Notes: generated by a model from the letters alone, not told the origin. Counted from the first letter of the stretch, positions 1-62,290 are shown. The stretch is 62,290 bases of DNA from a virus (IMGVR_UViG_3300017963_000048:1-62290), one strand, 5' to 3'. Translations and numbers: made by a program.

Positions 1-123
1 GCCAGCAAAACACCACTGACACACACACACACATGGCACTGGAGGCCAACTAAAATGACAAACACAACTGACACACTCACCAAAAAAATTGAACTGCTGA
101 ATGAATTAACTGAAGCTTATGAA
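1..123. repeat. Terminal direct repeat (identical to 62168-62290), circular assembly overlap
   Basis: First 123 nt (gccagcaaaacaccactgac...agcttatgaa) recur exactly at the window end. Confidence 0.95.
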
Positions 124-486
124 AATATGCTTGAATATAACAGCACACCAGTTGACCACATTGAAGCTGCTTTGGATGAACTGCAAAATGAAATTGACCA
201 GCTGGCCAAAGCTGAAGCACGTGCAGCTGATCAGCACACAGTGCAAATTGAATTGACCAACATCACTGACAAAAACAAAACAGCGCTGCTGCAATTTGCT
301 GACATTATAAAGATCACTTGCTGCCAGTGTAACAGCAGCACCACTGCCAGTGAATTGCTTGACTTTTATTCATTGGTTGAATTGCATGAGCAACTTTTTG
401 ACGTGTTTGACAGCTTTGCTGAATGTGGCAATTGTGGTGCTGATGCTGAAAGCAGCATATTAATTCAACACACAGCACATGCTTGA
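55..486 (+). CDS. Early hypothetical protein with two CxxC pairs (possible Zn ribbon)
   Basis: CA-rich leader and CTGGAGG RBS at 39-45; CCQC and CGNC motifs. Confidence 0.75.
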   Translation: MTNTTDTLTKKIELLNELTEAYENMLEYNSTPVDHIEAALDELQNEIDQLAKAEARAADQHTVQIELTNITDKNKTALLQFADIIKITCCQCNSSTTASELLDFYSLVELHEQLFDVFDSFAECGNCGADAESSILIQHTAHA

Positions 487-526
487 CACTAATTTGATCA
501 ACGCATAGCACCAGCACCACCAAGTG

Positions 527-554
527 AGCGCTGCCAGTTGGCAGCGCTTTTTTT
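527..554 (+). terminator. Rho-independent terminator
   Basis: AGCGCTGCCA-GT-TGGCAGCGCT stem followed by a T-run. Confidence 0.85.
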
Positions 555-617
555 GTGCCTGCTGTGGGCAGCTTTATGGCTATAAAATTATGATGCAAAG
601 TTTATCTTGTCCAAACC

Positions 618-646
618 TTGTCAAATTGTAAAGCTGGCTTTATAAT
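618..646 (+). promoter_or_regulatory. Sigma70-type early promoter with embedded inverted repeat
   Basis: TTGTCA-17-TATAAT; TAAAGC-TG-GCTTTA overlaps spacer/-10; identical to 60352-60380. Confidence 0.85.
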
Positions 647-696
647 GCTGTTGTAACACTTGACACACACACACACTGGCACTGGAGGCCAAGAAA

Positions 697-1101
697 ATGG
701 CAAGCATAGTCAACGCAAAGCAACTGCACAATAAAGCCAAAGCACATGAAGTCAAACCACTTTCAAGCTGGTCATATAGCGTGATCAGTGGCACCAGTGG
801 CACACGTTATGTGGTGCGCATGGTTGACAAGCAAAGTGCCAGCTGCACATGTGAGTGGGGGGGATATCGGAAGTCAGCTAATGGCAAGCGCTCAGCATGC
901 AGCCACGTGCAAGCAGTCATGCAATTCACAGCCAACCACGTGCAGCGCAGCACAGCAGCATGGTCAAGCACTGAAGCTGCTGAGCGCCAAAAACGTCACA
1001 TGGTCAAGCTTGGTGATGGTGTCACCATCACCACACGCAAAAAAAACACCACTGCTGATGACTTCAGCGTGGAGCAAACACTCAAAGACTTAGGATTTTA
1101 G
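697..1101 (+). CDS. SWIM zinc-finger protein
   Basis: CTC...CSH (CxC-xn-CxH) preceded by G..Y.V; CTGGAGG RBS. Confidence 0.75.
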   Translation: MASIVNAKQLHNKAKAHEVKPLSSWSYSVISGTSGTRYVVRMVDKQSASCTCEWGGYRKSANGKRSACSHVQAVMQFTANHVQRSTAAWSSTEAAERQKRHMVKLGDGVTITTRKKNTTADDFSVEQTLKDLGF

Positions 1102-1113
1102 GAGATCAAAAAC

Positions 1114-1473
1114 ATGCAAACCACATATATTGAAAAGTCAAAATTTAAAGCATGGCTGCAAGCGCAGCATGGCCACCAAACCATTGAACACAAAAATACA
1201 TTTTATAAAGTTTGTCACATCAATTTGATCAATGGTGCTAAGCTTGATCTGCGCTTTCAGTTGACCACCATCAAGGTTGGTGAAATGGTGCTTGGGCACC
1301 AGGCATATGGCTTTGCTGAAACATTTGAAGCTGCCACGCATTTGAGATTTGATCCAGAGCATGGCAATATTTGGGTGTTTCCTGGTGATGGTGACATTTT
1401 CAGAACTGATGCACAGCGCCAAGCCAGCGTGCAAGTGGCTGCTGAAGCCATTCAAGCATTGATTGCAGCGTAA
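1114..1473 (+). CDS. Hypothetical protein
   Basis: AGGAG RBS, native codon usage, followed by terminator. Confidence 0.75.
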   Translation: MQTTYIEKSKFKAWLQAQHGHQTIEHKNTFYKVCHINLINGAKLDLRFQLTTIKVGEMVLGHQAYGFAETFEAATHLRFDPEHGNIWVFPGDGDIFRTDAQRQASVQVAAEAIQALIAA

Positions 1474-1480
1474 AACAAAA

Positions 1481-1601
1481 CCAAAGCGCTGCCAGCTGGC
1501 AGCGCTTTTTTTATCCCCGAATAATACGGGGGTATTGCCTTGACAACCTATAAAGCCAGCTTTATAATTACACTTGTAAGTCAAAACACACTCACACACA
1601 C
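1481..1601 (+). repeat. Terminator+hairpin+promoter+leader module, near-identical to 61816-61937
   Basis: AAAGCGCTGCCAGCTGGCAGCGCTTT, CCCCG-AATAATA-CGGGG, TTGACA(1540)-17-TATAAT(1563), CA-rich leader. Confidence 0.9.
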
Positions 1602-1627
1602 ACACATGGCACTGGAGGCCAACTAAA

Positions 1628-2002
1628 ATGACCACAAACTTGATCCCACAACTGACTGACACCAACATTAATGACAAACTTTCACGCTTGTGCAGCGCAC
1701 TGCTGCAAAACCACTTTCACACTGCTGCTGCTTTTGATGACTTGCGCTTGTTTGGCGCACCAACTGAGTGTGGCAGCATAATCAATCGAGCACACCAATC
1801 ACGCATGGCTGAAGCACTTGAAATGTTGGGCTTAGAAGCTTATGAAGCACACCAGCTGCTGGTGTCACGTGTAGATGCACGCTGGCTGCACTTTGTGGGC
1901 TGTGACATTGACAATGACATTGCTGAAATGGCTGAAGCTGATGACACCATGCGGTGGGATTGGAAAAATAATAATTGGTTATACTGGCCATTTGGCTGCT
2001 GA
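1628..2002 (+). CDS. Early hypothetical protein
   Basis: Leader catggcactggaggccaactaaaATG identical to that of ORF 55. Confidence 0.8.
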   Translation: MTTNLIPQLTDTNINDKLSRLCSALLQNHFHTAAAFDDLRLFGAPTECGSIINRAHQSRMAEALEMLGLEAYEAHQLLVSRVDARWLHFVGCDIDNDIAEMAEADDTMRWDWKNNNWLYWPFGC

Positions 2003-2025
2003 TCACCAGACACCACGCACCACTA

Positions 2026-2058
2026 AGCGCTGCATACACGTGCAGCGCTGTTTTTTTT
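2026..2058 (+). terminator. Rho-independent terminator
   Basis: AGCGCTGCA...TGCAGCGCT stem plus T8. Confidence 0.75.
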
Positions 2059-2126
2059 AGGACCGTTCACACTTTGACCTGGCTATGGCTGCCACTCGCA
2101 GGAAAATGGCTGTGTGTGGCTTTATC

Positions 2127-2156
2127 TTGACAGCTTTGTAAAATGCGCTTTATAAT
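2127..2156 (+). promoter_or_regulatory. Sigma70-type promoter, probably leaderless mRNA
   Basis: TTGACA-18-TATAAT ending 7 nt before ATG 2163; no SD. Confidence 0.75.
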
Positions 2157-2162
2157 GCCAGT

Positions 2163-2492
2163 ATGCACGCTTCACTGCAAACCACAGCCAGCATCATGAA
2201 AGCACAACTCGAAGCTGAGCGCCTCACCGTGGTGCTGGTGCCAGCCAAGCATGGTGCTGGCATGTTGCGTGCAGTGCAAAACCAAAACCCGCAATGGTAT
2301 CAAGAGTTCTGTGCTCAGTATGAGAGTCAACGCAGCAAACCACGCAAGCGCAAGCATTTTGACACCAAGATCAAACGAGCACACACGCTGCGTGCCCTGG
2401 CTGAATTAAGCACTGGCCAAGTCAAAAGCAAGTATGCACAGCGCTTGCTGCCATATGTGGAAGATTATCATGTCGGAAAACTCGGATACTAG
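2163..2492 (+). CDS. Basic hypothetical protein
   Basis: ORF directly after promoter, native codon usage. Confidence 0.7.
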   Translation: MHASLQTTASIMKAQLEAERLTVVLVPAKHGAGMLRAVQNQNPQWYQEFCAQYESQRSKPRKRKHFDTKIKRAHTLRALAELSTGQVKSKYAQRLLPYVEDYHVGKLGY

Positions 2493-2610
2493 AAACCAAG
2501 CTTTTTGCAAGCGCGAGCGCAAACGCATGTGCGCTTTGTTTTATGTGCTCACAGCCGAACTGCTGTGCTTGCTCATTGCAGTGGGGTGGTGGTTGGTGAC
2601 TGAGTTATAA
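2470..2610 (+). CDS. Small single-TM protein (46 aa, not in ORF track)
   Basis: MSENSDTRNQAFCKRERKRMCALFYVLTAELLCLLIAVGWWLVTEL; fills gap between ORFs. Confidence 0.5.
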   Translation: MSENSDTRNQAFCKRERKRMCALFYVLTAELLCLLIAVGWWLVTEL

Positions 2611-2639
2611 AGTTTTTCAGATTCAAAGGAGTAGAGATC

Positions 2640-2789
2640 ATGCAAAACCAAACGCAAAACCAAAAGCAAAACCAAACACGCAAACCACGCAAGCGCATCA
2701 GGCTGCTGGGCTGGCTGATCATTTTCAGCAGCAGCTGCTGTGGGTGCATGGGCATCATGGCTGCTGGCCAGTATTTTAGAGCATTTTGA
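2640..2789 (+). CDS. Small membrane protein with QNQ repeats (49 aa, not in ORF track)
   Basis: AAGGAG RBS; MQNQTQNQKQNQTRKPRKRIRLLGWLIIFSSSCCGCMGIMAAGQYFRAF. Confidence 0.6.
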   Translation: MQNQTQNQKQNQTRKPRKRIRLLGWLIIFSSSCCGCMGIMAAGQYFRAF

Positions 2790-2845
2790 CATTTTTCACC
2801 GTCAAAGTATTTTTTGCTTTCGATAACTAACATTATCAGAAGCAT

Positions 2846-3274
2846 ATGAAACTACCCAAAGCAGCACCAGTGCTGCCCCTCACCCACGAATATATCACTT
2901 GCTTGCAGTGTGGCTTCAACTATCTTTGGCGCATTTGTGGCCAGATTGGTGATTGCATCAATTGCAACTGTGGCAGCTTCACACTGCGTGAAGGCGAGAT
3001 CAAAATCAATTTCAGGAGCACAAATATCATGGTAGCAAATCACACAGGCCAGCGTGTTGGGCTGGTCAAATACCTACAAGATGAAATGGCAGGTGCCACC
3101 ACCATGCACCCGCAAGACCTGCACCAGCTGTGCGAGCGCTTGGCACCCCGTTTTCAAAAGCAACCTTTTGAAGTGCGCAGAGCAGCACAGTTTGTCATGC
3201 ACAAAAACAAAACAGCTGCGCGGCCCAAACCGACCACCCACCAAGCCACGCAGCGTGCTACTAAGAGCACTTGA
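2846..3274 (+). CDS. Zn-ribbon hypothetical protein
   Basis: CLQCG...CINCNCGS. Confidence 0.65.
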   Translation: MKLPKAAPVLPLTHEYITCLQCGFNYLWRICGQIGDCINCNCGSFTLREGEIKINFRSTNIMVANHTGQRVGLVKYLQDEMAGATTMHPQDLHQLCERLAPRFQKQPFEVRRAAQFVMHKNKTAARPKPTTHQATQRATKST

Positions 3275-3490
3275 CGTTTTCAAGGCCATCACAGCCAACT
3301 GCCAGGAAAAACGCACACAGCGCTTCCTGGCAGTTTTGCTTAATCCGGATTAATCAACATGGCCACAGCTTATGCTTCACAGCTTCAGCCATTTGCCGGT
3401 GCTTATAATTCCCGTCCTGCAGCTGCTTATAATCTTTGCATAATAACTTTATCACTTGACACTGCGTGCATTTTACGGTAAACCTAAGTC

Positions 3491-3841
3491 ATGATGACCA
3501 TTTCTAATTTGTCACCACTGCTGCACAACTTGCAGCACAAAGCAGTGCACAGCGCACCCATAGAACAGCATCTTGATCTGTCAGATGGTTTGCGTGTTTC
3601 GCTGCGCTTCGAAGATGGTCAAAGCTGGCTCTACTTGTCACGTCCTGGCGTATGCCCCTCCCTAGTTGAAGCGCATACCATCTTTAAACACTACCCGGGC
3701 AGCAAACCAACACAAGTGACTTTTCGAGAACCACAGCAGCAGCCACTAGCAGATGGCCGTTTTTATCTGTTAACCAGCTGGTCATTAAACGACTGTGCTG
3801 AAGCTGAAGCTGAAGCCATTCCGCTGACTCTGGTGTTCTAG
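3491..3841 (+). CDS. Hypothetical protein, likely leaderless
   Basis: TTGACA(3456)-17-TAAACC ends 7 nt before ATG. Confidence 0.65.
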   Translation: MMTISNLSPLLHNLQHKAVHSAPIEQHLDLSDGLRVSLRFEDGQSWLYLSRPGVCPSLVEAHTIFKHYPGSKPTQVTFREPQQQPLADGRFYLLTSWSLNDCAEAEAEAIPLTLVF

Positions 3842-3875
3842 CAAAACTGCTTGCATTTTCCTTTGCGATCGTTTA

Positions 3876-3908
3876 ATAAAAAGTGCCAGTGCAATTGCAC
3901 TGGCACTT
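3876..3908 (-). terminator. Terminator at convergence of the two arms
   Basis: Perfect 28-bp palindrome AAGTGCCAGTGCAATTGCACTGGCACTT (3881-3908) with A-run on the left. Confidence 0.8.
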
Positions 3909-3949
3909 GCCAAATATAAAGTTAAAATCTAATTTGCGGGGCTCTCCTT

Positions 3950-4165
3950 TCAGATTTTCAAAGCTTCATTGCTTAATTCAGGACTTGGATATAAATTGAT
4001 CATGTCAAGTGCATTGTGCGCATTATATTGACGTTGCTCTAGCTGTGCAGCCAGATCAACCAATTGGGGCTGCACAGCGCTGCTGAGCGCTCCACAGTCG
4101 GTCAATACTGTCACACGTATGGCTTGTTTAATCTCTGGTGCGTGAGGTGATTTTTTTGTAATCAT
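3950..4165 (-). CDS. Small hypothetical protein downstream of holin
   Basis: ORF MITKKSPH... overlapping holin end. Confidence 0.4.
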   Translation of the reverse strand: MITKKSPHAPEIKQAIRVTVLTDCGALSSAVQPQLVDLAAQLEQRQYNAHNALDMINLYPSPELSNEALKI

Positions 4166-4451
4166 AATATCCTGACGCAGTAAGAGCAGAGCCAAGCAAA
4201 AAGACAAACGACATCAAAATGTCAACTGGCAGCGCACTGGCAGTGGCACGTGTGGCAAAATGTGCCCACAAGATCAAACCACCAAGCACACCACCAATGA
4301 CAAAACTGGCCAGGCGTGTTTTGGTGCCTTCGAGATTAAAAGCTTCTTTCAAAAAAGCAGTGCCAGCAGCAACCAAGCCAGTTTGCGTCAAAAATATGGC
4401 AATTAAGCTGGCCACAGTTGTGAAAGTTTGGGTCAATGGTGTTTGCTCCAT
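4128..4451 (-). CDS. Putative holin
   Basis: 107 aa, three hydrophobic segments, charged C-tail, GGAGG RBS, in lysis cassette. Confidence 0.7.
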   Translation of the reverse strand: MEQTPLTQTFTTVASLIAIFLTQTGLVAAGTAFLKEAFNLEGTKTRLASFVIGGVLGGLILWAHFATRATASALPVDILMSFVFLLGSALTASGYYDYKKITSRTRD

Positions 4452-4482
4452 CAGTATTCCTCCTTTCTATTCAAATTCCAAG

Positions 4483-4926
4483 TCATCGCGGTATGGGTAT
4501 CGCTGAGATGACTACATAAGTTAAAAGCAGGATCAATGCCCACCGTAAAATGGGCACCAATATGTTTTCCAAAAGCCACGGCCAGCTGACAAACTGCTTA
4601 AGCACTTCCTCAGTGCTGCGTGGCTTGCCATTCATTTCTAACGCTTGCAAATGCGTGGTCAAAGCTAATCTCAATTCGGTGATCTGATCTTGCTGGTCAT
4701 GTATTTCACTATCCATTGCACTCATTTTTTCTGCACCCTGACTTAAACGAATGTTTACATTGTCACGCCACTTGCTGAATGCTTCCCATTTGGTGCTTTC
4801 TGATGACACTAAAGATGCCAGCATATTGGTCAACGTGCTGACTTTGGTGTTAATCTCGCCCATCCAAAATGCCAACTGCGTGGGAGAAATTTCATCGTCA
4901 AACGGCCTGCCGGGATTGTCACTCAT
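4483..4926 (-). CDS. Coiled-coil protein with C-terminal TM (lysis-associated)
   Basis: Heptad-like region then hydrophobic C-terminus, between endolysin and holin. Confidence 0.65.
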   Translation of the reverse strand: MSDNPGRPFDDEISPTQLAFWMGEINTKVSTLTNMLASLVSSESTKWEAFSKWRDNVNIRLSQGAEKMSAMDSEIHDQQDQITELRLALTTHLQALEMNGKPRSTEEVLKQFVSWPWLLENILVPILRWALILLLTYVVISAIPIPR

Positions 4927-4927
4927 G

Positions 4928-6340
4928 TCACACTCTCAATACACGTTTTTTGGGCACCAGATGGCCATCAAATTGGCCACCAGCCACCATATAATAATCG
5001 CCATAACCAGTTTTGACCACCGGCGTGCTGGCACTATCAATGCAGCTGACCGCGGCACTGGCATACACTTCAAAACGCTCTCCCAATTTAAACACATGGA
5101 CTTTGTTTTCGGGAATCGGCTTGCCGGGGGGATTTTCACCCGGGCATTCAGTGCCATAATTGTCAATCTTGTACACACTACAGTTGGCCTCACTGTCATT
5201 GGCCACTAGCACCGTGAAAGTCTCATCTGCTGGTGGTGGCTCTATGGGTGGTGGTGTTTCACCATCATGACTGTGGTGCGCATCAGGATTGCCCAGGTGC
5301 TTAGCAAAATCAGCTTCTAAGTTTGACACTACACCAGACACGTTTTGCAGCTGTGTGGCTTGCACGTCAAGCTGTGTGGTGTTTGAACTGGTTTGGGCTT
5401 CAACATGCACCAGCTGCCCACTTAATTCATCCACTCTAGTGCTCAGCACCGTGATCTGCGCTTGCAGTTCTTCACAGCAGTCATCAGTGGGCGGGGGTGC
5501 TTCAGTCAGACCATAATGCTTTTCAAATGCGGTCCAATCACCTTTGAATAATCCGAGGTCAATACTTAGCGCACCAGTGCTGCCAAAGTAGCTGCCCAAG
5601 CCATTGCCATCTGCTGAGTATTGCCATTCTTCAAACTCTTGCAAGCCAAATGGCCAATCTAGGGGCACATATTGGCCATCTGACCACGGTGACTGCAAGC
5701 CCAAATGATAACGCGCAGCCATCAGGCCAATGTCATTTTGCATCCAATACTGGCTGCGTGCCACGTAGGGATTAAAGAAGCTTAAGCGTGTGTAAACTTG
5801 CAGCATGCGGTTGGTCAAGCCTCCAAAGTGATCACACCAGCGCTTGCAATAGCTGAGCAAACCCGCAGGTGTTAGATTACCGCTGCGCTCCACATCCAGC
5901 CACACTGACAACCGGCCAGCACCACTGATCATGTCAGCTGCTTGCTGTGCAGCTTGCTCTGGTGTGACACTGGTTTGTGCAGGATCCGCAAAATGGTAGA
6001 AACCAATTTCCATGTTCGCATCTTCCGCAGCTTTTAAGTTGTTTTCAAATTGGCTATCTGGCCACAAACCCTGATTGACTTTGATCCACACAGCTCTGAT
6101 GCCACGCTCTCTGGCTGTGTGATAATTCATAGGCCAATTCCATTTGCTGGTGTCTAAGTGCAGCACAGTTGGCCCAATCACAGGTGGCATGGGCACCACT
6201 GGAGCCACATTCACCAAACGCAAAACACCACGCACCGCAGTTTGCAGCAATGGTGTTTCGTTCGGAAAAGCCCCCATTCCGTTTTCATCACGCAAATTGA
6301 TTAAGCGTATATCGGTCAAGTCAGCTTGTTTTGGTTCCAT
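4928..6340 (-). CDS. Endolysin: GH25 muramidase, coiled coil, Pro linker and C-terminal domain
   Basis: LDTSKWN, IKVNQG, GFYHFA, WLDVE, WQYS motifs of GH25; start 6340 (AAGGAG) or 6364. Confidence 0.85.
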   Translation of the reverse strand: MEPKQADLTDIRLINLRDENGMGAFPNETPLLQTAVRGVLRLVNVAPVVPMPPVIGPTVLHLDTSKWNWPMNYHTARERGIRAVWIKVNQGLWPDSQFENNLKAAEDANMEIGFYHFADPAQTSVTPEQAAQQAADMISGAGRLSVWLDVERSGNLTPAGLLSYCKRWCDHFGGLTNRMLQVYTRLSFFNPYVARSQYWMQNDIGLMAARYHLGLQSPWSDGQYVPLDWPFGLQEFEEWQYSADGNGLGSYFGSTGALSIDLGLFKGDWTAFEKHYGLTEAPPPTDDCCEELQAQITVLSTRVDELSGQLVHVEAQTSSNTTQLDVQATQLQNVSGVVSNLEADFAKHLGNPDAHHSHDGETPPPIEPPPADETFTVLVANDSEANCSVYKIDNYGTECPGENPPGKPIPENKVHVFKLGERFEVYASAAVSCIDSASTPVVKTGYGDYYMVAGGQFDGHLVPKKRVLRV

Positions 6341-6377
6341 ATTAAAATATCTCCTTGTTATCATTTTTTGTGCTCCC

Positions 6378-6393
6378 TGTTGCTGTAGCAACA
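6378..6393. repeat. Dispersed 16-bp palindrome TGTTGCT-NN-AGCAACA (copy 1 of at least 13)
   Basis: Copies at 6378, 12387, 18244, 25001, 29950, 33870, 39228, 44955, 47180, 49975, 54078, 57838, 61800; the 12 core arm bases GTTGCT/AGCAAC are invariant. Confidence 0.95.
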
Positions 6394-6453
6394 GCACCAG
6401 CTGCTGCAAGATTTTTATGCGCACCAGGTGCGCTTAATTCAAAAAGTTTTGCG

Positions 6454-7242
6454 TCAACTTTTGAAGGTGTTATAACTCATTTCGCGGGTTTGAAAGACAA
6501 ATTGATTAGCATGAAAAGCACCATGCACTGAGCACCAAGCCATCCTCATTTCGCTTTCTTGGCCACCAGAATATTCACGGCCAATGCTGATGCCGGTGAA
6601 TGCACTGGTATAGAGTGAAGCGGGCACGCCAACCAGATTGCTGTCAGTGACTTCATTGACGGTGATATATAAACCAGCACCAGGGTCAAAGCGCCCACAG
6701 ACATAATAGAAATCACCTTCAGCAATGACCACGCTGCTGGTCACACTGACAATGTTGATGCCATCAGTGGTGACTTGAAAAATTGGCTGGTTTGCAGGAG
6801 TCATCGCAATGCGATAAGATCGGCTAGAAGCTTCACCCCATTTGCCAAAAGTGTGTGAAATTGCCCCACCAGTATTGACCAAACCGAAAAATCCAGTCAA
6901 TGTCAAACCACGTCTGGGAATTTCAATGTAGCTTTCAGTGCCAGTCACATTATATAGATTAGTTGCGCCCTGGTGATCACCGTCAAGATATTCAACATAA
7001 GGCCAATAATCGGGTTGATAAAAACCAACATCGTCATTTAATGACAATGGTGCATCGACTCCATTTTCATTAAATAGCTGACCAGCTTCATCAAAGTAAC
7101 CCGCCCACCAGCTGGCCAAGTGGGCCAGCTGTGTTTTCAGCAGTGGTGGCATGTGCGCCAAAGCCATTGAAGGATTATCTTTACTAAAGAAGTGGGTAGA
7201 CAATAATGCAGTCAGCTGGTCATTTTCTTTCTGTGCTGTCAT
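6454..7242 (-). CDS. Tail-tip protein with LamG/ConA-like domain
   Basis: GKWG..SRSYRI, FYYVCGRFDPG, ISIGR pattern; position after baseplate genes. Confidence 0.6.
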   Translation of the reverse strand: MTAQKENDQLTALLSTHFFSKDNPSMALAHMPPLLKTQLAHLASWWAGYFDEAGQLFNENGVDAPLSLNDDVGFYQPDYWPYVEYLDGDHQGATNLYNVTGTESYIEIPRRGLTLTGFFGLVNTGGAISHTFGKWGEASSRSYRIAMTPANQPIFQVTTDGINIVSVTSSVVIAEGDFYYVCGRFDPGAGLYITVNEVTDSNLVGVPASLYTSAFTGISIGREYSGGQESEMRMAWCSVHGAFHANQFVFQTREMSYNTFKS

Positions 7243-8444
7243 TTGATGCCTTTCAAGCCCATGCGAGCAATCATCTGTGATAATCTTTGGATCTTAACAC
7301 CATTGACACTGTAATCGTAAGGCGCAGTATAGCTGGCCGTTTCAATAAACATCACGCGCCGATCATCAGTCAAAACTGTTGCATCTAACAGTGGTGTGGC
7401 CGGAAAAGCGTTGCGTGCTATCAGCCATTTTCCTGGCAATACGTTCCACGGCTCTACTACATGATCAGTGCCAAAGTCAAGCAGCCTAGATTCCTCACCA
7501 ATTCTTAAAGCATATTCGGCCTGTGTCGGAATTGGTTTATAACGTGCCACCCGATTGGCAAAAATGCCAAATGTCCAGCGCTCGAAGCTGGCACCACCCT
7601 GTGTTAACAGTTCACTGATGATCGTTTGACCAGTGCGCGACTTGTCATCAAGCCTGCGCACCAGAACTGGATTAGTGTCAAAGTCAGTGCTGTCCACAAT
7701 GCCATTTGGATCAGCTGCCAAAACTAACTCTAGCTTGCTGGTGGGTGTGCCACTGATGGTGGTGACTCCTGGTGTGTTGTCATTATAGTAAAATTTTTCT
7801 AAGTAATGACGCAGCCCCAAACACTCTAACTGAATGCTAACTTGACCAGCTGAGAACTGCACACTTTTTTGGTCGTCATTTGGCCAAGCATTTTCCAATA
7901 GATAAGTATCTCTGGCTTGCTCAGCTTCATTGTAAACTGGTGTGGCTGTGGTATCCACCAAAGCCTCGCCTGCATTCAACACCAGCATGTGAGTGCCATA
8001 TTTCGCAATCGAGTCAGTGTCTTGCACAATGATTGTAAAGCGCTGCGCACCTTTCAGAAAAGGAGTGTGCTCAACATAGATAGGCGTATAAGTGGCAATA
8101 ATGTCATTAGAAATGTCTAGCAGTGGCCCAATGGTGCTGGTCAATTCACTCTGCACAAACGTGATCTGGTTGACAATGCCAAGCCAAATCTCATTACCTA
8201 ATTCATCCGTTACCTGAATGATGTAACCAAGCCCTTTCTCATACCAGTCAGAAGCTGTGAAAACATCAGTGCTGAAACCCATGCTGGCAGCATCAAAACC
8301 ACCATCAGCCAAAATGCTGTGGGTGTATGAGGCCAGCTTTTCAGCTAAGCTGTTATCAATCTCTTTGGCAAAAGGGTCAAAGGTGGGATACCAGCTTGGC
8401 TGGTAGACTTTGACAATGATGCCTGTGTTCTTCAAAATGGCCAT
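7239..8444 (-). CDS. Baseplate hub/Tal-like tail protein
   Basis: Second gene after tape measure; SIAKYG motif, IWLGIV..I. Confidence 0.65.
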   Translation of the reverse strand: MAILKNTGIIVKVYQPSWYPTFDPFAKEIDNSLAEKLASYTHSILADGGFDAASMGFSTDVFTASDWYEKGLGYIIQVTDELGNEIWLGIVNQITFVQSELTSTIGPLLDISNDIIATYTPIYVEHTPFLKGAQRFTIIVQDTDSIAKYGTHMLVLNAGEALVDTTATPVYNEAEQARDTYLLENAWPNDDQKSVQFSAGQVSIQLECLGLRHYLEKFYYNDNTPGVTTISGTPTSKLELVLAADPNGIVDSTDFDTNPVLVRRLDDKSRTGQTIISELLTQGGASFERWTFGIFANRVARYKPIPTQAEYALRIGEESRLLDFGTDHVVEPWNVLPGKWLIARNAFPATPLLDATVLTDDRRVMFIETASYTAPYDYSVNGVKIQRLSQMIARMGLKGIK

Positions 8445-11174
8445 CTAAACACCTGGGGGAATACTAGATAAATATAACTCGTTTCCATCCATTACAGTTT
8501 CAAACAGCAAACGATGATCACTAAAATCTTCGCCACTTGCGCCGGTGCTCATATAAGGCCAATTGCCTATGAAAAGTACCGTCACCATGTGCCGGTCAGT
8601 AGCTGGCAGCCAGAAACGTCTTTGACAGAAATAATCCATCTGTTCAACCACTACATCGCTGTTGTTGATTATGCGTGCCAGCAAATTCCTGGTCAAAGTT
8701 TTCACGCTGCCTATTTCGATGGTGTCAGTGAAGTCAGCACCAGTGCCTTTGTGCCTTTGTGTCAAATAAGCATCCAGATAGACTTCATCAGCTGGCATGA
8801 AAATGATGTCCACCAGTTTGATGGTGCCCGGCGTGTTGCACGTGCAACTGACTGTGACCCATGTCGGTGGCTGTGCTTCAGTACCCACCAGCAAGCCAGC
8901 ATCCAGCACTGGCAGCTGCATGGTGCCCAAATTATAGGTGAGCACACCATAAGGCGTGCCTGACTGCAAAATGTTGTCAAAGCCTATTACTTTGTTTTGA
9001 CTGGCATAAGAGCCATAGATGTCAAAGCCACCCGCAGCCACATCAGTTTTGACACGCACAAACACATTAAATCTGCCATTGTATTGACTGGCCACACTAC
9101 TAGATATATTGATGGCAGCTAAGCTGGCCTGCTGCGTGGCGATCATCGTTTTTTGCACCACTCTGCCGGTGGGTGCATCAGCATCAGCGCCAAAAGCACC
9201 ACCTAGCAAACCCACCGACAAATCAGCACCACCCACAAAAACATCACTGAAGTTTGCCGTAGCTTGAAAATCTGGCGCCTCACCAATGTTTTTGACACCT
9301 AAGATCATTCGGTAAGTTTTTGACGAAAAATAAGCAGTCAATTTTTCATACTTTGATTCAAAGCGCAGCTGCGTTTCTACACCAATATCACCACCGAGAT
9401 CATCAATCAGAAACCAGTTTTTGTTTTGGGCTTGCACATGGTCAATGGCCATCTTAGGCACTGACGGCATGGCCGCGACTGTGAGTGTCCAGCGCACCCA
9501 ATAAGCATTCACACCATTGATGGTGGTTTTGGTCAGTGTGTTGGCTTGATTCAGATAGAACAGATTCCTGCCCAACTCTGTGAATCCATTAGTATTGTCA
9601 GTCATTGTGGGTGCGATGTTTGTCCAGGCACCAGTATAAGCCTCATAATTCATGCCCCAACCTGGTGGGGCTGCTGTGGCCAAGTTAAACAAAAGCACGT
9701 CAATGGGCACATCTGTGTGGCCGATGTATAGTATGTCACCAGCACCACTGGGAAAGGTGAAAAGATCAATGCCGGTATTTTCCACTTGGTTGGTGCTGAA
9801 AGCAGCTGCTGAAGCATCGTATCTGAAAATGTGCGTCAAGTTTGGCAAATTGCCATTGCGCAAAGCAATTGCAGCACAGTCACGCACATCGCTGGGCAAT
9901 CCAATGGCTTCATTACAAATGGCCAAAATTTCGACATTGGTCATCGTCAAATCCCACCCCACCAGCAAGTCAGTTAAATTGGTGCCTTCACCAACTTCAT
10001 GCTGCCAAGCAGCCACCACAGCACCAGCAAATGGCCCATCTGGTGTGAAGCAGAGCGCCTCATAATCAATTGGTTCGGGGTCACTATAGAACCAATTGGT
10101 CTGCCACAAACGCTGCCATCCCATCTTTAAGCCTGCCGTTTCATCATAGCTGGCATAATTACCCACCACGAAATTGGCAGTGCTGCCCACTGGTGTGTAG
10201 CCTGAATTTTGATACCCATACAAGGGCACCAGATAACCATTCACAAACAGCCTACAAGCAGTCCAGCCAGAATTGGTGCTCAGTGCCATGTGGAACCAGT
10301 CACCCTTGATAGATGACGGCAGCTCCCAAAAGCTGATCTTTTCACCAGTGTTGCCGATAGCTGGACCGTCCTGATAAGCCCACAATGACACTAAAATTTG
10401 ACCACGAGAATCTTCCTCGATGATATATTTCCAACCTTCATAAACAGTGCCACTGTCCCACATGCCACAGATAGGTGCAGTCACGCTGCCAACAGCAGGT
10501 GTGGCCCAATCAATCTTATACCAACCATCCCAAGCAAACTGATCTTCATACTTGTCAAGCGTGGCATGATAGGCACGCTCTGCACGTGCATCAGTTTGAT
10601 CAAACACAAGTGCGTCACGCCTTTCATCACGGTCAACAGCTTCATGATAAAACTCTAAGCACTCATCTAATCCAGGGGGCTGCTTGCGCCATCCTGAGCG
10701 CTCGATCTGCACCAGGTATTCTTCAGATACCAAACCAAGTGGTGAATCTTGTTTGATGGTGTCACCATCAGCAGGTGTTTCAAAGTTATGAATGAGCGCA
10801 TATCTGGTGACACTTTCACCCAACTTTTTTCGAGCCATAAACACTGGCCTGATCTTACTTGGTGCCAGCCAAAATGAACGTGCACGCAGCAGCACGCGGC
10901 GCATTTCTCTGATCTGTGCAGCCAGGGAATCATCGTCTTTGGCACTGGCATTGATCTCAAATTCTTCGAGCACTGTTGACCAGCGAAAATCTACTAAGTG
11001 CCGATCATCAGCCAGCGGGGAATCTTGCCACACTCCACCATCTTTCATGGTTTGAATGGCACGCGGCCACGCCTCGAGAGAAAAATTTCCTAAGATGTCA
11101 AACGTGTTCTCACGCGTGCCATCTGAAATATAAAATACTTGCAAGCCATCTATGATAGGCACATAATCAGTCAT
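8445..11174 (-). CDS. Distal tail protein with inserted LamG-like carbohydrate-binding domains
   Basis: Follows tape measure; WFHMAL..RLFVNG..FVVG LamG pattern. Confidence 0.65.
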   Translation of the reverse strand: MTDYVPIIDGLQVFYISDGTRENTFDILGNFSLEAWPRAIQTMKDGGVWQDSPLADDRHLVDFRWSTVLEEFEINASAKDDDSLAAQIREMRRVLLRARSFWLAPSKIRPVFMARKKLGESVTRYALIHNFETPADGDTIKQDSPLGLVSEEYLVQIERSGWRKQPPGLDECLEFYHEAVDRDERRDALVFDQTDARAERAYHATLDKYEDQFAWDGWYKIDWATPAVGSVTAPICGMWDSGTVYEGWKYIIEEDSRGQILVSLWAYQDGPAIGNTGEKISFWELPSSIKGDWFHMALSTNSGWTACRLFVNGYLVPLYGYQNSGYTPVGSTANFVVGNYASYDETAGLKMGWQRLWQTNWFYSDPEPIDYEALCFTPDGPFAGAVVAAWQHEVGEGTNLTDLLVGWDLTMTNVEILAICNEAIGLPSDVRDCAAIALRNGNLPNLTHIFRYDASAAAFSTNQVENTGIDLFTFPSGAGDILYIGHTDVPIDVLLFNLATAAPPGWGMNYEAYTGAWTNIAPTMTDNTNGFTELGRNLFYLNQANTLTKTTINGVNAYWVRWTLTVAAMPSVPKMAIDHVQAQNKNWFLIDDLGGDIGVETQLRFESKYEKLTAYFSSKTYRMILGVKNIGEAPDFQATANFSDVFVGGADLSVGLLGGAFGADADAPTGRVVQKTMIATQQASLAAINISSSVASQYNGRFNVFVRVKTDVAAGGFDIYGSYASQNKVIGFDNILQSGTPYGVLTYNLGTMQLPVLDAGLLVGTEAQPPTWVTVSCTCNTPGTIKLVDIIFMPADEVYLDAYLTQRHKGTGADFTDTIEIGSVKTLTRNLLARIINNSDVVVEQMDYFCQRRFWLPATDRHMVTVLFIGNWPYMSTGASGEDFSDHRLLFETVMDGNELYLSSIPPGV

Positions 11175-11177
11175 TGG

Positions 11178-13877
11178 TTATCTCATCTCACTTCTAATGA
11201 CACGCCTGACCACACTTTCAACTTGCGCAGGGGTCATGCCAGCAAAGCTGTTTTGCATGCTAATGTTGGCAGTGCGGTTGCTGACATTGGTGGTGGTCAC
11301 TGGTGCCAAGCCATTTTGGGGCTGCAAACGATTCAAGCTTTGTGCTAATGCTGGCATGTTGCTCTTAGCAAGAATATTCATTTGGGCATTGATCTCTTTG
11401 ATACCTTCAGCCAAAGGCACTGGTGACTCTTTAGTATAGTCTGTTAGTTTGGGCATGTTTCTAATGCGGGTGGCAATAGTGCTCAACCAGCTTGCAAAAG
11501 TGCTCAATAAACCATTGATGGTTTTGATTCCTTCTTGTAGTCCAGCAAGAACACCATCACGCAGCCATTCAATTGCTGGTGACAAGTCTAGATCAATTTT
11601 CTCCCAAACATCATTCAGCCAGCCCCAAACTTCCTCAGCTGCTAAGCTCCAATTATTGAAATAAGCGATCAAGTTTTCGCTGACATAATCACCCAAAGCT
11701 GTGGCCACTTCAATCAACCCTTCCACCGCTGGTGTGACATAAGTATTTAACCAGTCAGTGAAGCCTTCCCACATGGGCACAATTTTTTCGTCATACCACT
11801 GTTTCGCAGTGTCAACTAAAGTTGTCCACGCTTCACTGATTTTTGCAAAGCTTTCACCCGTAGTTGTATCCCACTTGGTCACAATGCTATCCCAAAGCGT
11901 TGAAAGCTTTTCCACGATAGCAGCTTTCATGGCTGCCACCTTTTCAGTCATCATGGTGGTTATGCCATCCATGCCTGTGCTGAGCGCATCACCCAAGCCA
12001 CCTAACGGCCCACCACCAGCACCAGCACCACCACCACCACCAGCAGCACCAGCCGCGGCCGTGGGCGCATCACCCATCAATTCACGATACAGTTGCAACA
12101 TTTGGTTGACCGCATTTTCTTGACTGGTCAATGAATCTTCCGCAGCTTGCTGCTGCTCTTTGGCCAGTTGCAAAGCATCTTCAGCTGCTGCTGTTTCGGC
12201 AATCGCGGCTTGCTCAGCTGCACCTGATGCCGTTACCATTGCAAGTTTATCATTCAGCTCTTGCTTGGTGCCACCTTCCCGCAACAGTTTGTTATATTCG
12301 GAAACTTGCTTCAGAGTTTCATCTGTGGCTGCATTTTCACTTTGACGTGCAGCAGCTAAGCGCTGCTCTGCTGAAGTCACGGCATCTGTTGCTGTAGCAA
12401 CGGCAAGCTGACCTTCAGCCAGCTTGACCAGTTCAGGCCCAAATTCACCAGCTGATTTTCCTAAGCTTTCAAAAGCACTGGTCAAGTCACCACTGTCAAT
12501 GCCAGCAGCAATTTGTTTGCTAATGTTTGCAAATATGCCACCAGCAGCACCTTCACCAATGCCACCAGTTTGCTCGAGGAACCCCAAAGCTTGCTTAAGT
12601 GGTGATTGTAAATCTTTCAGCATGCCAAACTCAGCATCAGTCATGCCTTTCACATATTCATTCATCGCACCCATGCCCCACTTGTCAATATCGGGGGCCA
12701 CTTTAGGTGGTGATCCTGGTGCCATCCAGCCAGTCAGCATGCTGGTCAAAGCATTCATAGCCCACACCAGCACGCTGCTGATCGCGTCCATGATGCCACC
12801 CGCAAACTGCTCGATTAAGTTGAACCCCCATTCAAAAGCACTGTCAAGCGTGCCACTGAAAGCACCATCCACAGTGGTCACTAATGACTGCATGACATCA
12901 CCCACCAAGCCAATGGCAGCAGCCACTCCATCAGCCATGAAGCTGGCTGCGGTGCCAATCTTCACAAAAATGTTTTGGACCTCACCACCTTGCAAAGCAC
13001 TGTCAGCAAACTTTTGCAGCAAGTCAGCCCAAGCACCTTGCACTGTGGCCAGTGCAGGCTGAAGTGCAGTGCCTAGAGTATTTTTCAAATTGGCACTTTG
13101 GGCATCTACCCTGGCCATCTGCTCGGCAGCAGTCAGCTGGTCACTGCCGTAATCTTTCATCAGCTGCTGACTGGCTTCAACCGTAGCATTCAGCACTGCA
13201 ATCTGCTCTTGTTCGCTGCTCAGTTGGTCTACAGTGATACCTAATTCAGTGGCCAGCTTATCTTTAGCAGCAGCCATGTCAAGCACTAATCCAGTATTGT
13301 CAATCAGCAGAGGCGAGCTGCGTTTGATGCCTGTCACCAGTGACTGGAACATGAAGTCAAACTCTTGGCCAGTGTTACGTGCTGCAACTCTGGCACCACC
13401 AATCAAAGCAGGAAGCGCATTGCCAAACTCTTGGCCGAAGGTTTGGGTGGCACCAGTCAGAGCCACATTTGCCTTTTGCATCAATTCCCAATCATTCAGC
13501 ATGCCACCAGACGCAGCGCGCATCTTGTCAATACTGACACCATATTTGCCCGCGTTAGCTTCAAACCCCAAACCAATGCCGTAGAGTGGAGCAGTTTCTT
13601 TGGCAATGTTGTTAAGCGTTGAAATGACTTTGATGCCCCCGGCTACAATCGCAGCAAAACCAGCCACCACAGCCACTGTAGCCGCGGCAGCCACTGCAAA
13701 GCCACTGCTGAGTGATCCACTCGCGATTTTTCCAATGCCACTAAAAGAGCTTTGCGCTTTTTTTCCAATGCCCATCGTTTCAGCCATTTTTGCAGCCCAC
13801 TTAGCTTGGCCAGGTAGAAATCTTTGGTTCTGCCAAATCGCGGCCACACCAACTTCGTTAGGTTTTTGGCTTGTCAT
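11178..13877 (-). CDS. Tape measure protein
   Basis: ~900 aa, Ala/Gly-rich helical, SPLLIDNTG motif, Trp-periodic C-terminal repeats. Confidence 0.9.
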   Translation of the reverse strand: MTSQKPNEVGVAAIWQNQRFLPGQAKWAAKMAETMGIGKKAQSSFSGIGKIASGSLSSGFAVAAAATVAVVAGFAAIVAGGIKVISTLNNIAKETAPLYGIGLGFEANAGKYGVSIDKMRAASGGMLNDWELMQKANVALTGATQTFGQEFGNALPALIGGARVAARNTGQEFDFMFQSLVTGIKRSSPLLIDNTGLVLDMAAAKDKLATELGITVDQLSSEQEQIAVLNATVEASQQLMKDYGSDQLTAAEQMARVDAQSANLKNTLGTALQPALATVQGAWADLLQKFADSALQGGEVQNIFVKIGTAASFMADGVAAAIGLVGDVMQSLVTTVDGAFSGTLDSAFEWGFNLIEQFAGGIMDAISSVLVWAMNALTSMLTGWMAPGSPPKVAPDIDKWGMGAMNEYVKGMTDAEFGMLKDLQSPLKQALGFLEQTGGIGEGAAGGIFANISKQIAAGIDSGDLTSAFESLGKSAGEFGPELVKLAEGQLAVATATDAVTSAEQRLAAARQSENAATDETLKQVSEYNKLLREGGTKQELNDKLAMVTASGAAEQAAIAETAAAEDALQLAKEQQQAAEDSLTSQENAVNQMLQLYRELMGDAPTAAAGAAGGGGGAGAGGGPLGGLGDALSTGMDGITTMMTEKVAAMKAAIVEKLSTLWDSIVTKWDTTTGESFAKISEAWTTLVDTAKQWYDEKIVPMWEGFTDWLNTYVTPAVEGLIEVATALGDYVSENLIAYFNNWSLAAEEVWGWLNDVWEKIDLDLSPAIEWLRDGVLAGLQEGIKTINGLLSTFASWLSTIATRIRNMPKLTDYTKESPVPLAEGIKEINAQMNILAKSNMPALAQSLNRLQPQNGLAPVTTTNVSNRTANISMQNSFAGMTPAQVESVVRRVIRSEMR

Positions 13878-14166
13878 TTTCAACCTCGATTATAAACATC
13901 TCAACTGCTTCCATCATCCGAATGGTGTCAGCATAAGCAATGACTATCGCAATATCATCAGCTGGATCACAGATACCAAAATCACTGGGCATAAAGCCAT
14001 GCTTCAGCGCGATATCAACCAGCGTGAAGCTTTCATTGTGCTGCCACTTGCCCGGCTTTTTCGTTTTGTTGACTGCTTCCAGATACACTTGTTTCAGGGG
14101 CACTGTCACTGCTGGCTTGCGCTGCTGCGTTTGTTTGTCTCTGCTCCATTTCTTGATATATTGCAC
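13858..14166 (-). CDS. Second tail-assembly-chaperone segment (start uncertain)
   Basis: Short ORF between chaperone and tape measure; overlaps chaperone in another frame. Confidence 0.45.
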   Translation of the reverse strand: MQYIKKWSRDKQTQQRKPAVTVPLKQVYLEAVNKTKKPGKWQHNESFTLVDIALKHGFMPSDFGICDPADDIAIVIAYADTIRMMEAVEMFIIEVENDKPKT

Positions 14167-14986
14167 CGAGAAACATTTCGCCTGAAGCAGCGATCACCTC
14201 CCGGCTGACTGAGCCCTCACCTGAGATATACATCACTTCAGTTTGCAGGCGCACCAGTTCTGACGGTAACACGCACACCACAGTGGCAAGCCAGTAAAAC
14301 CACAGATCAAAGCGCTGCGTGCGTGTCAAGCTGCCCACACGCTTTGTGACCTGTTTTAAATTCAAGTCAGCCTCATCAGGATGATCTTCAAACCAAGTTT
14401 CAAAGCCAGGGATATCCTCAATGCCAATGTACAAACGTTCTAACAGCCATTCATGATCTGCCGGTAAGTCATCAGTGACACCACGCAGCAGCACTTTGGT
14501 GGTTTCTCGATTGATCTCACCATTCATTTCATCAGTGTCAGTTAAATGCTGCTCCCACTGCTCCACCACGCGCTGCACTTCAGCACGAATGGTCTTACTC
14601 GTGAAAGATTTGTCAGCTAATTGCTTTTTAAAAGTCACCACCATTTTGGAAGTCACCATTGATTCCTGCACACCACCACCAGCCAACGGCATTTTGATCA
14701 CGGGCGGGTCAATGGCTTTGCCTTGCCTGACGTGCTTGCTTCTAATGGCATTTGACACGCGCCCAATGTCTAGCATGGTGATGGCACGCAATGTCAAAGT
14801 GATACCGCTGACAGTTTTGAAGGGGTGCGCTTTGGGATCGTAATCTAATTTAAATAATGGAGCAACTTCTTCAGCAGCTTCAGCTTGGCCATTGCCATCT
14901 GGTGCTTCAACAGCTTCATCTGGTGCTTCAGCAACAGCTGTTTTTTTGTTGCGTGATCTTTTTCTTTTAGGTGTTTCAGTAGTCAT
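14033..14986 (-). CDS. Putative tail assembly chaperone
   Basis: Synteny between tail tube and tape measure; GGAG RBS. Confidence 0.6.
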   Translation of the reverse strand: MTTETPKRKRSRNKKTAVAEAPDEAVEAPDGNGQAEAAEEVAPLFKLDYDPKAHPFKTVSGITLTLRAITMLDIGRVSNAIRSKHVRQGKAIDPPVIKMPLAGGGVQESMVTSKMVVTFKKQLADKSFTSKTIRAEVQRVVEQWEQHLTDTDEMNGEINRETTKVLLRGVTDDLPADHEWLLERLYIGIEDIPGFETWFEDHPDEADLNLKQVTKRVGSLTRTQRFDLWFYWLATVVCVLPSELVRLQTEVMYISGEGSVSREVIAASGEMFLGAIYQEMEQRQTNAAAQASSDSAPETSVSGSSQQNEKAGQVAAQ

Positions 14987-15133
14987 GATTTTCTGCTCCC
15001 TGTAGAGATAATCTTGTGATTGTAATTTTATAAAAACGGGACGGCTGCACAGCACTTTCAAATGCTATGCAGCCGCGGGGCGTGTGGTGGAACTGCCAGG
15101 GAGCAGTCGCCCCGAAACTGCTCCACTCAGCTG

Positions 15134-16609
15134 CTAGGTATAATGCGGAATGATCGCATTCAGTTCATTATTTCCTGAAGTGAAAAAACCGCCTTTTGTC
15201 CAACTGCCAAGCAGCACATAGCTTGTAGGTCCAGCAGTCAAGCCAGCTGGTATCTGAAATTCTAGCCACTCGTCACCACCGTCAATGGTCTGGTACATCT
15301 TGTCTGCATCTGTCAAAATGACACCTTCGAAACTGTTTATGAAAGATGAGGCATAAACGGTATCGGTGGTGCTGCCACTGAAGAAGCGCTCTTGATAAGT
15401 TTCACCACCGTCATAGGTCATTTGCACTGAGGAGCCAGCACCATTGTCACCAAATAGCATGAAGATATATTGACTGAAAATGGCAGCATCATAAAGCACA
15501 CCAAAAGCGGGAAGTGTTGCAGTAATATCAATCCAGTTTTCACCATCACTGGTGATGGCTGCTGAGGCTGCATCTGTGACAATAATGCCATGATATTCGT
15601 TAGGAGAACCAGCAAAGCGCACAGCTTGAATGACATTGCCTGCCACCGCAGCGGGTGTGGCTTGCTGTGTCCACGTAACACCACCATTGCTGCTGAAGTA
15701 GACAATACCCTGATCAGTGCCAACCCAAATGTGGCGACTGTCACCGACAAACACGCAGCGCTGATTTTCCAAATATTCGCCATTGGTGCTGCCAATGTCA
15801 ATGATGGCCCATGTGGCACCATTGTCGTCACTAATGGCAACTTGCAATGGATTGCCAGCTTGCGTGTCAGCAAACGCTAACACTCGATCAACACCACTGC
15901 TGATCTCAAACATGGCCAGCGCTTGGATGTCAATATTGATGCCAAAAGGACTGGTCACAGCTGTCCAGGTAACACCGTAATCGGTACTACGCTTCACAAT
16001 GGCAGCAGCAGCAGCGATTAAAGTTTCAGCAGCAAACCAAGTATGATAACGCTCGCGGGGTGGAGCACCTGCACACGCACCGGATTCACGATTCATGCAC
16101 AATGCTTGAATGGGGCGCACATAGGCTGGATCACGCTCCACACCACGCAAGTGTAAGAAGTCATAACGCGGGGGTGGCCCACTTAAGCTGTATTCGTGCA
16201 TGATGTCACCATCTTCAGCATGCGCTGCAAAAGCAGTGAAAGGATCATCATCTTTTTGAATCTCCTCATAGGCCGCGGCGCGTGACCAGTTGCCAAATAC
16301 TTCTGGCGTGCTGCACTCAGCGATGACACCATAAAATCTGAAAGTGTCCCAATCTAACGTGTGCAAGAAACTGGCTTGCGTTTCCAGCAAGTGAGATAGG
16401 GTAAATTCCACATCACCTGGCGTGGTTTTGCGCCTGCCACGTGCTTGAAAACCTTTTCGACCTGGTGCCCAGCAGAATATAGTTTCACCACCTTGCCGGG
16501 GGTTTGGTAAGCTGTCAAGATCAATGCAATTACCTAAGAAATGCTTTTCCATTCCAGGCAGCCATTGCACATAAACACCAGCATCACCTTGTGTTAAAGT
16601 TTCAGTCAT
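15134..16609 (-). CDS. Putative major tail tube protein fused to BNR/Asp-box beta-propeller
   Basis: Synteny; STDYGVTW, SDDNGATW, SSNGGVTW, TYDGGETY, TIDGGDEW repeats. Confidence 0.65.
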   Translation of the reverse strand: MTETLTQGDAGVYVQWLPGMEKHFLGNCIDLDSLPNPRQGGETIFCWAPGRKGFQARGRRKTTPGDVEFTLSHLLETQASFLHTLDWDTFRFYGVIAECSTPEVFGNWSRAAAYEEIQKDDDPFTAFAAHAEDGDIMHEYSLSGPPPRYDFLHLRGVERDPAYVRPIQALCMNRESGACAGAPPRERYHTWFAAETLIAAAAAIVKRSTDYGVTWTAVTSPFGINIDIQALAMFEISSGVDRVLAFADTQAGNPLQVAISDDNGATWAIIDIGSTNGEYLENQRCVFVGDSRHIWVGTDQGIVYFSSNGGVTWTQQATPAAVAGNVIQAVRFAGSPNEYHGIIVTDAASAAITSDGENWIDITATLPAFGVLYDAAIFSQYIFMLFGDNGAGSSVQMTYDGGETYQERFFSGSTTDTVYASSFINSFEGVILTDADKMYQTIDGGDEWLEFQIPAGLTAGPTSYVLLGSWTKGGFFTSGNNELNAIIPHYT

Positions 16610-17018
16610 TTGAAGCCTCCTCAATATGAGATTTTAATTTGCCAATGATTAAACGGCCAAGATTGATCAATGTAGGATTAAGCGCGTTGGGGTTGTCAAA
16701 GTCAGCTGACTCCCAGATCCCATATTGGTGACAGACTTGCTCAATCTCGGACGCATTCAACGTGATTGATTGTAGATCAGCAAACGGAATGCCGTAAGCT
16801 GGTGACTCGTCAAGTTCGCTTTGCTTGATCAGCGCTTGTGCAGTAGGGATTGATCGATTCACAATGCAGCGCTGCACTTGACCATTTTGGTCAACATATT
16901 GCACTAATGACATATTGCCTTCTCGGCGCAAAACTTTGACTTTGAAACTGGCCTCAGCTTTGGTGGTGCGCTTCTTGGGGGGTGTTGCTTCAATTTCTTT
17001 TTCAGTTTGATCAGACAT
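16602..17018 (-). CDS. Hypothetical virion/assembly protein
   Basis: Coupled ORF in head-tail region. Confidence 0.6.
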   Translation of the reverse strand: MSDQTEKEIEATPPKKRTTKAEASFKVKVLRREGNMSLVQYVDQNGQVQRCIVNRSIPTAQALIKQSELDESPAYGIPFADLQSITLNASEIEQVCHQYGIWESADFDNPNALNPTLINLGRLIIGKLKSHIEEASND

Positions 17019-17538
17019 TATATTTTTGTCTCCTGATAGCTTTTTTGAGGGCTGCATTATAGTATTCGGTCAACTTGGCCAGTCCTCGATTCAATAAGTT
17101 TTCACGCCAATTTCGGGCCTTTATGCCCGGGTGCTGCACTTTTTTGGTGCGCACCCAATTTCCGGTGCCCCGCTTAGCAGCATGACTGATCAAAACTCCT
17201 GGCCTGCTGCCAGCTTTGCCACCGGCCCGAAATGCCAAGTATGGTGCATTTTTTGGCATGATCGGATAAGACTTGGTGCCATCACTAATCCAGTGCCAAA
17301 TTTGCAGTGACTTGCGCGGCCCTGACATTTTCAGCTTGGCCACTGCCAATGCTTCAGCAGTGGGCTTGACCGTCACCTGAAAGCGTGGCCTGCGGACTGT
17401 AGTCCAGCCACGTGTGGTGCGATTAGCTGAGCGCGGCCAATAACTTTTCATCTTAGCACGTGTTTCACGCACAGCTTCAGCATTTGCCTTTTGCCAGTTG
17501 AATTTTTTAGGTAAGGTCACTTCTAATGTGGTTGGCAT
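17011..17538 (-). CDS. Neck/tail-completion protein (HK97 gp10-like)
   Basis: Basic; GTKSYPIMPKNAPYLAF...KKVQHPG..A motif. Confidence 0.7.
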   Translation of the reverse strand: MPTTLEVTLPKKFNWQKANAEAVRETRAKMKSYWPRSANRTTRGWTTVRRPRFQVTVKPTAEALAVAKLKMSGPRKSLQIWHWISDGTKSYPIMPKNAPYLAFRAGGKAGSRPGVLISHAAKRGTGNWVRTKKVQHPGIKARNWRENLLNRGLAKLTEYYNAALKKAIRRQKYNV

Positions 17539-17556
17539 AATATTGTGATGTTAAAT

Positions 17557-18579
17557 TTATATCGAAGCGCTGCGATATAAAACCATGTCACTGATGGCAT
17601 TCCACACAAACCAAGCACCATCAGACAAACCAAAGGGACACGCTTCACGCTCCGGTGTGTAGTTGGTGGGCGTGTTGCGATCACGTTCCCATAAAGCTTT
17701 GATGCCTCGACAACCACAAATAGGATTAGGCATCAAAGTGTGCGCCAAACGTATAATCAGATCAGCTGTGGCACTGTCAAGCACTTGCAAGCCAGCCTGA
17801 TAATTGACACTCAATTTGTCACCAGGAGGGCAGCTGCATATGGGAATGACATCAATGGTGCCTAAATAGCTGTTACGGATATAAACACAGGCGCGGCTGC
17901 TAGATTCAATACAGCTGCAATCATGGCCAAGCAATGTGGCTTGCGTGGTGGTGTCACAGCTTTCTAGTCTGACATCTAATTCGTCAGCAAAGTTGTTGAG
18001 ATCAGTATAATCTAATCCACTGATGCCATTATTCCAAAAAGCTGGCTTGACCAAACGGCAGCGGGGAATGCTGAAAACATAAGTATCGTTTACTCCACCT
18101 GCGTTAAACACCACGCTGCTGGCTTGTACCTCATAATCACTATTAGGATGAAAAATGTGCATGTCATTTTCAGCACCAGCTGCATAGGTGCCAGCTGGAA
18201 CACTGATGGTGATGGTGGCCGGATCAGCTGCATGATTGACTGGTGTTGCTGTAGCAACACCAGCCCAAGCTTGCTGACCAATGCACGTGACCATGCCCCA
18301 TTTCAAATTTAAGCGTGGCCGGTAGATAGATTCTTCAGCCACAAACCATTTGGGGCTGAGTGGATAATTTAATTGTCGTTCAATCTTTAGTTGGGCATCA
18401 TCCAGATAAGCGCTCAAAGCATTGCGCTGCGCTTGCGTCCAAATGTCAGGACAGGCAGCATCTTCACCAGCTTTGGCCACACCAAAAAACGCGCATTCAG
18501 GAATACCATTGATTAGCGCATAGAGCGAGATCGGAATACCAGCGTGAGGCGTGATGTCAAGTGCACTTGGTACAATCAT
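17557..18579 (-). CDS. Head-tail adaptor-like protein, Cys-rich
   Basis: A...IE..L.YPL.P, V.YQAG pattern; position upstream of neck gene. Confidence 0.6.
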   Translation of the reverse strand: MIVPSALDITPHAGIPISLYALINGIPECAFFGVAKAGEDAACPDIWTQAQRNALSAYLDDAQLKIERQLNYPLSPKWFVAEESIYRPRLNLKWGMVTCIGQQAWAGVATATPVNHAADPATITISVPAGTYAAGAENDMHIFHPNSDYEVQASSVVFNAGGVNDTYVFSIPRCRLVKPAFWNNGISGLDYTDLNNFADELDVRLESCDTTTQATLLGHDCSCIESSSRACVYIRNSYLGTIDVIPICSCPPGDKLSVNYQAGLQVLDSATADLIIRLAHTLMPNPICGCRGIKALWERDRNTPTNYTPEREACPFGLSDGAWFVWNAISDMVLYRSASI

Positions 18580-18678
18580 CGTTTTCCTTTTTCCTGCGTT
18601 TTCAAGCGTTGCTCTAAGTCAATATATGTGAAGTGGCTGCAAAATGCGGGAAACCTGCGGTTTTGTGCTTCACAGCCA

Positions 18679-19479
18679 TCACCAGCACTCTTGGCCTTTC
18701 AAACTATCAGCCAAACTTTGGCCCAAAACATCATTGAAATCTTGCGGTGGATATTCAACTTTTGGCCTGATGGTGTGCAATTCAAACCAACCATGCACGC
18801 GATCATCTTCAGTGGTGAATTGCTGCACATTGTCAAAGTCATGCACAAAATTTGGCTGCTCAATGAAATTATAGATTCCTTCCAGCGTGGCCTTTGGTGC
18901 TTGACACAGATATTTATAATCTACAAAGTGCATGCGATCACCTAAGTGCTGCTCTTGTGCTGCTCTAATCAAATTTAAGCAACTACCAACCAAGTTGCGA
19001 CCATCAGCCCAAAATGTCACGCGTGTTTGAACGTTGATGAAATGCTGAGGATATTGCAGTTGACCTGGCACCACTGAAAGAGCATCAGTTTTGCGATATA
19101 ATTTTTCCACTGAAGCCATCACACCGCGCAAGTCCCGCACAGTTACGATGATCTTTGCTTTCTGGCCAGTGATTGCCTCAATGGTGGGAATGAATGCCAG
19201 CCAGCCGCGTGACTTGTCAATGATGACTGACTCTTGCTGGTTGGCATAATAACCATAGAGCAGACTAAGCAGAGCATTTTTCAAGTGCTGATTGCTTTTC
19301 TCTATTGACATGGCTCGCATGCCAGCAAGCTGGTTCCAGCCATTTTTGATTGATGTCACCACGTCAATTAAACTGCTCGTGGCACTGGTAAAGATTTCCG
19401 GATTTTGGGCCAATATATTACAAAGCAATGTTGACCCAGAACGGGGCAAACCTGACATGAAGATCATTTGCTTTTCCAT
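18679..19479 (-). CDS. Sulfotransferase family protein
   Basis: PAPS-binding loop SGLPRSGSTLL; IIDKSRGW; VRDLRGVMAS. Confidence 0.9.
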   Translation of the reverse strand: MEKQMIFMSGLPRSGSTLLCNILAQNPEIFTSATSSLIDVVTSIKNGWNQLAGMRAMSIEKSNQHLKNALLSLLYGYYANQQESVIIDKSRGWLAFIPTIEAITGQKAKIIVTVRDLRGVMASVEKLYRKTDALSVVPGQLQYPQHFINVQTRVTFWADGRNLVGSCLNLIRAAQEQHLGDRMHFVDYKYLCQAPKATLEGIYNFIEQPNFVHDFDNVQQFTTEDDRVHGWFELHTIRPKVEYPPQDFNDVLGQSLADSLKGQECW

Positions 19480-19503
19480 TTTTGCTGCTCCCTGGTGATT
19501 AAT

Positions 19504-19692
19504 TTAATTTGCTTCAGCTTCAGCTTGCTGCTTAGCAAGCTGCTCTAAGTGTATTCTGCGCATTTGCACATTTAACTCATTGCGCAAACTACGTCTGGTT
19601 TCACCTTGCTCCATTGGCCGTAAAACTTCAGCACGAAATTTTCGCGCTTCTTCAATGGTGGTGATGTCAGACACTTTCATTTGCTTAGTCAT
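19504..19692 (-). CDS. Small hypothetical protein (possible fibre chaperone)
   Basis: AGGAG RBS, follows fibre gene. Confidence 0.6.
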   Translation of the reverse strand: MTKQMKVSDITTIEEARKFRAEVLRPMEQGETRRSLRNELNVQMRRIHLEQLAKQQAEAEAN

Positions 19693-19747
19693 TTTTCTGC
19701 TCCTGCTGATTAATTGGATATATGGTTTGCATGACAATTTTATCTCA

Positions 19748-21103
19748 TTAAGGAATCGCTTCCAACGGAATCTTATAACGACCCGCATTAAACTCAACTA
19801 TAAAATAATGCCCTGGAGTCGTTGCAGCCGCGACGGGAGTAAAATCATCGAAATGGATAAAACTTGTTGATCCAACGCCCAATCTTACCGATGAAGCAAC
19901 GGAATTTGAAACGCGATATCCTAACGCTGTTGAGTTTGTGGCAGAAACCGTAGCTCCGTAACCTATTGCCATTGCATAAGTGCCACCCGCTGCGACATTG
20001 GCAGACGGCCCGATGGCTATGCCGTAAGGATAACCGCTTATAGCATTTGCACCAACAGCAAGCGCTCCTGGAAAGTTTGCACGAGCATTGATACCAATCC
20101 CAACGCCAAAAGTGCCAGTGGCCTGTGCGTTTTGGCCTAACGCTAACCCATTTGAAATTCCAACAGATGTCGAAGGCCCGATAGCAATCCCGTTAAGACC
20201 GGCATCCGCAGCGCGACCAATAGCGAGAGCATCATTACCGTCTGCATTCGCAGTATATCCCAACGCAATTGCTCCATGCGAGGCATATGCTGAAACTCCA
20301 ATTGCAATTCCTTGACCACTGCCACCAACACCACCCAACGCCTCAGCCGATGCACCAATCGCAATCGCACCACCGTAAGCCGACGAATTCGCAAACGCAT
20401 TTTTCCCGATTGCAATTGACGGATATATTGGAAATACACCAGGGAGCGCGCTTATAGCGCCGTACCCGATAGCAATCCCGTCATTTGCATCCGCCTTATA
20501 TCCGATCGCAATTGCTCCACCAGTTGGAGAAAAAGAATACGAATATTGACCAATCGCAATTCCACCATAAGTGTATCCTGGCCCTGCCGATTCCGCATCA
20601 TAACCAATTGCAATCCTGTTAGGACCAGCAATCGCTTGACGACCAACAGCAACGCCGCGAGTATTAGACTCCGAAAATGCGCCAATCGCCACGGAGGGAA
20701 ATCCCGGCTTTGTTTCCGCATCATAACCAACTGCCACAGAGAAAGCATTAGCAGCGATTGAATTATGACCAATCGACACCCCACTGTCCCCACCTGCGGA
20801 GGCAGTATTGCCAATTTGAATCGCATTATTCGCTAAAGGTTGTGCCACATTATTAGGCCCATAAAGTGAATTATAGGGAGTATAAGCAAACACACCCGCA
20901 GCCGCGTTAGGTTGCCAACTCGCGCCCCCGTATCCGTCTGCCGTTGCGACTTGTCCCGCGGGAGCTGCTCCACTCCAAATGTGACCAACCTTTAGCTGTT
21001 CGACAGATTGGTGCTGGTCTGATCTAATGTCTTCAGGTGTGCCACGCTTTCTGTTTAAGCGTGCACTTGGCTTGCTCAGATCGTTTCTGTTTTTCATTTC
21101 CAT
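19748..21103 (-). CDS. Fibre/adhesin with YadA-head-like AIAIG repeats
   Basis: Many 14-16-residue (A/G)(I/V)A(I/V)G repeats; GQVATADG linker. Confidence 0.8.
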   Translation of the reverse strand: MEMKNRNDLSKPSARLNRKRGTPEDIRSDQHQSVEQLKVGHIWSGAAPAGQVATADGYGGASWQPNAAAGVFAYTPYNSLYGPNNVAQPLANNAIQIGNTASAGGDSGVSIGHNSIAANAFSVAVGYDAETKPGFPSVAIGAFSESNTRGVAVGRQAIAGPNRIAIGYDAESAGPGYTYGGIAIGQYSYSFSPTGGAIAIGYKADANDGIAIGYGAISALPGVFPIYPSIAIGKNAFANSSAYGGAIAIGASAEALGGVGGSGQGIAIGVSAYASHGAIALGYTANADGNDALAIGRAADAGLNGIAIGPSTSVGISNGLALGQNAQATGTFGVGIGINARANFPGALAVGANAISGYPYGIAIGPSANVAAGGTYAMAIGYGATVSATNSTALGYRVSNSVASSVRLGVGSTSFIHFDDFTPVAAATTPGHYFIVEFNAGRYKIPLEAIP

Positions 21104-21148
21104 AACTCACTCCTCATATGCTTATAATCATAAACACATGGCAACATG

Positions 21149-22252
21149 CTAGGCAACTTTAATATAATAGTTCCAGTCATTGTCACCAGTCAGTGATGGC
21201 AATTCCAAATCAGCTGTCAAACTGGTGGTGCCTGTGTTAGCGACAGCAATCCAGCGCCCACCATAGTTTGCAATCTCATTGACTGCGGTACTTGGATCCG
21301 TTGCTATTTGGTGCCATGTGATGCCGTCAGTAGAGACAAACGCCTCCGGAAGGTCGTCAATAGCCAAAAACGCGTGACCGTTCCAATCAACTGATTTAAA
21401 GTCATCAATACTAAAGCCCGGAGTTATTGTAGTCCAGTTAATTGCATCATAAGAATAGGCACAAATACCACTATTGCCCACGGCCACAAATACGCCATTC
21501 CCATAAGTGACATCGTTCCATGCACCTAATCCAATCGAACGGCTTGTCCAGGTCACGCCATCCGGTGAGGTTGCAACGACTGAAACTCCCACAGCGACAT
21601 ATTTTCCAGCTCCATAAACCACAGACAAATAAGCACCCGCGGGGATAGTTTGCTCTGTCCAGTTTATACCATCAGGTGACGTGGCACAAATATCAGTGCC
21701 CACGGCCACAAATAAACCATTCCCAAAGCTTATGTAATCCCAAGCACCAGCGGGAATTGTCCGGCTCGTCCAGGTGGCACCATCTGGGGAAGTGTAGCAG
21801 CTGTCTGTGTAAACGAGCACAAACAAACCAGCTCCAAAAGCTAAGCAGTGCCTTGCTAATGCAGCCGCGGGAATGGCAGCAGCTTGTGCAGCCCAGGTTT
21901 CGCCATCACTTGACGTTTGTGCTACGACATCATTATTTGCAACTGTCACCATTAGGCCAGCATCACTGACCGCTAACCCTCGATAAGATTTATCTAAAAT
22001 CGTTTGATCAGCGAAAACATATGCCGGGGGCAATTGGGGATAGATTAGCGGGTTGGCCACAGAGCCATCTGCCAGTGCAAATTTTGACGTGTTTGGATTG
22101 AACGGCCAAAGCACAACACCACCAATGCGCAAATCAGCCAGGGCATAATCTTCCACTGATTGACTTGGCTGCGCTTCGAGTGCATCAGGATCAGCCAAGT
22201 GACGATTGTTCCACAGAGTGGAACCACCTAAAATTGTGTGTTGATTAGTCAT
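21149..22252 (-). CDS. Beta-propeller (TSPDGxxW repeat) putative virion protein
   Basis: Repeats TSPDGATWT/TSPDGINWT/YGNGVFVAVG. Confidence 0.75.
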   Translation of the reverse strand: MTNQHTILGGSTLWNNRHLADPDALEAQPSQSVEDYALADLRIGGVVLWPFNPNTSKFALADGSVANPLIYPQLPPAYVFADQTILDKSYRGLAVSDAGLMVTVANNDVVAQTSSDGETWAAQAAAIPAAALARHCLAFGAGLFVLVYTDSCYTSPDGATWTSRTIPAGAWDYISFGNGLFVAVGTDICATSPDGINWTEQTIPAGAYLSVVYGAGKYVAVGVSVVATSPDGVTWTSRSIGLGAWNDVTYGNGVFVAVGNSGICAYSYDAINWTTITPGFSIDDFKSVDWNGHAFLAIDDLPEAFVSTDGITWHQIATDPSTAVNEIANYGGRWIAVANTGTTSLTADLELPSLTGDNDWNYYIKVA

Positions 22253-22288
22253 TTCATTCTCTCCTCTTATAAACTTATGATCTAAACT

Positions 22289-23605
22289 TTATCTAATTTC
22301 TTTGAAATTGATGCTCGCACCCACATCAGCATCGCTGGTGCTAACTCTGACAGCAGCTAAAGTCAAAATGTCACTGACACCCGCAGCATTTAAATGAATT
22401 TCGCCTTTGCCAGCAATACCATGATCACTGCCAGCAGCGCGGTTGTTGCCCGTACCAGAATAACCTGTAATGAGCGCACGACCACCAGTCACCACAGTGG
22501 CTGCGATGTCAAATTCACAAATGCTGTTAGCATCCACGCTTGACCAGCTGGCACCAGTCAACGTGGTTGGATTTTTTAATATCTTCCAATGAATGCTGTT
22601 ATCAGTCACAATTTGCAAGCCAACTGGCACCACCAAGCCACGATTAGAAAAGGTATTGTAAGTTGCTTTTAAGCGCAAGCTGAGCACCGGCACCAGCGTG
22701 GTGCTGACTGTTTTCAGGCTGCCTGCACGTGTAGCAGAAAACGCAAAGCCGGGCAGGTCCTGCAAGTCTGGTGCCCCTTCAGATTTTACAGTCACACAAA
22801 TGGCCAGCACACGTGCCACTGCATTGGCAGTGCCTATGTTTTTGACCGACCAGAAAGGTGGCAAGGTGGCCAGCTGCCAATAAGGACCAATCCGCAAATT
22901 GTCATTATGAATTTCGTGCAATAAAACAGCAACACCGTTGCGGTCAAGATAAAAACGAATACGGCCAACAGCCAGTGACTGAAAATCAATCATAAAAATT
23001 TGACTTTTTGTCCAGTCGGTATCCAGTAACTGATTTTCATTCCAGAAAGCTTGGTCAACATTCACCAAGTCAACTGCTGCCCCACTGATGCTGCTGCGCA
23101 AAAATATGCTGGCTCCATCTTCATCAAGCCTAAAGCCCACGGCATTGGCTGCGTCACCATAGCCAATTTCAGCCACCACATTGGTGAAATCCACTCCATC
23201 TGGATTCAAGTTACCTGTAATCACAATTTGCTGACTGTTACCGGGGGTATAAGGTGTGTATTGACTGGCTTGCAAAGTGGCTGCTGCTGCGTTGACAGTG
23301 CCACCTGTTGACAAATAAACTGCACGCAAGTTGCTATTATGTGTTAAAGCACCCGTGCCAGACACCACTTCATCAAACAGCAAGGGCATTTTGTCGTATG
23401 TGAAAGTATTGTCAAGCCTAAAACCCTGCATGCTGACACGTGAGCGCCCAAAAGCATCTTGCGCAGCAGTGTCACCTGGCACCACCACCACTGGCTCTGA
23501 CGATGGAGCACCACCAACCGGCAGTGGGTGTGTGGCATCCACGTCAACAAAATCACCAATGCTTTCATCGAAATAAACCACGCGAATTGGATCACTGACT
23601 TTCAT
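22289..23605 (-). CDS. Putative virion structural protein
   Basis: DAFGRSRVS and YTPG motifs, beta-rich, in head accessory block. Confidence 0.6.
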   Translation of the reverse strand: MKVSDPIRVVYFDESIGDFVDVDATHPLPVGGAPSSEPVVVVPGDTAAQDAFGRSRVSMQGFRLDNTFTYDKMPLLFDEVVSGTGALTHNSNLRAVYLSTGGTVNAAAATLQASQYTPYTPGNSQQIVITGNLNPDGVDFTNVVAEIGYGDAANAVGFRLDEDGASIFLRSSISGAAVDLVNVDQAFWNENQLLDTDWTKSQIFMIDFQSLAVGRIRFYLDRNGVAVLLHEIHNDNLRIGPYWQLATLPPFWSVKNIGTANAVARVLAICVTVKSEGAPDLQDLPGFAFSATRAGSLKTVSTTLVPVLSLRLKATYNTFSNRGLVVPVGLQIVTDNSIHWKILKNPTTLTGASWSSVDANSICEFDIAATVVTGGRALITGYSGTGNNRAAGSDHGIAGKGEIHLNAAGVSDILTLAAVRVSTSDADVGASINFKEIR

Positions 23606-23614
23606 GCTTCTCTC

Positions 23615-24502
23615 CTATGGTGCTGTTTGCGTGGTGACTTGGCCACCCACCGTGCACGTGGCACGTGTCAAAGCAGACAGATCATCTTGCACTAAAATTT
23701 CAACATAATCACCCGGGTAGATTCGCAGGGGTACACCATACCAATCTTCCCAAAGAATTTCCACACCAAAGCCATAATCACCACCACCACCACTGCGATC
23801 ATCATATGCCCCGCGCCCAATATGCTTTAAGTCACCATTGGTTTTGGCATTGAAAATGCTGTTGATCCCATCTGGCCTATGATGGTGAAGCACAATCCCA
23901 TTGGTCAAAGCAGCAATACCACCAAACTTGCCATCATCCATTGCAACATCATCCAGCAATATGATTTTCATAAAGGTAATATCAAGCACAACTGGTGTGC
24001 TTTGTGCCAATGGTGGTGGCATGACAAACTCTAAGTGACTACCTAAGCTGCCCCCCGCTTTGGCGAAATTGATGGTGGTGCGTTTGATCTCAGTGGGTGT
24101 GGCTGCTGCATAAGTTTTTGGGAGAGGCGAGTCAATCACCACATCATCGTAACCGACCTGTGCTGTCACGCTGATCACTTCCAATTGCTCAGCACCAAAG
24201 CCATCAAACACGAATAGAGTTTCACCAGCATTGATGCTGCCAGTGGGGTGTGTGCCATCCACCACAATTTGCAGCGTGGTGGCACCGGCCACTGCGTCAA
24301 CGTTCAAGCTGTAAGTTAACGCATCTAAATCTTGCGCCAAGAAATTATTGAACACGCGGGTATCTTGGCTGCTGATCGTGACATGCAGTGGATTATCGTC
24401 ACCCACTGGGTTTTGATTGCCATCAGAGTCAAACTGCAATAGCTCCACGCCACCATCGACAATGCGCACCGGGTCTGAGGGATATTTGCCGTCAATACTC
24501 AT
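23615..24502 (-). CDS. Putative virion structural protein
   Basis: NPLHV motif shared with next gene (HPLPV); KFGGIAALTNG. Confidence 0.55.
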   Translation of the reverse strand: MSIDGKYPSDPVRIVDGGVELLQFDSDGNQNPVGDDNPLHVTISSQDTRVFNNFLAQDLDALTYSLNVDAVAGATTLQIVVDGTHPTGSINAGETLFVFDGFGAEQLEVISVTAQVGYDDVVIDSPLPKTYAAATPTEIKRTTINFAKAGGSLGSHLEFVMPPPLAQSTPVVLDITFMKIILLDDVAMDDGKFGGIAALTNGIVLHHHRPDGINSIFNAKTNGDLKHIGRGAYDDRSGGGGDYGFGVEILWEDWYGVPLRIYPGDYVEILVQDDLSALTRATCTVGGQVTTQTAP

Positions 24503-24830
24503 TCGAGATATAACCTCCCACCGTTTGCAAAAACGCTTGGCCACCAGCAATGGCCAGCCACATCAGCAGCCAGTTGAAGCTGTCAAACTGCGTGACATAA
24601 TACCAAGCAGCCAGTGCTGCAAACCACACGCCCAAGCAATACGGACAGGTAATTAATTCGTAAAATAACTCTATAAACTTGTTAACCAAACTGTATCTAA
24701 ATTGTGTGGCACCAAGCCTGCCAATGCCTTTTCTCAAACTGGCACTGATCGAGTCACTCGCCATGATCAGTGCCAGCCGATAGACTGCGAAACTCAGCAG
24801 CAAAAACATGAAAGCTGCTGAAGCTGTCAA
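24492..24830 (-). CDS. DUF1360-like membrane protein
   Basis: YRL..I..D.I...LR and ELITCPYCLGVW motifs with TM segments. Confidence 0.7.
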   Translation of the reverse strand: MTASAAFMFLLLSFAVYRLALIMASDSISASLRKGIGRLGATQFRYSLVNKFIELFYELITCPYCLGVWFAALAAWYYVTQFDSFNWLLMWLAIAGGQAFLQTVGGYISNEY

Positions 24831-25432
24831 GTCAATTGCTCCTCAAGCCAACTGATTAATGTGCTCCGCTGCTGGCCTGCTTGCTCAGCAACTAACAGCG
24901 CGGCATAATCTTCTTTGGAAAAATGGTCTAGCAGTTTGATCTTGGTCACGCTTAGCTCTAAGGTGGCTTCAACTGCCAAATCAACGTCCTCAGCGGGGGG
25001 TGTTGCTACAGCAACAGCATTGGCTGTGCTGACGGCTTCAGCTGCACCAGTTTCAGTTTCGGGGCTGGGCGCTTCAATTTCGGGGGTTTCCTGCGCTTCA
25101 ACTGCTTCAGATAATTCAAACACCAGCAAGCCATGTTTGCGCAGCTGCAACAGTCCTGGTTGGTTTGAACGTGCAGTCTCTAAATCTTCATTCTTGACTT
25201 GCACCTGAGCGCGTGACAAACCTGCACGATATCTGGTGCCACTCACCGGCCCGAAATAAGTTTGCGTGCCCCAACTGCGCCCCACATATTTCAAAACTGT
25301 GTGACCATCTTCAACTTCGTCCACAGTAGGCACTGCTTGCTGGCCATCGTAGATTGTATTCATAACACTGCTCCTTGAATCATTTGATCTAACAGTGGGC
25401 GCACTGCGCACACCACCACCACAACACGGCAT
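24827..25432 (-). CDS. Hypothetical protein after capsid gene
   Basis: GAGGAG RBS; MPCCGGG start; acidic linker; E..GQQRSTLI..L C-terminal motif. Confidence 0.7.
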   Translation of the reverse strand: MPCCGGGVRSAPTVRSNDSRSSVMNTIYDGQQAVPTVDEVEDGHTVLKYVGRSWGTQTYFGPVSGTRYRAGLSRAQVQVKNEDLETARSNQPGLLQLRKHGLLVFELSEAVEAQETPEIEAPSPETETGAAEAVSTANAVAVATPPAEDVDLAVEATLELSVTKIKLLDHFSKEDYAALLVAEQAGQQRSTLISWLEEQLT

Positions 25433-25444
25433 GATAAAACTCCT

Positions 25445-25477
25445 CAAGCGTGGTGCTATTGATTAGCACCACGCTTG
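25445..25477 (-). terminator. Stem-loop after major capsid gene
   Basis: CAAGCGTGGTGCTA-TTGAT-TAGCACCACGCTTG. Confidence 0.6.
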
Positions 25478-25497
25478 CCATTAATTTGATCTATTTT

Positions 25498-26877
25498 TTA
25501 TTGGATTTCTTCTTCTTCACATTCAGCAGCAGTGAAAGCACCATCTAGCGGATGGAAACCACTAGAAGGATCAGGGCTGATCACACCACCTGGCGTGTCA
25601 CACACCACGTTTTGGAAGCGCGCTTGTGCCCATGGAGCACGACAGAACAAACGGGGGTGCATCCAAGCTTTCAGAGTGCGACATTCGTTTTCAGTGTCAA
25701 TGCGACCAAGTAAACGGCCACCATCTAAACTGAAGTAACCATTTTCGGGTGCTTGGCTGATGGCATTCATGGCACTGATATGCTGGCCTTGCCATAAGCG
25801 CACACTGCCGACTGCACGTGTCAGCACATAGAAGTCAAAATTGTCAACAGCATTGATTAATGACCAGTCATAAGCAAGCACCGGAATTTCAAAGCCATCC
25901 AGCATAATCTTGCCATAGCCAAACGAGCCACCTAGCAAGCCAGTGCGGAAAGTGCGTGCTTCGAGGGATTGCAGAGCGACTTCATTGTATTGACTGCCGT
26001 CACAAACTGACCAGCAAGTGAAGTGATCTAACAAACAGGGGATCATGCCGTAAGGCATCAAAATGATCATGTCGCCCACATTCATGGGCTGCACTTTCAA
26101 GCGGTTTGACCAGCTGATCCGCTGCTTAATTCGGCGCACAGTCGCCAAGAGCACGTCCACCAAATTGGCCGTGGCTGAAACCGCGGCACCATTCCAAGTG
26201 ATGCCTGCACCACCAGTCATGGGGTTGCTATTCCAATCAATCACAATCGAGTCTTGCATGGCTGAAGCATAACCAGTGGAAACCCATTGCTGCAAGCCAT
26301 CAAACTGACCGGCCACAGCATCAGAGCCCACGACTACCAAGTTATTGACATCCGTCAAAATCTGGTCAACTGCAAAACGCAAATCCCACTCACGTTCATC
26401 TGTGATCTGCGTGCCATCCAAGCGCCAAATTGGATCACTGGCACAATACTTTTTGGGCTTCATTAAGTCGCGGGTTGGTCCCATGCGACCAATGCGCCCA
26501 AAATCTTCTGTCTCAATTTTGCTGGTGCCATATTCAACACCATAGGGATCAGCACAAGGATCACCAAGATAGCCGGGGGTATCCGCGGCTTCACTCTGCG
26601 CTGGACGCACATAGTCAATGTATTCACTGACCAGCTTGCACTCGTCAGAAACATCAAAGCCAACCCAATCAAGGAAAGGCAATTGACCATTGAAGTGCAA
26701 TGACATTAAATCACCATCACCACACACATCAAAGAAATTGCAGCAGCCAAATGGTGTGGCTGCTGTGCTGACAGTCATGGCACGCTGCACAGCTAAGTTG
26801 GAAACCCCAAGCCCACCGGGGTTTGCCATTTGCGCAAAAGTCTGCGCCATCGTAGCAAAAAGTTCTTCTTGATTCAT
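25498..26877 (-). CDS. Major capsid protein
   Basis: Follows protease/scaffold, strong GGAGGT RBS, G...AGQFDGL HK97-type motif. Confidence 0.8.
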   Translation of the reverse strand: MNQEELFATMAQTFAQMANPGGLGVSNLAVQRAMTVSTAATPFGCCNFFDVCGDGDLMSLHFNGQLPFLDWVGFDVSDECKLVSEYIDYVRPAQSEAADTPGYLGDPCADPYGVEYGTSKIETEDFGRIGRMGPTRDLMKPKKYCASDPIWRLDGTQITDEREWDLRFAVDQILTDVNNLVVVGSDAVAGQFDGLQQWVSTGYASAMQDSIVIDWNSNPMTGGAGITWNGAAVSATANLVDVLLATVRRIKQRISWSNRLKVQPMNVGDMIILMPYGMIPCLLDHFTCWSVCDGSQYNEVALQSLEARTFRTGLLGGSFGYGKIMLDGFEIPVLAYDWSLINAVDNFDFYVLTRAVGSVRLWQGQHISAMNAISQAPENGYFSLDGGRLLGRIDTENECRTLKAWMHPRLFCRAPWAQARFQNVVCDTPGGVISPDPSSGFHPLDGAFTAAECEEEEIQ

Positions 26878-26924
26878 TTTTCATACCTCCGAAAAGTATT
26901 TAATTTAATCCGATGGGATCGGAA

Positions 26925-28322
26925 TTAATAGGCGGGTAAGCGCTCTAACGCTTTGGCTGCTTTGTCCTCTTCGGGATCTTCATTGGTTTGGTTTTCAGCT
27001 GCACGCTGGACAGCAGGCCGGAAAGTCAGTGTCAAAGCACTGGCCACCGGCGAGTCAACTTGGTTGGCAGCTGCAACTGCACGCTGGACATCAGCTTGCT
27101 GCTGGTTGATCGCACCAACTTCAGCCAGCTGTGTGGCAATGGTGGCCAGCTGCGCCTGCATCTCATTCAGCACTTCACTGACGATGGCCAAGTCAGCTGT
27201 GTTTTGGGCAGAGCGCTGCTGCAAATCACCTATGGGTGCCAAGCGCTCTGCAACACCATTCATGAAAGCTGCATTCTCAGATAGCGCTTCCATAAATTCT
27301 TCAGTGACTTCCACTTGCGTGACAGCTTCAACACTTTCAGCAGCTTCAGCCTCAGCTGTAACTTCTTCAGTGGTTTCGTCCTCGGCAGCTTCAGTTTCCA
27401 CTTCAGCTGTGCGTGTTACGGCAGTGGGGTCATCATCTAACGCACGATTGATGGCATTTGGATTGTCATCCAACCATGCTTGTGCTTTGCTTTCATCACC
27501 ACCAAATAATTTGACAAAAGCAGCTTTCTGTTTTGCATTCATACGGGTAACCTCCTCGAATTGCAAACTTGTTTTGGCTGTGAATAAAGCTGATGCCTCA
27601 TCTTCAGGGCATGTGGCAATTTCAAACATTATGCCCGCACGTCTGATGGGCATCAGCACACCACCAATTTCTTCAAACTCCGGTGCCTGGGTAGGCACAT
27701 AACCGACAGATTCACCCCAATAATCGGGGTCAGCTTCACGTGCAGCAATTTCAGCCCGGGCAATTTCACTGTCATCGTATAAGCCTGACGTGATCAGCGT
27801 GTGACCAGCTCTGGCCACGAAGTCAGCTTGACCAGTGCGCAAACCAGCACCCAAATGATAGAAGTTGCGAATGGGGTAATTGCCGGTACGCTCTATATGC
27901 TCTACAAAGCTGTCAAACAAGTCACCACTGTCAATTTGGTGATCACGATTGATGGTAGCCGTGCAGCTGACTGAAAACCAGCGCACTTGCTCTTTGCCAT
28001 TCACCTGGCTGCGCTGAATGGTGGTGCGAGCAACTTCAGGAAATTCAAATTCAACTTCCATCGGTTCACCTAATTCAACTTGGCCAGCATCAATCATGAC
28101 CGGATATTTTTTGAGTAACCCACCACCCATAGTGACTGCATAAACTTCACCAGCATCATAGAAAACATCTATCAGCCATTCGCCCCACACATCCATAGCC
28201 CATAACGCGCTCTCAACTTGGGTGGAAATTTGGCCACTGCTAATGGCACGCTGCACAGCTTCAGCTTCGAGCACTTCAGTGCCCTGTTGGAAAACGCTTA
28301 ACAGTTTTTCTAGTAAATTCAT
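26925..28322 (-). CDS. Prohead protease with scaffold-like C-terminus (internal start at 27542)
   Basis: NRDHQI, FYH, GESVGY, FEIATCP..AS motifs; acidic coiled-coil tail; in-frame GAGGAGG-ATG at 27542. Confidence 0.7.
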   Translation of the reverse strand: MNLLEKLLSVFQQGTEVLEAEAVQRAISSGQISTQVESALWAMDVWGEWLIDVFYDAGEVYAVTMGGGLLKKYPVMIDAGQVELGEPMEVEFEFPEVARTTIQRSQVNGKEQVRWFSVSCTATINRDHQIDSGDLFDSFVEHIERTGNYPIRNFYHLGAGLRTGQADFVARAGHTLITSGLYDDSEIARAEIAAREADPDYWGESVGYVPTQAPEFEEIGGVLMPIRRAGIMFEIATCPEDEASALFTAKTSLQFEEVTRMNAKQKAAFVKLFGGDESKAQAWLDDNPNAINRALDDDPTAVTRTAEVETEAAEDETTEEVTAEAEAAESVEAVTQVEVTEEFMEALSENAAFMNGVAERLAPIGDLQQRSAQNTADLAIVSEVLNEMQAQLATIATQLAEVGAINQQQADVQRAVAAANQVDSPVASALTLTFRPAVQRAAENQTNEDPEEDKAAKALERLPAY

Positions 28323-28440
28323 TTTGAATCCTCCAATTTTTTTTAAAAAAAAAGGCCACGAAAATGGATTCGTGCCTCTCTGGGCTATGATCTTTTTATG
28401 CAATTGTGATGTTAACTTTATATCTGCCACTTCCATCTTA

Positions 28441-28689
28441 TCATGTTTTGTTTCTAATTTCAATAAGGCAATCAACTTGGTCATATTCGCAGAGCGCTTG
28501 CACCAGCTCTGTGACTGGTATTTCCACAAACTCACTCCCACGCTTGGCAGCTTGCCAACGGTTCTTGTCCAGCAGCTGCAAACACACAGTGCCTGACTCG
28601 TCTTTCACCAGCTTGGCAATGGTGATGCCATCTAGCTTTATAATGTGATTGCATGGATTCACGTTGATCTGCTCCCTGGTGATTTTCAT
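28441..28689 (-). CDS. Small hypothetical protein
   Basis: TGATG overlap with upstream gene. Confidence 0.6.
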   Translation of the reverse strand: MKITREQINVNPCNHIIKLDGITIAKLVKDESGTVCLQLLDKNRWQAAKRGSEFVEIPVTELVQALCEYDQVDCLIEIRNKT

Positions 28690-29612
28690 CAGCTGAAGAT
28701 TTCTCCTGTTTCACTGTTGCGATAGCTGACTGAGCACCGGCAATTGGTCAAGCATTCACTGTCACCCTTGCCAGGGACAGTTTCAATGCCTAAATCTGGG
28801 TCAAAGTATAGGCCACGCTCGCCCACTGGCACCCAACCAAGCGCACCACGCCTTAAGCACGTGTCACAGTTTTCAGCCAGTTCGTCAACGTCCCAAAAGC
28901 CTTCATCCACACCCCACTCTTTGGCCAGTTTTGCATAAGCACGTTCATTCATGTAATTAGCTGAATTAACATACATCTGCATTCTGGCTCTAATAGCAGC
29001 TTCAGACATGCCAGGCACCGCATTTTCAAAGCCATCCAAAAAAGCATATTGATCTTGCAGTGCACGCCCAATCACGCCCCAATCACTTTGTGTCATGCGC
29101 TCGCGGCCACCAATGGCAGACAAGTATTGTCTAACATATTCATCTTTGATGGTTTGGCGAAATGAGTTTTTCCAGTCAGTGATGCTGAGCACACCATCTG
29201 CCACATATTGTGCCAAAATTTCAGTGCTGGCATTGGTGGCATCTATAGATTCCCAAGCCATTTGCAAAGCCACGGCACGTGACAAAAACCTACCATCTTG
29301 ATCGCGATAACGTTTGGCAGCTTCATCCCAATACCACGTGGTATCTGTCTGTCTGAAAATGGACAAAACATCTAACTCTTTGGGTGGCCAGCTGCGCACA
29401 CCACGCAAAATCTCCTGCCATGCTTCAGCTGCTTGGTTAAATTGCGCAGCAGCACGCCTGACGCTCTCAGCATCTAAGGCAATATCATAGGCACTGCGCT
29501 GAAAATAAGGTGAATAATCATTTTTTAACTTGGTCAAAAATTCATCTTGCTCTGGGCCTTGCCAACCACTGACATCTATCAACTTGGCTGCTGGCTGCTT
29601 AGGTTTGGTCAT
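28689..29612 (-). CDS. Minor head morphogenesis protein (MuF-like)
   Basis: YRD..GRFLS; AENCDTC...PG....CLTNCRC; follows portal. Confidence 0.75.
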   Translation of the reverse strand: MTKPKQPAAKLIDVSGWQGPEQDEFLTKLKNDYSPYFQRSAYDIALDAESVRRAAAQFNQAAEAWQEILRGVRSWPPKELDVLSIFRQTDTTWYWDEAAKRYRDQDGRFLSRAVALQMAWESIDATNASTEILAQYVADGVLSITDWKNSFRQTIKDEYVRQYLSAIGGRERMTQSDWGVIGRALQDQYAFLDGFENAVPGMSEAAIRARMQMYVNSANYMNERAYAKLAKEWGVDEGFWDVDELAENCDTCLRRGALGWVPVGERGLYFDPDLGIETVPGKGDSECLTNCRCSVSYRNSETGEIFS

Positions 29613-31281
29613 CGTCAGCCTCCCACGCAGGCGGGTCAAGCAGCTGTGCAAATTCTGGTGTCTGCCGGTTGGCTGTGGCCACCGCTCGATTGACATCTGC
29701 TTCCGTGATGTCAAAATCTTCACCTTCATAAAGCGCCTCAGTTTCAGCTTGACGTTGCACCACATAAGACGGCACCGCGTGGCTGCGTCTTTGTAGTAAG
29801 TTTTCCCCACTTTCCCAGAGCACCTGCACCCTGCGCTGTGGATAATGATAACGCACCACTTGTTCGTGCGGGAAAAGCTCAGCAGCACGATGAATGCGTG
29901 GGCTGCTGAGCAATTCATCACGCTTGCGCCTAAGTGCCATTTGTGACTTTGTTGCTACAGCAACAGCTGCATGTGCACGCTCCACAGCCCCACCTTCATC
30001 ATCGTCAATGATGGAAGGTTCCTCTTCCTCGGTCCAAGCCGGGTCAATAATGTTTTTAGATGCCAGCAAAATGCGAAACTCCTCACGTGAGATACCACCC
30101 TGGCCATCATTGCCAATGGCCGCTTCGCGCACAGTTCTGAAAGCTGTGGCCCAAGCTTGCGTCACTGCCGCGGCACTTATTTCACTATCATCGTCTCGGT
30201 CATCAAATTCAAACACCACGCTGCTGGGCGCAATGTCGGGGCGCATGATCGCATCTGTGAATGCCAGCGTGACATTTTTGGCACCCTTGCCACTAGCTTT
30301 GACGTGCTGAATGTCTGACTCGCCTGATCTACCCAGACCACCATATTTGACCGGGTAAAATTCGCTCGCATCATAGCCGAAAGCCAAAGCATATCCGTAC
30401 ATTAACAAACTGGTGAATACTTCACGATCAAAGTCACGTGGCAACTGACTGAGGGCCAATAGCTTGCCATCAATGTCTCGGTCACCACTGGCCAGCACAG
30501 CCACCGAGTCATAATATTGCCAGTTCTCACCCTCTAAATCTTGTTTACGCCCTAGCATAGCAGTTTTAAATTGCATTTCGGTGATGCCCTTCAGTAGCAT
30601 GATGCCGCGGGGTGCTTGGGCACCTAATTCTTCTTTGTCATGCAAGTGCACTGCGATCATGATCTGTGCCAAGTCAATGCAGCGTGACACTGCACAATAG
30701 CCTAAACCATTGTATTTCTCATCAGTGCTGACCTGACTGGCTGTTCTCAGATAATCGGTCGCCTTCCATTTTTGCAACTTGCCTTTTTGCGGTTTATATT
30801 TAATAGGATATTCGACATCACCAGTCAAAGCACAACGCGAAGAGTCAAGATGAAATAAACCACGCAGCGCGCCCATTTCACCAGCGCGCCCCAATTCAGC
30901 AGCCCCACCGAAATCTGTATTGTAGTAATTCTGCGCAAACGCCCCAAACCCCATGCGCCAACCAATCAAATCTGGAAACAGCACCCAATTGTGCAGCGCA
31001 TTGCTGAAGCGTATCGCTTGATTCCTGCCACCAGTCACCGACCACCCTCGATTGGCATCTATACTGGTGGCACCCAATAACACACCCCCCAAATGTGGTT
31101 CTAGCTTGGGGAAGTCTAGCAGCCAGCTGTCACGCTTGCGCGAGTCAGCTGCATAATCTGGCACGTCCATGCCTTTGATGTTTTTCTTGTACCATTGCAA
31201 AGTGCTGGTGAAAAATTCGTCAGCTTGCACGTCAACAGAAAAGCGTGGCTGCTTGGTATCTTGATAGTTTTGGTCACTCAT
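29599..31281 (-). CDS. Portal protein
   Basis: ~560 aa directly downstream of terminase; PRGIMLL, ALAFGYD motifs. Confidence 0.75.
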   Translation of the reverse strand: MSDQNYQDTKQPRFSVDVQADEFFTSTLQWYKKNIKGMDVPDYAADSRKRDSWLLDFPKLEPHLGGVLLGATSIDANRGWSVTGGRNQAIRFSNALHNWVLFPDLIGWRMGFGAFAQNYYNTDFGGAAELGRAGEMGALRGLFHLDSSRCALTGDVEYPIKYKPQKGKLQKWKATDYLRTASQVSTDEKYNGLGYCAVSRCIDLAQIMIAVHLHDKEELGAQAPRGIMLLKGITEMQFKTAMLGRKQDLEGENWQYYDSVAVLASGDRDIDGKLLALSQLPRDFDREVFTSLLMYGYALAFGYDASEFYPVKYGGLGRSGESDIQHVKASGKGAKNVTLAFTDAIMRPDIAPSSVVFEFDDRDDDSEISAAAVTQAWATAFRTVREAAIGNDGQGGISREEFRILLASKNIIDPAWTEEEEPSIIDDDEGGAVERAHAAVAVATKSQMALRRKRDELLSSPRIHRAAELFPHEQVVRYHYPQRRVQVLWESGENLLQRRSHAVPSYVVQRQAETEALYEGEDFDITEADVNRAVATANRQTPEFAQLLDPPAWEADDDQT

Positions 31282-31396
31282 TTTGCACCTCATCAAAAAT
31301 CACTTCTTCGGGGTTGGGTGGTGGTGATCCAGCCTGCGTTTCTAAGTGCGTCTCAAATATAATGGCTGGTGGTGCATACTCTTTTTTCTCTGGCAT
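31274..31396 (-). CDS. 40-aa RiPP-precursor-like peptide
   Basis: GAGGAG RBS; MPEKKEYAPPAIIFETHLETQAGSPPPNPEEVIFDEVQNE with YxxPxI and T-x-x-G-S-P; stop overlaps portal start. Confidence 0.7.
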   Translation of the reverse strand: MPEKKEYAPPAIIFETHLETQAGSPPPNPEEVIFDEVQNE

Positions 31397-31565
31397 AATT
31401 TTTCTCCTCAATCTAAACTGCTGTCCACTTGATTCAATGGCCAGCAAAATGAGCGCTGCACGCAAACAGCGCTTGACAGGACTTTGACCATAATCGACTG
31501 GTGTGCCATTCATTAGACTATATCCTTTTTATCATAATTTTATAGCTCATTCAATTATATCTTGC

Positions 31566-33116
31566 CTACATGGCCCAACCACCAGCACCTAAAAGATGAT
31601 ACCAGCCCCAATAGGCTGCATCTGCCAAGTCAAATGGCTTGGTTTTTGGGAAGCGCTCTAAAGCAGATTCTAGTGCATGCGTGGTGCCAATCACGTGGAT
31701 GACTTCACCGCGCTCGTAAGCGTGCAGCATCTGCTGACTCCTGTGCACTTTGCTACCGTGACCAGCACCAGCTTTGGCCTGAGCAAAACCAACACCATGA
31801 TTTTCTGGTATCTCACCAGCTTCAATCATAGTGACTAGCAGCTTCTCAAAAATAGATTCCCACGTGTCACCACCCTGGTCAGTTTCCACGCCTACAGTGC
31901 TGAAGCCATATTCCACAGCCTTCAAAATGGCTCTGCGTAAAACATCATCTGGGGTTGTAATGGATTCCCAACTGAAAAGCCGATAGAGTGTGCCAGTTGC
32001 GTCAACACCATCAGCTTGAATGCCCATGCTGTCACTGTCATCAGTGCTGGTGACAGCGGGGTCACACCACACCGAACCATAGACTAGATCAGGCAATTCT
32101 TTGAACGTGCAGCGCTGCCATTCAATGTGGTTCCAAATGCCACCTGGGGGTGCTTTCACTTCATGCTGTGACTCTTGTTTGAAGCTGGTCAAGCCATCAC
32201 GATTTATGATGTTTTGACAATCTTCAATGCTCTGCCCTTCCCACGTGGCACTGCCACCCATGATGACATATTTTCGCCGGTTTGTTTGTGGATCCGTCTG
32301 GATTTCAGTCACCAAATTATCAACAGCTTTGTGTGGCCCATTCACAGTTCGATCAAGCAAAAATTCAGCGCGCCCATCCACCAGCTGTGAAGCAATTGAA
32401 TTAGGATGAATGAGGTTTTGCACAAACATCACCGCAGCATTATTGCTGGCTGCTGGCAGCAGCGTGCGTGTGAGAGTTTCAATTTTTTTGGTGACAGTTT
32501 TCACACTGTCATGCTTGCCGTCAATGTCATCAATGATTAACCAGTCAGGACGGGCATCACCCACCTTTGACGAGCGCGCAGCTTTGTCAAGTCCCACAGC
32601 TTCAACCACAAAGCCACTGGCAGTGCGCAGAAAGTTACGTGTCCAACCACGTGACTGGCCAAACTTACCGACCTCGCGCCTGCTCATACTTGGATAGTAA
32701 TATTCCATCAATGGTGTTTCTAGCATGTCCGCAATATTAATGATGCGCTTGTCAGCTTGGTCTTGTGTCTCTTGAATATACCAACCGTACCGGCGTGCAG
32801 CCAAACATCCAATCATGACAGTGGCAGCTTCACAGATGGTGGTTTTACCACCACCACGCGGCCAAATGGCCACATAAGGAAAGGGGCGCACATCGGGTTG
32901 AATTGACCAAACATGCTTGACCAATGACTCGTGACGCGCCGCGAATGGTTTGCGTTTGATGTTTGGCAAGACTTTTTCCAGCCAATCGTCATAACCCGCA
33001 AAGCGCGTGTCTTTGTCATTCAAGTCAGGCACTTCTAGTGCGTCAACTACCAACTGACGAAGTGATTGAAATGAAGTCTCCTTGGATGGCTTGTAAAGCT
33101 GATCTATCTCGAACAT
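31566..33116 (-). CDS. terL: Terminase large subunit
   Basis: Walker A PRGGGKTT, Walker B LIIDD, nuclease WCDPA and DLADA. Confidence 0.92.
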   Translation of the reverse strand: MFEIDQLYKPSKETSFQSLRQLVVDALEVPDLNDKDTRFAGYDDWLEKVLPNIKRKPFAARHESLVKHVWSIQPDVRPFPYVAIWPRGGGKTTICEAATVMIGCLAARRYGWYIQETQDQADKRIINIADMLETPLMEYYYPSMSRREVGKFGQSRGWTRNFLRTASGFVVEAVGLDKAARSSKVGDARPDWLIIDDIDGKHDSVKTVTKKIETLTRTLLPAASNNAAVMFVQNLIHPNSIASQLVDGRAEFLLDRTVNGPHKAVDNLVTEIQTDPQTNRRKYVIMGGSATWEGQSIEDCQNIINRDGLTSFKQESQHEVKAPPGGIWNHIEWQRCTFKELPDLVYGSVWCDPAVTSTDDSDSMGIQADGVDATGTLYRLFSWESITTPDDVLRRAILKAVEYGFSTVGVETDQGGDTWESIFEKLLVTMIEAGEIPENHGVGFAQAKAGAGHGSKVHRSQQMLHAYERGEVIHVIGTTHALESALERFPKTKPFDLADAAYWGWYHLLGAGGWAM

Positions 33117-33825
33117 TGGCTTGAATACTCGACATGAGGGCTGACAGCATCAGCGTGACTGCACTGACTTGAATCAACACTCCTTGATCAATTTCAAGTT
33201 GCCTTTCAACTTGAATTAAATTTCTCTTATGCTTTTGGAATTTTTCAATCTCAATCCACTGCTGATAATCTTTGCTTCCTAAGCGTACCAAGTCAAAAAT
33301 TTCAGCCACCAGCTCTGTGGTTTTGTCACGTGCAGCTGCCACACGTTTAACGCGCTCAGTAGCATCATCCAAACGATTGGCACGTTCAATAGCTTTTTGC
33401 AATCGATCAATGTGATCCAAGCGTGTTTGCATTTGCAAAAATATTTCTTCACTACTTGACCCATTCAAATTGCGATAGAGTTCACTTAAGCGTGCTTCAG
33501 TGATCGCAATTTCATTTTGCAGCTGCATGACATCACCACGCTGCAAAGCAGACTCATAATCTTGGGCATAGCGTTTGGGGAGATAGGCCGAGTGTATGCC
33601 AGTTTTTGTGGCTGGTGCTGCAATGCCTTTCAAAGCAGTGCCCCCATGTGCTCTGCACTTTTGCTTGTCACCACTTTGTTTGGTGGCCAGCCCCATGCAC
33701 TGCCGTTTGTTGCGTCCACTCCAAGCTGTGCACCTACGCTTCCCAAAAAAACGGTGATTTTTGGGGAAATCTTTTTCGGGCACAAAATCTTTGGGCTTGG
33801 TGGTTTTACCTGTTTTTTTTGCCAT
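33043..33825 (-). CDS. Terminase small subunit-like protein (HGG motif)
   Basis: RCTA....KRQC...CRAHGG, KTGIHS; overlaps terL. Confidence 0.75.
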   Translation of the reverse strand: MAKKTGKTTKPKDFVPEKDFPKNHRFFGKRRCTAWSGRNKRQCMGLATKQSGDKQKCRAHGGTALKGIAAPATKTGIHSAYLPKRYAQDYESALQRGDVMQLQNEIAITEARLSELYRNLNGSSSEEIFLQMQTRLDHIDRLQKAIERANRLDDATERVKRVAAARDKTTELVAEIFDLVRLGSKDYQQWIEIEKFQKHKRNLIQVERQLEIDQGVLIQVSAVTLMLSALMSSIQANVRDRSALQAIQGDFISITSSVGS

Positions 33826-33958
33826 GTTTACCTCTGAGGGTTATCTAAAGCGCCCACGCTGCGTGCTGGTGTTGCTACAGCAACAGCTGAGCAACGCAGG
33901 GCAGCATGGGCACTTTGGGCAAGTCAATTCATGGGCTTTTCGCAGCCCATAGGATTTT

Positions 33959-34606
33959 TCAAGCTTCTAAGATACTTTCATCTTTCACCAAGTAGATGGC
34001 TGGCAAGCTGATCACGGTGACAATGGCTTTGAAGATGATCTGGCCACTGGTCAATTGAAGTGCAGCCCATACTGGCATGCTGTCACCACCAAAAAATGGT
34101 GGTAAGAGCACAAAGGCCAGCAGCGCAAATGTGAGCGAGTCAATGGGCAAAGATACTGCATTTGACATCAATACCCTTGACCATTGAGGCATGCGCGGCA
34201 ATTTCATTTTGACCACGTGAAAAATCTCAGTGTCTATGCTTTCACTTAAAATTTCAGCTGTGATGCTGCCAATGGTGATGGCTGGCACAATGGCAAAGAT
34301 GGCACCCCACGATTCAGCCAAACCATAAAAGGCTGGTGCTGGCAGCTGGCCAATGGCCCACAGATAGGCTGCTTGCACCACATTCAGGACACCAGCAGTT
34401 AAAATGGCTGCGCGTGCCCAATCACGTCCCAAGCGCTTATGGATGACATCGCGCAGCGTGAAAGTGAAGGCAAAAATGAACGTGCCTCCGGGAATCACAA
34501 TGCCCCACAACTCCACCAGCTTGGTGGCACCAATGTCAGCAATGGCTTGGCAAATGACATAAGCACCAATTAAATACACAATCGTTCTAATCGTTTTTCG
34601 ATTCAT
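33959..34606 (-). CDS. yhhQ: VUT/YhhQ-family queuosine-precursor transporter
   Basis: Multi-TM; GTFIFAFTFTLRD, GSITAEILSE..D, RVLMSNAVS.PIDS. Confidence 0.88.
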   Translation of the reverse strand: MNRKTIRTIVYLIGAYVICQAIADIGATKLVELWGIVIPGGTFIFAFTFTLRDVIHKRLGRDWARAAILTAGVLNVVQAAYLWAIGQLPAPAFYGLAESWGAIFAIVPAITIGSITAEILSESIDTEIFHVVKMKLPRMPQWSRVLMSNAVSLPIDSLTFALLAFVLLPPFFGGDSMPVWAALQLTSGQIIFKAIVTVISLPAIYLVKDESILEA

Positions 34607-34615
34607 AAAACTCCT

Positions 34616-34987
34616 TTAAAATATAATCTCAATCTGGCCGTGGTTGGCAGACTTGCCCGTTAAACTAAAAACTCCTATGCGTGCCTCATCAATCACACTA
34701 CACACATAGTTGAAAATCGTCAAAGCTAATTCTTCAAGCGTAGTGGGTTCATCTGTAATCATGTGCAAAGCTTGGTCAAACTCTGCCCAATCTGGCACCA
34801 ATGACCAATCAGCATCTTTTGACTCTTTGGCAGCCGGGTGCATGCACACAAATGACACCAACAGCAGCGCAGAAATGGCCGGATCATGCTGGTTTGGATC
34901 AGTCAGCTTGCAAGTGGCTTGCAGCTCTGTTTGGTATTCAATCATGGGTGCAGTGTTGTGGGGAATTTCTAACTTAATATATTTCAT
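34616..34987 (-). CDS. Possible QueF-like T-fold protein
   Basis: ELQATCKLT....D resembles QueF EFxxxCPxTxxPD; EELALTI helix; cluster context. Confidence 0.4.
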   Translation of the reverse strand: MKYIKLEIPHNTAPMIEYQTELQATCKLTDPNQHDPAISALLLVSFVCMHPAAKESKDADWSLVPDWAEFDQALHMITDEPTTLEELALTIFNYVCSVIDEARIGVFSLTGKSANHGQIEIIF

Positions 34988-36036
34988 CTATGTCTGCTCC
35001 TGCGTACACTTTTGAAAGTGAGCATCTGGTTAAAAACCAAGTCCACACCAGCCAGCTCTGTGGCCAGCGCATGGGCATTGGGTGCGTGCAGTTGCACAAA
35101 GTCATGCCATTCATCATCTGTGAATGTCAAACCACTTAAAATGGCATCTAGCATTTGATTGTAATCTGCAAAGCGGTATCGTTTAGGCAAGCCAAACACA
35201 TCATAGATTGGCTGATCAGCCAGCAGTGGTGTCAAGCCAAAAAAAAGCGCATTGACAACACTATATGGAAACACTTCTTGGCGTGCATCAGCCCACAAAT
35301 AACCCCCACCACTGCACAGCTGCTTTAAGCGTGACAGAGGCATGAAGCCAGTGAAGGTGATATTTGGATAAAGGCCATTCAGCGCTTGACTCCCTGTTGC
35401 CAAACATTCAATGTTTTCTCTTGCAGCCAGCTTTGCAAACTCAATAAAACGATCTTTGCCTTTGTCATAATCCCACCGGGCAGCATAGATCACGCGCTTA
35501 GCTGCACGCCAATTGACTGGCTTCACGCTGAAGTCAATGGGGTAGGGTTTTACCACTGGCCTGGCATAATCGGGCAGCAAGCTGGCTGCATGTTGACTGC
35601 CCACTATAATCTTGTCATAGCAATGGCATAGATACTCGTCAAAATTAGCAGCATGGGGAATCTGCTCAGCAACGTCACCCACCATGTGTGTGCTGCCATG
35701 ATATAAGGCCACCAGCTGTTTGTTGCTCAGGTCTAATCCAGCTGTGAAAATCTTATACATCAGCAAGGGCAGGAAGGGTGCCCAATAATCTGTGCATAAA
35801 ATCACGTCTGCCCATTCTAGCATTTGACAACTTGGCACTGAAGCAGACCAGTTTTGCACTTGCGTGCGGAAGTTTTCAGGCTTGTAGAATGTTTGATCAT
35901 AACCAAAGCGCTGCACATAAACATTTTTCGCAGCTGCCAGCACTTCCATGACTGGCTGCATGACCAATTCTTCACTGTGGCCAATTTTGCCTAACATTAA
36001 AATATTGACATCATTTTGCTTGGTTGGCATATTCAA
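34984..36036 (-). CDS. GT-B (GT4-like) glycosyltransferase
   Basis: VIYAARWDYDKG, FTGF, EVFPYSVVNAL. Confidence 0.8.
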   Translation of the reverse strand: MNMPTKQNDVNILMLGKIGHSEELVMQPVMEVLAAAKNVYVQRFGYDQTFYKPENFRTQVQNWSASVPSCQMLEWADVILCTDYWAPFLPLLMYKIFTAGLDLSNKQLVALYHGSTHMVGDVAEQIPHAANFDEYLCHCYDKIIVGSQHAASLLPDYARPVVKPYPIDFSVKPVNWRAAKRVIYAARWDYDKGKDRFIEFAKLAARENIECLATGSQALNGLYPNITFTGFMPLSRLKQLCSGGGYLWADARQEVFPYSVVNALFFGLTPLLADQPIYDVFGLPKRYRFADYNQMLDAILSGLTFTDDEWHDFVQLHAPNAHALATELAGVDLVFNQMLTFKSVRRSRHR

Positions 36037-37375
36037 TCACCTCCGAAAACTCATTCATCGCAAATGCAGTTTGACGCATAAAACAAGGCCCACATTCACC
36101 ACAGTGCAGTGGCCCATCTTCATAGCATGACCACGTTTTGTGCATAGGCGCATTCAGTTGCACACCCAATCGCACGATTTCATGCTTCATCAAATTGCCC
36201 ACAGGCATCTCAACATCTATTCTGGTGTTGACGTTCACACTGTAGGGCACCAAGTCAGCAAACAGCTTGGTGAAAATCATTTCATTGTCGGGGTACGCGC
36301 CGGCCTCTTCCAAATTATTGCCCAGCGCAATGACATCATAATGATTAGATTCCGCATAAGCCAAAGCCATTGCATAGAAAATCAGATTCCTGGCCGGTAC
36401 CCATTCATGCGCAAATTCAGCACCAGCAGCACCATGCTTCACAATGCTGGCTGCTGGATTGATCAAGCTGGTTTCCATGCCAGCAAAGACGGCCCGGGTA
36501 TCCACAAAGTCACAAGAGCAGCCCATTTCAAGTGCACAAGCCACCACTGCCTCACGCTCTCTGGCACTGGCTTTGCAGTCATAACCAAAGTGGAGCAAGC
36601 ACACATCATGCCCCGCGTGCACATATTGCTTGGCCGTCACCACTGAATCCAAGCCACCACTGCAAATGACCACCACACGTTTGACACCCGTTTTCTCTGG
36701 CAGCAGTGGAGTTTGCACGATTGACAAATCTGGCTGCACGTCAATGTAGGTATAAGCTGGCAGCTTTTGAATGTTGTCAGCTTCAGATTCCCGCAAGTAT
36801 TCTGGCAAGCTGGCGAATAATAAGAAACCAGCACCACGCAGCATATAGAGTGGTTTATAGTTGCAGGCCAAACTTAAAATACTAAGTTCTGGTGTTGACT
36901 TCATGATGGCCAATGCAAAGCTGCCCACAATTTCATTAGTGAGTGACAGATAAGGGTCATGCTGCAAAAACCAATAAGGCAACACCGCACTGTCAATATC
37001 TGATGTAGGATCTCTGTCAAGCTGCGCCCATAATTGCTTGTCATTGGCAATGATGCCATTATGACTGACGGCCACATGCCCCACAGCACTTTTTGCTGTA
37101 AAGGGCTGCACGTCATTCAGTGTTTTGGTTTTCACAAATTCGGTGGTGGGCTCAGCCCGCGTGTTGGCTATGATGATGTCAGGCACGCCAAGGTAATCAG
37201 CTGCCAAGCCACATGCAGCCAGGTCACTGCCAATGTGCTTGATCTCTTGGCCATCGCTGGTGATCAGTCCCACGCTGTCACGTCCGCGATCATTGGCACG
37301 CTGCAAAGTGCGCAAAAATCTTGCATAAACTTCAATATCTTTGTGATTAGTCTGTAAAGCCACTATACTGCACAT
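36011..37375 (-). CDS. queC: Gat-QueC fusion (class II glutamine amidotransferase + 7-cyano-7-deazaguanine synthase)
   Basis: N-terminal MCSI, RGRDSVG, SHNGII, DS; QueC SGGLDS, VPARN, YPD, SCY..CGECGPC. Confidence 0.93.
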   Translation of the reverse strand: MCSIVALQTNHKDIEVYARFLRTLQRANDRGRDSVGLITSDGQEIKHIGSDLAACGLAADYLGVPDIIIANTRAEPTTEFVKTKTLNDVQPFTAKSAVGHVAVSHNGIIANDKQLWAQLDRDPTSDIDSAVLPYWFLQHDPYLSLTNEIVGSFALAIMKSTPELSILSLACNYKPLYMLRGAGFLLFASLPEYLRESEADNIQKLPAYTYIDVQPDLSIVQTPLLPEKTGVKRVVVICSGGLDSVVTAKQYVHAGHDVCLLHFGYDCKASAREREAVVACALEMGCSCDFVDTRAVFAGMETSLINPAASIVKHGAAGAEFAHEWVPARNLIFYAMALAYAESNHYDVIALGNNLEEAGAYPDNEMIFTKLFADLVPYSVNVNTRIDVEMPVGNLMKHEIVRLGVQLNAPMHKTWSCYEDGPLHCGECGPCFMRQTAFAMNEFSEVIEYANQAK

Positions 37376-38298
37376 GCTAACAACTCCTGATAACGTTTCT
37401 CCACATTCAAAAAACCTTCTACAGCTGAAGCCACATAAGGAAATGAAGCGACAACCATGTACATTTTAGGACCAACCCCACGCGGACCAATCATTTCACC
37501 ATAATTTTTTTGCATCCATTTGATCATCAGCCAATAGGCCATGCTTGAAAGATAGGCATAATAATAATGTGCATCTTTGGTTTTACTGTGCTCAAAAAAT
37601 TCAGTAAGGTCAACGCCGAGGGGTTCGAGCAAGTGCCACAGCTGCAAAAACTTGTTTCTGTCAAAGTCACGATTCCTGCGCTGCATGGTGAATTGATTCA
37701 TGGTGCCAAACTTATAATCAAAAACCTGAATGCGCCCGAATACCGGCGCACTCATCCACGTGCTGCTGTCAAAACTATACCAAGGGAAGCGCTTCAAAAT
37801 CTCCCAAGTAGTCACGCCGAATGCGTGATATTTGCAGCCCGTTTCTTCAGCAATTCTGAAAGCATCCACAAAGCGTGACTGCGCACCTTTCGACATCAAA
37901 CTGGTGCCTGCAATGCCACCAATCGCAATGTAGTCAGTTTGGGCAGCATATTTTTTTAACCATTTTATATCTTCACCAGCATGGTAGACTGGCAGCGTAT
38001 GCACCCCCATATCTTTTAAAATCAGCCAATTGTCAAATGACTTGGCTGCACTTGTAACCACATCTAAATTCGATATCGCAGTGAAATAACCATCCCACTT
38101 GGTCAACCAAATTGCATAATCTTTGGGCGAAATGTGAAACCCCTGATTCCCGGCTGTGAAAGCACCACTGTCAGCAAACAAGTCAAAGTCAACATGATCA
38201 CGGAATGGGTCAAAAATTTCACTGAGATTTTTGTTCTTAGCATAATGATATGAAATTAGGATGCTAACTTTAGGCTTAACTGGTGGTGTGCTAGTCAT
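37363..38298 (-). CDS. TGT-fold DpdA-like guanine transglycosylase
   Basis: DSGAFT, LDV, PVYH, IAIGG, HAFG, SFDSSTW; adjacent to queC. Confidence 0.78.
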   Translation of the reverse strand: MTSTPPVKPKVSILISYHYAKNKNLSEIFDPFRDHVDFDLFADSGAFTAGNQGFHISPKDYAIWLTKWDGYFTAISNLDVVTSAAKSFDNWLILKDMGVHTLPVYHAGEDIKWLKKYAAQTDYIAIGGIAGTSLMSKGAQSRFVDAFRIAEETGCKYHAFGVTTWEILKRFPWYSFDSSTWMSAPVFGRIQVFDYKFGTMNQFTMQRRNRDFDRNKFLQLWHLLEPLGVDLTEFFEHSKTKDAHYYYAYLSSMAYWLMIKWMQKNYGEMIGPRGVGPKMYMVVASFPYVASAVEGFLNVEKRYQELLACAV

Positions 38299-38300
38299 GC

Positions 38301-39149
38301 TTAGCTCAGATCAAGGTCAATGCTGTCAGCTGAGATGTCAGCATTTTCTAGGCTGTGCGCACCTGGTGCGCCAATTTGCTTGGCAGCTGCCAGCAGCACT
38401 GCATGAAACTTGTGCCCTTCTTCCTGGCCTTCAACTTGCTCCATCAGATCAGCCAATAATTCTTCTGCCTCTTGGGGCACACTCATGCGCAAAATTGGCC
38501 AGCGGTCACTATCCACTACTTGGCCAATTTTACGACTGGTTTCTTCTAATTCCGGAAACTCAAAATTTTTCAAAGTTTGCAAGCGCTGCAAATCTTCCAC
38601 ATTTAAGCTGATGATCGCACCACCAGCATCAGCTGTTTTGCCAACTATCTCGGTATATTTGTCAAAATCCCACATGCGTGCCATGTCAGAAAAGGCAAAG
38701 TCACCACCCCCCATTGTCAAGTTATTGCTGTCAATTGCATAGGCCATTGCAGCTGCGCGGCTGACAGCATCAGTGCCAAAGAGAATAGACATCACCCACA
38801 GCCCGTTGCTTTTCAAGCTGGCCACACCGCGTGGGGTGTCTTTGCGCTCAGCTTTGCGCCACTCCTTTTGCAATAAGTGCAAAGCTTCAATGCGCCCATT
38901 TCCAGCTTTGATGGCACCTAATTCACCTTTGACATTAGTCAAATTGCCGTCAAATTTTGGCAACTCTTGAAAACCATGTTCTATAATAGATGCTTGCACT
39001 TGCTTTATATTGTGCAGTTTGGGATTATCTTCCCAAAGCAGCTTGACAGCATCATTGACTTTGACCAGCCCAATCCAGGGCATGTCATTTTCAATGATGT
39101 CATCTTTTTGAATGTTAGTGAATGAAAGATCAGCGACCAAGCTTGACAT
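38301..39149 (-). CDS. ParB/Srx-like N-terminal domain protein
   Basis: NPKLH....SI.EHGF, AGNGR.EA, A.DSN; heads modification operon; GGAGG RBS. Confidence 0.75.
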   Translation of the reverse strand: MSSLVADLSFTNIQKDDIIENDMPWIGLVKVNDAVKLLWEDNPKLHNIKQVQASIIEHGFQELPKFDGNLTNVKGELGAIKAGNGRIEALHLLQKEWRKAERKDTPRGVASLKSNGLWVMSILFGTDAVSRAAAMAYAIDSNNLTMGGGDFAFSDMARMWDFDKYTEIVGKTADAGGAIISLNVEDLQRLQTLKNFEFPELEETSRKIGQVVDSDRWPILRMSVPQEAEELLADLMEQVEGQEEGHKFHAVLLAAAKQIGAPGAHSLENADISADSIDLDLS

Positions 39150-39374
39150 TTTTTGTGCCTCCACACTGTTAGGTATTCTTGATCTTACTATAAAACCAGC
39201 ACAACATGCAAGCGCTGACCAATAAAATGTTGCTATAGCAACACCAGTGAAGCACAAAAATGCGGTTTTCCCGCATTTACAGCAGCACACTCTAATGCTG
39301 CATAGAGTGGCCACCACTGCGCTGCACTGGCTGCTTAAAATGTTGAAGCCAAGCACTTGGCTTGGCTTCAATGA

Positions 39375-39470
39375 ATGAAAGGGTGAATGGGGGGCACCCT
39401 TTTATTTTAGGTTGGGCAGCTGGTTACAAATCCTGGAGGGAGTCTGCTTCCGCACTGCCCCACTCGACAC
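39375..39470 (-). ncRNA. Candidate small RNA or riboswitch-like leader
   Basis: TTGACA(39505-39500)-17-TAAGAT promoter; GGGCAG/CUGCCC stem enclosing a GGAA tetraloop hairpin and CUCCCUCCAG; then AAAGGGUG/CACCCUUU hairpin. Confidence 0.55.
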
Positions 39471-39561
39471 TTCAATATCTTACCGCACGTTCACACCAGT
39501 GTCAAGCTAATTTTATACTACACCTCCAAAGTTCCATCTGGTGATAATTGTGCTTTCATTG

Positions 39562-40155
39562 TCAAGCTTTCACCTCTCTGAAGTTTTCACCATCGTACAA
39601 ACCAATTTTTGCACCAGCTTCAGTGGCACGTTTCCACAGCATGCTGCTGGCAATTGGTTTGTAACTGAAATTATCTTTGGGATTGATCACGCCTTTTCTG
39701 ACAGCTTGCTCAGCTTGCCATTTGCGTGGGAATACTGCAATCATGCCATTATAAGCCGCGGCACTGCCATTGCCATTGGCCACAATCCACACCTGCATGT
39801 GCTCAGCAAGCACACCGGGTGCAGTCAATTGCTCTACTGCAACGGCTGATGCACTTTCAGCTGCAAACGCTTCAGCCATTGCAACTGGATCAACTTCAGC
39901 CAAACGTGACAGCACACGCCGATTTTTTGGCCTGATGTCATGCTCTTGCAATTCACCAATTTCTTCAGCTAAGCTGGCAGCTTTGACCACCAACCTGTGC
40001 AGCGCTGCCAAAGCAGCGCTGCTGGTCATCCGACGGCTGGCAATAATGCTTTGATCAGTTTCAGCAATATTGCGGAGATATACTGTCATAGTGCCTATAT
40101 ATATATTCCAGGTCAACACTTTATTTTTGCGGTTTTGCTTTTTGTCAGTGGTCAT
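39562..40155 (-). CDS. Hypothetical protein
   Basis: Coupled ORF, native codon usage. Confidence 0.7.
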   Translation of the reverse strand: MTTDKKQNRKNKVLTWNIYIGTMTVYLRNIAETDQSIIASRRMTSSAALAALHRLVVKAASLAEEIGELQEHDIRPKNRRVLSRLAEVDPVAMAEAFAAESASAVAVEQLTAPGVLAEHMQVWIVANGNGSAAAYNGMIAVFPRKWQAEQAVRKGVINPKDNFSYKPIASSMLWKRATEAGAKIGLYDGENFREVKA

Positions 40156-40156
40156 G

Positions 40157-41557
40157 TTACACACCCACCATGTTGACTGCTGGCTCTAGTTGGGCAGCAC
40201 GTGGCTTGCGCCTGCTGACTGGCATGGTCAACTGGTCACTGTCAATCTCACCTGACAAATGCTTGCGCGCACGTTTGCGCTGTGCGTTGCTTGGCAGCAA
40301 TTCAGCAGTGGCTGCTTTACCGCTGCGTGTGTATTGACCCAACTCCATCAAAGCTGACTTGCTGAGCACTTCAACTGCTTCTAAGTTGCGGGTGATTTTT
40401 GCCACTGCTTCTTTGTCACGTGTTTGACTGCGAATGTCCACGAGTGAAGCTTGCATACTCTGCACCATCAAATCTATATCTGGCATCTGGCCACCAGCAC
40501 CCCGCACTTGCTCAGCAAGTTTGATCATGTTTTCAAGCTGCAAAACGCTGCGAGGATGAAAGTATTGATTTTTCTGGGTAGTTTTCAGCATGCTGCTGGT
40601 GGCTTCATTGAAAATACTGTGCAGCCTGGTCACGTAATTGACCATAAACTCGTCAACGATAGCACTTTGCTTTTCACGGGCTTCATTGAAAACTCGCTCG
40701 TGCATTTTACGCTTGGCGAAAACTTCAGCTTCAGCCACTTCACGTGCAGCCCAAATTTGATCTTGCTTTTCACGCTCTGCTAAGTTTTGCATGCGCTTTG
40801 CATGCGCTGCACGTTCATACTCTGTGTCTAACTCCAAGCGTGCTGCTGCTTGCTCAGCTTGACTGGCAGCAATGGCTGCTTTCTCACCTTCAATCAATGA
40901 TGGTAGAGGCACATAAGTCAATTCCCAAGTCACACTGAAACTGTCTCTGACTTCTTCACGTGGTGGCAGGGCATCAATTTTGGCTTGGGCATAATTGGCT
41001 GCAAATTCAGCCTCAGTCATATCTGGCTGCACTTTCATGGTGCGAAACGCTTGTGTGCCAGCAGCCAGTGACTCGTCATACAAGTCATTTTGAAACTGCT
41101 CCCAACCAGCTTCGCTGCACATGTCATCTGCCCACGTGTAAACTTGGCTCTGAATGCTGTCAAGTTCTTCAATTGCATCAGCAAAACTTTGTGCTGTCAA
41201 AAAATCCCCATAATGTGTGTGGATACTGCCATATTTTTTGGGCACATTGCGCACACGTGTTTCTGCTGACTGATAACGCTTAGACCAAGCGCTTGGCATG
41301 TTTAAGCGATAGCCAAGCTTGATCTGCTTGGCAGCTTCACGCTCTAGTGCTTTGTCAGTGCTGGTGATGCCTAAATCAGCCAGAGTCAATTTTTGAGTGG
41401 CTCGCCAGCGTGACACGTGCACCGTGAGCAATACGCCTTCATCCATAAACTTCAACCATTGGGGATCTAACGTTTGAATGTCATCAGCTGCCACACCAAG
41501 CTGCGTGGCCAGTGCTAAGCGTTGCTCTCTAGTTACTTCTTGAATTTTCTCAATCAT
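40157..41557 (-). CDS. DUF3150-like coiled-coil protein
   Basis: GVLLTVHVSRWRA..KL...DLG...LG.R.. N-terminal pattern. Confidence 0.55.
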   Translation of the reverse strand: MIEKIQEVTREQRLALATQLGVAADDIQTLDPQWLKFMDEGVLLTVHVSRWRATQKLTLADLGITSTDKALEREAAKQIKLGYRLNMPSAWSKRYQSAETRVRNVPKKYGSIHTHYGDFLTAQSFADAIEELDSIQSQVYTWADDMCSEAGWEQFQNDLYDESLAAGTQAFRTMKVQPDMTEAEFAANYAQAKIDALPPREEVRDSFSVTWELTYVPLPSLIEGEKAAIAASQAEQAAARLELDTEYERAAHAKRMQNLAEREKQDQIWAAREVAEAEVFAKRKMHERVFNEAREKQSAIVDEFMVNYVTRLHSIFNEATSSMLKTTQKNQYFHPRSVLQLENMIKLAEQVRGAGGQMPDIDLMVQSMQASLVDIRSQTRDKEAVAKITRNLEAVEVLSKSALMELGQYTRSGKAATAELLPSNAQRKRARKHLSGEIDSDQLTMPVSRRKPRAAQLEPAVNMVGV

Positions 41558-41880
41558 GATTTTATCTCCGACAAACCAGCTGTGGCAGCTTCACGCAAAA
41601 AGCGTGCTGCATTGTCACGTGACCAGACTGACTCCTCTTGCATTTTAATGATCTCAATTTGGTATGCGTTTGCACGCTCAGCTCTAATCATGAAATCAAG
41701 TATAACCGGGTCAGTGGCTTCATGATCACCAGCACATGGTGTGGTGACAATTTCACCAATGCAAAGCTGATAGCCTGCATCTAGCAGCTGCAAAATCAGC
41801 GCTTCAATGGCAGCCTGATCAGCTTCACCAACGATGAATGGTATGGCATTTTCGTTTTGATCAATTGCGTAAAATTTCAT
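41554..41880 (-). CDS. Hypothetical protein
   Basis: CTGGAGG RBS and CA-rich leader. Confidence 0.7.
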   Translation of the reverse strand: MKFYAIDQNENAIPFIVGEADQAAIEALILQLLDAGYQLCIGEIVTTPCAGDHEATDPVILDFMIRAERANAYQIEIIKMQEESVWSRDNAARFLREAATAGLSEIKS

Positions 41881-41927
41881 TTTGTTTGGCCTCCAGACCT
41901 TCAAAAAGTGTGTCAAGTGTGTGAGTG

Positions 41928-42269
41928 TTATTTAGTGGCAGCTTCAGCCACAGCGAGTGCTTCAGCTTCAGTGAGTGGTGCCCAATAACCAATGGGATCA
42001 ACGTCAGGAAAGCGCACAGTCAAACGTGCTTGAATGGCTGCAAAGCGTGTGCTGCTTTTCAAGTTGGCCATGATCAAATCATGCAGTGGCTGCTGTGGTG
42101 GCAATTCACCAGCCCACATGTCAGCTGACAGTGCATCAGGATCATCACGATACACCAATGGCATGCAGTGCAAAAACTGCTCCCACTTTTGGCAAAAGCG
42201 CTCGGCGTGCTGGTGTGCATCACTAAGCTGTTTTTCAGTTGGTTGGTTGGTGCTTTCAATGATTAGCAT
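41928..42269 (-). CDS. Hypothetical protein
   Basis: CTGGAGG RBS, own promoter 42344-42373. Confidence 0.75.
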   Translation of the reverse strand: MLIIESTNQPTEKQLSDAHQHAERFCQKWEQFLHCMPLVYRDDPDALSADMWAGELPPQQPLHDLIMANLKSSTRFAAIQARLTVRFPDVDPIGYWAPLTEAEALAVAEAATK

Positions 42270-42343
42270 TTTTTTGACCTCCAGTCAAATGTGTGCGCAG
42301 CAGTGTGTCAGTGCTGCGTGTGTGAGTGCTTGAACGCGATGCC

Positions 42344-42373
42344 ATTATAATGCAAACTTTATAACACTGTCAA
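42344..42373 (-). promoter_or_regulatory. Sigma70-type promoter
   Basis: TTGACA-18-TATAAT with degenerate TATAAAG..ATTATA inverted repeat. Confidence 0.8.
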
Positions 42374-42409
42374 GCCAGCTAATGTGCCAATTTAAACGCT
42401 TGGCAAGAC

Positions 42410-42450
42410 AAAAAAAAGCTGCACTGACTACGGAACAAAGTCAGTGCAGC
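42410..42450 (-). terminator. Rho-independent terminator
   Basis: GCTGCACTGACT stem pair plus U8 on minus strand. Confidence 0.8.
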
Positions 42451-42486
42451 AACACGCTGTGGGATACGAGTCACAGCAGCAGTGTT

Positions 42487-43101
42487 TTATGTGATCAGCT
42501 TCAGCAGTTCATCTGCTCCTTCAGGGCCAACACCAGTGATGCGAATGACACCATCACCACTGAAACCTACCTCCCACTCTGGCACGCTTTCAAATTCATG
42601 CAATTGATGTTTGCGCGTGACCATGATGATCTCTTTATTATGACTTCCAATGTAACCAGCAGCAGCACGCTGCGTGACATCGTACCGGCCAGCAATGACC
42701 ACATCCACATGCTGCATGATATAGGCCACATGCTGGTTGGTATTAATCATGGATTCAAGTTGCAAGCTGTTGAAGCCAGTCAGCACAATGATTGACAGGT
42801 CAGGATGATAATTGCGCAAAGCTTCAACCAGTTCGGCCACAGCTTCAGCTTGCTGCAATGGTTCGCCACCACTGATGGTGATGCCATCCAAGCCAGCACT
42901 GCGCTGTGCTGGTGACTGCAAATTCAGCATGGCCAGTAGTTCGCCAGTGCTCAGCACATCACCACCAGCTTGGCTGTGTGTTGGTTTATTGAAGCAAAAC
43001 GCACAGCCAAGCGTGCAGCCTTGATACCAAACTACCATGCGCTTCCCGGGTCCATTGGCCACGCTGCGTGGCATGATGTCATGAATATTGTGGGTCACCA
43101 T
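42487..43101 (-). CDS. Radical SAM protein, NrdG/activase-like 4Fe-4S
   Basis: NGPGKR.VVW.QGCTLGCAFCFN, GITISGGEP, D..IAGRY. Confidence 0.88.
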   Translation of the reverse strand: MVTHNIHDIMPRSVANGPGKRMVVWYQGCTLGCAFCFNKPTHSQAGGDVLSTGELLAMLNLQSPAQRSAGLDGITISGGEPLQQAEAVAELVEALRNYHPDLSIIVLTGFNSLQLESMINTNQHVAYIMQHVDVVIAGRYDVTQRAAAGYIGSHNKEIIMVTRKHQLHEFESVPEWEVGFSGDGVIRITGVGPEGADELLKLIT

Positions 43102-43727
43102 GTGGTTTGCTCCAAGTCAGCACCAAACTGGTCAACTTGAAAATATTCCGGCTTGGCTTGAAAATCAATTTGACCATCTAACAGCTGGTCAAATGCACTG
43201 GTGATGCTCTGACACTCAGCACCAGTGACACCAGTCACGTGCTCGATGACTTCACCATCTGCATCCACGATAATTTCAACACGTGCCAAGGCTTTGACAT
43301 CAGCACGCTGCATGTCAATCTGATAACCGGCACCCACCATGTCAGCACCAACTTGGTCAAATTGCTGCTGCGCATAAACCATTGCAGCTGCTTGGCCCAC
43401 ATAGCGCTGCGTCACTTCAACCATCAGCTGTTTAGCAGTTTTGTTGGTAGCATAGCAGTCAGCTTGCAATTCATAATACACGCCTTTGTCATCATGCTTG
43501 GCCACAAAACCAAAATTGCGCAATTCAGCTTTGGCTGCTTTGTTGCGCTTTTCAATTTGGTATGCTGCCAAAATGTTGACTGGTGTTTTTTGCCAGGGAG
43601 TGACTGCGGTCAAGCTGTTCTCATCAGTCAAGCTGGCTTCAATGAAATAACCAAGCTCCAAAAGTGCTTGCACCAGCAAATCTTTACTGCGCAATTTTGC
43701 GCCTTTGATCTTTGTAATGTGTGACAT
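43095..43727 (-). CDS. DUF1257 (Ycf35-like) + DUF2997 fusion
   Basis: MSHITKIK...L..AL.ELG, QRY; C-terminal DGEV...V.GVTGAECQSIT...KPEYFQ. Confidence 0.72.
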   Translation of the reverse strand: MSHITKIKGAKLRSKDLLVQALLELGYFIEASLTDENSLTAVTPWQKTPVNILAAYQIEKRNKAAKAELRNFGFVAKHDDKGVYYELQADCYATNKTAKQLMVEVTQRYVGQAAAMVYAQQQFDQVGADMVGAGYQIDMQRADVKALARVEIIVDADGEVIEHVTGVTGAECQSITSAFDQLLDGQIDFQAKPEYFQVDQFGADLEQTTW

Positions 43728-43728
43728 T

Positions 43729-44121
43729 TTATGCTCTCCCGTTTGCTTGCCAGCTGTATTGGTTGGCTTTGATCACTGTCAAGTGCAAACCAAACGCACG
43801 CACAGTGCCAGCAAACTGACCAGCTGCATTGATGTGTAAATTGCGCACAGTCCTGATGGCTGTGCGTGTGCCATTGCTGCCACTGTTGAACTGATACCCA
43901 ATATCATCACCATTGATGACAATGAATTGATCACCAATGCGATCAGCTTCAGCTTCAACGATTCTATACTTGGCAGCTTCAGCGCTTTTGCTCAGCATGC
44001 CATTGCCCGTGAGCAAGTCAACTGTATAATCCAACTGGCTTTGGGCAGCTTCAGCAGTCAGTTTGGCATTGCCACCAATCAGCTGACCACTTTGCTTTTC
44101 AATCACTTTGAAAACTTTCAT
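43729..44121 (-). CDS. Hypothetical protein
   Basis: CTGGAGG RBS; promoter TTGACC-18-TATAAT at 44161-44190. Confidence 0.75.
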   Translation of the reverse strand: MKVFKVIEKQSGQLIGGNAKLTAEAAQSQLDYTVDLLTGNGMLSKSAEAAKYRIVEAEADRIGDQFIVINGDDIGYQFNSGSNGTRTAIRTVRNLHINAAGQFAGTVRAFGLHLTVIKANQYSWQANGRA

Positions 44122-44186
44122 TTTTTGACCTCCAGTCAAATGTGTGTGAGTGTTGGTAACATTATAAAGCTAACTTTATAGAATGG

Positions 44187-44726
44187 TCAAGATACAAAAA
44201 ACAAATGGCTGATATTTTCGCCCATCTTCAGTGTGTCAGTGGTTTGAATGCAGGTCAGTGGAAATCTGCTGCGCAGCCAGTCATGCCCAACTGCATTCAA
44301 AGGCAAACTGTGCAGCGCTTGACCAGCTGCATTGTACATTTCCAGCAGATAACCATTTTCGTCACCACGCAAACCATCTATGCTATCCAGCCAACTGACC
44401 AAATTTTGCAGCTGATGGTTTGCAATTTCAGCACCATCACCATTAAGCACCACAGCCAGTGGCAGTGCATCACAGCCATTGACGTGCAGCTTAAGCAGCA
44501 GCATCTGCACAGCCTCAGCTGGCACACTTGGCTGCTGATCAGCTGCACGTGTGTCATGCTTGCAAACCAGTTGCACCACCACTGACCAAAACAAAGTGCG
44601 CCAAACTTGCTGTGGCTTTAATGTGGCACCTTTGTCAATCAACCACGCTGGCCCACTCCAACGGTGCTGCTGGCCATCTGTACAGGATATCCATAATGTT
44701 TTTTTATACTCCCATTTATTGCTCAT
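44187..44726 (-). CDS. Hypothetical protein
   Basis: GAGGAG RBS. Confidence 0.7.
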   Translation of the reverse strand: MSNKWEYKKTLWISCTDGQQHRWSGPAWLIDKGATLKPQQVWRTLFWSVVVQLVCKHDTRAADQQPSVPAEAVQMLLLKLHVNGCDALPLAVVLNGDGAEIANHQLQNLVSWLDSIDGLRGDENGYLLEMYNAAGQALHSLPLNAVGHDWLRSRFPLTCIQTTDTLKMGENISHLFFVS

Positions 44727-44934
44727 TTTTTTGCTCCTCGATTAGGTAAGTTTGAAAATGCAAGCGCACACGCTCGATATAAAAGCAGTTTGCGCATTTA
44801 ATAGTGACTGCCAAGCAGTCAAATATTCTGTCAAAGCCTAGCAGATCCGGCTGGCCTAGTTCAATGGTGAAACTTTCACCACACATGCTGCACGTCACTT
44901 GCAAATTGCCTGCAATCATAATTTTTCTCCTCAC
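44716..44934 (-). CDS. Small Zn-ribbon protein
   Basis: CSMCG...CANC. Confidence 0.65.
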   Translation of the reverse strand: MRRKIMIAGNLQVTCSMCGESFTIELGQPDLLGFDRIFDCLAVTIKCANCFYIERVRLHFQTYLIEEQKNEQ

Positions 44935-44993
44935 TTGGTGGTGTTGCTCAGCTGCGTTGCTGTAGCAACACCACCAAAATTGACATCATAATT

Positions 44994-46823
44994 TTATAGC
45001 TTGCGCCCACCAGTTCTGCGTTCCACTTCCAGTGCTTCAGTTATGCGTGCATCCACTTCAGCCCGATTTTCAGCAATTTCAGCACGATACTGTGGTGGCA
45101 AGTAGTCAATATCGTTGACAGCTGCAATGGCCAAATCTTCAAAAAGTTGGTTTTCACGCTGATCTGGCACTACAATTTTAGTGCTGGCCTCTGTCATGAA
45201 TTGAATGAAGTCAGCAGCTGTGCAAGTTTCCAGCGTTTGACCGGCTTTATACATGATGCTCTTGGCTTTGTTAGCGCTGCGCTCTATATAAGCACCAGTC
45301 CACTTGTCGGTGTTATCCAAGTATGCTGCTGTAATGTCATTCGTCACAAAAGTGCGCTGCGCAGCTTTGCTGGCCATCACAGCTGCAATGCTGGCACGTT
45401 CTTCAGCAGCTGGCACTGTGAAAGCTTGCACCACGTCAAAACGTCCTGGCCTTTTCAAAGCACCATCAATATAATCTGGCCGGTTGGTGGCTGCCAGGAA
45501 AATGATGTCACCACGATGACTGGTGTCACCAATAAATTCAAGCCAGCCAGCAAACATGCCTTTTTCTGTTTCATGACTGTCAGCACCACCACGCCCCATT
45601 TGCTGGTCAATTTCATCCAAAAACACCACGCATGGTGCAAAAGCACGCAGCGCTCTGAATAGCTTTTCCTGATTTCGTCCAGTGCTGCCCACATATTTGT
45701 CACGCAGCTTGCGCAAGTTGACTTTGACTGCATTGATCTTGGCTTCAAAGGCAATCGCTTCAGCCATGATTGACTTGCCAGTTCCAGGTGCTCCCGCAAA
45801 CAGCACCCCCATTGGTACGATGCTTTTCATTTCACTGTCACCACTCAGCATTGGTGCAATGACATCAGTTTCAAAGTAATCTTTGATCCACTGCAAGCCA
45901 CCAATGTGATCAAAGCCAAAGCGTGGATACCAGACTTCCAAAACTTCACCATATTCTGACTTAATGATCTCTTGTTTGCGTGCAGCCACGTGTGCAGCAT
46001 CCAACCAGCCCACCTCATCAGCACGCATGAAAATATCTTCAATGTGCAAGCACTGCAAGCCACTGGTGAGCGCTGCAATTTGGTGGTCACTCATTTCAGT
46101 TGAAAATCCAAAGCTGCCAGTATCTTTGTACCAGTCAATGAAGTGCAAGCGCTCATTATAGTCAGGCATGCACATTTCAATCAGTTCAATGCGTGATGAA
46201 GCACTCTGCAAGTTGCTGTGAATATCAGCCAAGTTTTGTGTAATCAAGCACACCACATTGGCACTGGCTGCAATAGTTTTGTCGCGCCCCCAAGTCAGCG
46301 CTGTGGCCAAATTGATGCGATCACCAGCGTTGCCACTGTTGCCAGCTGGAAATAATAAGTCAGCATTTTTCACAATGACAGCTGCTTTTTTGGGTGTTGA
46401 AGCCTCACCAGCTGCAATGGCTTTGGCCAAGTCAGCATCAATGTCAGCTGTGCAGCGCAGCAAACGTGTGATCAACATCAAAGCCACGCCAGGATTATGC
46501 TGCATTGGTCCTTGCTGGCCCATGATCACACCAGCTGCTTGGGCTTGCGGTCTGTTTTGCGTGGCCTCCAAACCAAGCGCCTGCAAAAATGCACGCTTAT
46601 TAGGTTCTTCTGGCTGGCCACTGTCAAACGGAAAGCTGAAGCCTTCAGCAATGTCGTACACGACTGTAATTTCGGCGTGCAGCAAGTTGATTAAAGCAGT
46701 TTCCAGTGGCAAGCCTGGCACTGCAAAATCCTGCGTATTGCCATGCAGCAAAAAAGCATGCGCAATTGAAGCACCATACTTTTCACTTAAGTCACTTGCC
46801 CAATTTGGTTGATAAGTAGTCAT
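44994..46823 (-). CDS. AAA+ ATPase, Ycf46/CDC48-like, with degenerate N-terminal AAA domain
   Basis: Walker A GAPGTGKS, Walker B VFLDEID, SRH ATNRPD..D.ALKRPGRFD. Confidence 0.9.
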   Translation of the reverse strand: MTTYQPNWASDLSEKYGASIAHAFLLHGNTQDFAVPGLPLETALINLLHAEITVVYDIAEGFSFPFDSGQPEEPNKRAFLQALGLEATQNRPQAQAAGVIMGQQGPMQHNPGVALMLITRLLRCTADIDADLAKAIAAGEASTPKKAAVIVKNADLLFPAGNSGNAGDRINLATALTWGRDKTIAASANVVCLITQNLADIHSNLQSASSRIELIEMCMPDYNERLHFIDWYKDTGSFGFSTEMSDHQIAALTSGLQCLHIEDIFMRADEVGWLDAAHVAARKQEIIKSEYGEVLEVWYPRFGFDHIGGLQWIKDYFETDVIAPMLSGDSEMKSIVPMGVLFAGAPGTGKSIMAEAIAFEAKINAVKVNLRKLRDKYVGSTGRNQEKLFRALRAFAPCVVFLDEIDQQMGRGGADSHETEKGMFAGWLEFIGDTSHRGDIIFLAATNRPDYIDGALKRPGRFDVVQAFTVPAAEERASIAAVMASKAAQRTFVTNDITAAYLDNTDKWTGAYIERSANKAKSIMYKAGQTLETCTAADFIQFMTEASTKIVVPDQRENQLFEDLAIAAVNDIDYLPPQYRAEIAENRAEVDARITEALEVERRTGGRKL

Positions 46824-46897
46824 TTTTTTGCCTCCAGTTTGCAAAAAGTGTGTCACGTGCAGTGTGTCAGCTGCACTGTGTAAAATTGTGTAAAATC

Positions 46898-46927
46898 ATT
46901 ATAAAGTCAAAAGCTGCAATGTGTCAA
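46898..46927 (-). promoter_or_regulatory. Sigma70-type promoter for AAA gene
   Basis: TTGACA-18-TATAAT. Confidence 0.8.
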
Positions 46928-47084
46928 GCTGGTTTTATAGCTTTATGATGTCAAGTTTTTAGGATGTGGATACTAACTAGCTTGCTTAAAGCATAATTTA
47001 ACAGTTAAGTAGTTATGCAACTTAATTGAAACTACTTACTTAACTTAACGTGCAGTCAGTGCACAGCTGCACGCTTCAAACCAG

Positions 47085-47166
47085 TGCAAGCAGTGCACAG
47101 TTGGCTGCTGTCACGTTGCAAGCAGTGCACAGTTGGCTGCTGTCACGTTGCAAGCAGTGCACAGTT
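47085..47166. repeat. 32-bp tandem repeat x2.5
   Basis: Unit TGCAAGCAGTGCACAGTTGGCTGCTGTCACGT. Confidence 0.9.
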
Positions 47167-47265
47167 AAAAGCAAATGCCCGTTGCTGTAGCAACGGGCAT
47201 GCACGCCTATTCGATAACGATCAAGTACCCAATCGGGTGGAGGATCGGCGCGTTTGAATTGTACC

Positions 47266-47427
47266 TCAAATCTTGCTAAAAGCAGCCAGCACAATGGCAA
47301 TGACCACAGCCATGCCTAGCAAGAAAAAACCAGTGCCATTGCTCAGCGGGTGAAATAACAAAATGCAGCCACACACCAAGCAAGTGGCCAAAGCCAGCAC
47401 CAAAACACCTTTGACAAAATTAAACAT
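47266..47427 (-). CDS. Small two-TM protein (53 aa, not in ORF track)
   Basis: GAGGAG RBS; MFNFVKGVLVLALATCLVCGCILLFHPLSNGTGFFLLGMAVVIAIVLAAFSKI. Confidence 0.65.
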   Translation of the reverse strand: MFNFVKGVLVLALATCLVCGCILLFHPLSNGTGFFLLGMAVVIAIVLAAFSKI

Positions 47428-47432
47428 GATCT

Positions 47433-47660
47433 TTACTCCTCAATCAATTCAATTGGTTGGTAAGTTTTCCAGTATTGGCCAGTCATTGACCACGGGAAGG
47501 GCTGACTGACATCAAACACCACTTGACCAATGATGACCCGTATCTCACCGTCGGGCACTTCAGCTGGAAAAAATGTGGCCAGCAGAAAGCAGCTGCCCTG
47601 CTCGTCAAACACTGGTGGCCACACATAACGCAGCAAGTCAAGCGTAGTCATAATATCCAT
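47433..47660 (-). CDS. Hypothetical protein
   Basis: Coupled ORF. Confidence 0.6.
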   Translation of the reverse strand: MDIMTTLDLLRYVWPPVFDEQGSCFLLATFFPAEVPDGEIRVIIGQVVFDVSQPFPWSMTGQYWKTYQPIELIEE

Positions 47661-48540
47661 CTGTCAAGTCATGCAGCAAGCTGGCTGCATGATCAGATTC
47701 AACTTCAACACTGAGCAGCCAATCTAACACGCGCGTGGGCTTGCCATCAATTTCTTTGGTGATCTCCTCTTGTCTACGCTTCAGCACCAGTGGCATTTTA
47801 ATCATGGGCGTGCATGACAGTTTTGCCATGCGCATGATGCCTAGTAACTGGTTTTCAACTCCACGCGCATCATTATTGCTGGTGCTGACTAAGCGCAAAT
47901 GTGCAATCTCGCCCAAGTATGGCAAAAAGCAGCGCAAGTGCATGCTGAGTGCTGGCACCAGTGGTGCGTCATTGTACACAAACACAGCATCATAGGGCTT
48001 GATTAATCGGCGCTCTCCTGGTTGGTATTCAACACCATCCAAGTCAATATGCGGTTGTACTACACGGCCATCTGTGACCAGCACTTGCAGCGTGCTAGGA
48101 TGACGCAGCCATTCCCAATGCTTGCGTGTGCTGTCACTGTGCCCCACGTGAAATGAAAGTTCTACATTATATCTGGCACCAAATTGTGACAAGTCATCAA
48201 AGGGCATGCGGAAGGGCACTTCACTGACAACATATTCACCCGCACGCAGCTGATGTATATCCAATTGCTTGGCTGCGTAAAATGCAGCAAACTTGCCAGC
48301 TAAGCTGCCGGCATCTTTGTGGTGCTGGTAAAACTTCACGCGCAAGTTACTATTTAAGTCTTTGCCACGTCCCCCAAAGCCAGTGCCTTTTTGATCACCT
48401 TTGCGAATAGTTCCAATCATTCGGTAAGTGTCTCGCTCTTGATCAGTCAACCAGTCCCAACTCTCATCAGCTGCGTGCTGGTTGGTGGTGGGTAGATCAT
48501 CATTATTTAATAAAGCTTGTTTTATCATTTCTTCATTCAT
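47638..48540 (-). CDS. phiC31 gp3-like (RDF-like/recombination-associated) protein
   Basis: IG.IRKG, L...LP..G....L.STS, PLVLKRR..EI pattern. Confidence 0.55.
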   Translation of the reverse strand: MNEEMIKQALLNNDDLPTTNQHAADESWDWLTDQERDTYRMIGTIRKGDQKGTGFGGRGKDLNSNLRVKFYQHHKDAGSLAGKFAAFYAAKQLDIHQLRAGEYVVSEVPFRMPFDDLSQFGARYNVELSFHVGHSDSTRKHWEWLRHPSTLQVLVTDGRVVQPHIDLDGVEYQPGERRLIKPYDAVFVYNDAPLVPALSMHLRCFLPYLGEIAHLRLVSTSNNDARGVENQLLGIMRMAKLSCTPMIKMPLVLKRRQEEITKEIDGKPTRVLDWLLSVEVESDHAASLLHDLTDGYYDYA

Positions 48541-48541
48541 G

Positions 48542-48988
48542 TCAAAATCCTAATTCCTTGAGTGCTTCAGCTTCATTGAATGGTTTGTCTTTTAATTCAG
48601 CCAAGCGTGCTGAGTGCCACGGCTCAATCTCATGCCAGCGGATTGCTCTGTCAATGTGGAACCATTCTTCATGTGCTCTTTGTTTATGATATTCACGCGT
48701 TATGCGTGAAATGAAGTAAGGCCGGTCAGCATGCTCTTTGCAATATACCAGCCACAGGTCATGATCACCAGCAGCGCGTTTGGCTTGCAAAAAGTCACCA
48801 CAGTGCGCGCAGCAATAGTGATCGGTTAAGCGCACCATCACTGCACGTGTAAACACTGTGGGCTTGATTTCTTCATTAGCAGCTGACTGGCCACGCTTGG
48901 TGTGCTCAACTACTCTGCCAGTGGTGAATCTAGTCAAGCGCAAATTCTGTTTGCTTTGCTTTGGTTTTTGGTTTGGTTTGGTTTCCAT
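48542..48988 (-). CDS. Zn-finger hypothetical protein
   Basis: CAHCG...C..H; CTGGAGG upstream; ends ALKELGF. Confidence 0.65.
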   Translation of the reverse strand: METKPNQKPKQSKQNLRLTRFTTGRVVEHTKRGQSAANEEIKPTVFTRAVMVRLTDHYCCAHCGDFLQAKRAAGDHDLWLVYCKEHADRPYFISRITREYHKQRAHEEWFHIDRAIRWHEIEPWHSARLAELKDKPFNEAEALKELGF

Positions 48989-49934
48989 TTCCGTTTTTAT
49001 TGCCTCCAGTTGTTTTTTGGTTTTGAAATTTCGTGTCAAGTGATTTTTGCATAACTCCTTTCATTAACAGCATGCGCTTGGTGGTGTCACGGCGCTTGCG
49101 TTCTTGCTCAGTCAGCTGCTTGGCCAGGGCTTCAGCTTGCAGCCATTGACTGTGCGTGATAGGTTTGCGATTCAAACCATATAGCATGCAGTTGACTTTG
49201 GCCATGTTGACGCAATCTAAGTCAATATCTTGACCATAAAATTGAACCAAGCCAAAGTCAATCTGCCAGCGTGGTATCTGCTCAGCAGCTGCCAGCAGCA
49301 GCCTGCCACTGCCAACGGCTGGATCACATATGGAAATTGGTTTTAGATAAGCATGCTGCATGGCCAAAGCTTTTTGCATGCTGCGTGTGGGGTCCAAACT
49401 ACTCAGAAGCACCACGCTTTCAAGTAAAATGCGCTCAGCTGCTGGCATTTTGGCACGTGCATCATCAAACGCTTGCAGCAGCATGGCATGCACGTCATTT
49501 TCACCCATGATGGTGCTGGCCATCATTTTGCACACTGGCCGAGGTGTGAAGTATTGACCAGCGTGTGGATTGGGGTAACCATAATTCATGTACACCTCAC
49601 CCAAATAGTCAATATATTCACCAGCTTTGGCAGCTTCGTCAGCTGCTGTCACCATATAATCAAAAGCACCAATGAAGCGCTGCCAGTGCTCAGCACGTGT
49701 GTACCGTCCACGCAAACGTGCAAACAGCTGCTGCACGTCTTCAGGGTCTTGCTCTGGTGGCAGTGGCACACCATGCTGCTGCATGTGCAGTGCGTGGGCT
49801 GGCAACATGCGCAAATAAGCCTCACATAATGCGATGAAGTCATTGCACAAGTCATAACAGTTAACCCCGCTATTTTCAGTTTTGCTGATAATTTTGACAA
49901 TTTCAGCAGCCACATGTGACTCTGAAAAATTCAT
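48930..49934 (-). CDS. HsdM-like N6-MTase N-terminal half lacking catalytic motif IV
   Basis: GQYFTP, ICDPAVGSGRLL, FYGQDID present; no NPP(Y/F) before stop. Confidence 0.78.
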   Translation of the reverse strand: MNFSESHVAAEIVKIISKTENSGVNCYDLCNDFIALCEAYLRMLPAHALHMQQHGVPLPPEQDPEDVQQLFARLRGRYTRAEHWQRFIGAFDYMVTAADEAAKAGEYIDYLGEVYMNYGYPNPHAGQYFTPRPVCKMMASTIMGENDVHAMLLQAFDDARAKMPAAERILLESVVLLSSLDPTRSMQKALAMQHAYLKPISICDPAVGSGRLLLAAAEQIPRWQIDFGLVQFYGQDIDLDCVNMAKVNCMLYGLNRKPITHSQWLQAEALAKQLTEQERKRRDTTKRMLLMKGVMQKSLDTKFQNQKTTGGNKNGNGNQTKPKTKAKQTEFALD

Positions 49935-50001
49935 TGATTGACCTCCAGTGATCAAAATGTGTGTGTGTCAAGCGTGTTGCTGTAGCAACAGCAACACTGC
50001 A

Positions 50002-50065
50002 ATTATAACATGGCTTTACAAGTTTATGCAAAACGCTTTACAAGTTTATAAGCACCTGCTACAAT
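50002..50065. promoter_or_regulatory. Divergent promoter pair (genome switch region)
   Basis: Left TTGCAT-18-TATAAT, right TTTACA-17-TACAAT; direct repeat GCTTTACAAGTTTAT at 50013 and 50035. Confidence 0.75.
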
Positions 50066-50119
50066 GGCACTAGCACCTGGCACCAGCCAGCTGCACAAAA
50101 AATATGCGGAGGCGTTTTT

Positions 50120-50467
50120 ATGATAAAGAAATATTTTTGTTTCAATGGTAAGCAGCTCTTCGAAATGAGCAAGCGCAGTGGTAGGCGCAGCAGCTTAAAT
50201 GCAGTCAGTGCAGCTGCGGGTGTCAGTTATCCAACTTGCTTGGCATACACCAATGATGACATTAGCAAACCCCAAAATGAAGTGCTAGAGCGTTTATATG
50301 TGCTCATCACTGACGGCATGGGGTTCACGGAAGATGAACTGATGGGCATGCAGCTGGTAGATGTTTTTCAAATTGTGCACAAAACTGATGGCCAAGCTAA
50401 AGTCATCAGCAGCACTGACTTTGACAGCTTGCGCGAAAAGTTGATCAGGGAGGCAATCGAGGCGTGA
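50120..50467 (+). CDS. XRE/Cro-like HTH regulator
   Basis: SLNAVSAAAGVSYPT; first gene after divergent promoter; GGAGG RBS. Confidence 0.7.
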   Translation: MIKKYFCFNGKQLFEMSKRSGRRSSLNAVSAAAGVSYPTCLAYTNDDISKPQNEVLERLYVLITDGMGFTEDELMGMQLVDVFQIVHKTDGQAKVISSTDFDSLREKLIREAIEA

Positions 50468-50820
50468 AAACTAAGCAAGTTAATTTCAAGATTCACACTA
50501 TGACACGAGCCCAACTTTTTGAAATTTTTGGTGAGGAATTGCCGGTGCAAATGGATGGCGAACATTTCACTTACTTTGAAGTGCCTGCCGAGTTTTCTTT
50601 AAACTATAGCGCGCTCATTAAAATCATGTGTAGCTGTGAGCGCATCCTGGCTGCAAAATTGCCACGTGAGCGCGTCATGCTGATTCCGACTACTTTTGAT
50701 CGACAGCACTTTCAACTGGTGGTGGATGTGCTTATGCAAGCCACCACAGCCACCTTAGCAGTGCAGCTGCATGATGAAGAAATGCAGCTTGACATGTTCG
50801 AGGAGGGCACAGCAGCATGA
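50464..50820 (+). CDS. Hypothetical protein (ends QLDMF, beta-clamp-motif-like)
   Basis: GTGA overlap; QLDMF near C-terminus. Confidence 0.65.
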   Translation: MKTKQVNFKIHTMTRAQLFEIFGEELPVQMDGEHFTYFEVPAEFSLNYSALIKIMCSCERILAAKLPRERVMLIPTTFDRQHFQLVVDVLMQATTATLAVQLHDEEMQLDMFEEGTAA

Positions 50821-51737
50821 CTGAAAACACTCGACACTTTGTAGAATCCATCTACTTAAGTAAACAAGTGCCCGTGCCCGCTTTTGTGCTGTTTAATGAA
50901 CAGATTACACCAGCACTGTTGAAGCACTATGCTAGGCTGCGAATTTTGGCATATAGTCATGCTTTTAATCACACTGACTTGCTGGCCGTCAGCTTTGTGG
51001 CCGAGTTTTTAGATATTGACATCAGCACGCTGTCACGTGCCCTGGCCATGCTGCAAAGTGCCAGCGTGCTGACGGCCACTCGACCAAGCAAAGGCAACTT
51101 GGTCATTCACTTTGTAGATGTGCCTGCGGGTGACGTTTATTTGTTACCAGATCATACTTTGACCAATGCACCAGATGTGGCTGCTGAAGCTTTGGCTGAG
51201 GCACAGGTGCACTTCAAAGGCAAAATGAGCACTGAGCAGATGCACGCGTATGCGGAATTAATCAAGCGTGGTGTGTATGCTGCACCCGCATTTGAACTGG
51301 TCAAAAGCTTTGCAGTGCTGACAGTGCTGGAATATTGCGAAATCTATGATTGGGCTTTGCAAGTCAGCTTGGCCAAAGGTGCTGGCTGGCTGCGCAAGGC
51401 GATTAGTGAGCAATGGGAAATGCCTACTGATTATGTGGCACCAGCTGATCGCTGCCAAGAGTGTGGTGGGCCGGTCAGCTTGGCCATTCACCACAAACGC
51501 TGCCAGCTTAACTGGAAACCACTTGGCTTGCGCCACTACCAAGCGCAGCACGACTGCCCCACATGTGCAGCTGACTTGCGCACCATGCAGCATGCCACTG
51601 CATGTTGGCGTGGTTTATACGGTTGGACCTTCGAAACTTTGACAGTGCAAACTTCAAATTTCAAAGCGCAGCCAAATTTGGGCTGGCATAAGAATCAAAT
51701 TAACATTGTGAATGGTTGGCGGGAGGTGGCAGATTGA
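50817..51737 (+). CDS. Putative replication initiator (wHTH, C-terminal Zn motifs)
   Basis: VAEFLDIDISTLSRALAML; AGWLRKAI.EQW; CQECG, CPTC. Confidence 0.55.
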   Translation: MTENTRHFVESIYLSKQVPVPAFVLFNEQITPALLKHYARLRILAYSHAFNHTDLLAVSFVAEFLDIDISTLSRALAMLQSASVLTATRPSKGNLVIHFVDVPAGDVYLLPDHTLTNAPDVAAEALAEAQVHFKGKMSTEQMHAYAELIKRGVYAAPAFELVKSFAVLTVLEYCEIYDWALQVSLAKGAGWLRKAISEQWEMPTDYVAPADRCQECGGPVSLAIHHKRCQLNWKPLGLRHYQAQHDCPTCAADLRTMQHATACWRGLYGWTFETLTVQTSNFKAQPNLGWHKNQINIVNGWREVAD

Positions 51738-51812
51738 TCAACAGATAAACTTTTGATGATAATTTTATAATGACCAACTAACTTGACACACACAAACTGA
51801 GAGGAAAACAAA

Positions 51813-53846
51813 GTGAAAACAAAAGATATTCAAATTTCAAAACAGAGCTTGACCAGCATCAAAGAGTCCCGCTATCAGCAGCACCAGCGTGACACCAGCA
51901 CTGAGGAATACAAAACACACTTGGCTGCTGTAGCACTCAGCATTGCCACTGATGGTTTGAAGCAAGTGCCCCAAGCCAGATACAATGCAGCTGGCAGCGG
52001 TGGCCATTATGAATTGGCTTTCGGTAACACACGCTTTGCTGCTTTTAAGTTGCTCGACAGCTTGACAGAGCGCAAGCGCAAAGTGAAAGAAATTGAAGGT
52101 ATCCCTATCAGTGATGAACTCTGGTATGCCACCCGCAAGCGTGAGGCTGAATTTGAAGCCATGCCACTGGTGGTGGCTGAAATGTCAGAGCAAGAATTTT
52201 TTGAAGCTGGCATGATCGAGAATTTGCAGCGCAAAGCACTTGACACACTTGAGGAAGCGCAAGCCTACCAATTTTATATGCAACACTTTGACGCAAACAG
52301 CAATGCTGCTGGTTTGAAGTTTGGCAAAAATCCAAGCACCATCCGTGGCATGGTGCGCTTGCTCAATTTGCCACAGCCAGTGCGTGAAGCGCTGCGTGAT
52401 GGTTATCTGGCACAAGAGACAGCACGAAAGCTGCTGCGCTTGCAAGATATTGTGCCCGGGATGAATACCATCACCAAAACAGTGCTAGAAAAAGCCCGCG
52501 ATGGTGTGATCACACAACCTGAAGTAGATCGGCTCATAATTGGTGGCCTGCAAAATTGTAAACACGTGCAGCTGCTGTGGGGTGACTACACCACCGGCAC
52601 CACTGGCAACCCCAAAGCTGGCAAAGGATTGTGGGAATTGAATTGGCAGCAAAAAGTGGTGCGCAGATGGACGGCCAACAAAGTCATGAAGCTGCTGACT
52701 GAGATCGGCGCAGCGCAGGAAATTTTGCGTGAGATCATCAAAGCTGCACAAGATGAAAGTGCCAATAACAAATGGGCACAAGATATCTTGATTGACATTA
52801 TTGAGGAAGTGCGTGACCACAATGCCACTGATAACGAACTAGAGGAGAGTTTTGGCATTGGCCAAGTCAGCAGCAGAACCATTAGAGCCATGATTAGACC
52901 GATGCCCTGTGACCAGTGTCCGCTGCACGTCAAATTTGACAATTTGCATTTTTGTGGTGCTTCAGTGTGTCACAGCGCAAAAATTGACGAGTTCAAAGCA
53001 TATGAATTGCAGCGGGTAGCTGAGAAACTTGGCTTGCCAGTGTATGACAGCAAAAAAGTGGCCAAGCCACGTGCATTTGAAGTGGCCACAAAACATGTGG
53101 GGCCTAAGTGGATGGGCAAAACAGAAGAAACAGAATATGTGCAATGGTTTGAAGATAAAGCTAAGCACTTATATATCATGGCCACCAGCAAAGCTGCTGA
53201 TCCTTATGACTTCACTAACTCGCACTTTGTGCAGCTGATCAGCATCAGAGATGAATTGCAGCCCGAATACTTAATAGCACAAGCAGAAGCTGCTGGTGAA
53301 ATTGTGCAAGATGTTGAAGTGGTTGGTGGCCAAGTGACTGTGATCACTGAGCAAACCAAAGAAGCTGAAGCGCTTGAAGATGAACATGCACAGCGCATGC
53401 GTGCAGAGCGTGAAGCTAATGAAATGAGGCAACACACGCACGAGCAAGCCACAGCATTGGTGTTCACTGAAGTGGCACCCTGGCTGGCTGCGCAGTTTCC
53501 TGAAGGCACCAGTCACTTTTGGATTAGCTTGCTGGAATACCAAACTGACGACTGGAACGTGCGGGAGATCATGACACCGGATGAAGATCCCGGCGAAATG
53601 ACACCAGCTGAATTAGAGCAATGGCAGCGTGACACAGCGCAAACTTATGTGCTCATGCACATGCTAATCGGTGACATGCAGCAAAAATATGACAATTATG
53701 TTAGCAACATGGCTGAAGTTTACGAGCGCTTAGATGAACTGATTAACCAATATCTGGGTGACACTGGTGTGGTCATACCAGATTGGGCTGAAGTTTGGGA
53801 AGCCAATGAAAACAGTGAAGCTGAAGAGGCTGAAGCCAGTGAATAG
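51813..53846 (+). CDS. parB: ParB/Spo0J-family protein with long C-terminal extension
   Basis: YELAFGNTRFAA, ENLQR..L..LEEA.AY, GKNPSTIR...RLL.LP; CDQCP..C..C. Confidence 0.85.
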   Translation: MKTKDIQISKQSLTSIKESRYQQHQRDTSTEEYKTHLAAVALSIATDGLKQVPQARYNAAGSGGHYELAFGNTRFAAFKLLDSLTERKRKVKEIEGIPISDELWYATRKREAEFEAMPLVVAEMSEQEFFEAGMIENLQRKALDTLEEAQAYQFYMQHFDANSNAAGLKFGKNPSTIRGMVRLLNLPQPVREALRDGYLAQETARKLLRLQDIVPGMNTITKTVLEKARDGVITQPEVDRLIIGGLQNCKHVQLLWGDYTTGTTGNPKAGKGLWELNWQQKVVRRWTANKVMKLLTEIGAAQEILREIIKAAQDESANNKWAQDILIDIIEEVRDHNATDNELEESFGIGQVSSRTIRAMIRPMPCDQCPLHVKFDNLHFCGASVCHSAKIDEFKAYELQRVAEKLGLPVYDSKKVAKPRAFEVATKHVGPKWMGKTEETEYVQWFEDKAKHLYIMATSKAADPYDFTNSHFVQLISIRDELQPEYLIAQAEAAGEIVQDVEVVGGQVTVITEQTKEAEALEDEHAQRMRAEREANEMRQHTHEQATALVFTEVAPWLAAQFPEGTSHFWISLLEYQTDDWNVREIMTPDEDPGEMTPAELEQWQRDTAQTYVLMHMLIGDMQQKYDNYVSNMAEVYERLDELINQYLGDTGVVIPDWAEVWEANENSEAEEAEASE

Positions 53847-54063
53847 AGCAGAGCGCATGGTGTGGAAACTGGACAAACTTGGTTATGTGATTCACTGGCC
53901 ACTGCCAGGAGAACACACAGCACACATTTTTCCCAAAGATCGCAGCATTGAAGCTGCCAAACCAGCCTACGAAATCACGCATGCTGGTGAAGCTGAGCGT
54001 GCCCAGCTGGTTGAAAACTTGATTGAAAGATTGACAGCTGAAGCGTTAGAAAAGATCACATAG
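53839..54063 (+). CDS. Small hypothetical protein
   Basis: Overlaps parB stop; start uncertain. Confidence 0.5.
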   Translation: MNRAERMVWKLDKLGYVIHWPLPGEHTAHIFPKDRSIEAAKPAYEITHAGEAERAQLVENLIERLTAEALEKIT

Positions 54064-54115
54064 ATTCAAGCCAGTGGTGTTGCTACAGCAACACCACTGG
54101 CCAAGCTGGTGAATT

Positions 54116-55084
54116 ATGAAAAATAGACTTTATGCACTTGCGATCACAATCTTATATCTGGCAGCTGGCTGTGTGCCACTGCCAGAAGCACCACCAGCCA
54201 ATGCAGCTGATGCCGTGGCACGTGTCACGCAGCAAGCTTGGGAACTGAGTGGCACCAGCACTGCGGTCAGTGTCATGCAGCGTGCAGCCACAGGCACTGC
54301 GATCATTGGCACTGCACGTGCTGAAAACCACCACGCCACACAAACCCAAGAAATGATTGACTTCGCTAACGATCAAGCCACCGGCACCGCGGCCAGTGCC
54401 ACACAGCAAGCCCAAGCTGCTTTGAACGTTTTCAACACGCAGCAGGCTGAAGCTGAAGCCACAGCCACACAGCAAGCTAATGAGCAAGCCACAGCCGTGC
54501 AAGCAGTGCAAAGCACGCTGATCAGTGGCCAAGCCACAGCCACAGCTGAAGCTGAAGCACGTGCTGAAGTCAAAAGCAATGTGATAGGCGCACTAGTGGT
54601 GGTGCTCTGCACTGGTTTGGCAATTTTGGGCATTTGGTTTGCGTGGCGATTAAGCCAAGCTAAACTGCGCAAAGCTAACTTGATCTTAGATGCACGTGGC
54701 AATCCCACACACCAGCTGATCAATACCAAAGACGGTTTGACGGTGATCGACTTGCAGCGCAGCGCAGCACCACACTTCACTGTGCAGCGTGATGGCCAAA
54801 TTCTAGTGCCTCCGGGACTCGATGCCCAAGCACAAGCCGAATATCTATACCAGTTGACCATGATAGAGTTGGTCAAAGCAGCCAGTCAACGTGGTGCGGT
54901 TGACTTGCAAACCATGCAAGATATTATGAATAAAGCACGCCAAAACAGCACTGCTGAAGCACCAGCTGAAGCTGTGCACGCTTTACCCGCCAATATCGTC
55001 CCAGTGCCACCAGATGACCAGCGTGTGAGCACTTGGGTGCAAGAAACGATTAATGACCAAGTGATTGAAGGAATGAGCAAATGA
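54116..55084 (+). CDS. Lipoprotein-signal, ATAT/Q-rich stalk, second TM, cytoplasmic domain
   Basis: LAAGC lipobox; ATAT repeats; VIGALVVVLCTGLAILGIWFAW. Confidence 0.75.
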   Translation: MKNRLYALAITILYLAAGCVPLPEAPPANAADAVARVTQQAWELSGTSTAVSVMQRAATGTAIIGTARAENHHATQTQEMIDFANDQATGTAASATQQAQAALNVFNTQQAEAEATATQQANEQATAVQAVQSTLISGQATATAEAEARAEVKSNVIGALVVVLCTGLAILGIWFAWRLSQAKLRKANLILDARGNPTHQLINTKDGLTVIDLQRSAAPHFTVQRDGQILVPPGLDAQAQAEYLYQLTMIELVKAASQRGAVDLQTMQDIMNKARQNSTAEAPAEAVHALPANIVPVPPDDQRVSTWVQETINDQVIEGMSK

Positions 55085-56514
55085 ATACTCAGACGAACTA
55101 TCCCCCAAGCACACCACATGTGCTGCCATTGCAAAAACGTGCAATGGTGCAAGCACACCGCGCAGCCTACAGCTTCAGTGCTGCGCTTAGCAGCATGGGC
55201 TTTGTGCCTGAATATGAGGCACAATATGTCACCAGCATCAATGGAGTAACACTGCTTTTTTTGGTAGTTGATCAAAGACGCGAGAGCAAGCAGCACAGTG
55301 CAGCTGCGCTGCAACTACTCAAAACCCGGGTGCCCTGGCCGGTCACGAAAATCAAGAGCACTGGAAAAGTTGTTTATGCCGTCACACTGCATGGTCAAGC
55401 CACGCTGCCAGATATGCTGCCATTGGTTGACATTCAGCACGATCACGTTTTGTTTGGTGCAAATCCTTGGGGCAAGCAAGTCAGTGAAAGCTGGCAGCGC
55501 TTTGGCCATGCTCTAGTGGTAGGCATGTCACAATATGGCAAAACCAACTTTCTGCGCTTAGTAGTTTTCCAAGCACTGAAACAAGGCCACTTGTGCTGGT
55601 TGGGTGATCAGTCACAAACAGCATTCCCCATGCTGGTCAATGCGCCCCATGTGGCTGCTGTGGCCAAGCGTGACCAATATGAAAACATGGTCATTGAAGT
55701 GCATAACGAAATGCAAAAGCGGGAAGCGCTTTTTGCAGCAGATCAATGGTTCCCTGAAAACTTGCAGCAATATAATCAGCATGCAGAGCAGCACTTGCCA
55801 CGTGTGCTGCTGGTGCTTGACGAGTTCAATGGTGCGGTCAAACATTGGGGCAGCACCAGCACGTTTTTCAAGCTGGTGGATGCGCTTATTTGTGAAGGTT
55901 TGAAATTTGGCATCCACGTGGTGCTGGCCAGTCAAGAGTGGCAAAAATCAACACTGGGCAATCCACGTGAGCAGATGCATACCATTATTGGCTTTCGCAT
56001 GGCCAATGCTAATGTGGAGCACAGCTTAGGCATTGCGGGTGCTGCTAAAATCCCACCAGATGGCAGAGGCATTGCCATCAGTGCGCAGCATGGCATTTTC
56101 AAAGCTTATTTCATGCGCAAAGAAACTTTGGTTAAGTTGGCTGGTCAACTTTTCAGTGATCACATTTTGCAAGTGCTGCAAGCTGCTATTAATCAAGAGG
56201 GGCAGGGGAGTGGAAAGGTCACACAAGCTTTCCTCAAGCTGCATGGTTTTGGCACTGCTGAAGCACGCAACACCATCAATGAATGGGCTGCACGTGGTTG
56301 GCTTGAAAAGCGCAGCGATTTAAATAATGCACATTATATGACCCCTTTGCTGAAGGGTTTGGTGGCTGAAAACCTGAAAACACCACAAACCGTGGAAACC
56401 CAGAAAACCAACTCTGACGATGATGAAATTATGATCACAAACTTATTAGAGCCGATTGACTTTGAAGAAAACCAATCTGAAAACCTGAAAACCTTACCAA
56501 ACATTGAGGAGTAA
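55081..56514 (+). CDS. FtsK/SpoIIIE (TraB-like) DNA translocase with C-terminal gamma-like winged helix
   Basis: HALVVGMSQYGKT, E...RE, LLVLDEF, G..FGIHVVLASQ, GRG; C-terminal VTQAFL..HGFG.AEAR..INEW..RGWL. Confidence 0.88.
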   Translation: MNTQTNYPPSTPHVLPLQKRAMVQAHRAAYSFSAALSSMGFVPEYEAQYVTSINGVTLLFLVVDQRRESKQHSAAALQLLKTRVPWPVTKIKSTGKVVYAVTLHGQATLPDMLPLVDIQHDHVLFGANPWGKQVSESWQRFGHALVVGMSQYGKTNFLRLVVFQALKQGHLCWLGDQSQTAFPMLVNAPHVAAVAKRDQYENMVIEVHNEMQKREALFAADQWFPENLQQYNQHAEQHLPRVLLVLDEFNGAVKHWGSTSTFFKLVDALICEGLKFGIHVVLASQEWQKSTLGNPREQMHTIIGFRMANANVEHSLGIAGAAKIPPDGRGIAISAQHGIFKAYFMRKETLVKLAGQLFSDHILQVLQAAINQEGQGSGKVTQAFLKLHGFGTAEARNTINEWAARGWLEKRSDLNNAHYMTPLLKGLVAENLKTPQTVETQKTNSDDDEIMITNLLEPIDFEENQSENLKTLPNIEE

Positions 56515-56518
56515 AGTT

Positions 56519-57226
56519 ATGACTGAAAAACAAGCAGCTGAAGCACGCACCATCACCACAGAGACGATCATCACCATAATTGCCACTTGGCTGCCCTGGC
56601 TGGCACCAGTCTACACCATTTATCTAGTAGTCAGTCACTTATTGCACCAGCAAGTGCCCTGGCCCATTGCAGCTGTGGTGGGAGTGGTCATTGAAGCTTT
56701 GGGCATCATTGTGGTTTTCACAGTGATTGAGATATACACTTACAATACCAACAAACTGAAAAGTGACCAGCACGCGGTCATGTGGCCAGCCCTGGTGGTC
56801 AGTGTGATCTACTTTGGCATTGTGATTGCCGTCACGGTCATGCGTCCAGTGCCAGCTGAGCAAAAAATACTCGACGGCACGCTGGCTGGTTTGTCAGCTG
56901 TCAGTGCGGTTTTAATTGGTTTGCGGGTGCTATTCGAGCGCACCAAACTTGAAAATGCCGAAGCTGGTTTGAAGCGTAGAGCAGCACGCGCAGGCATCAG
57001 TGCTACAGCTTTGACTTTGGCGCAATTGGAAAAAGAAACGGGGGTCAGTGCTGAGCGCTTGCAAGCCCTCAGTGAGGAAAACACCAGCCAAAAACCTGCA
57101 CCCAAAGCACGCAGCGTGCCCACCAATGGCCAAAACCACACAGCTGGCCAAACACATGGCCAGACTGTGAAAGTGCGTACAATGCCACGCGTGATGCCTT
57201 CAGGCCGGAAAGCAGGTGTTAAATGA
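56519..57226 (+). CDS. Four-TM protein with basic tail (DUF2637/SpdA-like layout)
   Basis: Four hydrophobic segments, VVIEALG, then charged tail; GAGGAG RBS. Confidence 0.65.
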   Translation: MTEKQAAEARTITTETIITIIATWLPWLAPVYTIYLVVSHLLHQQVPWPIAAVVGVVIEALGIIVVFTVIEIYTYNTNKLKSDQHAVMWPALVVSVIYFGIVIAVTVMRPVPAEQKILDGTLAGLSAVSAVLIGLRVLFERTKLENAEAGLKRRAARAGISATALTLAQLEKETGVSAERLQALSEENTSQKPAPKARSVPTNGQNHTAGQTHGQTVKVRTMPRVMPSGRKAGVK

Positions 57227-57305
57227 ATGCACAAAAAATATATATATATTCCTTCATAATGTAGCTTTACATCCCTATTAACAGAATGATACAATCACAA
57301 AAATT

Positions 57306-57791
57306 ATGCCAAACCACATGACTGATTTTCATTATAGTGATTTCTACTGGCCTATCACCTGGCGTGACCGATCGGTTTTCATACGCGGTGAAGCTGAGCA
57401 AGCCTATACAAATAACCAGCTTGCTGAAGTGCGCGGCCCATGCTGCATGTGCCAAGAAGAATTAGGCATTCAGGCAGAAATAGTGCTCATTCCTAAAAGT
57501 TTTCATATGGTCACACCGTGGGGGGATCCTGGTTTATTTGGTTGGGGTTGCGATACTTGCTTGATTCCTAGCATTGGCATTTTAGCAGTCATGTGTGAAA
57601 ACTGCACTGACTTGCCTACTTCAGAAATCACCATGTACATTTTTGGTCCCCTCGAGTCTGGTTGGCGTGTGCTAGTAGAGCAGGCGCAAAACTTCACGCG
57701 GCCCATTTTTCACTCGCCAGATTTTCACCGAGGTATTTTAGATATTCGCAGCAGTCAAAAAAATTGCTGCGAGACAGGAAGGAATTCATGA
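57306..57791 (+). CDS. Cys-rich hypothetical protein, atypical composition
   Basis: CCMC, CDTC, CENC; AT-rich upstream region. Confidence 0.6.
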   Translation: MPNHMTDFHYSDFYWPITWRDRSVFIRGEAEQAYTNNQLAEVRGPCCMCQEELGIQAEIVLIPKSFHMVTPWGDPGLFGWGCDTCLIPSIGILAVMCENCTDLPTSEITMYIFGPLESGWRVLVEQAQNFTRPIFHSPDFHRGILDIRSSQKNCCETGRNS

Positions 57792-58072
57792 ATATCCCAT
57801 ATCCACCACCAGCCACATTGCCACCATACCCTGGCCCTGTTGCTACAGCAACACCACTGGCCACAGCCACAGCCACCAGCACACCAGTCACGCTGCCCAC
57901 CAGCACGTTTTTGCTGCCAGTTGGCCCACCATCACAAGTGGGCTTGCTAGAGTTCACAGCCAGCAGTGGTGGCTTTGACGTGGCTTTGATCTTTGCAGCT
58001 GGTGTGGTGCTTGGCTTGCTGCTTGGTGCACTGTTTTGGTATCTGCTGAAGCGCAAGTTAAAGAGGTCATGA
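57788..58072 (+). CDS. Pro/Thr-rich surface peptide with C-terminal TM and basic tail
   Basis: PVATATPLATATATSTP..PSQVGLLEFTAS..TM..KRKLKRS. Confidence 0.65.
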   Translation: MNIPYPPPATLPPYPGPVATATPLATATATSTPVTLPTSTFLLPVGPPSQVGLLEFTASSGGFDVALIFAAGVVLGLLLGALFWYLLKRKLKRS

Positions 58073-58073
58073 A

Positions 58074-58913
58074 ATGAGAAACTCGACACACAAACCACGC
58101 AAAAAAAGTTTGGTGACAGCTAAAAGCATAGCACAAGCGCTGACCAAGCTGCCAGCTTCAGCACCAGCTTCAGCTGCCAAGCAATACCAGTGCAGCATTT
58201 GCCAAGATGTGGGGTATCTGCGCTATGACTTGCCCACTGATCATGCTGACTTTGGCAAATTGCAGCCCTGCCAATGTAAAGCGAAAGCCATTGCTGACTT
58301 CAAAAACAGGAATCTGTTTTCAATTTGTCAGCTGGATGATCTTTATGGCTTGCGCTTTGAAAACTTCAATCCAAATGGCTTGAATGGCTTGACCACTTCA
58401 CAGCGCAAATCTGTCAATGAAGCTTTTCGCAAATGCAATGAATATGCCAAAGAACCTGATGCACCAATGGGGTGGCTGCTGCTGGTGGGCACCTTTGGCT
58501 GTGGCAAAACACATTTGGCTGCTGCTATTGCCAATTTTATGGCTGAGCGCAAACACGTGCAAACGCTGTTTGTGACTGTGCCTGCATTGCTGGATCAGCT
58601 GCGCAACACATATGACACCAAAGAGCAAACCTTCACTGACTTAATGGAACAGATTCAAGCTGTGCAGTTGCTGGTGCTCGATGACTTTGGTGCTGAGCAG
58701 CCCACCGATTGGGCCAAAGAAAAGTTATTTCAAATTTTGAATCGCAGATATATCAGTGCAGCACCCACAGTGATCACCAGCAACTTAGCACAGCAAAAAA
58801 TGGAAAATCTGTATCCGCGTATCTATTCAAGAGTGCGTGACTCTGCACTCAGCACCATTGTCATCATTGAAGCTGATGACCAGCGCACCAAGAAACCAAA
58901 AAGGAAATTATGA
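58074..58913 (+). CDS. dnaC: DnaC/IstB-like helicase-loader ATPase
   Basis: CSIC..GY...D....H.DFGKL.PCQC; GTFGCGKTHLA; LVLDDFGAE; ITSN; SR. Confidence 0.9.
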   Translation: MRNSTHKPRKKSLVTAKSIAQALTKLPASAPASAAKQYQCSICQDVGYLRYDLPTDHADFGKLQPCQCKAKAIADFKNRNLFSICQLDDLYGLRFENFNPNGLNGLTTSQRKSVNEAFRKCNEYAKEPDAPMGWLLLVGTFGCGKTHLAAAIANFMAERKHVQTLFVTVPALLDQLRNTYDTKEQTFTDLMEQIQAVQLLVLDDFGAEQPTDWAKEKLFQILNRRYISAAPTVITSNLAQQKMENLYPRIYSRVRDSALSTIVIIEADDQRTKKPKRKL

Positions 58914-59365
58914 AAAATAAAAAAGTTAAAGTCATTTTCCCGGCTTTGTCACATCAGCACCATAATTTCAAAAAGCAGCGCACAGTGGCCAAACAGAATG
59001 CAGTCACCAGCAAACCACCACCAGTGGCCACCACGCTGTTGCAATGCGCAGTGCTGCATGCGGTCAACTTCTACACTGGCAGCACTGCCAAATGGCAGGC
59101 ATTGGCTGCATGTGGTGCCACTAACTTGCAGATCAGGGAAACTTTTGAAATTAACATGCCAAGCATGGGTGGCGGTAACATCAAATTTGACGGCCAGCAC
59201 GCGTGGGTGCGTGCCACACGCAAACCACCACGTGTGTGGGTGAGCACCACCAGTGTGCTGCCAGACATTGACAAAACCCCGACAATCGCGGGGCTTGACC
59301 TGATCAAAATGGTTCGTGAATTATATGAAATTGGGGCACCACCAAGCTTGGATATCCCATTTTGA
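58910..59365 (+). CDS. Hypothetical protein ending in SSB-like DIPF tail
   Basis: ATGA overlap; C-terminus SLDIPF. Confidence 0.65.
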   Translation: MKNKKVKVIFPALSHQHHNFKKQRTVAKQNAVTSKPPPVATTLLQCAVLHAVNFYTGSTAKWQALAACGATNLQIRETFEINMPSMGGGNIKFDGQHAWVRATRKPPRVWVSTTSVLPDIDKTPTIAGLDLIKMVRELYEIGAPPSLDIPF

Positions 59366-59415
59366 CTATCCGCACCATAAAATTATGATGACAAGTTTAT
59401 CGAAGGAAGTGCAAG

Positions 59416-59700
59416 ATGAGTTTTGTTAATTGGGTCATTGACAGCTTGGCGAGTGAAGATGTGATTGATCTGTATTTCGTGCTTAGTGACTTAAAAGATA
59501 TTTTCTTGACACCATTGCAATGGGCGCAGCAATGGTGGGGTGACGCGGCCACCAGTCAAGTCAATTGGGAGCACCTTGACCAATATGAATCCATCGAAGC
59601 TGCCTATAATCCTTACCAAGCAGCCCAAGATTTTTATGACCGTACGGGCATTAATCCTTATACTGGTGACGAAACCAGCATAGCCAAAACCGTTTTTTAG
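59416..59700 (+). CDS. Hypothetical protein
   Basis: AAGGAAG RBS. Confidence 0.65.
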   Translation: MSFVNWVIDSLASEDVIDLYFVLSDLKDIFLTPLQWAQQWWGDAATSQVNWEHLDQYESIEAAYNPYQAAQDFYDRTGINPYTGDETSIAKTVF

Positions 59701-59710
59701 GAGAATCATC

Positions 59711-59872
59711 ATGCGAAACAAAACTAACAGATTCAAGCAAGCTTTCATTATCTTGTGCGTGCTGCTTAGCATGCTTCTGGCCAGCTGTGAGTGGGGCAAG
59801 TGCAAAAACTGCAACGCAGCTGGCACGCCCATGCCCACACTGGCACCAGCTGAGCAGCCACCAGGATGGTGA
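59711..59872 (+). CDS. Small lipoprotein (53 aa, not in ORF track)
   Basis: AGGAG RBS; MRNKTNRFKQAFIILCVLLSMLLASC lipobox, TPMPTLAP. Confidence 0.7.
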   Translation: MRNKTNRFKQAFIILCVLLSMLLASCEWGKCKNCNAAGTPMPTLAPAEQPPGW

Positions 59873-59875
59873 TCA

Positions 59876-60199
59876 ATGGCACGCGCACGCTCGACACAAC
59901 GCAGACCAGCCATGCCCCAACTGTGGAACATTCAGCGTGCAGTTACTTTTGCTCGTTGGTGGGGCTTTTTGCTTGGTGTGGTGCTGTCACAATTGGTGAC
60001 ACGCTATACTGAAAGCACCATTGATTGGGAGTATATCCCGCTGACCTGGATTGCTTTGTTTGTGGTCACAGTCAGCAATGCAGTGCATTATTTGGTGATT
60101 GCAGAAACTTATACACGTTATAAAATGACCAGAAATTCAATGATGCAACGCATGGCCGACCAGTCAAAGGACAAGAAAGCATGGTGGCGAAAAGGCTGA
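59876..60199 (+). CDS. Two-TM membrane protein
   Basis: Two hydrophobic segments. Confidence 0.65.
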   Translation: MARARSTQRRPAMPQLWNIQRAVTFARWWGFLLGVVLSQLVTRYTESTIDWEYIPLTWIALFVVTVSNAVHYLVIAETYTRYKMTRNSMMQRMADQSKDKKAWWRKG

Positions 60200-60245
60200 C
60201 CAGCTGGCTGCACTTGCGCTGAGCCCACAAAGCTGCTAAGATATT

Positions 60246-60319
60246 AGGTAGATAGCATTCTGCATGATGCTTATCTCCTTACTTCCAAAGCGCTGCTGAC
60301 ATGGCAGCGCTTTGTTTTT
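60246..60319 (+). ncRNA. Candidate ~75-nt small RNA with anti-SD CUCCUU
   Basis: TTGCGC(60214)-17-TAAGAT promoter; AGAUA-GCAU/AUGC-UAUCU hairpin; CUCCUUACUUCC; terminator AAAGCGCUGC/GCAGCGCUUU. Confidence 0.55.
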
Positions 60320-60351
60320 AAAATTCCCCCGATTCATATGGGGGTAAGCAC

Positions 60352-60380
60352 TTGTCAAATTGTAAAGCTGGCTTTATAAT
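60352..60380 (+). promoter_or_regulatory. Sigma70-type early promoter
   Basis: TTGTCA-17-TATAAT identical to 618-646. Confidence 0.85.
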
Positions 60381-60432
60381 GTCATTTGTAAGTTGAAGCA
60401 CACACACACATAGGCACTGGAGGCCAAAAAAA

Positions 60433-60966
60433 ATGACTGAGATTATCATCACCACACAGCAGTTTGAAAGCTTCATTGAAGCACAGCGCAAGCAGCAAGC
60501 TGGCAGCTGCCATGCTGAGCACTTGCAAGGGTCCAAAGTTGTCATCAGATATATAGAACTTTTCAATGGTGTCAAAGTGCAAGTCAATGCCAACTATTTG
60601 CACAAAGCCAGTGACTATTGCCAAGAGCACGCTGGCCAATGGTATTTTTCTCAATACAGCAGTGAAGCCACACACGTGTGCATAAAGTTGCAGTCCAGCA
60701 CCTACAATTGCTTTGGCACTGGTGCACGCAGTAACGACACACATGAAGCTGCACGCCAAGCCATTGTCAATTTGTGCACACATGGCATGACTAGCACTGA
60801 AGTCATTGAAGCCATGCCACCACTGCAAAACATGTTTGGTGAATGGTCACTTGAATTTAAGTATAAAATTGCCAATCTGCACAATGCTGAAACTGAAGCC
60901 AAGCCAGTCAAAAATTTGAATGACTTTGACAGCGCTGCTGATTACATTGCATATTTGAAAAGCTGA
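60433..60966 (+). CDS. Early hypothetical protein
   Basis: CA leader and CTGGAGG RBS. Confidence 0.78.
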   Translation: MTEIIITTQQFESFIEAQRKQQAGSCHAEHLQGSKVVIRYIELFNGVKVQVNANYLHKASDYCQEHAGQWYFSQYSSEATHVCIKLQSSTYNCFGTGARSNDTHEAARQAIVNLCTHGMTSTEVIEAMPPLQNMFGEWSLEFKYKIANLHNAETEAKPVKNLNDFDSAADYIAYLKS

Positions 60967-60994
60967 AGCACTCACAAAAAAAGGAGAAATTATC

Positions 60995-61795
60995 ATGCAA
61001 AATTTTGAAAATCCATACACACTTGATGAAGGTTTTGACGTTGAAGTAGGTGACTTGGTGGCTGAAGTTAACAGCATTAGCTTTGATGTAAAGTCAATCA
61101 GCCGAGTCAAAGCGCTTTGGCGCAATGGCATTGCTGTGCTGGCCAATGGCAAAAAAGTCCGACCATCGAAAACTGGCTTGGCTGGTGAATTTGGTGGCCG
61201 CGGGTGCAATGGCAGTTTCACAAAAGTTGATTGGCAGAAAGAGGACTTGGCACGCGCTAACATGCGCAATTGGCATGAAAAGCGTGAATCCATTGCAGCT
61301 GAAAATGCTGCCAGACGCAAAGCTGCTTTGCAGCGTTATGCTGCACGCGTGGCACATGTGTGGGAACAGTGTGGTAACAGCTTCAATGCAGCCCAAGTGA
61401 TTGTGATTGAAAGCAGTGACACCAAGTTGATTGAGGTGCGCACATTGCCATTTTTGACTTATGCTGAAATTGAAGCATGCAGCACGCTTGACCAAGATGG
61501 TGTCACCAGCACACGCACCACAGTGCGGTTATATGTCAATGTACAAACCATCACACACTTTGACATTGATGACTCTGAGCGCATCATCCAAGTTGATCAC
61601 CATGCTTTAGGCTTCAGTCAATCTATGCTTGAATATGTCACTGAAACTGGTGAAACTTTCAGTGCCCACACTGGCAATAACCTGATCAATGTCAAGCGCA
61701 CTGACACACTTGGCATTGCTCAGCTGTTAGCTGGTGCCAGCTTGACAGTTGACTTTGCTGAAATTGTGTATGCTGCGGTTAGCGCAGCATATTGA
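60995..61795 (+). CDS. Early hypothetical protein
   Basis: AAGGAG RBS. Confidence 0.75.
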   Translation: MQNFENPYTLDEGFDVEVGDLVAEVNSISFDVKSISRVKALWRNGIAVLANGKKVRPSKTGLAGEFGGRGCNGSFTKVDWQKEDLARANMRNWHEKRESIAAENAARRKAALQRYAARVAHVWEQCGNSFNAAQVIVIESSDTKLIEVRTLPFLTYAEIEACSTLDQDGVTSTRTTVRLYVNVQTITHFDIDDSERIIQVDHHALGFSQSMLEYVTETGETFSAHTGNNLINVKRTDTLGIAQLLAGASLTVDFAEIVYAAVSAAY

Positions 61796-61815
61796 AAAAC
61801 GTTGCTACAGCAACA

Positions 61816-61937
61816 CCAAAGCGCTGCCAGCTGGCAGCGCTTTTTTTATCGCCCGAATAATACGGGGGTATTGCCTTGACAACCTATAAAGCCAGCTTTA
61901 TAATTACACTTGTAAGTCAAAACACACTCACACACAC
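61816..61937 (+). repeat. Terminator+promoter+leader module, copy of 1481-1601
   Basis: Differs by about one base; TTGACA 61876, TATAAT 61899. Confidence 0.9.
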
Positions 61938-61964
61938 GCAGCACCAGCTGCCAAGGAGAAAATC

Positions 61965-62159
61965 ATGAATACAAATGAAAATAATTTCAACGCTCAGCGC
62001 ACAGTGGTTGACCAAGCTTTCAGCTTTGCCAGAAAAAAAGCTGAAGCTGGTGAATGGTCATGGGAATTTGCTTTCAATTGGGTGAAAGCTGTCAATGAAA
62101 ATAATGATCAAGTTGTTGACCAAGCTTTCACAGTTGAAAACGTAGGATGGGACGCGTAA
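61965..62159 (+). CDS. Small hypothetical protein with internal VVDQAF duplication
   Basis: AAGGAG RBS; NENN...VVDQAF occurs twice. Confidence 0.7.
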   Translation: MNTNENNFNAQRTVVDQAFSFARKKAEAGEWSWEFAFNWVKAVNENNDQVVDQAFTVENVGWDA

Positions 62160-62167
62160 CAGCACCA

Positions 62168-62290
62168 GCCAGCAAAACACCACTGACACACACACACACA
62201 TGGCACTGGAGGCCAACTAAAATGACAAACACAACTGACACACTCACCAAAAAAATTGAACTGCTGAATGAATTAACTGAAGCTTATGAA
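62168..62290. repeat. Terminal direct repeat (copy of 1-123)
   Basis: Exact match to window start. Confidence 0.95.

Follow-up and report, generated by a model that had tools for sequence, protein, structure and literature searches.

The window, by which we mean the whole 62,290-nt viral sequence analysed here, contains 13 exact copies of the palindrome GTTGCTNNAGCAAC dispersed evenly around the circle, probably as parS-like sites at which a long protein of ParB type, encoded by the phage without a ParA, loads and from which it would cover the genome. The analysis establishes the sites and the evenness of their spacing, assigns the protein to the ParB family, and shows that site and protein occur together and vary together in otherwise unrelated phages.

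A motif count recovered the palindrome at all 13 positions given in a preliminary description of this DNA. The pattern GTTGCT-NN-AGCAAC is the commonest 14-mer in the 62-kb genome, and its 13 occurrences compare with a mean of 0.04 and a maximum of 1 in 100 dinucleotide shuffles and with an expectation of 0.004–0.022 copies under Markov models of order 0 to 4, while the reversed pattern has no match in the window. The mismatch spectrum is sharp, with 13 perfect copies, one copy with one mismatch and six with two. Nine of the 13 sites carry the full 16-mer TGTTGCT-NN-AGCAACA, three have one flank mismatch and one has two. The window holds a parS-type palindrome of about 16 bp, and the likeness to parS proposed earlier is borne out in its length and its GTT...AAC ends. 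The centre is GT/AC in 12 sites and AT in one; the order of the central dinucleotides had been listed correctly, and its 3-3-1-3-3 block structure is not statistically significant (circular runs test, P 0.17). The sites, two further palindromes and the ParB-like gene are as follows.

6379..6392: site 1, GTTGCTGTAGCAAC, intergenic, with a hairpin that follows the upstream gene on one side and the AAGGAG RBS of a GH25 lysin gene on the other
8835..8848: perfect palindrome of variant sequence, GTTGCACGTGCAAC, centre CG, of doubtful membership
12388..12401: site 2, within the 901-aa ORF 11178–13883 (minus strand), reading VATAT
14922..14935: the sole one-mismatch copy, GGTGCTTCAGCAAC, of doubtful membership
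18245..18258: site 3, within ORF 17557–18579 (minus strand), reading VATAT, palindrome arms 11 nt
25002..25015: site 4, within ORF 24827–25447 (minus strand), reading VAVAT
29951..29964: site 5, within ORF 29599–31296 (minus strand), reading VAVAT
33871..33884: site 6, intergenic, flanked by ORF 33043–33825 and a YhhQ-like gene (33959–34606)
39229..39242: site 7, intergenic, alone in having an AT centre, with a terminator-like hairpin on one side and a promoter-like TTGCAT-17-TAAGAT on the other
44956..44969: site 8, intergenic, immediately upstream of the GAGGAG RBS of a minus-strand gene ending at 44934
47181..47194: site 9, intergenic, 12-nt arms, terminator-like on the minus strand
49976..49989: site 10, in a divergent intergenic region between a minus-strand block ending at 49955 and a plus-strand early block from 50120
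51813..53846, plus strand: long orphan ParB-like protein of 677 aa with an N-domain, an HTH, a zinc ribbon and a helical C-terminal region
54079..54092: site 11, 233 bp 3' of the ParB stop codon, arms about 14–15 nt
57839..57852: site 12, in a 283-bp gap (57792–58073) or in ORF 57662–58072 (plus strand), then reading VATAT
61801..61814: site 13, intergenic, followed by a terminator hairpin (61818–61843) and a consensus promoter (61876–61904)

The promoter-like element beside site 7 lies upstream of an ATG near 39148, and four 32-nt direct repeats (47051–47180) adjoin site 9. Five copies had been described as coding and as reading VATAT or VAVAT; this holds for four of them (12388 and 18245, 25002 and 29951), and for the fifth, at 57839, it is true in ORF 57662–58072 and false when genes are called greedily. 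Tape measure, adaptor and portal, the names given to three of the genes, found no confirmation: PHROGs gave those ORFs no named match.

Once the 123-bp terminal repeat is removed, the circular gaps between successive sites are 6009, 5857, 6757, 4949, 3920, 5358, 5727, 2225, 2795, 4103, 3760, 3962 and 6745 bp, the last spanning the circle closure, in agreement with the gaps first reported. The interval thus ranges from 2.2 to 6.8 kb with a mean of 4.8 kb, and the point of the genome farthest from any site is about 3.4 kb away. This is far more even than random placement, with a gap CV of 0.29 against a chance mean of 0.90 (P about 5e-6) and P values of 2.5e-5 for the largest and 4.8e-4 for the smallest gap (200,000 simulations). 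Clustering at one centromere or origin region, as in ParABS systems, is not seen among the window sites, which are evenly dispersed.

That the phage encodes a protein of ParB type is supported by both profile and fold. Pfam HTH_ParB (PF17762) matches at 1.1e-14 (54.8 bits, cut-off 22.6), and ParB_N scores 22.6 bits, under its curated cut-off of 26.3. The protein has the motifs GxxR (G71, R74) and ENLQR (E136, N137, R140), of which GxxR and ENxxR are conserved in the alignment of the long-ParB family, and a Cys4-type zinc ribbon (C366, C369, C381, C386). Because Box I reads SRYQQH in the window protein and NPYQPR in its relatives, CTP binding may be altered. Searched alone against the PDB with phmmer, the protein finds Noc as its best match (1.4e-17), and the family profile matches solved structures of ParB, Spo0J and Noc (1e-33 to 9e-39) and of KorB (8qa8, 2e-12). 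In an AF2 model (pLDDT 82.6), residues 1–7 are coil, the first ~240 residues align with Noc, ParB and KorB structures at a target TM of 0.67–0.73, and Foldseek against the DNA-binding domains 6s6h and 6y93 gives a target TM of 0.70–0.78. The helical C-terminal region has no PDB match by Foldseek and is predicted to dimerise: a homodimer model of residues 355–677 scores 0.65 against 0.09 for the best control, a value reached in the calibration of the tool by 20 of 30 solved homo-pairs and by 1 of 23 single chains, with a contact agreement between runs of at least 93% and a partner pLDDT of at least 67.

The 677-aa protein belongs to a large family of long ParB-like proteins of the same domain layout. 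Full-length matches at E<=1e-97 number at least 150 representatives of clusters at 50% identity, whereas a search of 50,697 phage records of GenBank and 72,556 plasmid records found no full-length member. ParA (CbiA family, PF01656) was detected in none of 33 records, while the positive control was found in 14 of 14 genomes, which bears out the earlier remark that no ParA is visible. Nor is a ParA-binding peptide of the LG(R/K)GL type, as defined in PMC12704722, visible at the N-termini in the family alignment.

The palindrome follows the ParB gene across otherwise unrelated phages. Our comparison set consisted of 32 viral records encoding relatives of the window ParB; their palindromes are mostly GTTTCC-RY-GGAAAC, with GTTTGC-GC-GCAAAC in one lineage. 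The pattern GTTTCNNNNGAAAC occurs in 26 of the 32 (77 sites summed over 989,661 bp; reversed control 0), GTTTCN4GAAAC being absent from six, and 19 viral records without ParB gave four single matches and no record with two. A generalised parS-like pattern is about 22 times denser in ParB relatives (0.99 per 10 kb) than in 34 control loci of TerL relatives (0.045 per 10 kb); at least three such sites occur in 15 of the 32 relatives and fewer than two in nine; many of the records poor in sites by either count are fragments. A de novo palindrome scan recovered four or more dispersed copies in 3 of 32 ParB loci, while none of 57 and none of 24 control loci had even three. Eight whole relatives were compared with the window; the relatives' backbones are of at least three unrelated kinds, and no window protein except ParB is found in all eight (BLASTP, E<=1e-4). 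The pooled relatives are also more evenly spaced than chance (Fisher P 2.2e-4 over seven records); single relatives are only marginally so (P 0.009–0.54), and in one (G021) two of the sites are separated by 108 bp.

The association of site and protein is drawn from co-occurrence, and the two also appear to co-vary, in two variant lineages that both lie on long branches: the window and relative G050 have the two most divergent ParBs, and theirs are the two variant sites, GCT in the one and TGC in the other. One orthologous gene has a site at relative position 0.71–0.76 in three genomes, in the TCC form in G044 and G049 and in the TGC form in G050. In seven genomes the last 1–3% of the ParB gene itself contains a site. 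While the observation made in the preliminary description is confirmed, its interpretation is partly supported. The proposed hand-off to an FtsK pump had as its sole basis the adjoining FtsK-like gene, which the window shares with one of the eight fully compared relatives.

The alternative that the palindrome is a site of the host chromosome fails where it could be examined, namely in the bins of relatives and a sample of one phylum. In four Chloroflexota bins the phage-type sites lie on the contig carrying the long ParB, one such contig (C16; 36 kb, in a 2.6-Mb bin) having five. In three of these bins canonical GTTTCACGTGAAAC occurs elsewhere, as neighbouring copies paired at a single locus, and each of the four encodes a further, short ParB (about 290 aa). 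Among 401 Chloroflexota genomes the window motif reaches a maximum of two copies per genome.

By analogy with ParB, Noc and KorB we infer binding, NTP dependence, sliding, full coverage and role as follows. A dimer joined by the helical C-terminal region would read each 14–16-bp site through the ParB HTH, and nucleotide-dependent closure of the N-domains would yield a clamp that slides off for some kilobases. As there is a site every 2.2–6.8 kb around the circle, the zones served by adjacent sites would run into one another and leave no part of the 62-kb genome bare, while the host chromosome, lacking sites, would stay uncovered. The function is not classical partition; most likely it is genome-wide control or organisation of phage DNA, which could take the form of KorB-like long-range transcriptional control or of compaction and marking of the replicating genome. 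A broader reading, possible but less likely, is that a widespread family of uncultured phages and prophages, with its best matches in Chloroflexota bins, 'chromatinises' the whole genome by an orphan long ParB and sites every 4–9 kb. Such a self-specific coat would distinguish phage from host DNA and might serve prophage-wide silencing or guide enzymes, such as the DpdA 7-deazaguanine machinery, or compaction factors to viral DNA. Selection would then act on spacing itself and push sites into coding sequence where an intergenic gap is missing.

We regard it as unlikely that the same protein occupies the same sites as a static, operator-bound regulator without sliding, the spacing reflecting the layout of transcription units. 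Eight or nine of the 13 window sites are intergenic, against 9.2% of the genome, and these lie at transcription-unit boundaries, several with a terminator on one side and the following promoter or RBS on the other and one in the divergent early region, which fits an operator as well as a loading site. A global regulator of the KorB type would have many operator copies over its element, close to promoters. Four or five window sites, however, lie within long structural ORFs, and of the 111 sites in the 33 genomes together, 91 are within ORFs. Coding sites in the relatives use all three frames (41, 27 and 16), which indicates a constraint on DNA and not on peptide. The evenness also persists under a stricter null with the intergenic/coding split fixed as observed (P(CV) at most 2e-5), and the GxxR and ENxxR nucleotide motifs are kept across the family.

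It is quite improbable that another DNA-binding protein of phage or host reads the palindrome and that the link to ParB is coincidental. Candidates in the window are a weak GntR-like 306-aa protein at 50817–51737 (E 0.005), the FtsK-like protein and small early proteins without family, yet ParB alone is common to all compared site-bearing relatives, its own gene has a site embedded at the 3' end in seven genomes, and the site has the architecture of parS, the known target of the ParB HTH.

There is likewise a small chance that the ParB-like clamp is a targeting subunit directing a DNA-modifying enzyme to phage DNA and not to that of the host. In the window the candidates for this role are the DpdA/7-deazaguanine module and the N6 methyltransferase, since it encodes DpdA (phrog_887, 2.1e-39), Gat-QueC, QueE, YhhQ and N6_Mtase. 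A phage ParB homologue has been described that activates a thymine dioxygenase on dsDNA (PMC13229309), and prophages often have fusions of a ParB fold with a methyltransferase (PMC12704722). The ParBs associated with 5mYOX, however, are described as having no obvious DNA-binding domain (PMC13229309), unlike the window protein. Moreover, the modification genes of the window lie >8 kb away on the opposite strand, and none is common to the window and the eight fully compared relatives.

A dispersed centromere of a plasmid-like prophage, driven by a host ParA or an unrecognised motor, would have its precedent in the dispersed IR sites of N15, and we consider it very improbable here. N15 is a temperate phage with several ParB-type binding sites, and its SopB works on four of them, IR1–4 (PMC7205306). 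The window record is circular or terminally redundant, and no integrase was seen among the 50 window ORFs scanned. Nevertheless, N15 partitions a plasmid prophage by a type Ia SopA/SopB system with a ParA, unlike the window system; the present set has neither ParA nor a visible ParA-binding peptide, and partition needs no even spacing. Nine of the 32 relatives are classed as integrated proviruses, and one lies inside a 1.88-Mb contig; for these partition would be pointless.

Finally, that the palindromes work as hairpins in RNA or DNA, be it for termination, for processing or as signals of replication, and not as protein sites is scarcely credible: three sites have arms extended to between 11 and about 15 nt and one scored as terminator-like, but ten do not extend past 8 nt, the core by itself would make a 5–6-bp stem, a T-run accompanies only one of the six sites in the scanned region 44000–62290, and the idea leaves the association with ParB in different phages unexplained.

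Among known systems, the closest analogue is KorB/OB of the IncP plasmid RK2. KorB is a ParB-family HTH protein with a short palindromic site, OB, present in 12 copies over a ~60-kb mobile element, where it loads, closes as a CTP clamp, slides and controls distant genes (PMC13768133). The likeness extends to profile (the 8qa8 match) and fold (Foldseek target TM 0.70). The differences are several: KorB has a ParA partner, IncC, with no counterpart detected in the 33 records, and the clamp-locking partners KorA and TrbA, which have operators of their own at -10 elements and for which no candidate came up here; its site, TTTAGC(G/C)GCTAAA, is a palindrome unlike that of the phage; and its element is a plasmid. 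The OB sites, unlike the phage sites, are not described as evenly spaced or intragenic in the available part of PMC13768133. BisD of ICEclc and VirB of Shigella pINV are further transcription-regulating NTP clamps of ParB-like type, found on mobile elements and equipped with an extra domain, and BisD covers about 50 kb of its element and not the host chromosome (PMC12409273; PMC13768133). BisD, compared here by published description, is an activator that needs BisC and has two bisS sites 2 kb apart with an unrelated 23-bp palindrome. The long ParB, at about 580–680 aa and with a zinc ribbon and a C-terminal region lacking a PDB match, is also unlike KorB.

Chromosomal ParB–parS shares with the phage system the 14–16-bp architecture, the GTT...AAC ends, the N-domain fold with its GxxR and ENxxR motifs, and the HTH. 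The site of the relatives differs from chromosomal parS at one position per arm and the centre, and that of the window at two per arm and the centre; the chromosomal sites in the bins are adjacent pairs at one locus, whereas the phage sites are evenly dispersed over the whole replicon, and the phage system shows neither a ParA nor a ParA-binding peptide, its protein being roughly twice as long. Noc, which effects nucleoid occlusion through a membrane-binding, amphipathic N-terminal helix, has many dispersed palindromic binding sites (NBS). It is an orphan ParB paralogue without the ParA-binding motif (PMC12704722). In both sequence and fold, Noc is what the window protein matches best, but Noc is encoded on Firmicutes chromosomes and the window protein on a phage. 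No helix of the Noc kind was noticed in the window protein.

Nucleotide-gated clamps of the ParB type serve chromosome segregation and, on a few plasmids and ICEs, the regulation of distant genes. The phage-borne, ParA-less branch comes with a readable genomic signature of identical, evenly spaced sites, and the matching dispersed sites in unrelated phages that share only this protein suggest whole-genome marking or coating. Provided that the protein shares the loading and sliding behaviour of its relatives, the arrangement would be a natural way to cover an entire replicon; a handle would also be gained on clamp travel in vivo, whose range the spacing may report, and on the function of orphan ParBs on mobile elements. 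The predicted target duplex of the protein at 51813–53846 is TGTTGCTACAGCAACA, and the orthogonal site/protein variants (GCT, TCC and TGC) could become DNA-labelling pairs. Repeated early-promoter cassettes were also noticed in the window.

The parS-like palindrome GTTGCTNNAGCAAC occurs exactly 13 times in the window and is the commonest 14-mer of this genome, compared with expectations of 0.04 copies from shuffled sequences and 0.004–0.022 copies from Markov models of orders 0–4. An exact motif search thus recovered all 13 palindromes listed in the preliminary description, and chance or base composition is ruled out as their source by both the shuffles and the Markov backgrounds, neither of which explains the count. 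The copies are all-or-nothing, being either perfect or absent (13 at zero mismatches, one at one mismatch, six at two). The full form TGTTGCT-NN-AGCAACA is found at nine of the 13 sites, three sites have much longer palindromic arms, and the centre is GT/AC in 12 cases and AT in one. The centre is asymmetric and GC is nearly absent from it because GTTGCTGCAGCAAC would create CTGCAG, which is avoided in the window (one seen, 42.7 expected). Avoidance extends to other 6-bp palindromes including ATGCAT (1 vs 16.9 expected), CCATGG (1 vs 15.4), AGATCT (0 vs 8.8) and ACCGGT (0 vs 6.6), a pattern in the sequence that suggests restriction pressure by the host. The 3-3-1-3-3 order in which the centres run (GT three times, AC three times, AT, GT three times, AC three times) was considered as a meaningful pattern and is not significant (P 0.17). 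Separately, one perfect palindrome at 8835–8848, GTTGCACGTGCAAC, resembles canonical parS in its CG centre and in the A/T at position 6 of the arm, and keeps the G of the phage motif at position 4.

The proposal that the sites tile the whole genome at quasi-regular intervals withstood a random-placement test. Gaps around the circle range from 2,225 to 6,757 bp, with a CV of 0.29 vs 0.90 for random points (P 5e-6; largest gap, P 2.5e-5; smallest gap, P 4.8e-4). Eight or nine of the 13 sites are intergenic, while intergenic sequence makes up 9.2% of the genome. A stricter null that keeps the intergenic/coding split, using the 39 real intergenic segments, gave P(CV) ≤ 2e-5, which rules out even spacing as a side effect of intergenic placement and indicates that evenness belongs to the sites and not to the gene layout. 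Read by eye, the intergenic sites lie at the edges of transcription units, including:

Site 6379: preceded by a hairpin and followed by a ribosome-binding site
Site 39229: flanked by a terminator-like hairpin and a promoter-like sequence
Site 49976: in the divergent early region
Site 54079: 233 bp past the ParB stop
Site 61801: immediately followed by a terminator and a consensus promoter

Four further sites are within long ORFs of the minus strand, where the frame reads V-A-(T/V)-A-T. Five coding copies reading VATAT or VAVAT had been proposed; this holds for the four, and site 57839 may be the fifth.

Viral records carrying relatives of the long ParB, the 677-aa ParB-like protein encoded at 51813–53846 on the plus strand, link the sites to this protein. 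A family alignment retrieved 32 IMG/VR loci, among which a blind palindrome scan found a dispersed (C)GTTTCC-NN-GGAAAC(G) in several and a TGTTTGCGCGCAAACA-type palindrome in one; none of the control loci (0/57 and 0/24) held three or more dispersed copies of a palindrome. The motif GTTTCNNNNGAAAC is present in 26 of the 32 whole ParB records, with 77 sites in a summed 989,661 bp and none for the reversed control, and 19 viral records without long ParB hold four single copies in total. One of the relatives, G021, is a complete phage of 59,977 bp with 14 sites all around its genome. The generalised form GTTnnn-RY-nnnAAC, allowing up to one arm mismatch, occurs at 0.99 sites per 10 kb in ParB records vs 0.045 in loci of TerL relatives, and 15 of the 32 ParB records have at least three such sites. 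These TerL relatives, phages chosen by terminase likeness (about 50% identity), lack the long ParB apart from a weak match in one of 14 (E 2e-4 over 91 residues) and served as the ParB-less control for density; the set of random hits, biased by having been picked for holding the window motif, was left out, and a one-mismatch generic palindrome finder that proved noisy in GC-rich records was kept out of the counts. Canonical parS, GTTTCACGTGAAAC, is found once in a TerL relative without long ParB (G010:C1:6752-6765). The exact 16-mer of the window occurs in at least 111 IMG/VR stretches; among the matches listed it is present as one copy or as two within about 200 bp, and five records similar in length to the window have one copy each, so that the motif scan found no close relative of the window. 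A scan of IMG/VR with the window ParB peptide likewise gave no confirmed match.

The site–protein association crosses phage backbones. Terminase is shared by 25 of the 32 relatives, portal by 24, capsid by 16, small terminase by 15 and prohead protease by 10, and these genes mark one HK97-type set. The backbones of G021 and the window differ from this set, and the long-ParB relatives are not a single phage group. When the window proteins were compared with eight whole relatives, ParB alone was common to all eight; one relative, G036, has in addition counterparts of the FtsK-like protein and its neighbour. In related phages, parS-like sites accompany the ParB gene, mostly in a variant form: arm positions 4–6, which read GCT in the window, are TC(C/T) in most relatives and TGC in the records G050 and G051. 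In the ParB tree, the longest reliable branches are those leading to the window and G050 proteins. Three records (G044, G049 and G050) have the site at a matching relative position within one orthologous gene, and G050 shows its own variant there. A site also falls within the last 1–3% of the ParB gene in seven genomes, including G021 with its separate backbone; translated, this site gives a V-S-T-E-T-like tail that can be seen in the protein alignment. The relatives' coding sites are distributed over the three frames as 41, 27 and 16, and this use of all frames points to a constraint on DNA. A peptide repeat as the cause is ruled out by the same frame usage together with the many intergenic sites of the window. 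Evenness is weak in single relatives (P 0.009 to 0.54) and significant when pooled over seven records (Fisher P 2.2e-4), with typical gaps between sites of 3–9 kb.

That the palindrome is a host site, an alternative raised in the preliminary description, is excluded where testable, namely in four Chloroflexota bins and in 401 genomes of that one phylum. Chloroflexota bins contain the best genomic relatives, and in four of these bins, phage-type sites lie on the contig carrying long ParB: a 36-kb contig of a 2.6-Mb bin has five sites at 5.5, 12.5, 20.9, 28.6 and 33.0 kb, and a contig of another bin (C12) also has five. Canonical parS is present as an adjacent pair on a separate contig in three of the four bins, and all four encode a short ParB of about 290 aa, separate from the long one. 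Across the 401 Chloroflexota genomes, the window motif reaches at most two copies per genome and is no commoner than its reversed control.

The protein encoded at 51813–53846 matches the Pfam ParB HTH (1.1e-14) and, below threshold, the ParB N-domain. Homologues with 28–30% identity over about 55% of the length are alignable over the full length, and the family shares GxxR, ENxxR, the HTH, a C-terminal region and four invariant cysteines (C366, C369, C381 and C386 in window numbering). Among 1.84 billion representatives, a profile search listed 150 or more full-length members (E ≤ 1e-97), and no record in GenBank phages or PLSDB plasmids covered ≥80% of the query. Against solved structures, the family profile matches ParB, Spo0J and Noc (1e-33 to 9e-39) and KorB (2e-12), and the window protein alone matches Noc best (1.4e-17). 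In its AlphaFold model (pLDDT 82.6), the first ~240 residues match Noc, ParB and KorB folds, and the remaining ~430 have no PDB match. Past residue 250, PHROGs and Pfam returned no named family save a sub-threshold DUF4947 match, and the best score of an ESM Atlas search with the C-terminal part (0.81) was below the useful range. A homodimer model of residues 355–677 scored 0.65 vs 0.09 for controls (contact agreement ≥93%, pLDDT ≥67), on a scale whose mark was attained by 20 of 30 solved homo-pairs and one of 23 single chains; the model supports dimerisation through the C-terminus. Two distant homologues, P0013 (875 aa) and P0014 (750 aa), have a ParB N-domain and HTH joined to an H-NS family domain (PF00816).

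The predicted architecture of long ParB is that of a ParB-type clamp, with nucleotide motifs, an HTH for the palindrome and a modelled dimerising C-terminus. Accounts of orphan or regulatory ParB-type proteins, VirB among them, describe loading at specific sites and sliding for kilobases (PMC12409273, PMC13768133); for KorB, the ~60-kb plasmid RK2 carries twelve OB sites (PMC13768133), and coverage of about 50 kb of ICEclc by BisD starts from two sites (PMC12409273). We posit as the simplest reading that each palindrome would be a loading site for long ParB, and that even spacing would let the loaded zones overlap, giving a cover on the phage genome only. The main alternative, in which the palindrome is a static operator and not the entry point of a sliding clamp, loses weight given that some sites lie within genes and given the outcome of the spacing test. 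Classical partition is unlikely since ParA, already noted as not visible in the window, is absent from all 33 records (the window and the 32 relatives) and many long-ParB relatives are integrated. A cover loaded at the palindromes could serve in transcriptional control at long range, in compacting replicating DNA or in guiding modification enzymes; the data are compatible with each of these, and a role in control or organisation is favoured. The ParB fold, the parS-like palindrome and the multi-site precedent of KorB are already known. Four features seem to be new: the setting is a phage that lacks ParA, the protein is long and combines a zinc ribbon with a C-terminal region that has no match, the sites are strictly identical, evenly spread along the entire genome and pushed into coding sequence, and the site comes in three orthogonal variants. 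We found no published account in which parS-like sites of a phage ParB are genome-wide or evenly spaced, with the qualification that the long-ParB family may already figure in the supplementary trees and tables of PMC12704722.

The window is a complete virus record in IMG/VR; its 62,290 bp include a direct terminal repeat of 123 bp and have a G+C content of about 47%. Genes are encoded by the minus strand between about 4.5 and 50 kb; from 50.1 kb, across the record end and up to about 4.5 kb, they are on the plus strand. They include a GH25 lysin and profile matches to an AAA ATPase, an N6 methyltransferase, a DnaC/IstB-like loader and an FtsK-like protein, as well as:

22289–23605: virion protein
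31566–33116: large terminase
33959–34606, minus: YhhQ/Vut_1 transporter, 7-deazaguanine module
36011–37375, minus: GATase-QueC fusion, 7-deazaguanine module
37363–38298, minus: DpdA-like transglycosylase (phrog_887 at 2.1e-39)
42487–43101, minus: QueE-like radical SAM enzyme, 7-deazaguanine module

The 7-deazaguanine DNA-modification module spans 33959–43727 on the minus strand with unnamed ORFs interspersed, and on this gene content some guanines in the phage DNA are probably replaced. The Pfam match of the N6-adenine methyltransferase ORF (48930–49955, minus) covers 69 of 311 model positions and the ORF overlaps the next, 48542–49039, by 110 nt on the same strand; the gene may be split or frameshifted. 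Just downstream of ParB, an FtsK/SpoIIIE-like ATPase (55081–56514) is flanked by ORFs 54116–55084 and 56504–57226, both judged by eye to be membrane proteins; in G036 the FtsK-like protein and the following ORF lie at 14365–16559. A megablast search of 50,697 GenBank phage records with 18 kb of the window as query gave no match, a sequencing-run search listed no RNA datasets containing the window, and the full sequence is present in two metagenomes, from sediment and seawater, which may be where it came from.

Several repeats accompany the early region and the sites. Four 32-nt direct repeats at 47051–47180, two of them identical, abut site 47181. The 576-bp intergenic region around them also contains a perfect TTGACA-18-TATAAT on the minus strand (46927–46898), and the repeats are possibly an origin or a regulatory array. 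Early-promoter cassettes recur at 60352–60432, 61876–61960 and in other copies, consisting of TTGACA/TTGTCA-17-TATAAT, a CA-rich run and then GGCACTGGAGGCCAAAAAAAATG. The 14-mer GGCACTGGAGGCCA and the terminator core AAAGCGCTGCCAGC each occur five times in the window, and public contigs break at the cassette and terminator-core repeats. Among public contigs aligned to window 44000–62290, those of run X2 are identical over long pieces and X3–X5 match in short pieces, and none is a diverged relative spanning a site. One X2 contig passes from the left flank of site 49976, through 19 shared nt, to the right flank of site 6379; two further X2 joints terminate at, or adjacent to, sites 54079 and 61801. 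Each of the three is a single low-support record. These joints could be chimeras formed at the palindrome or rare recombinants between sites.
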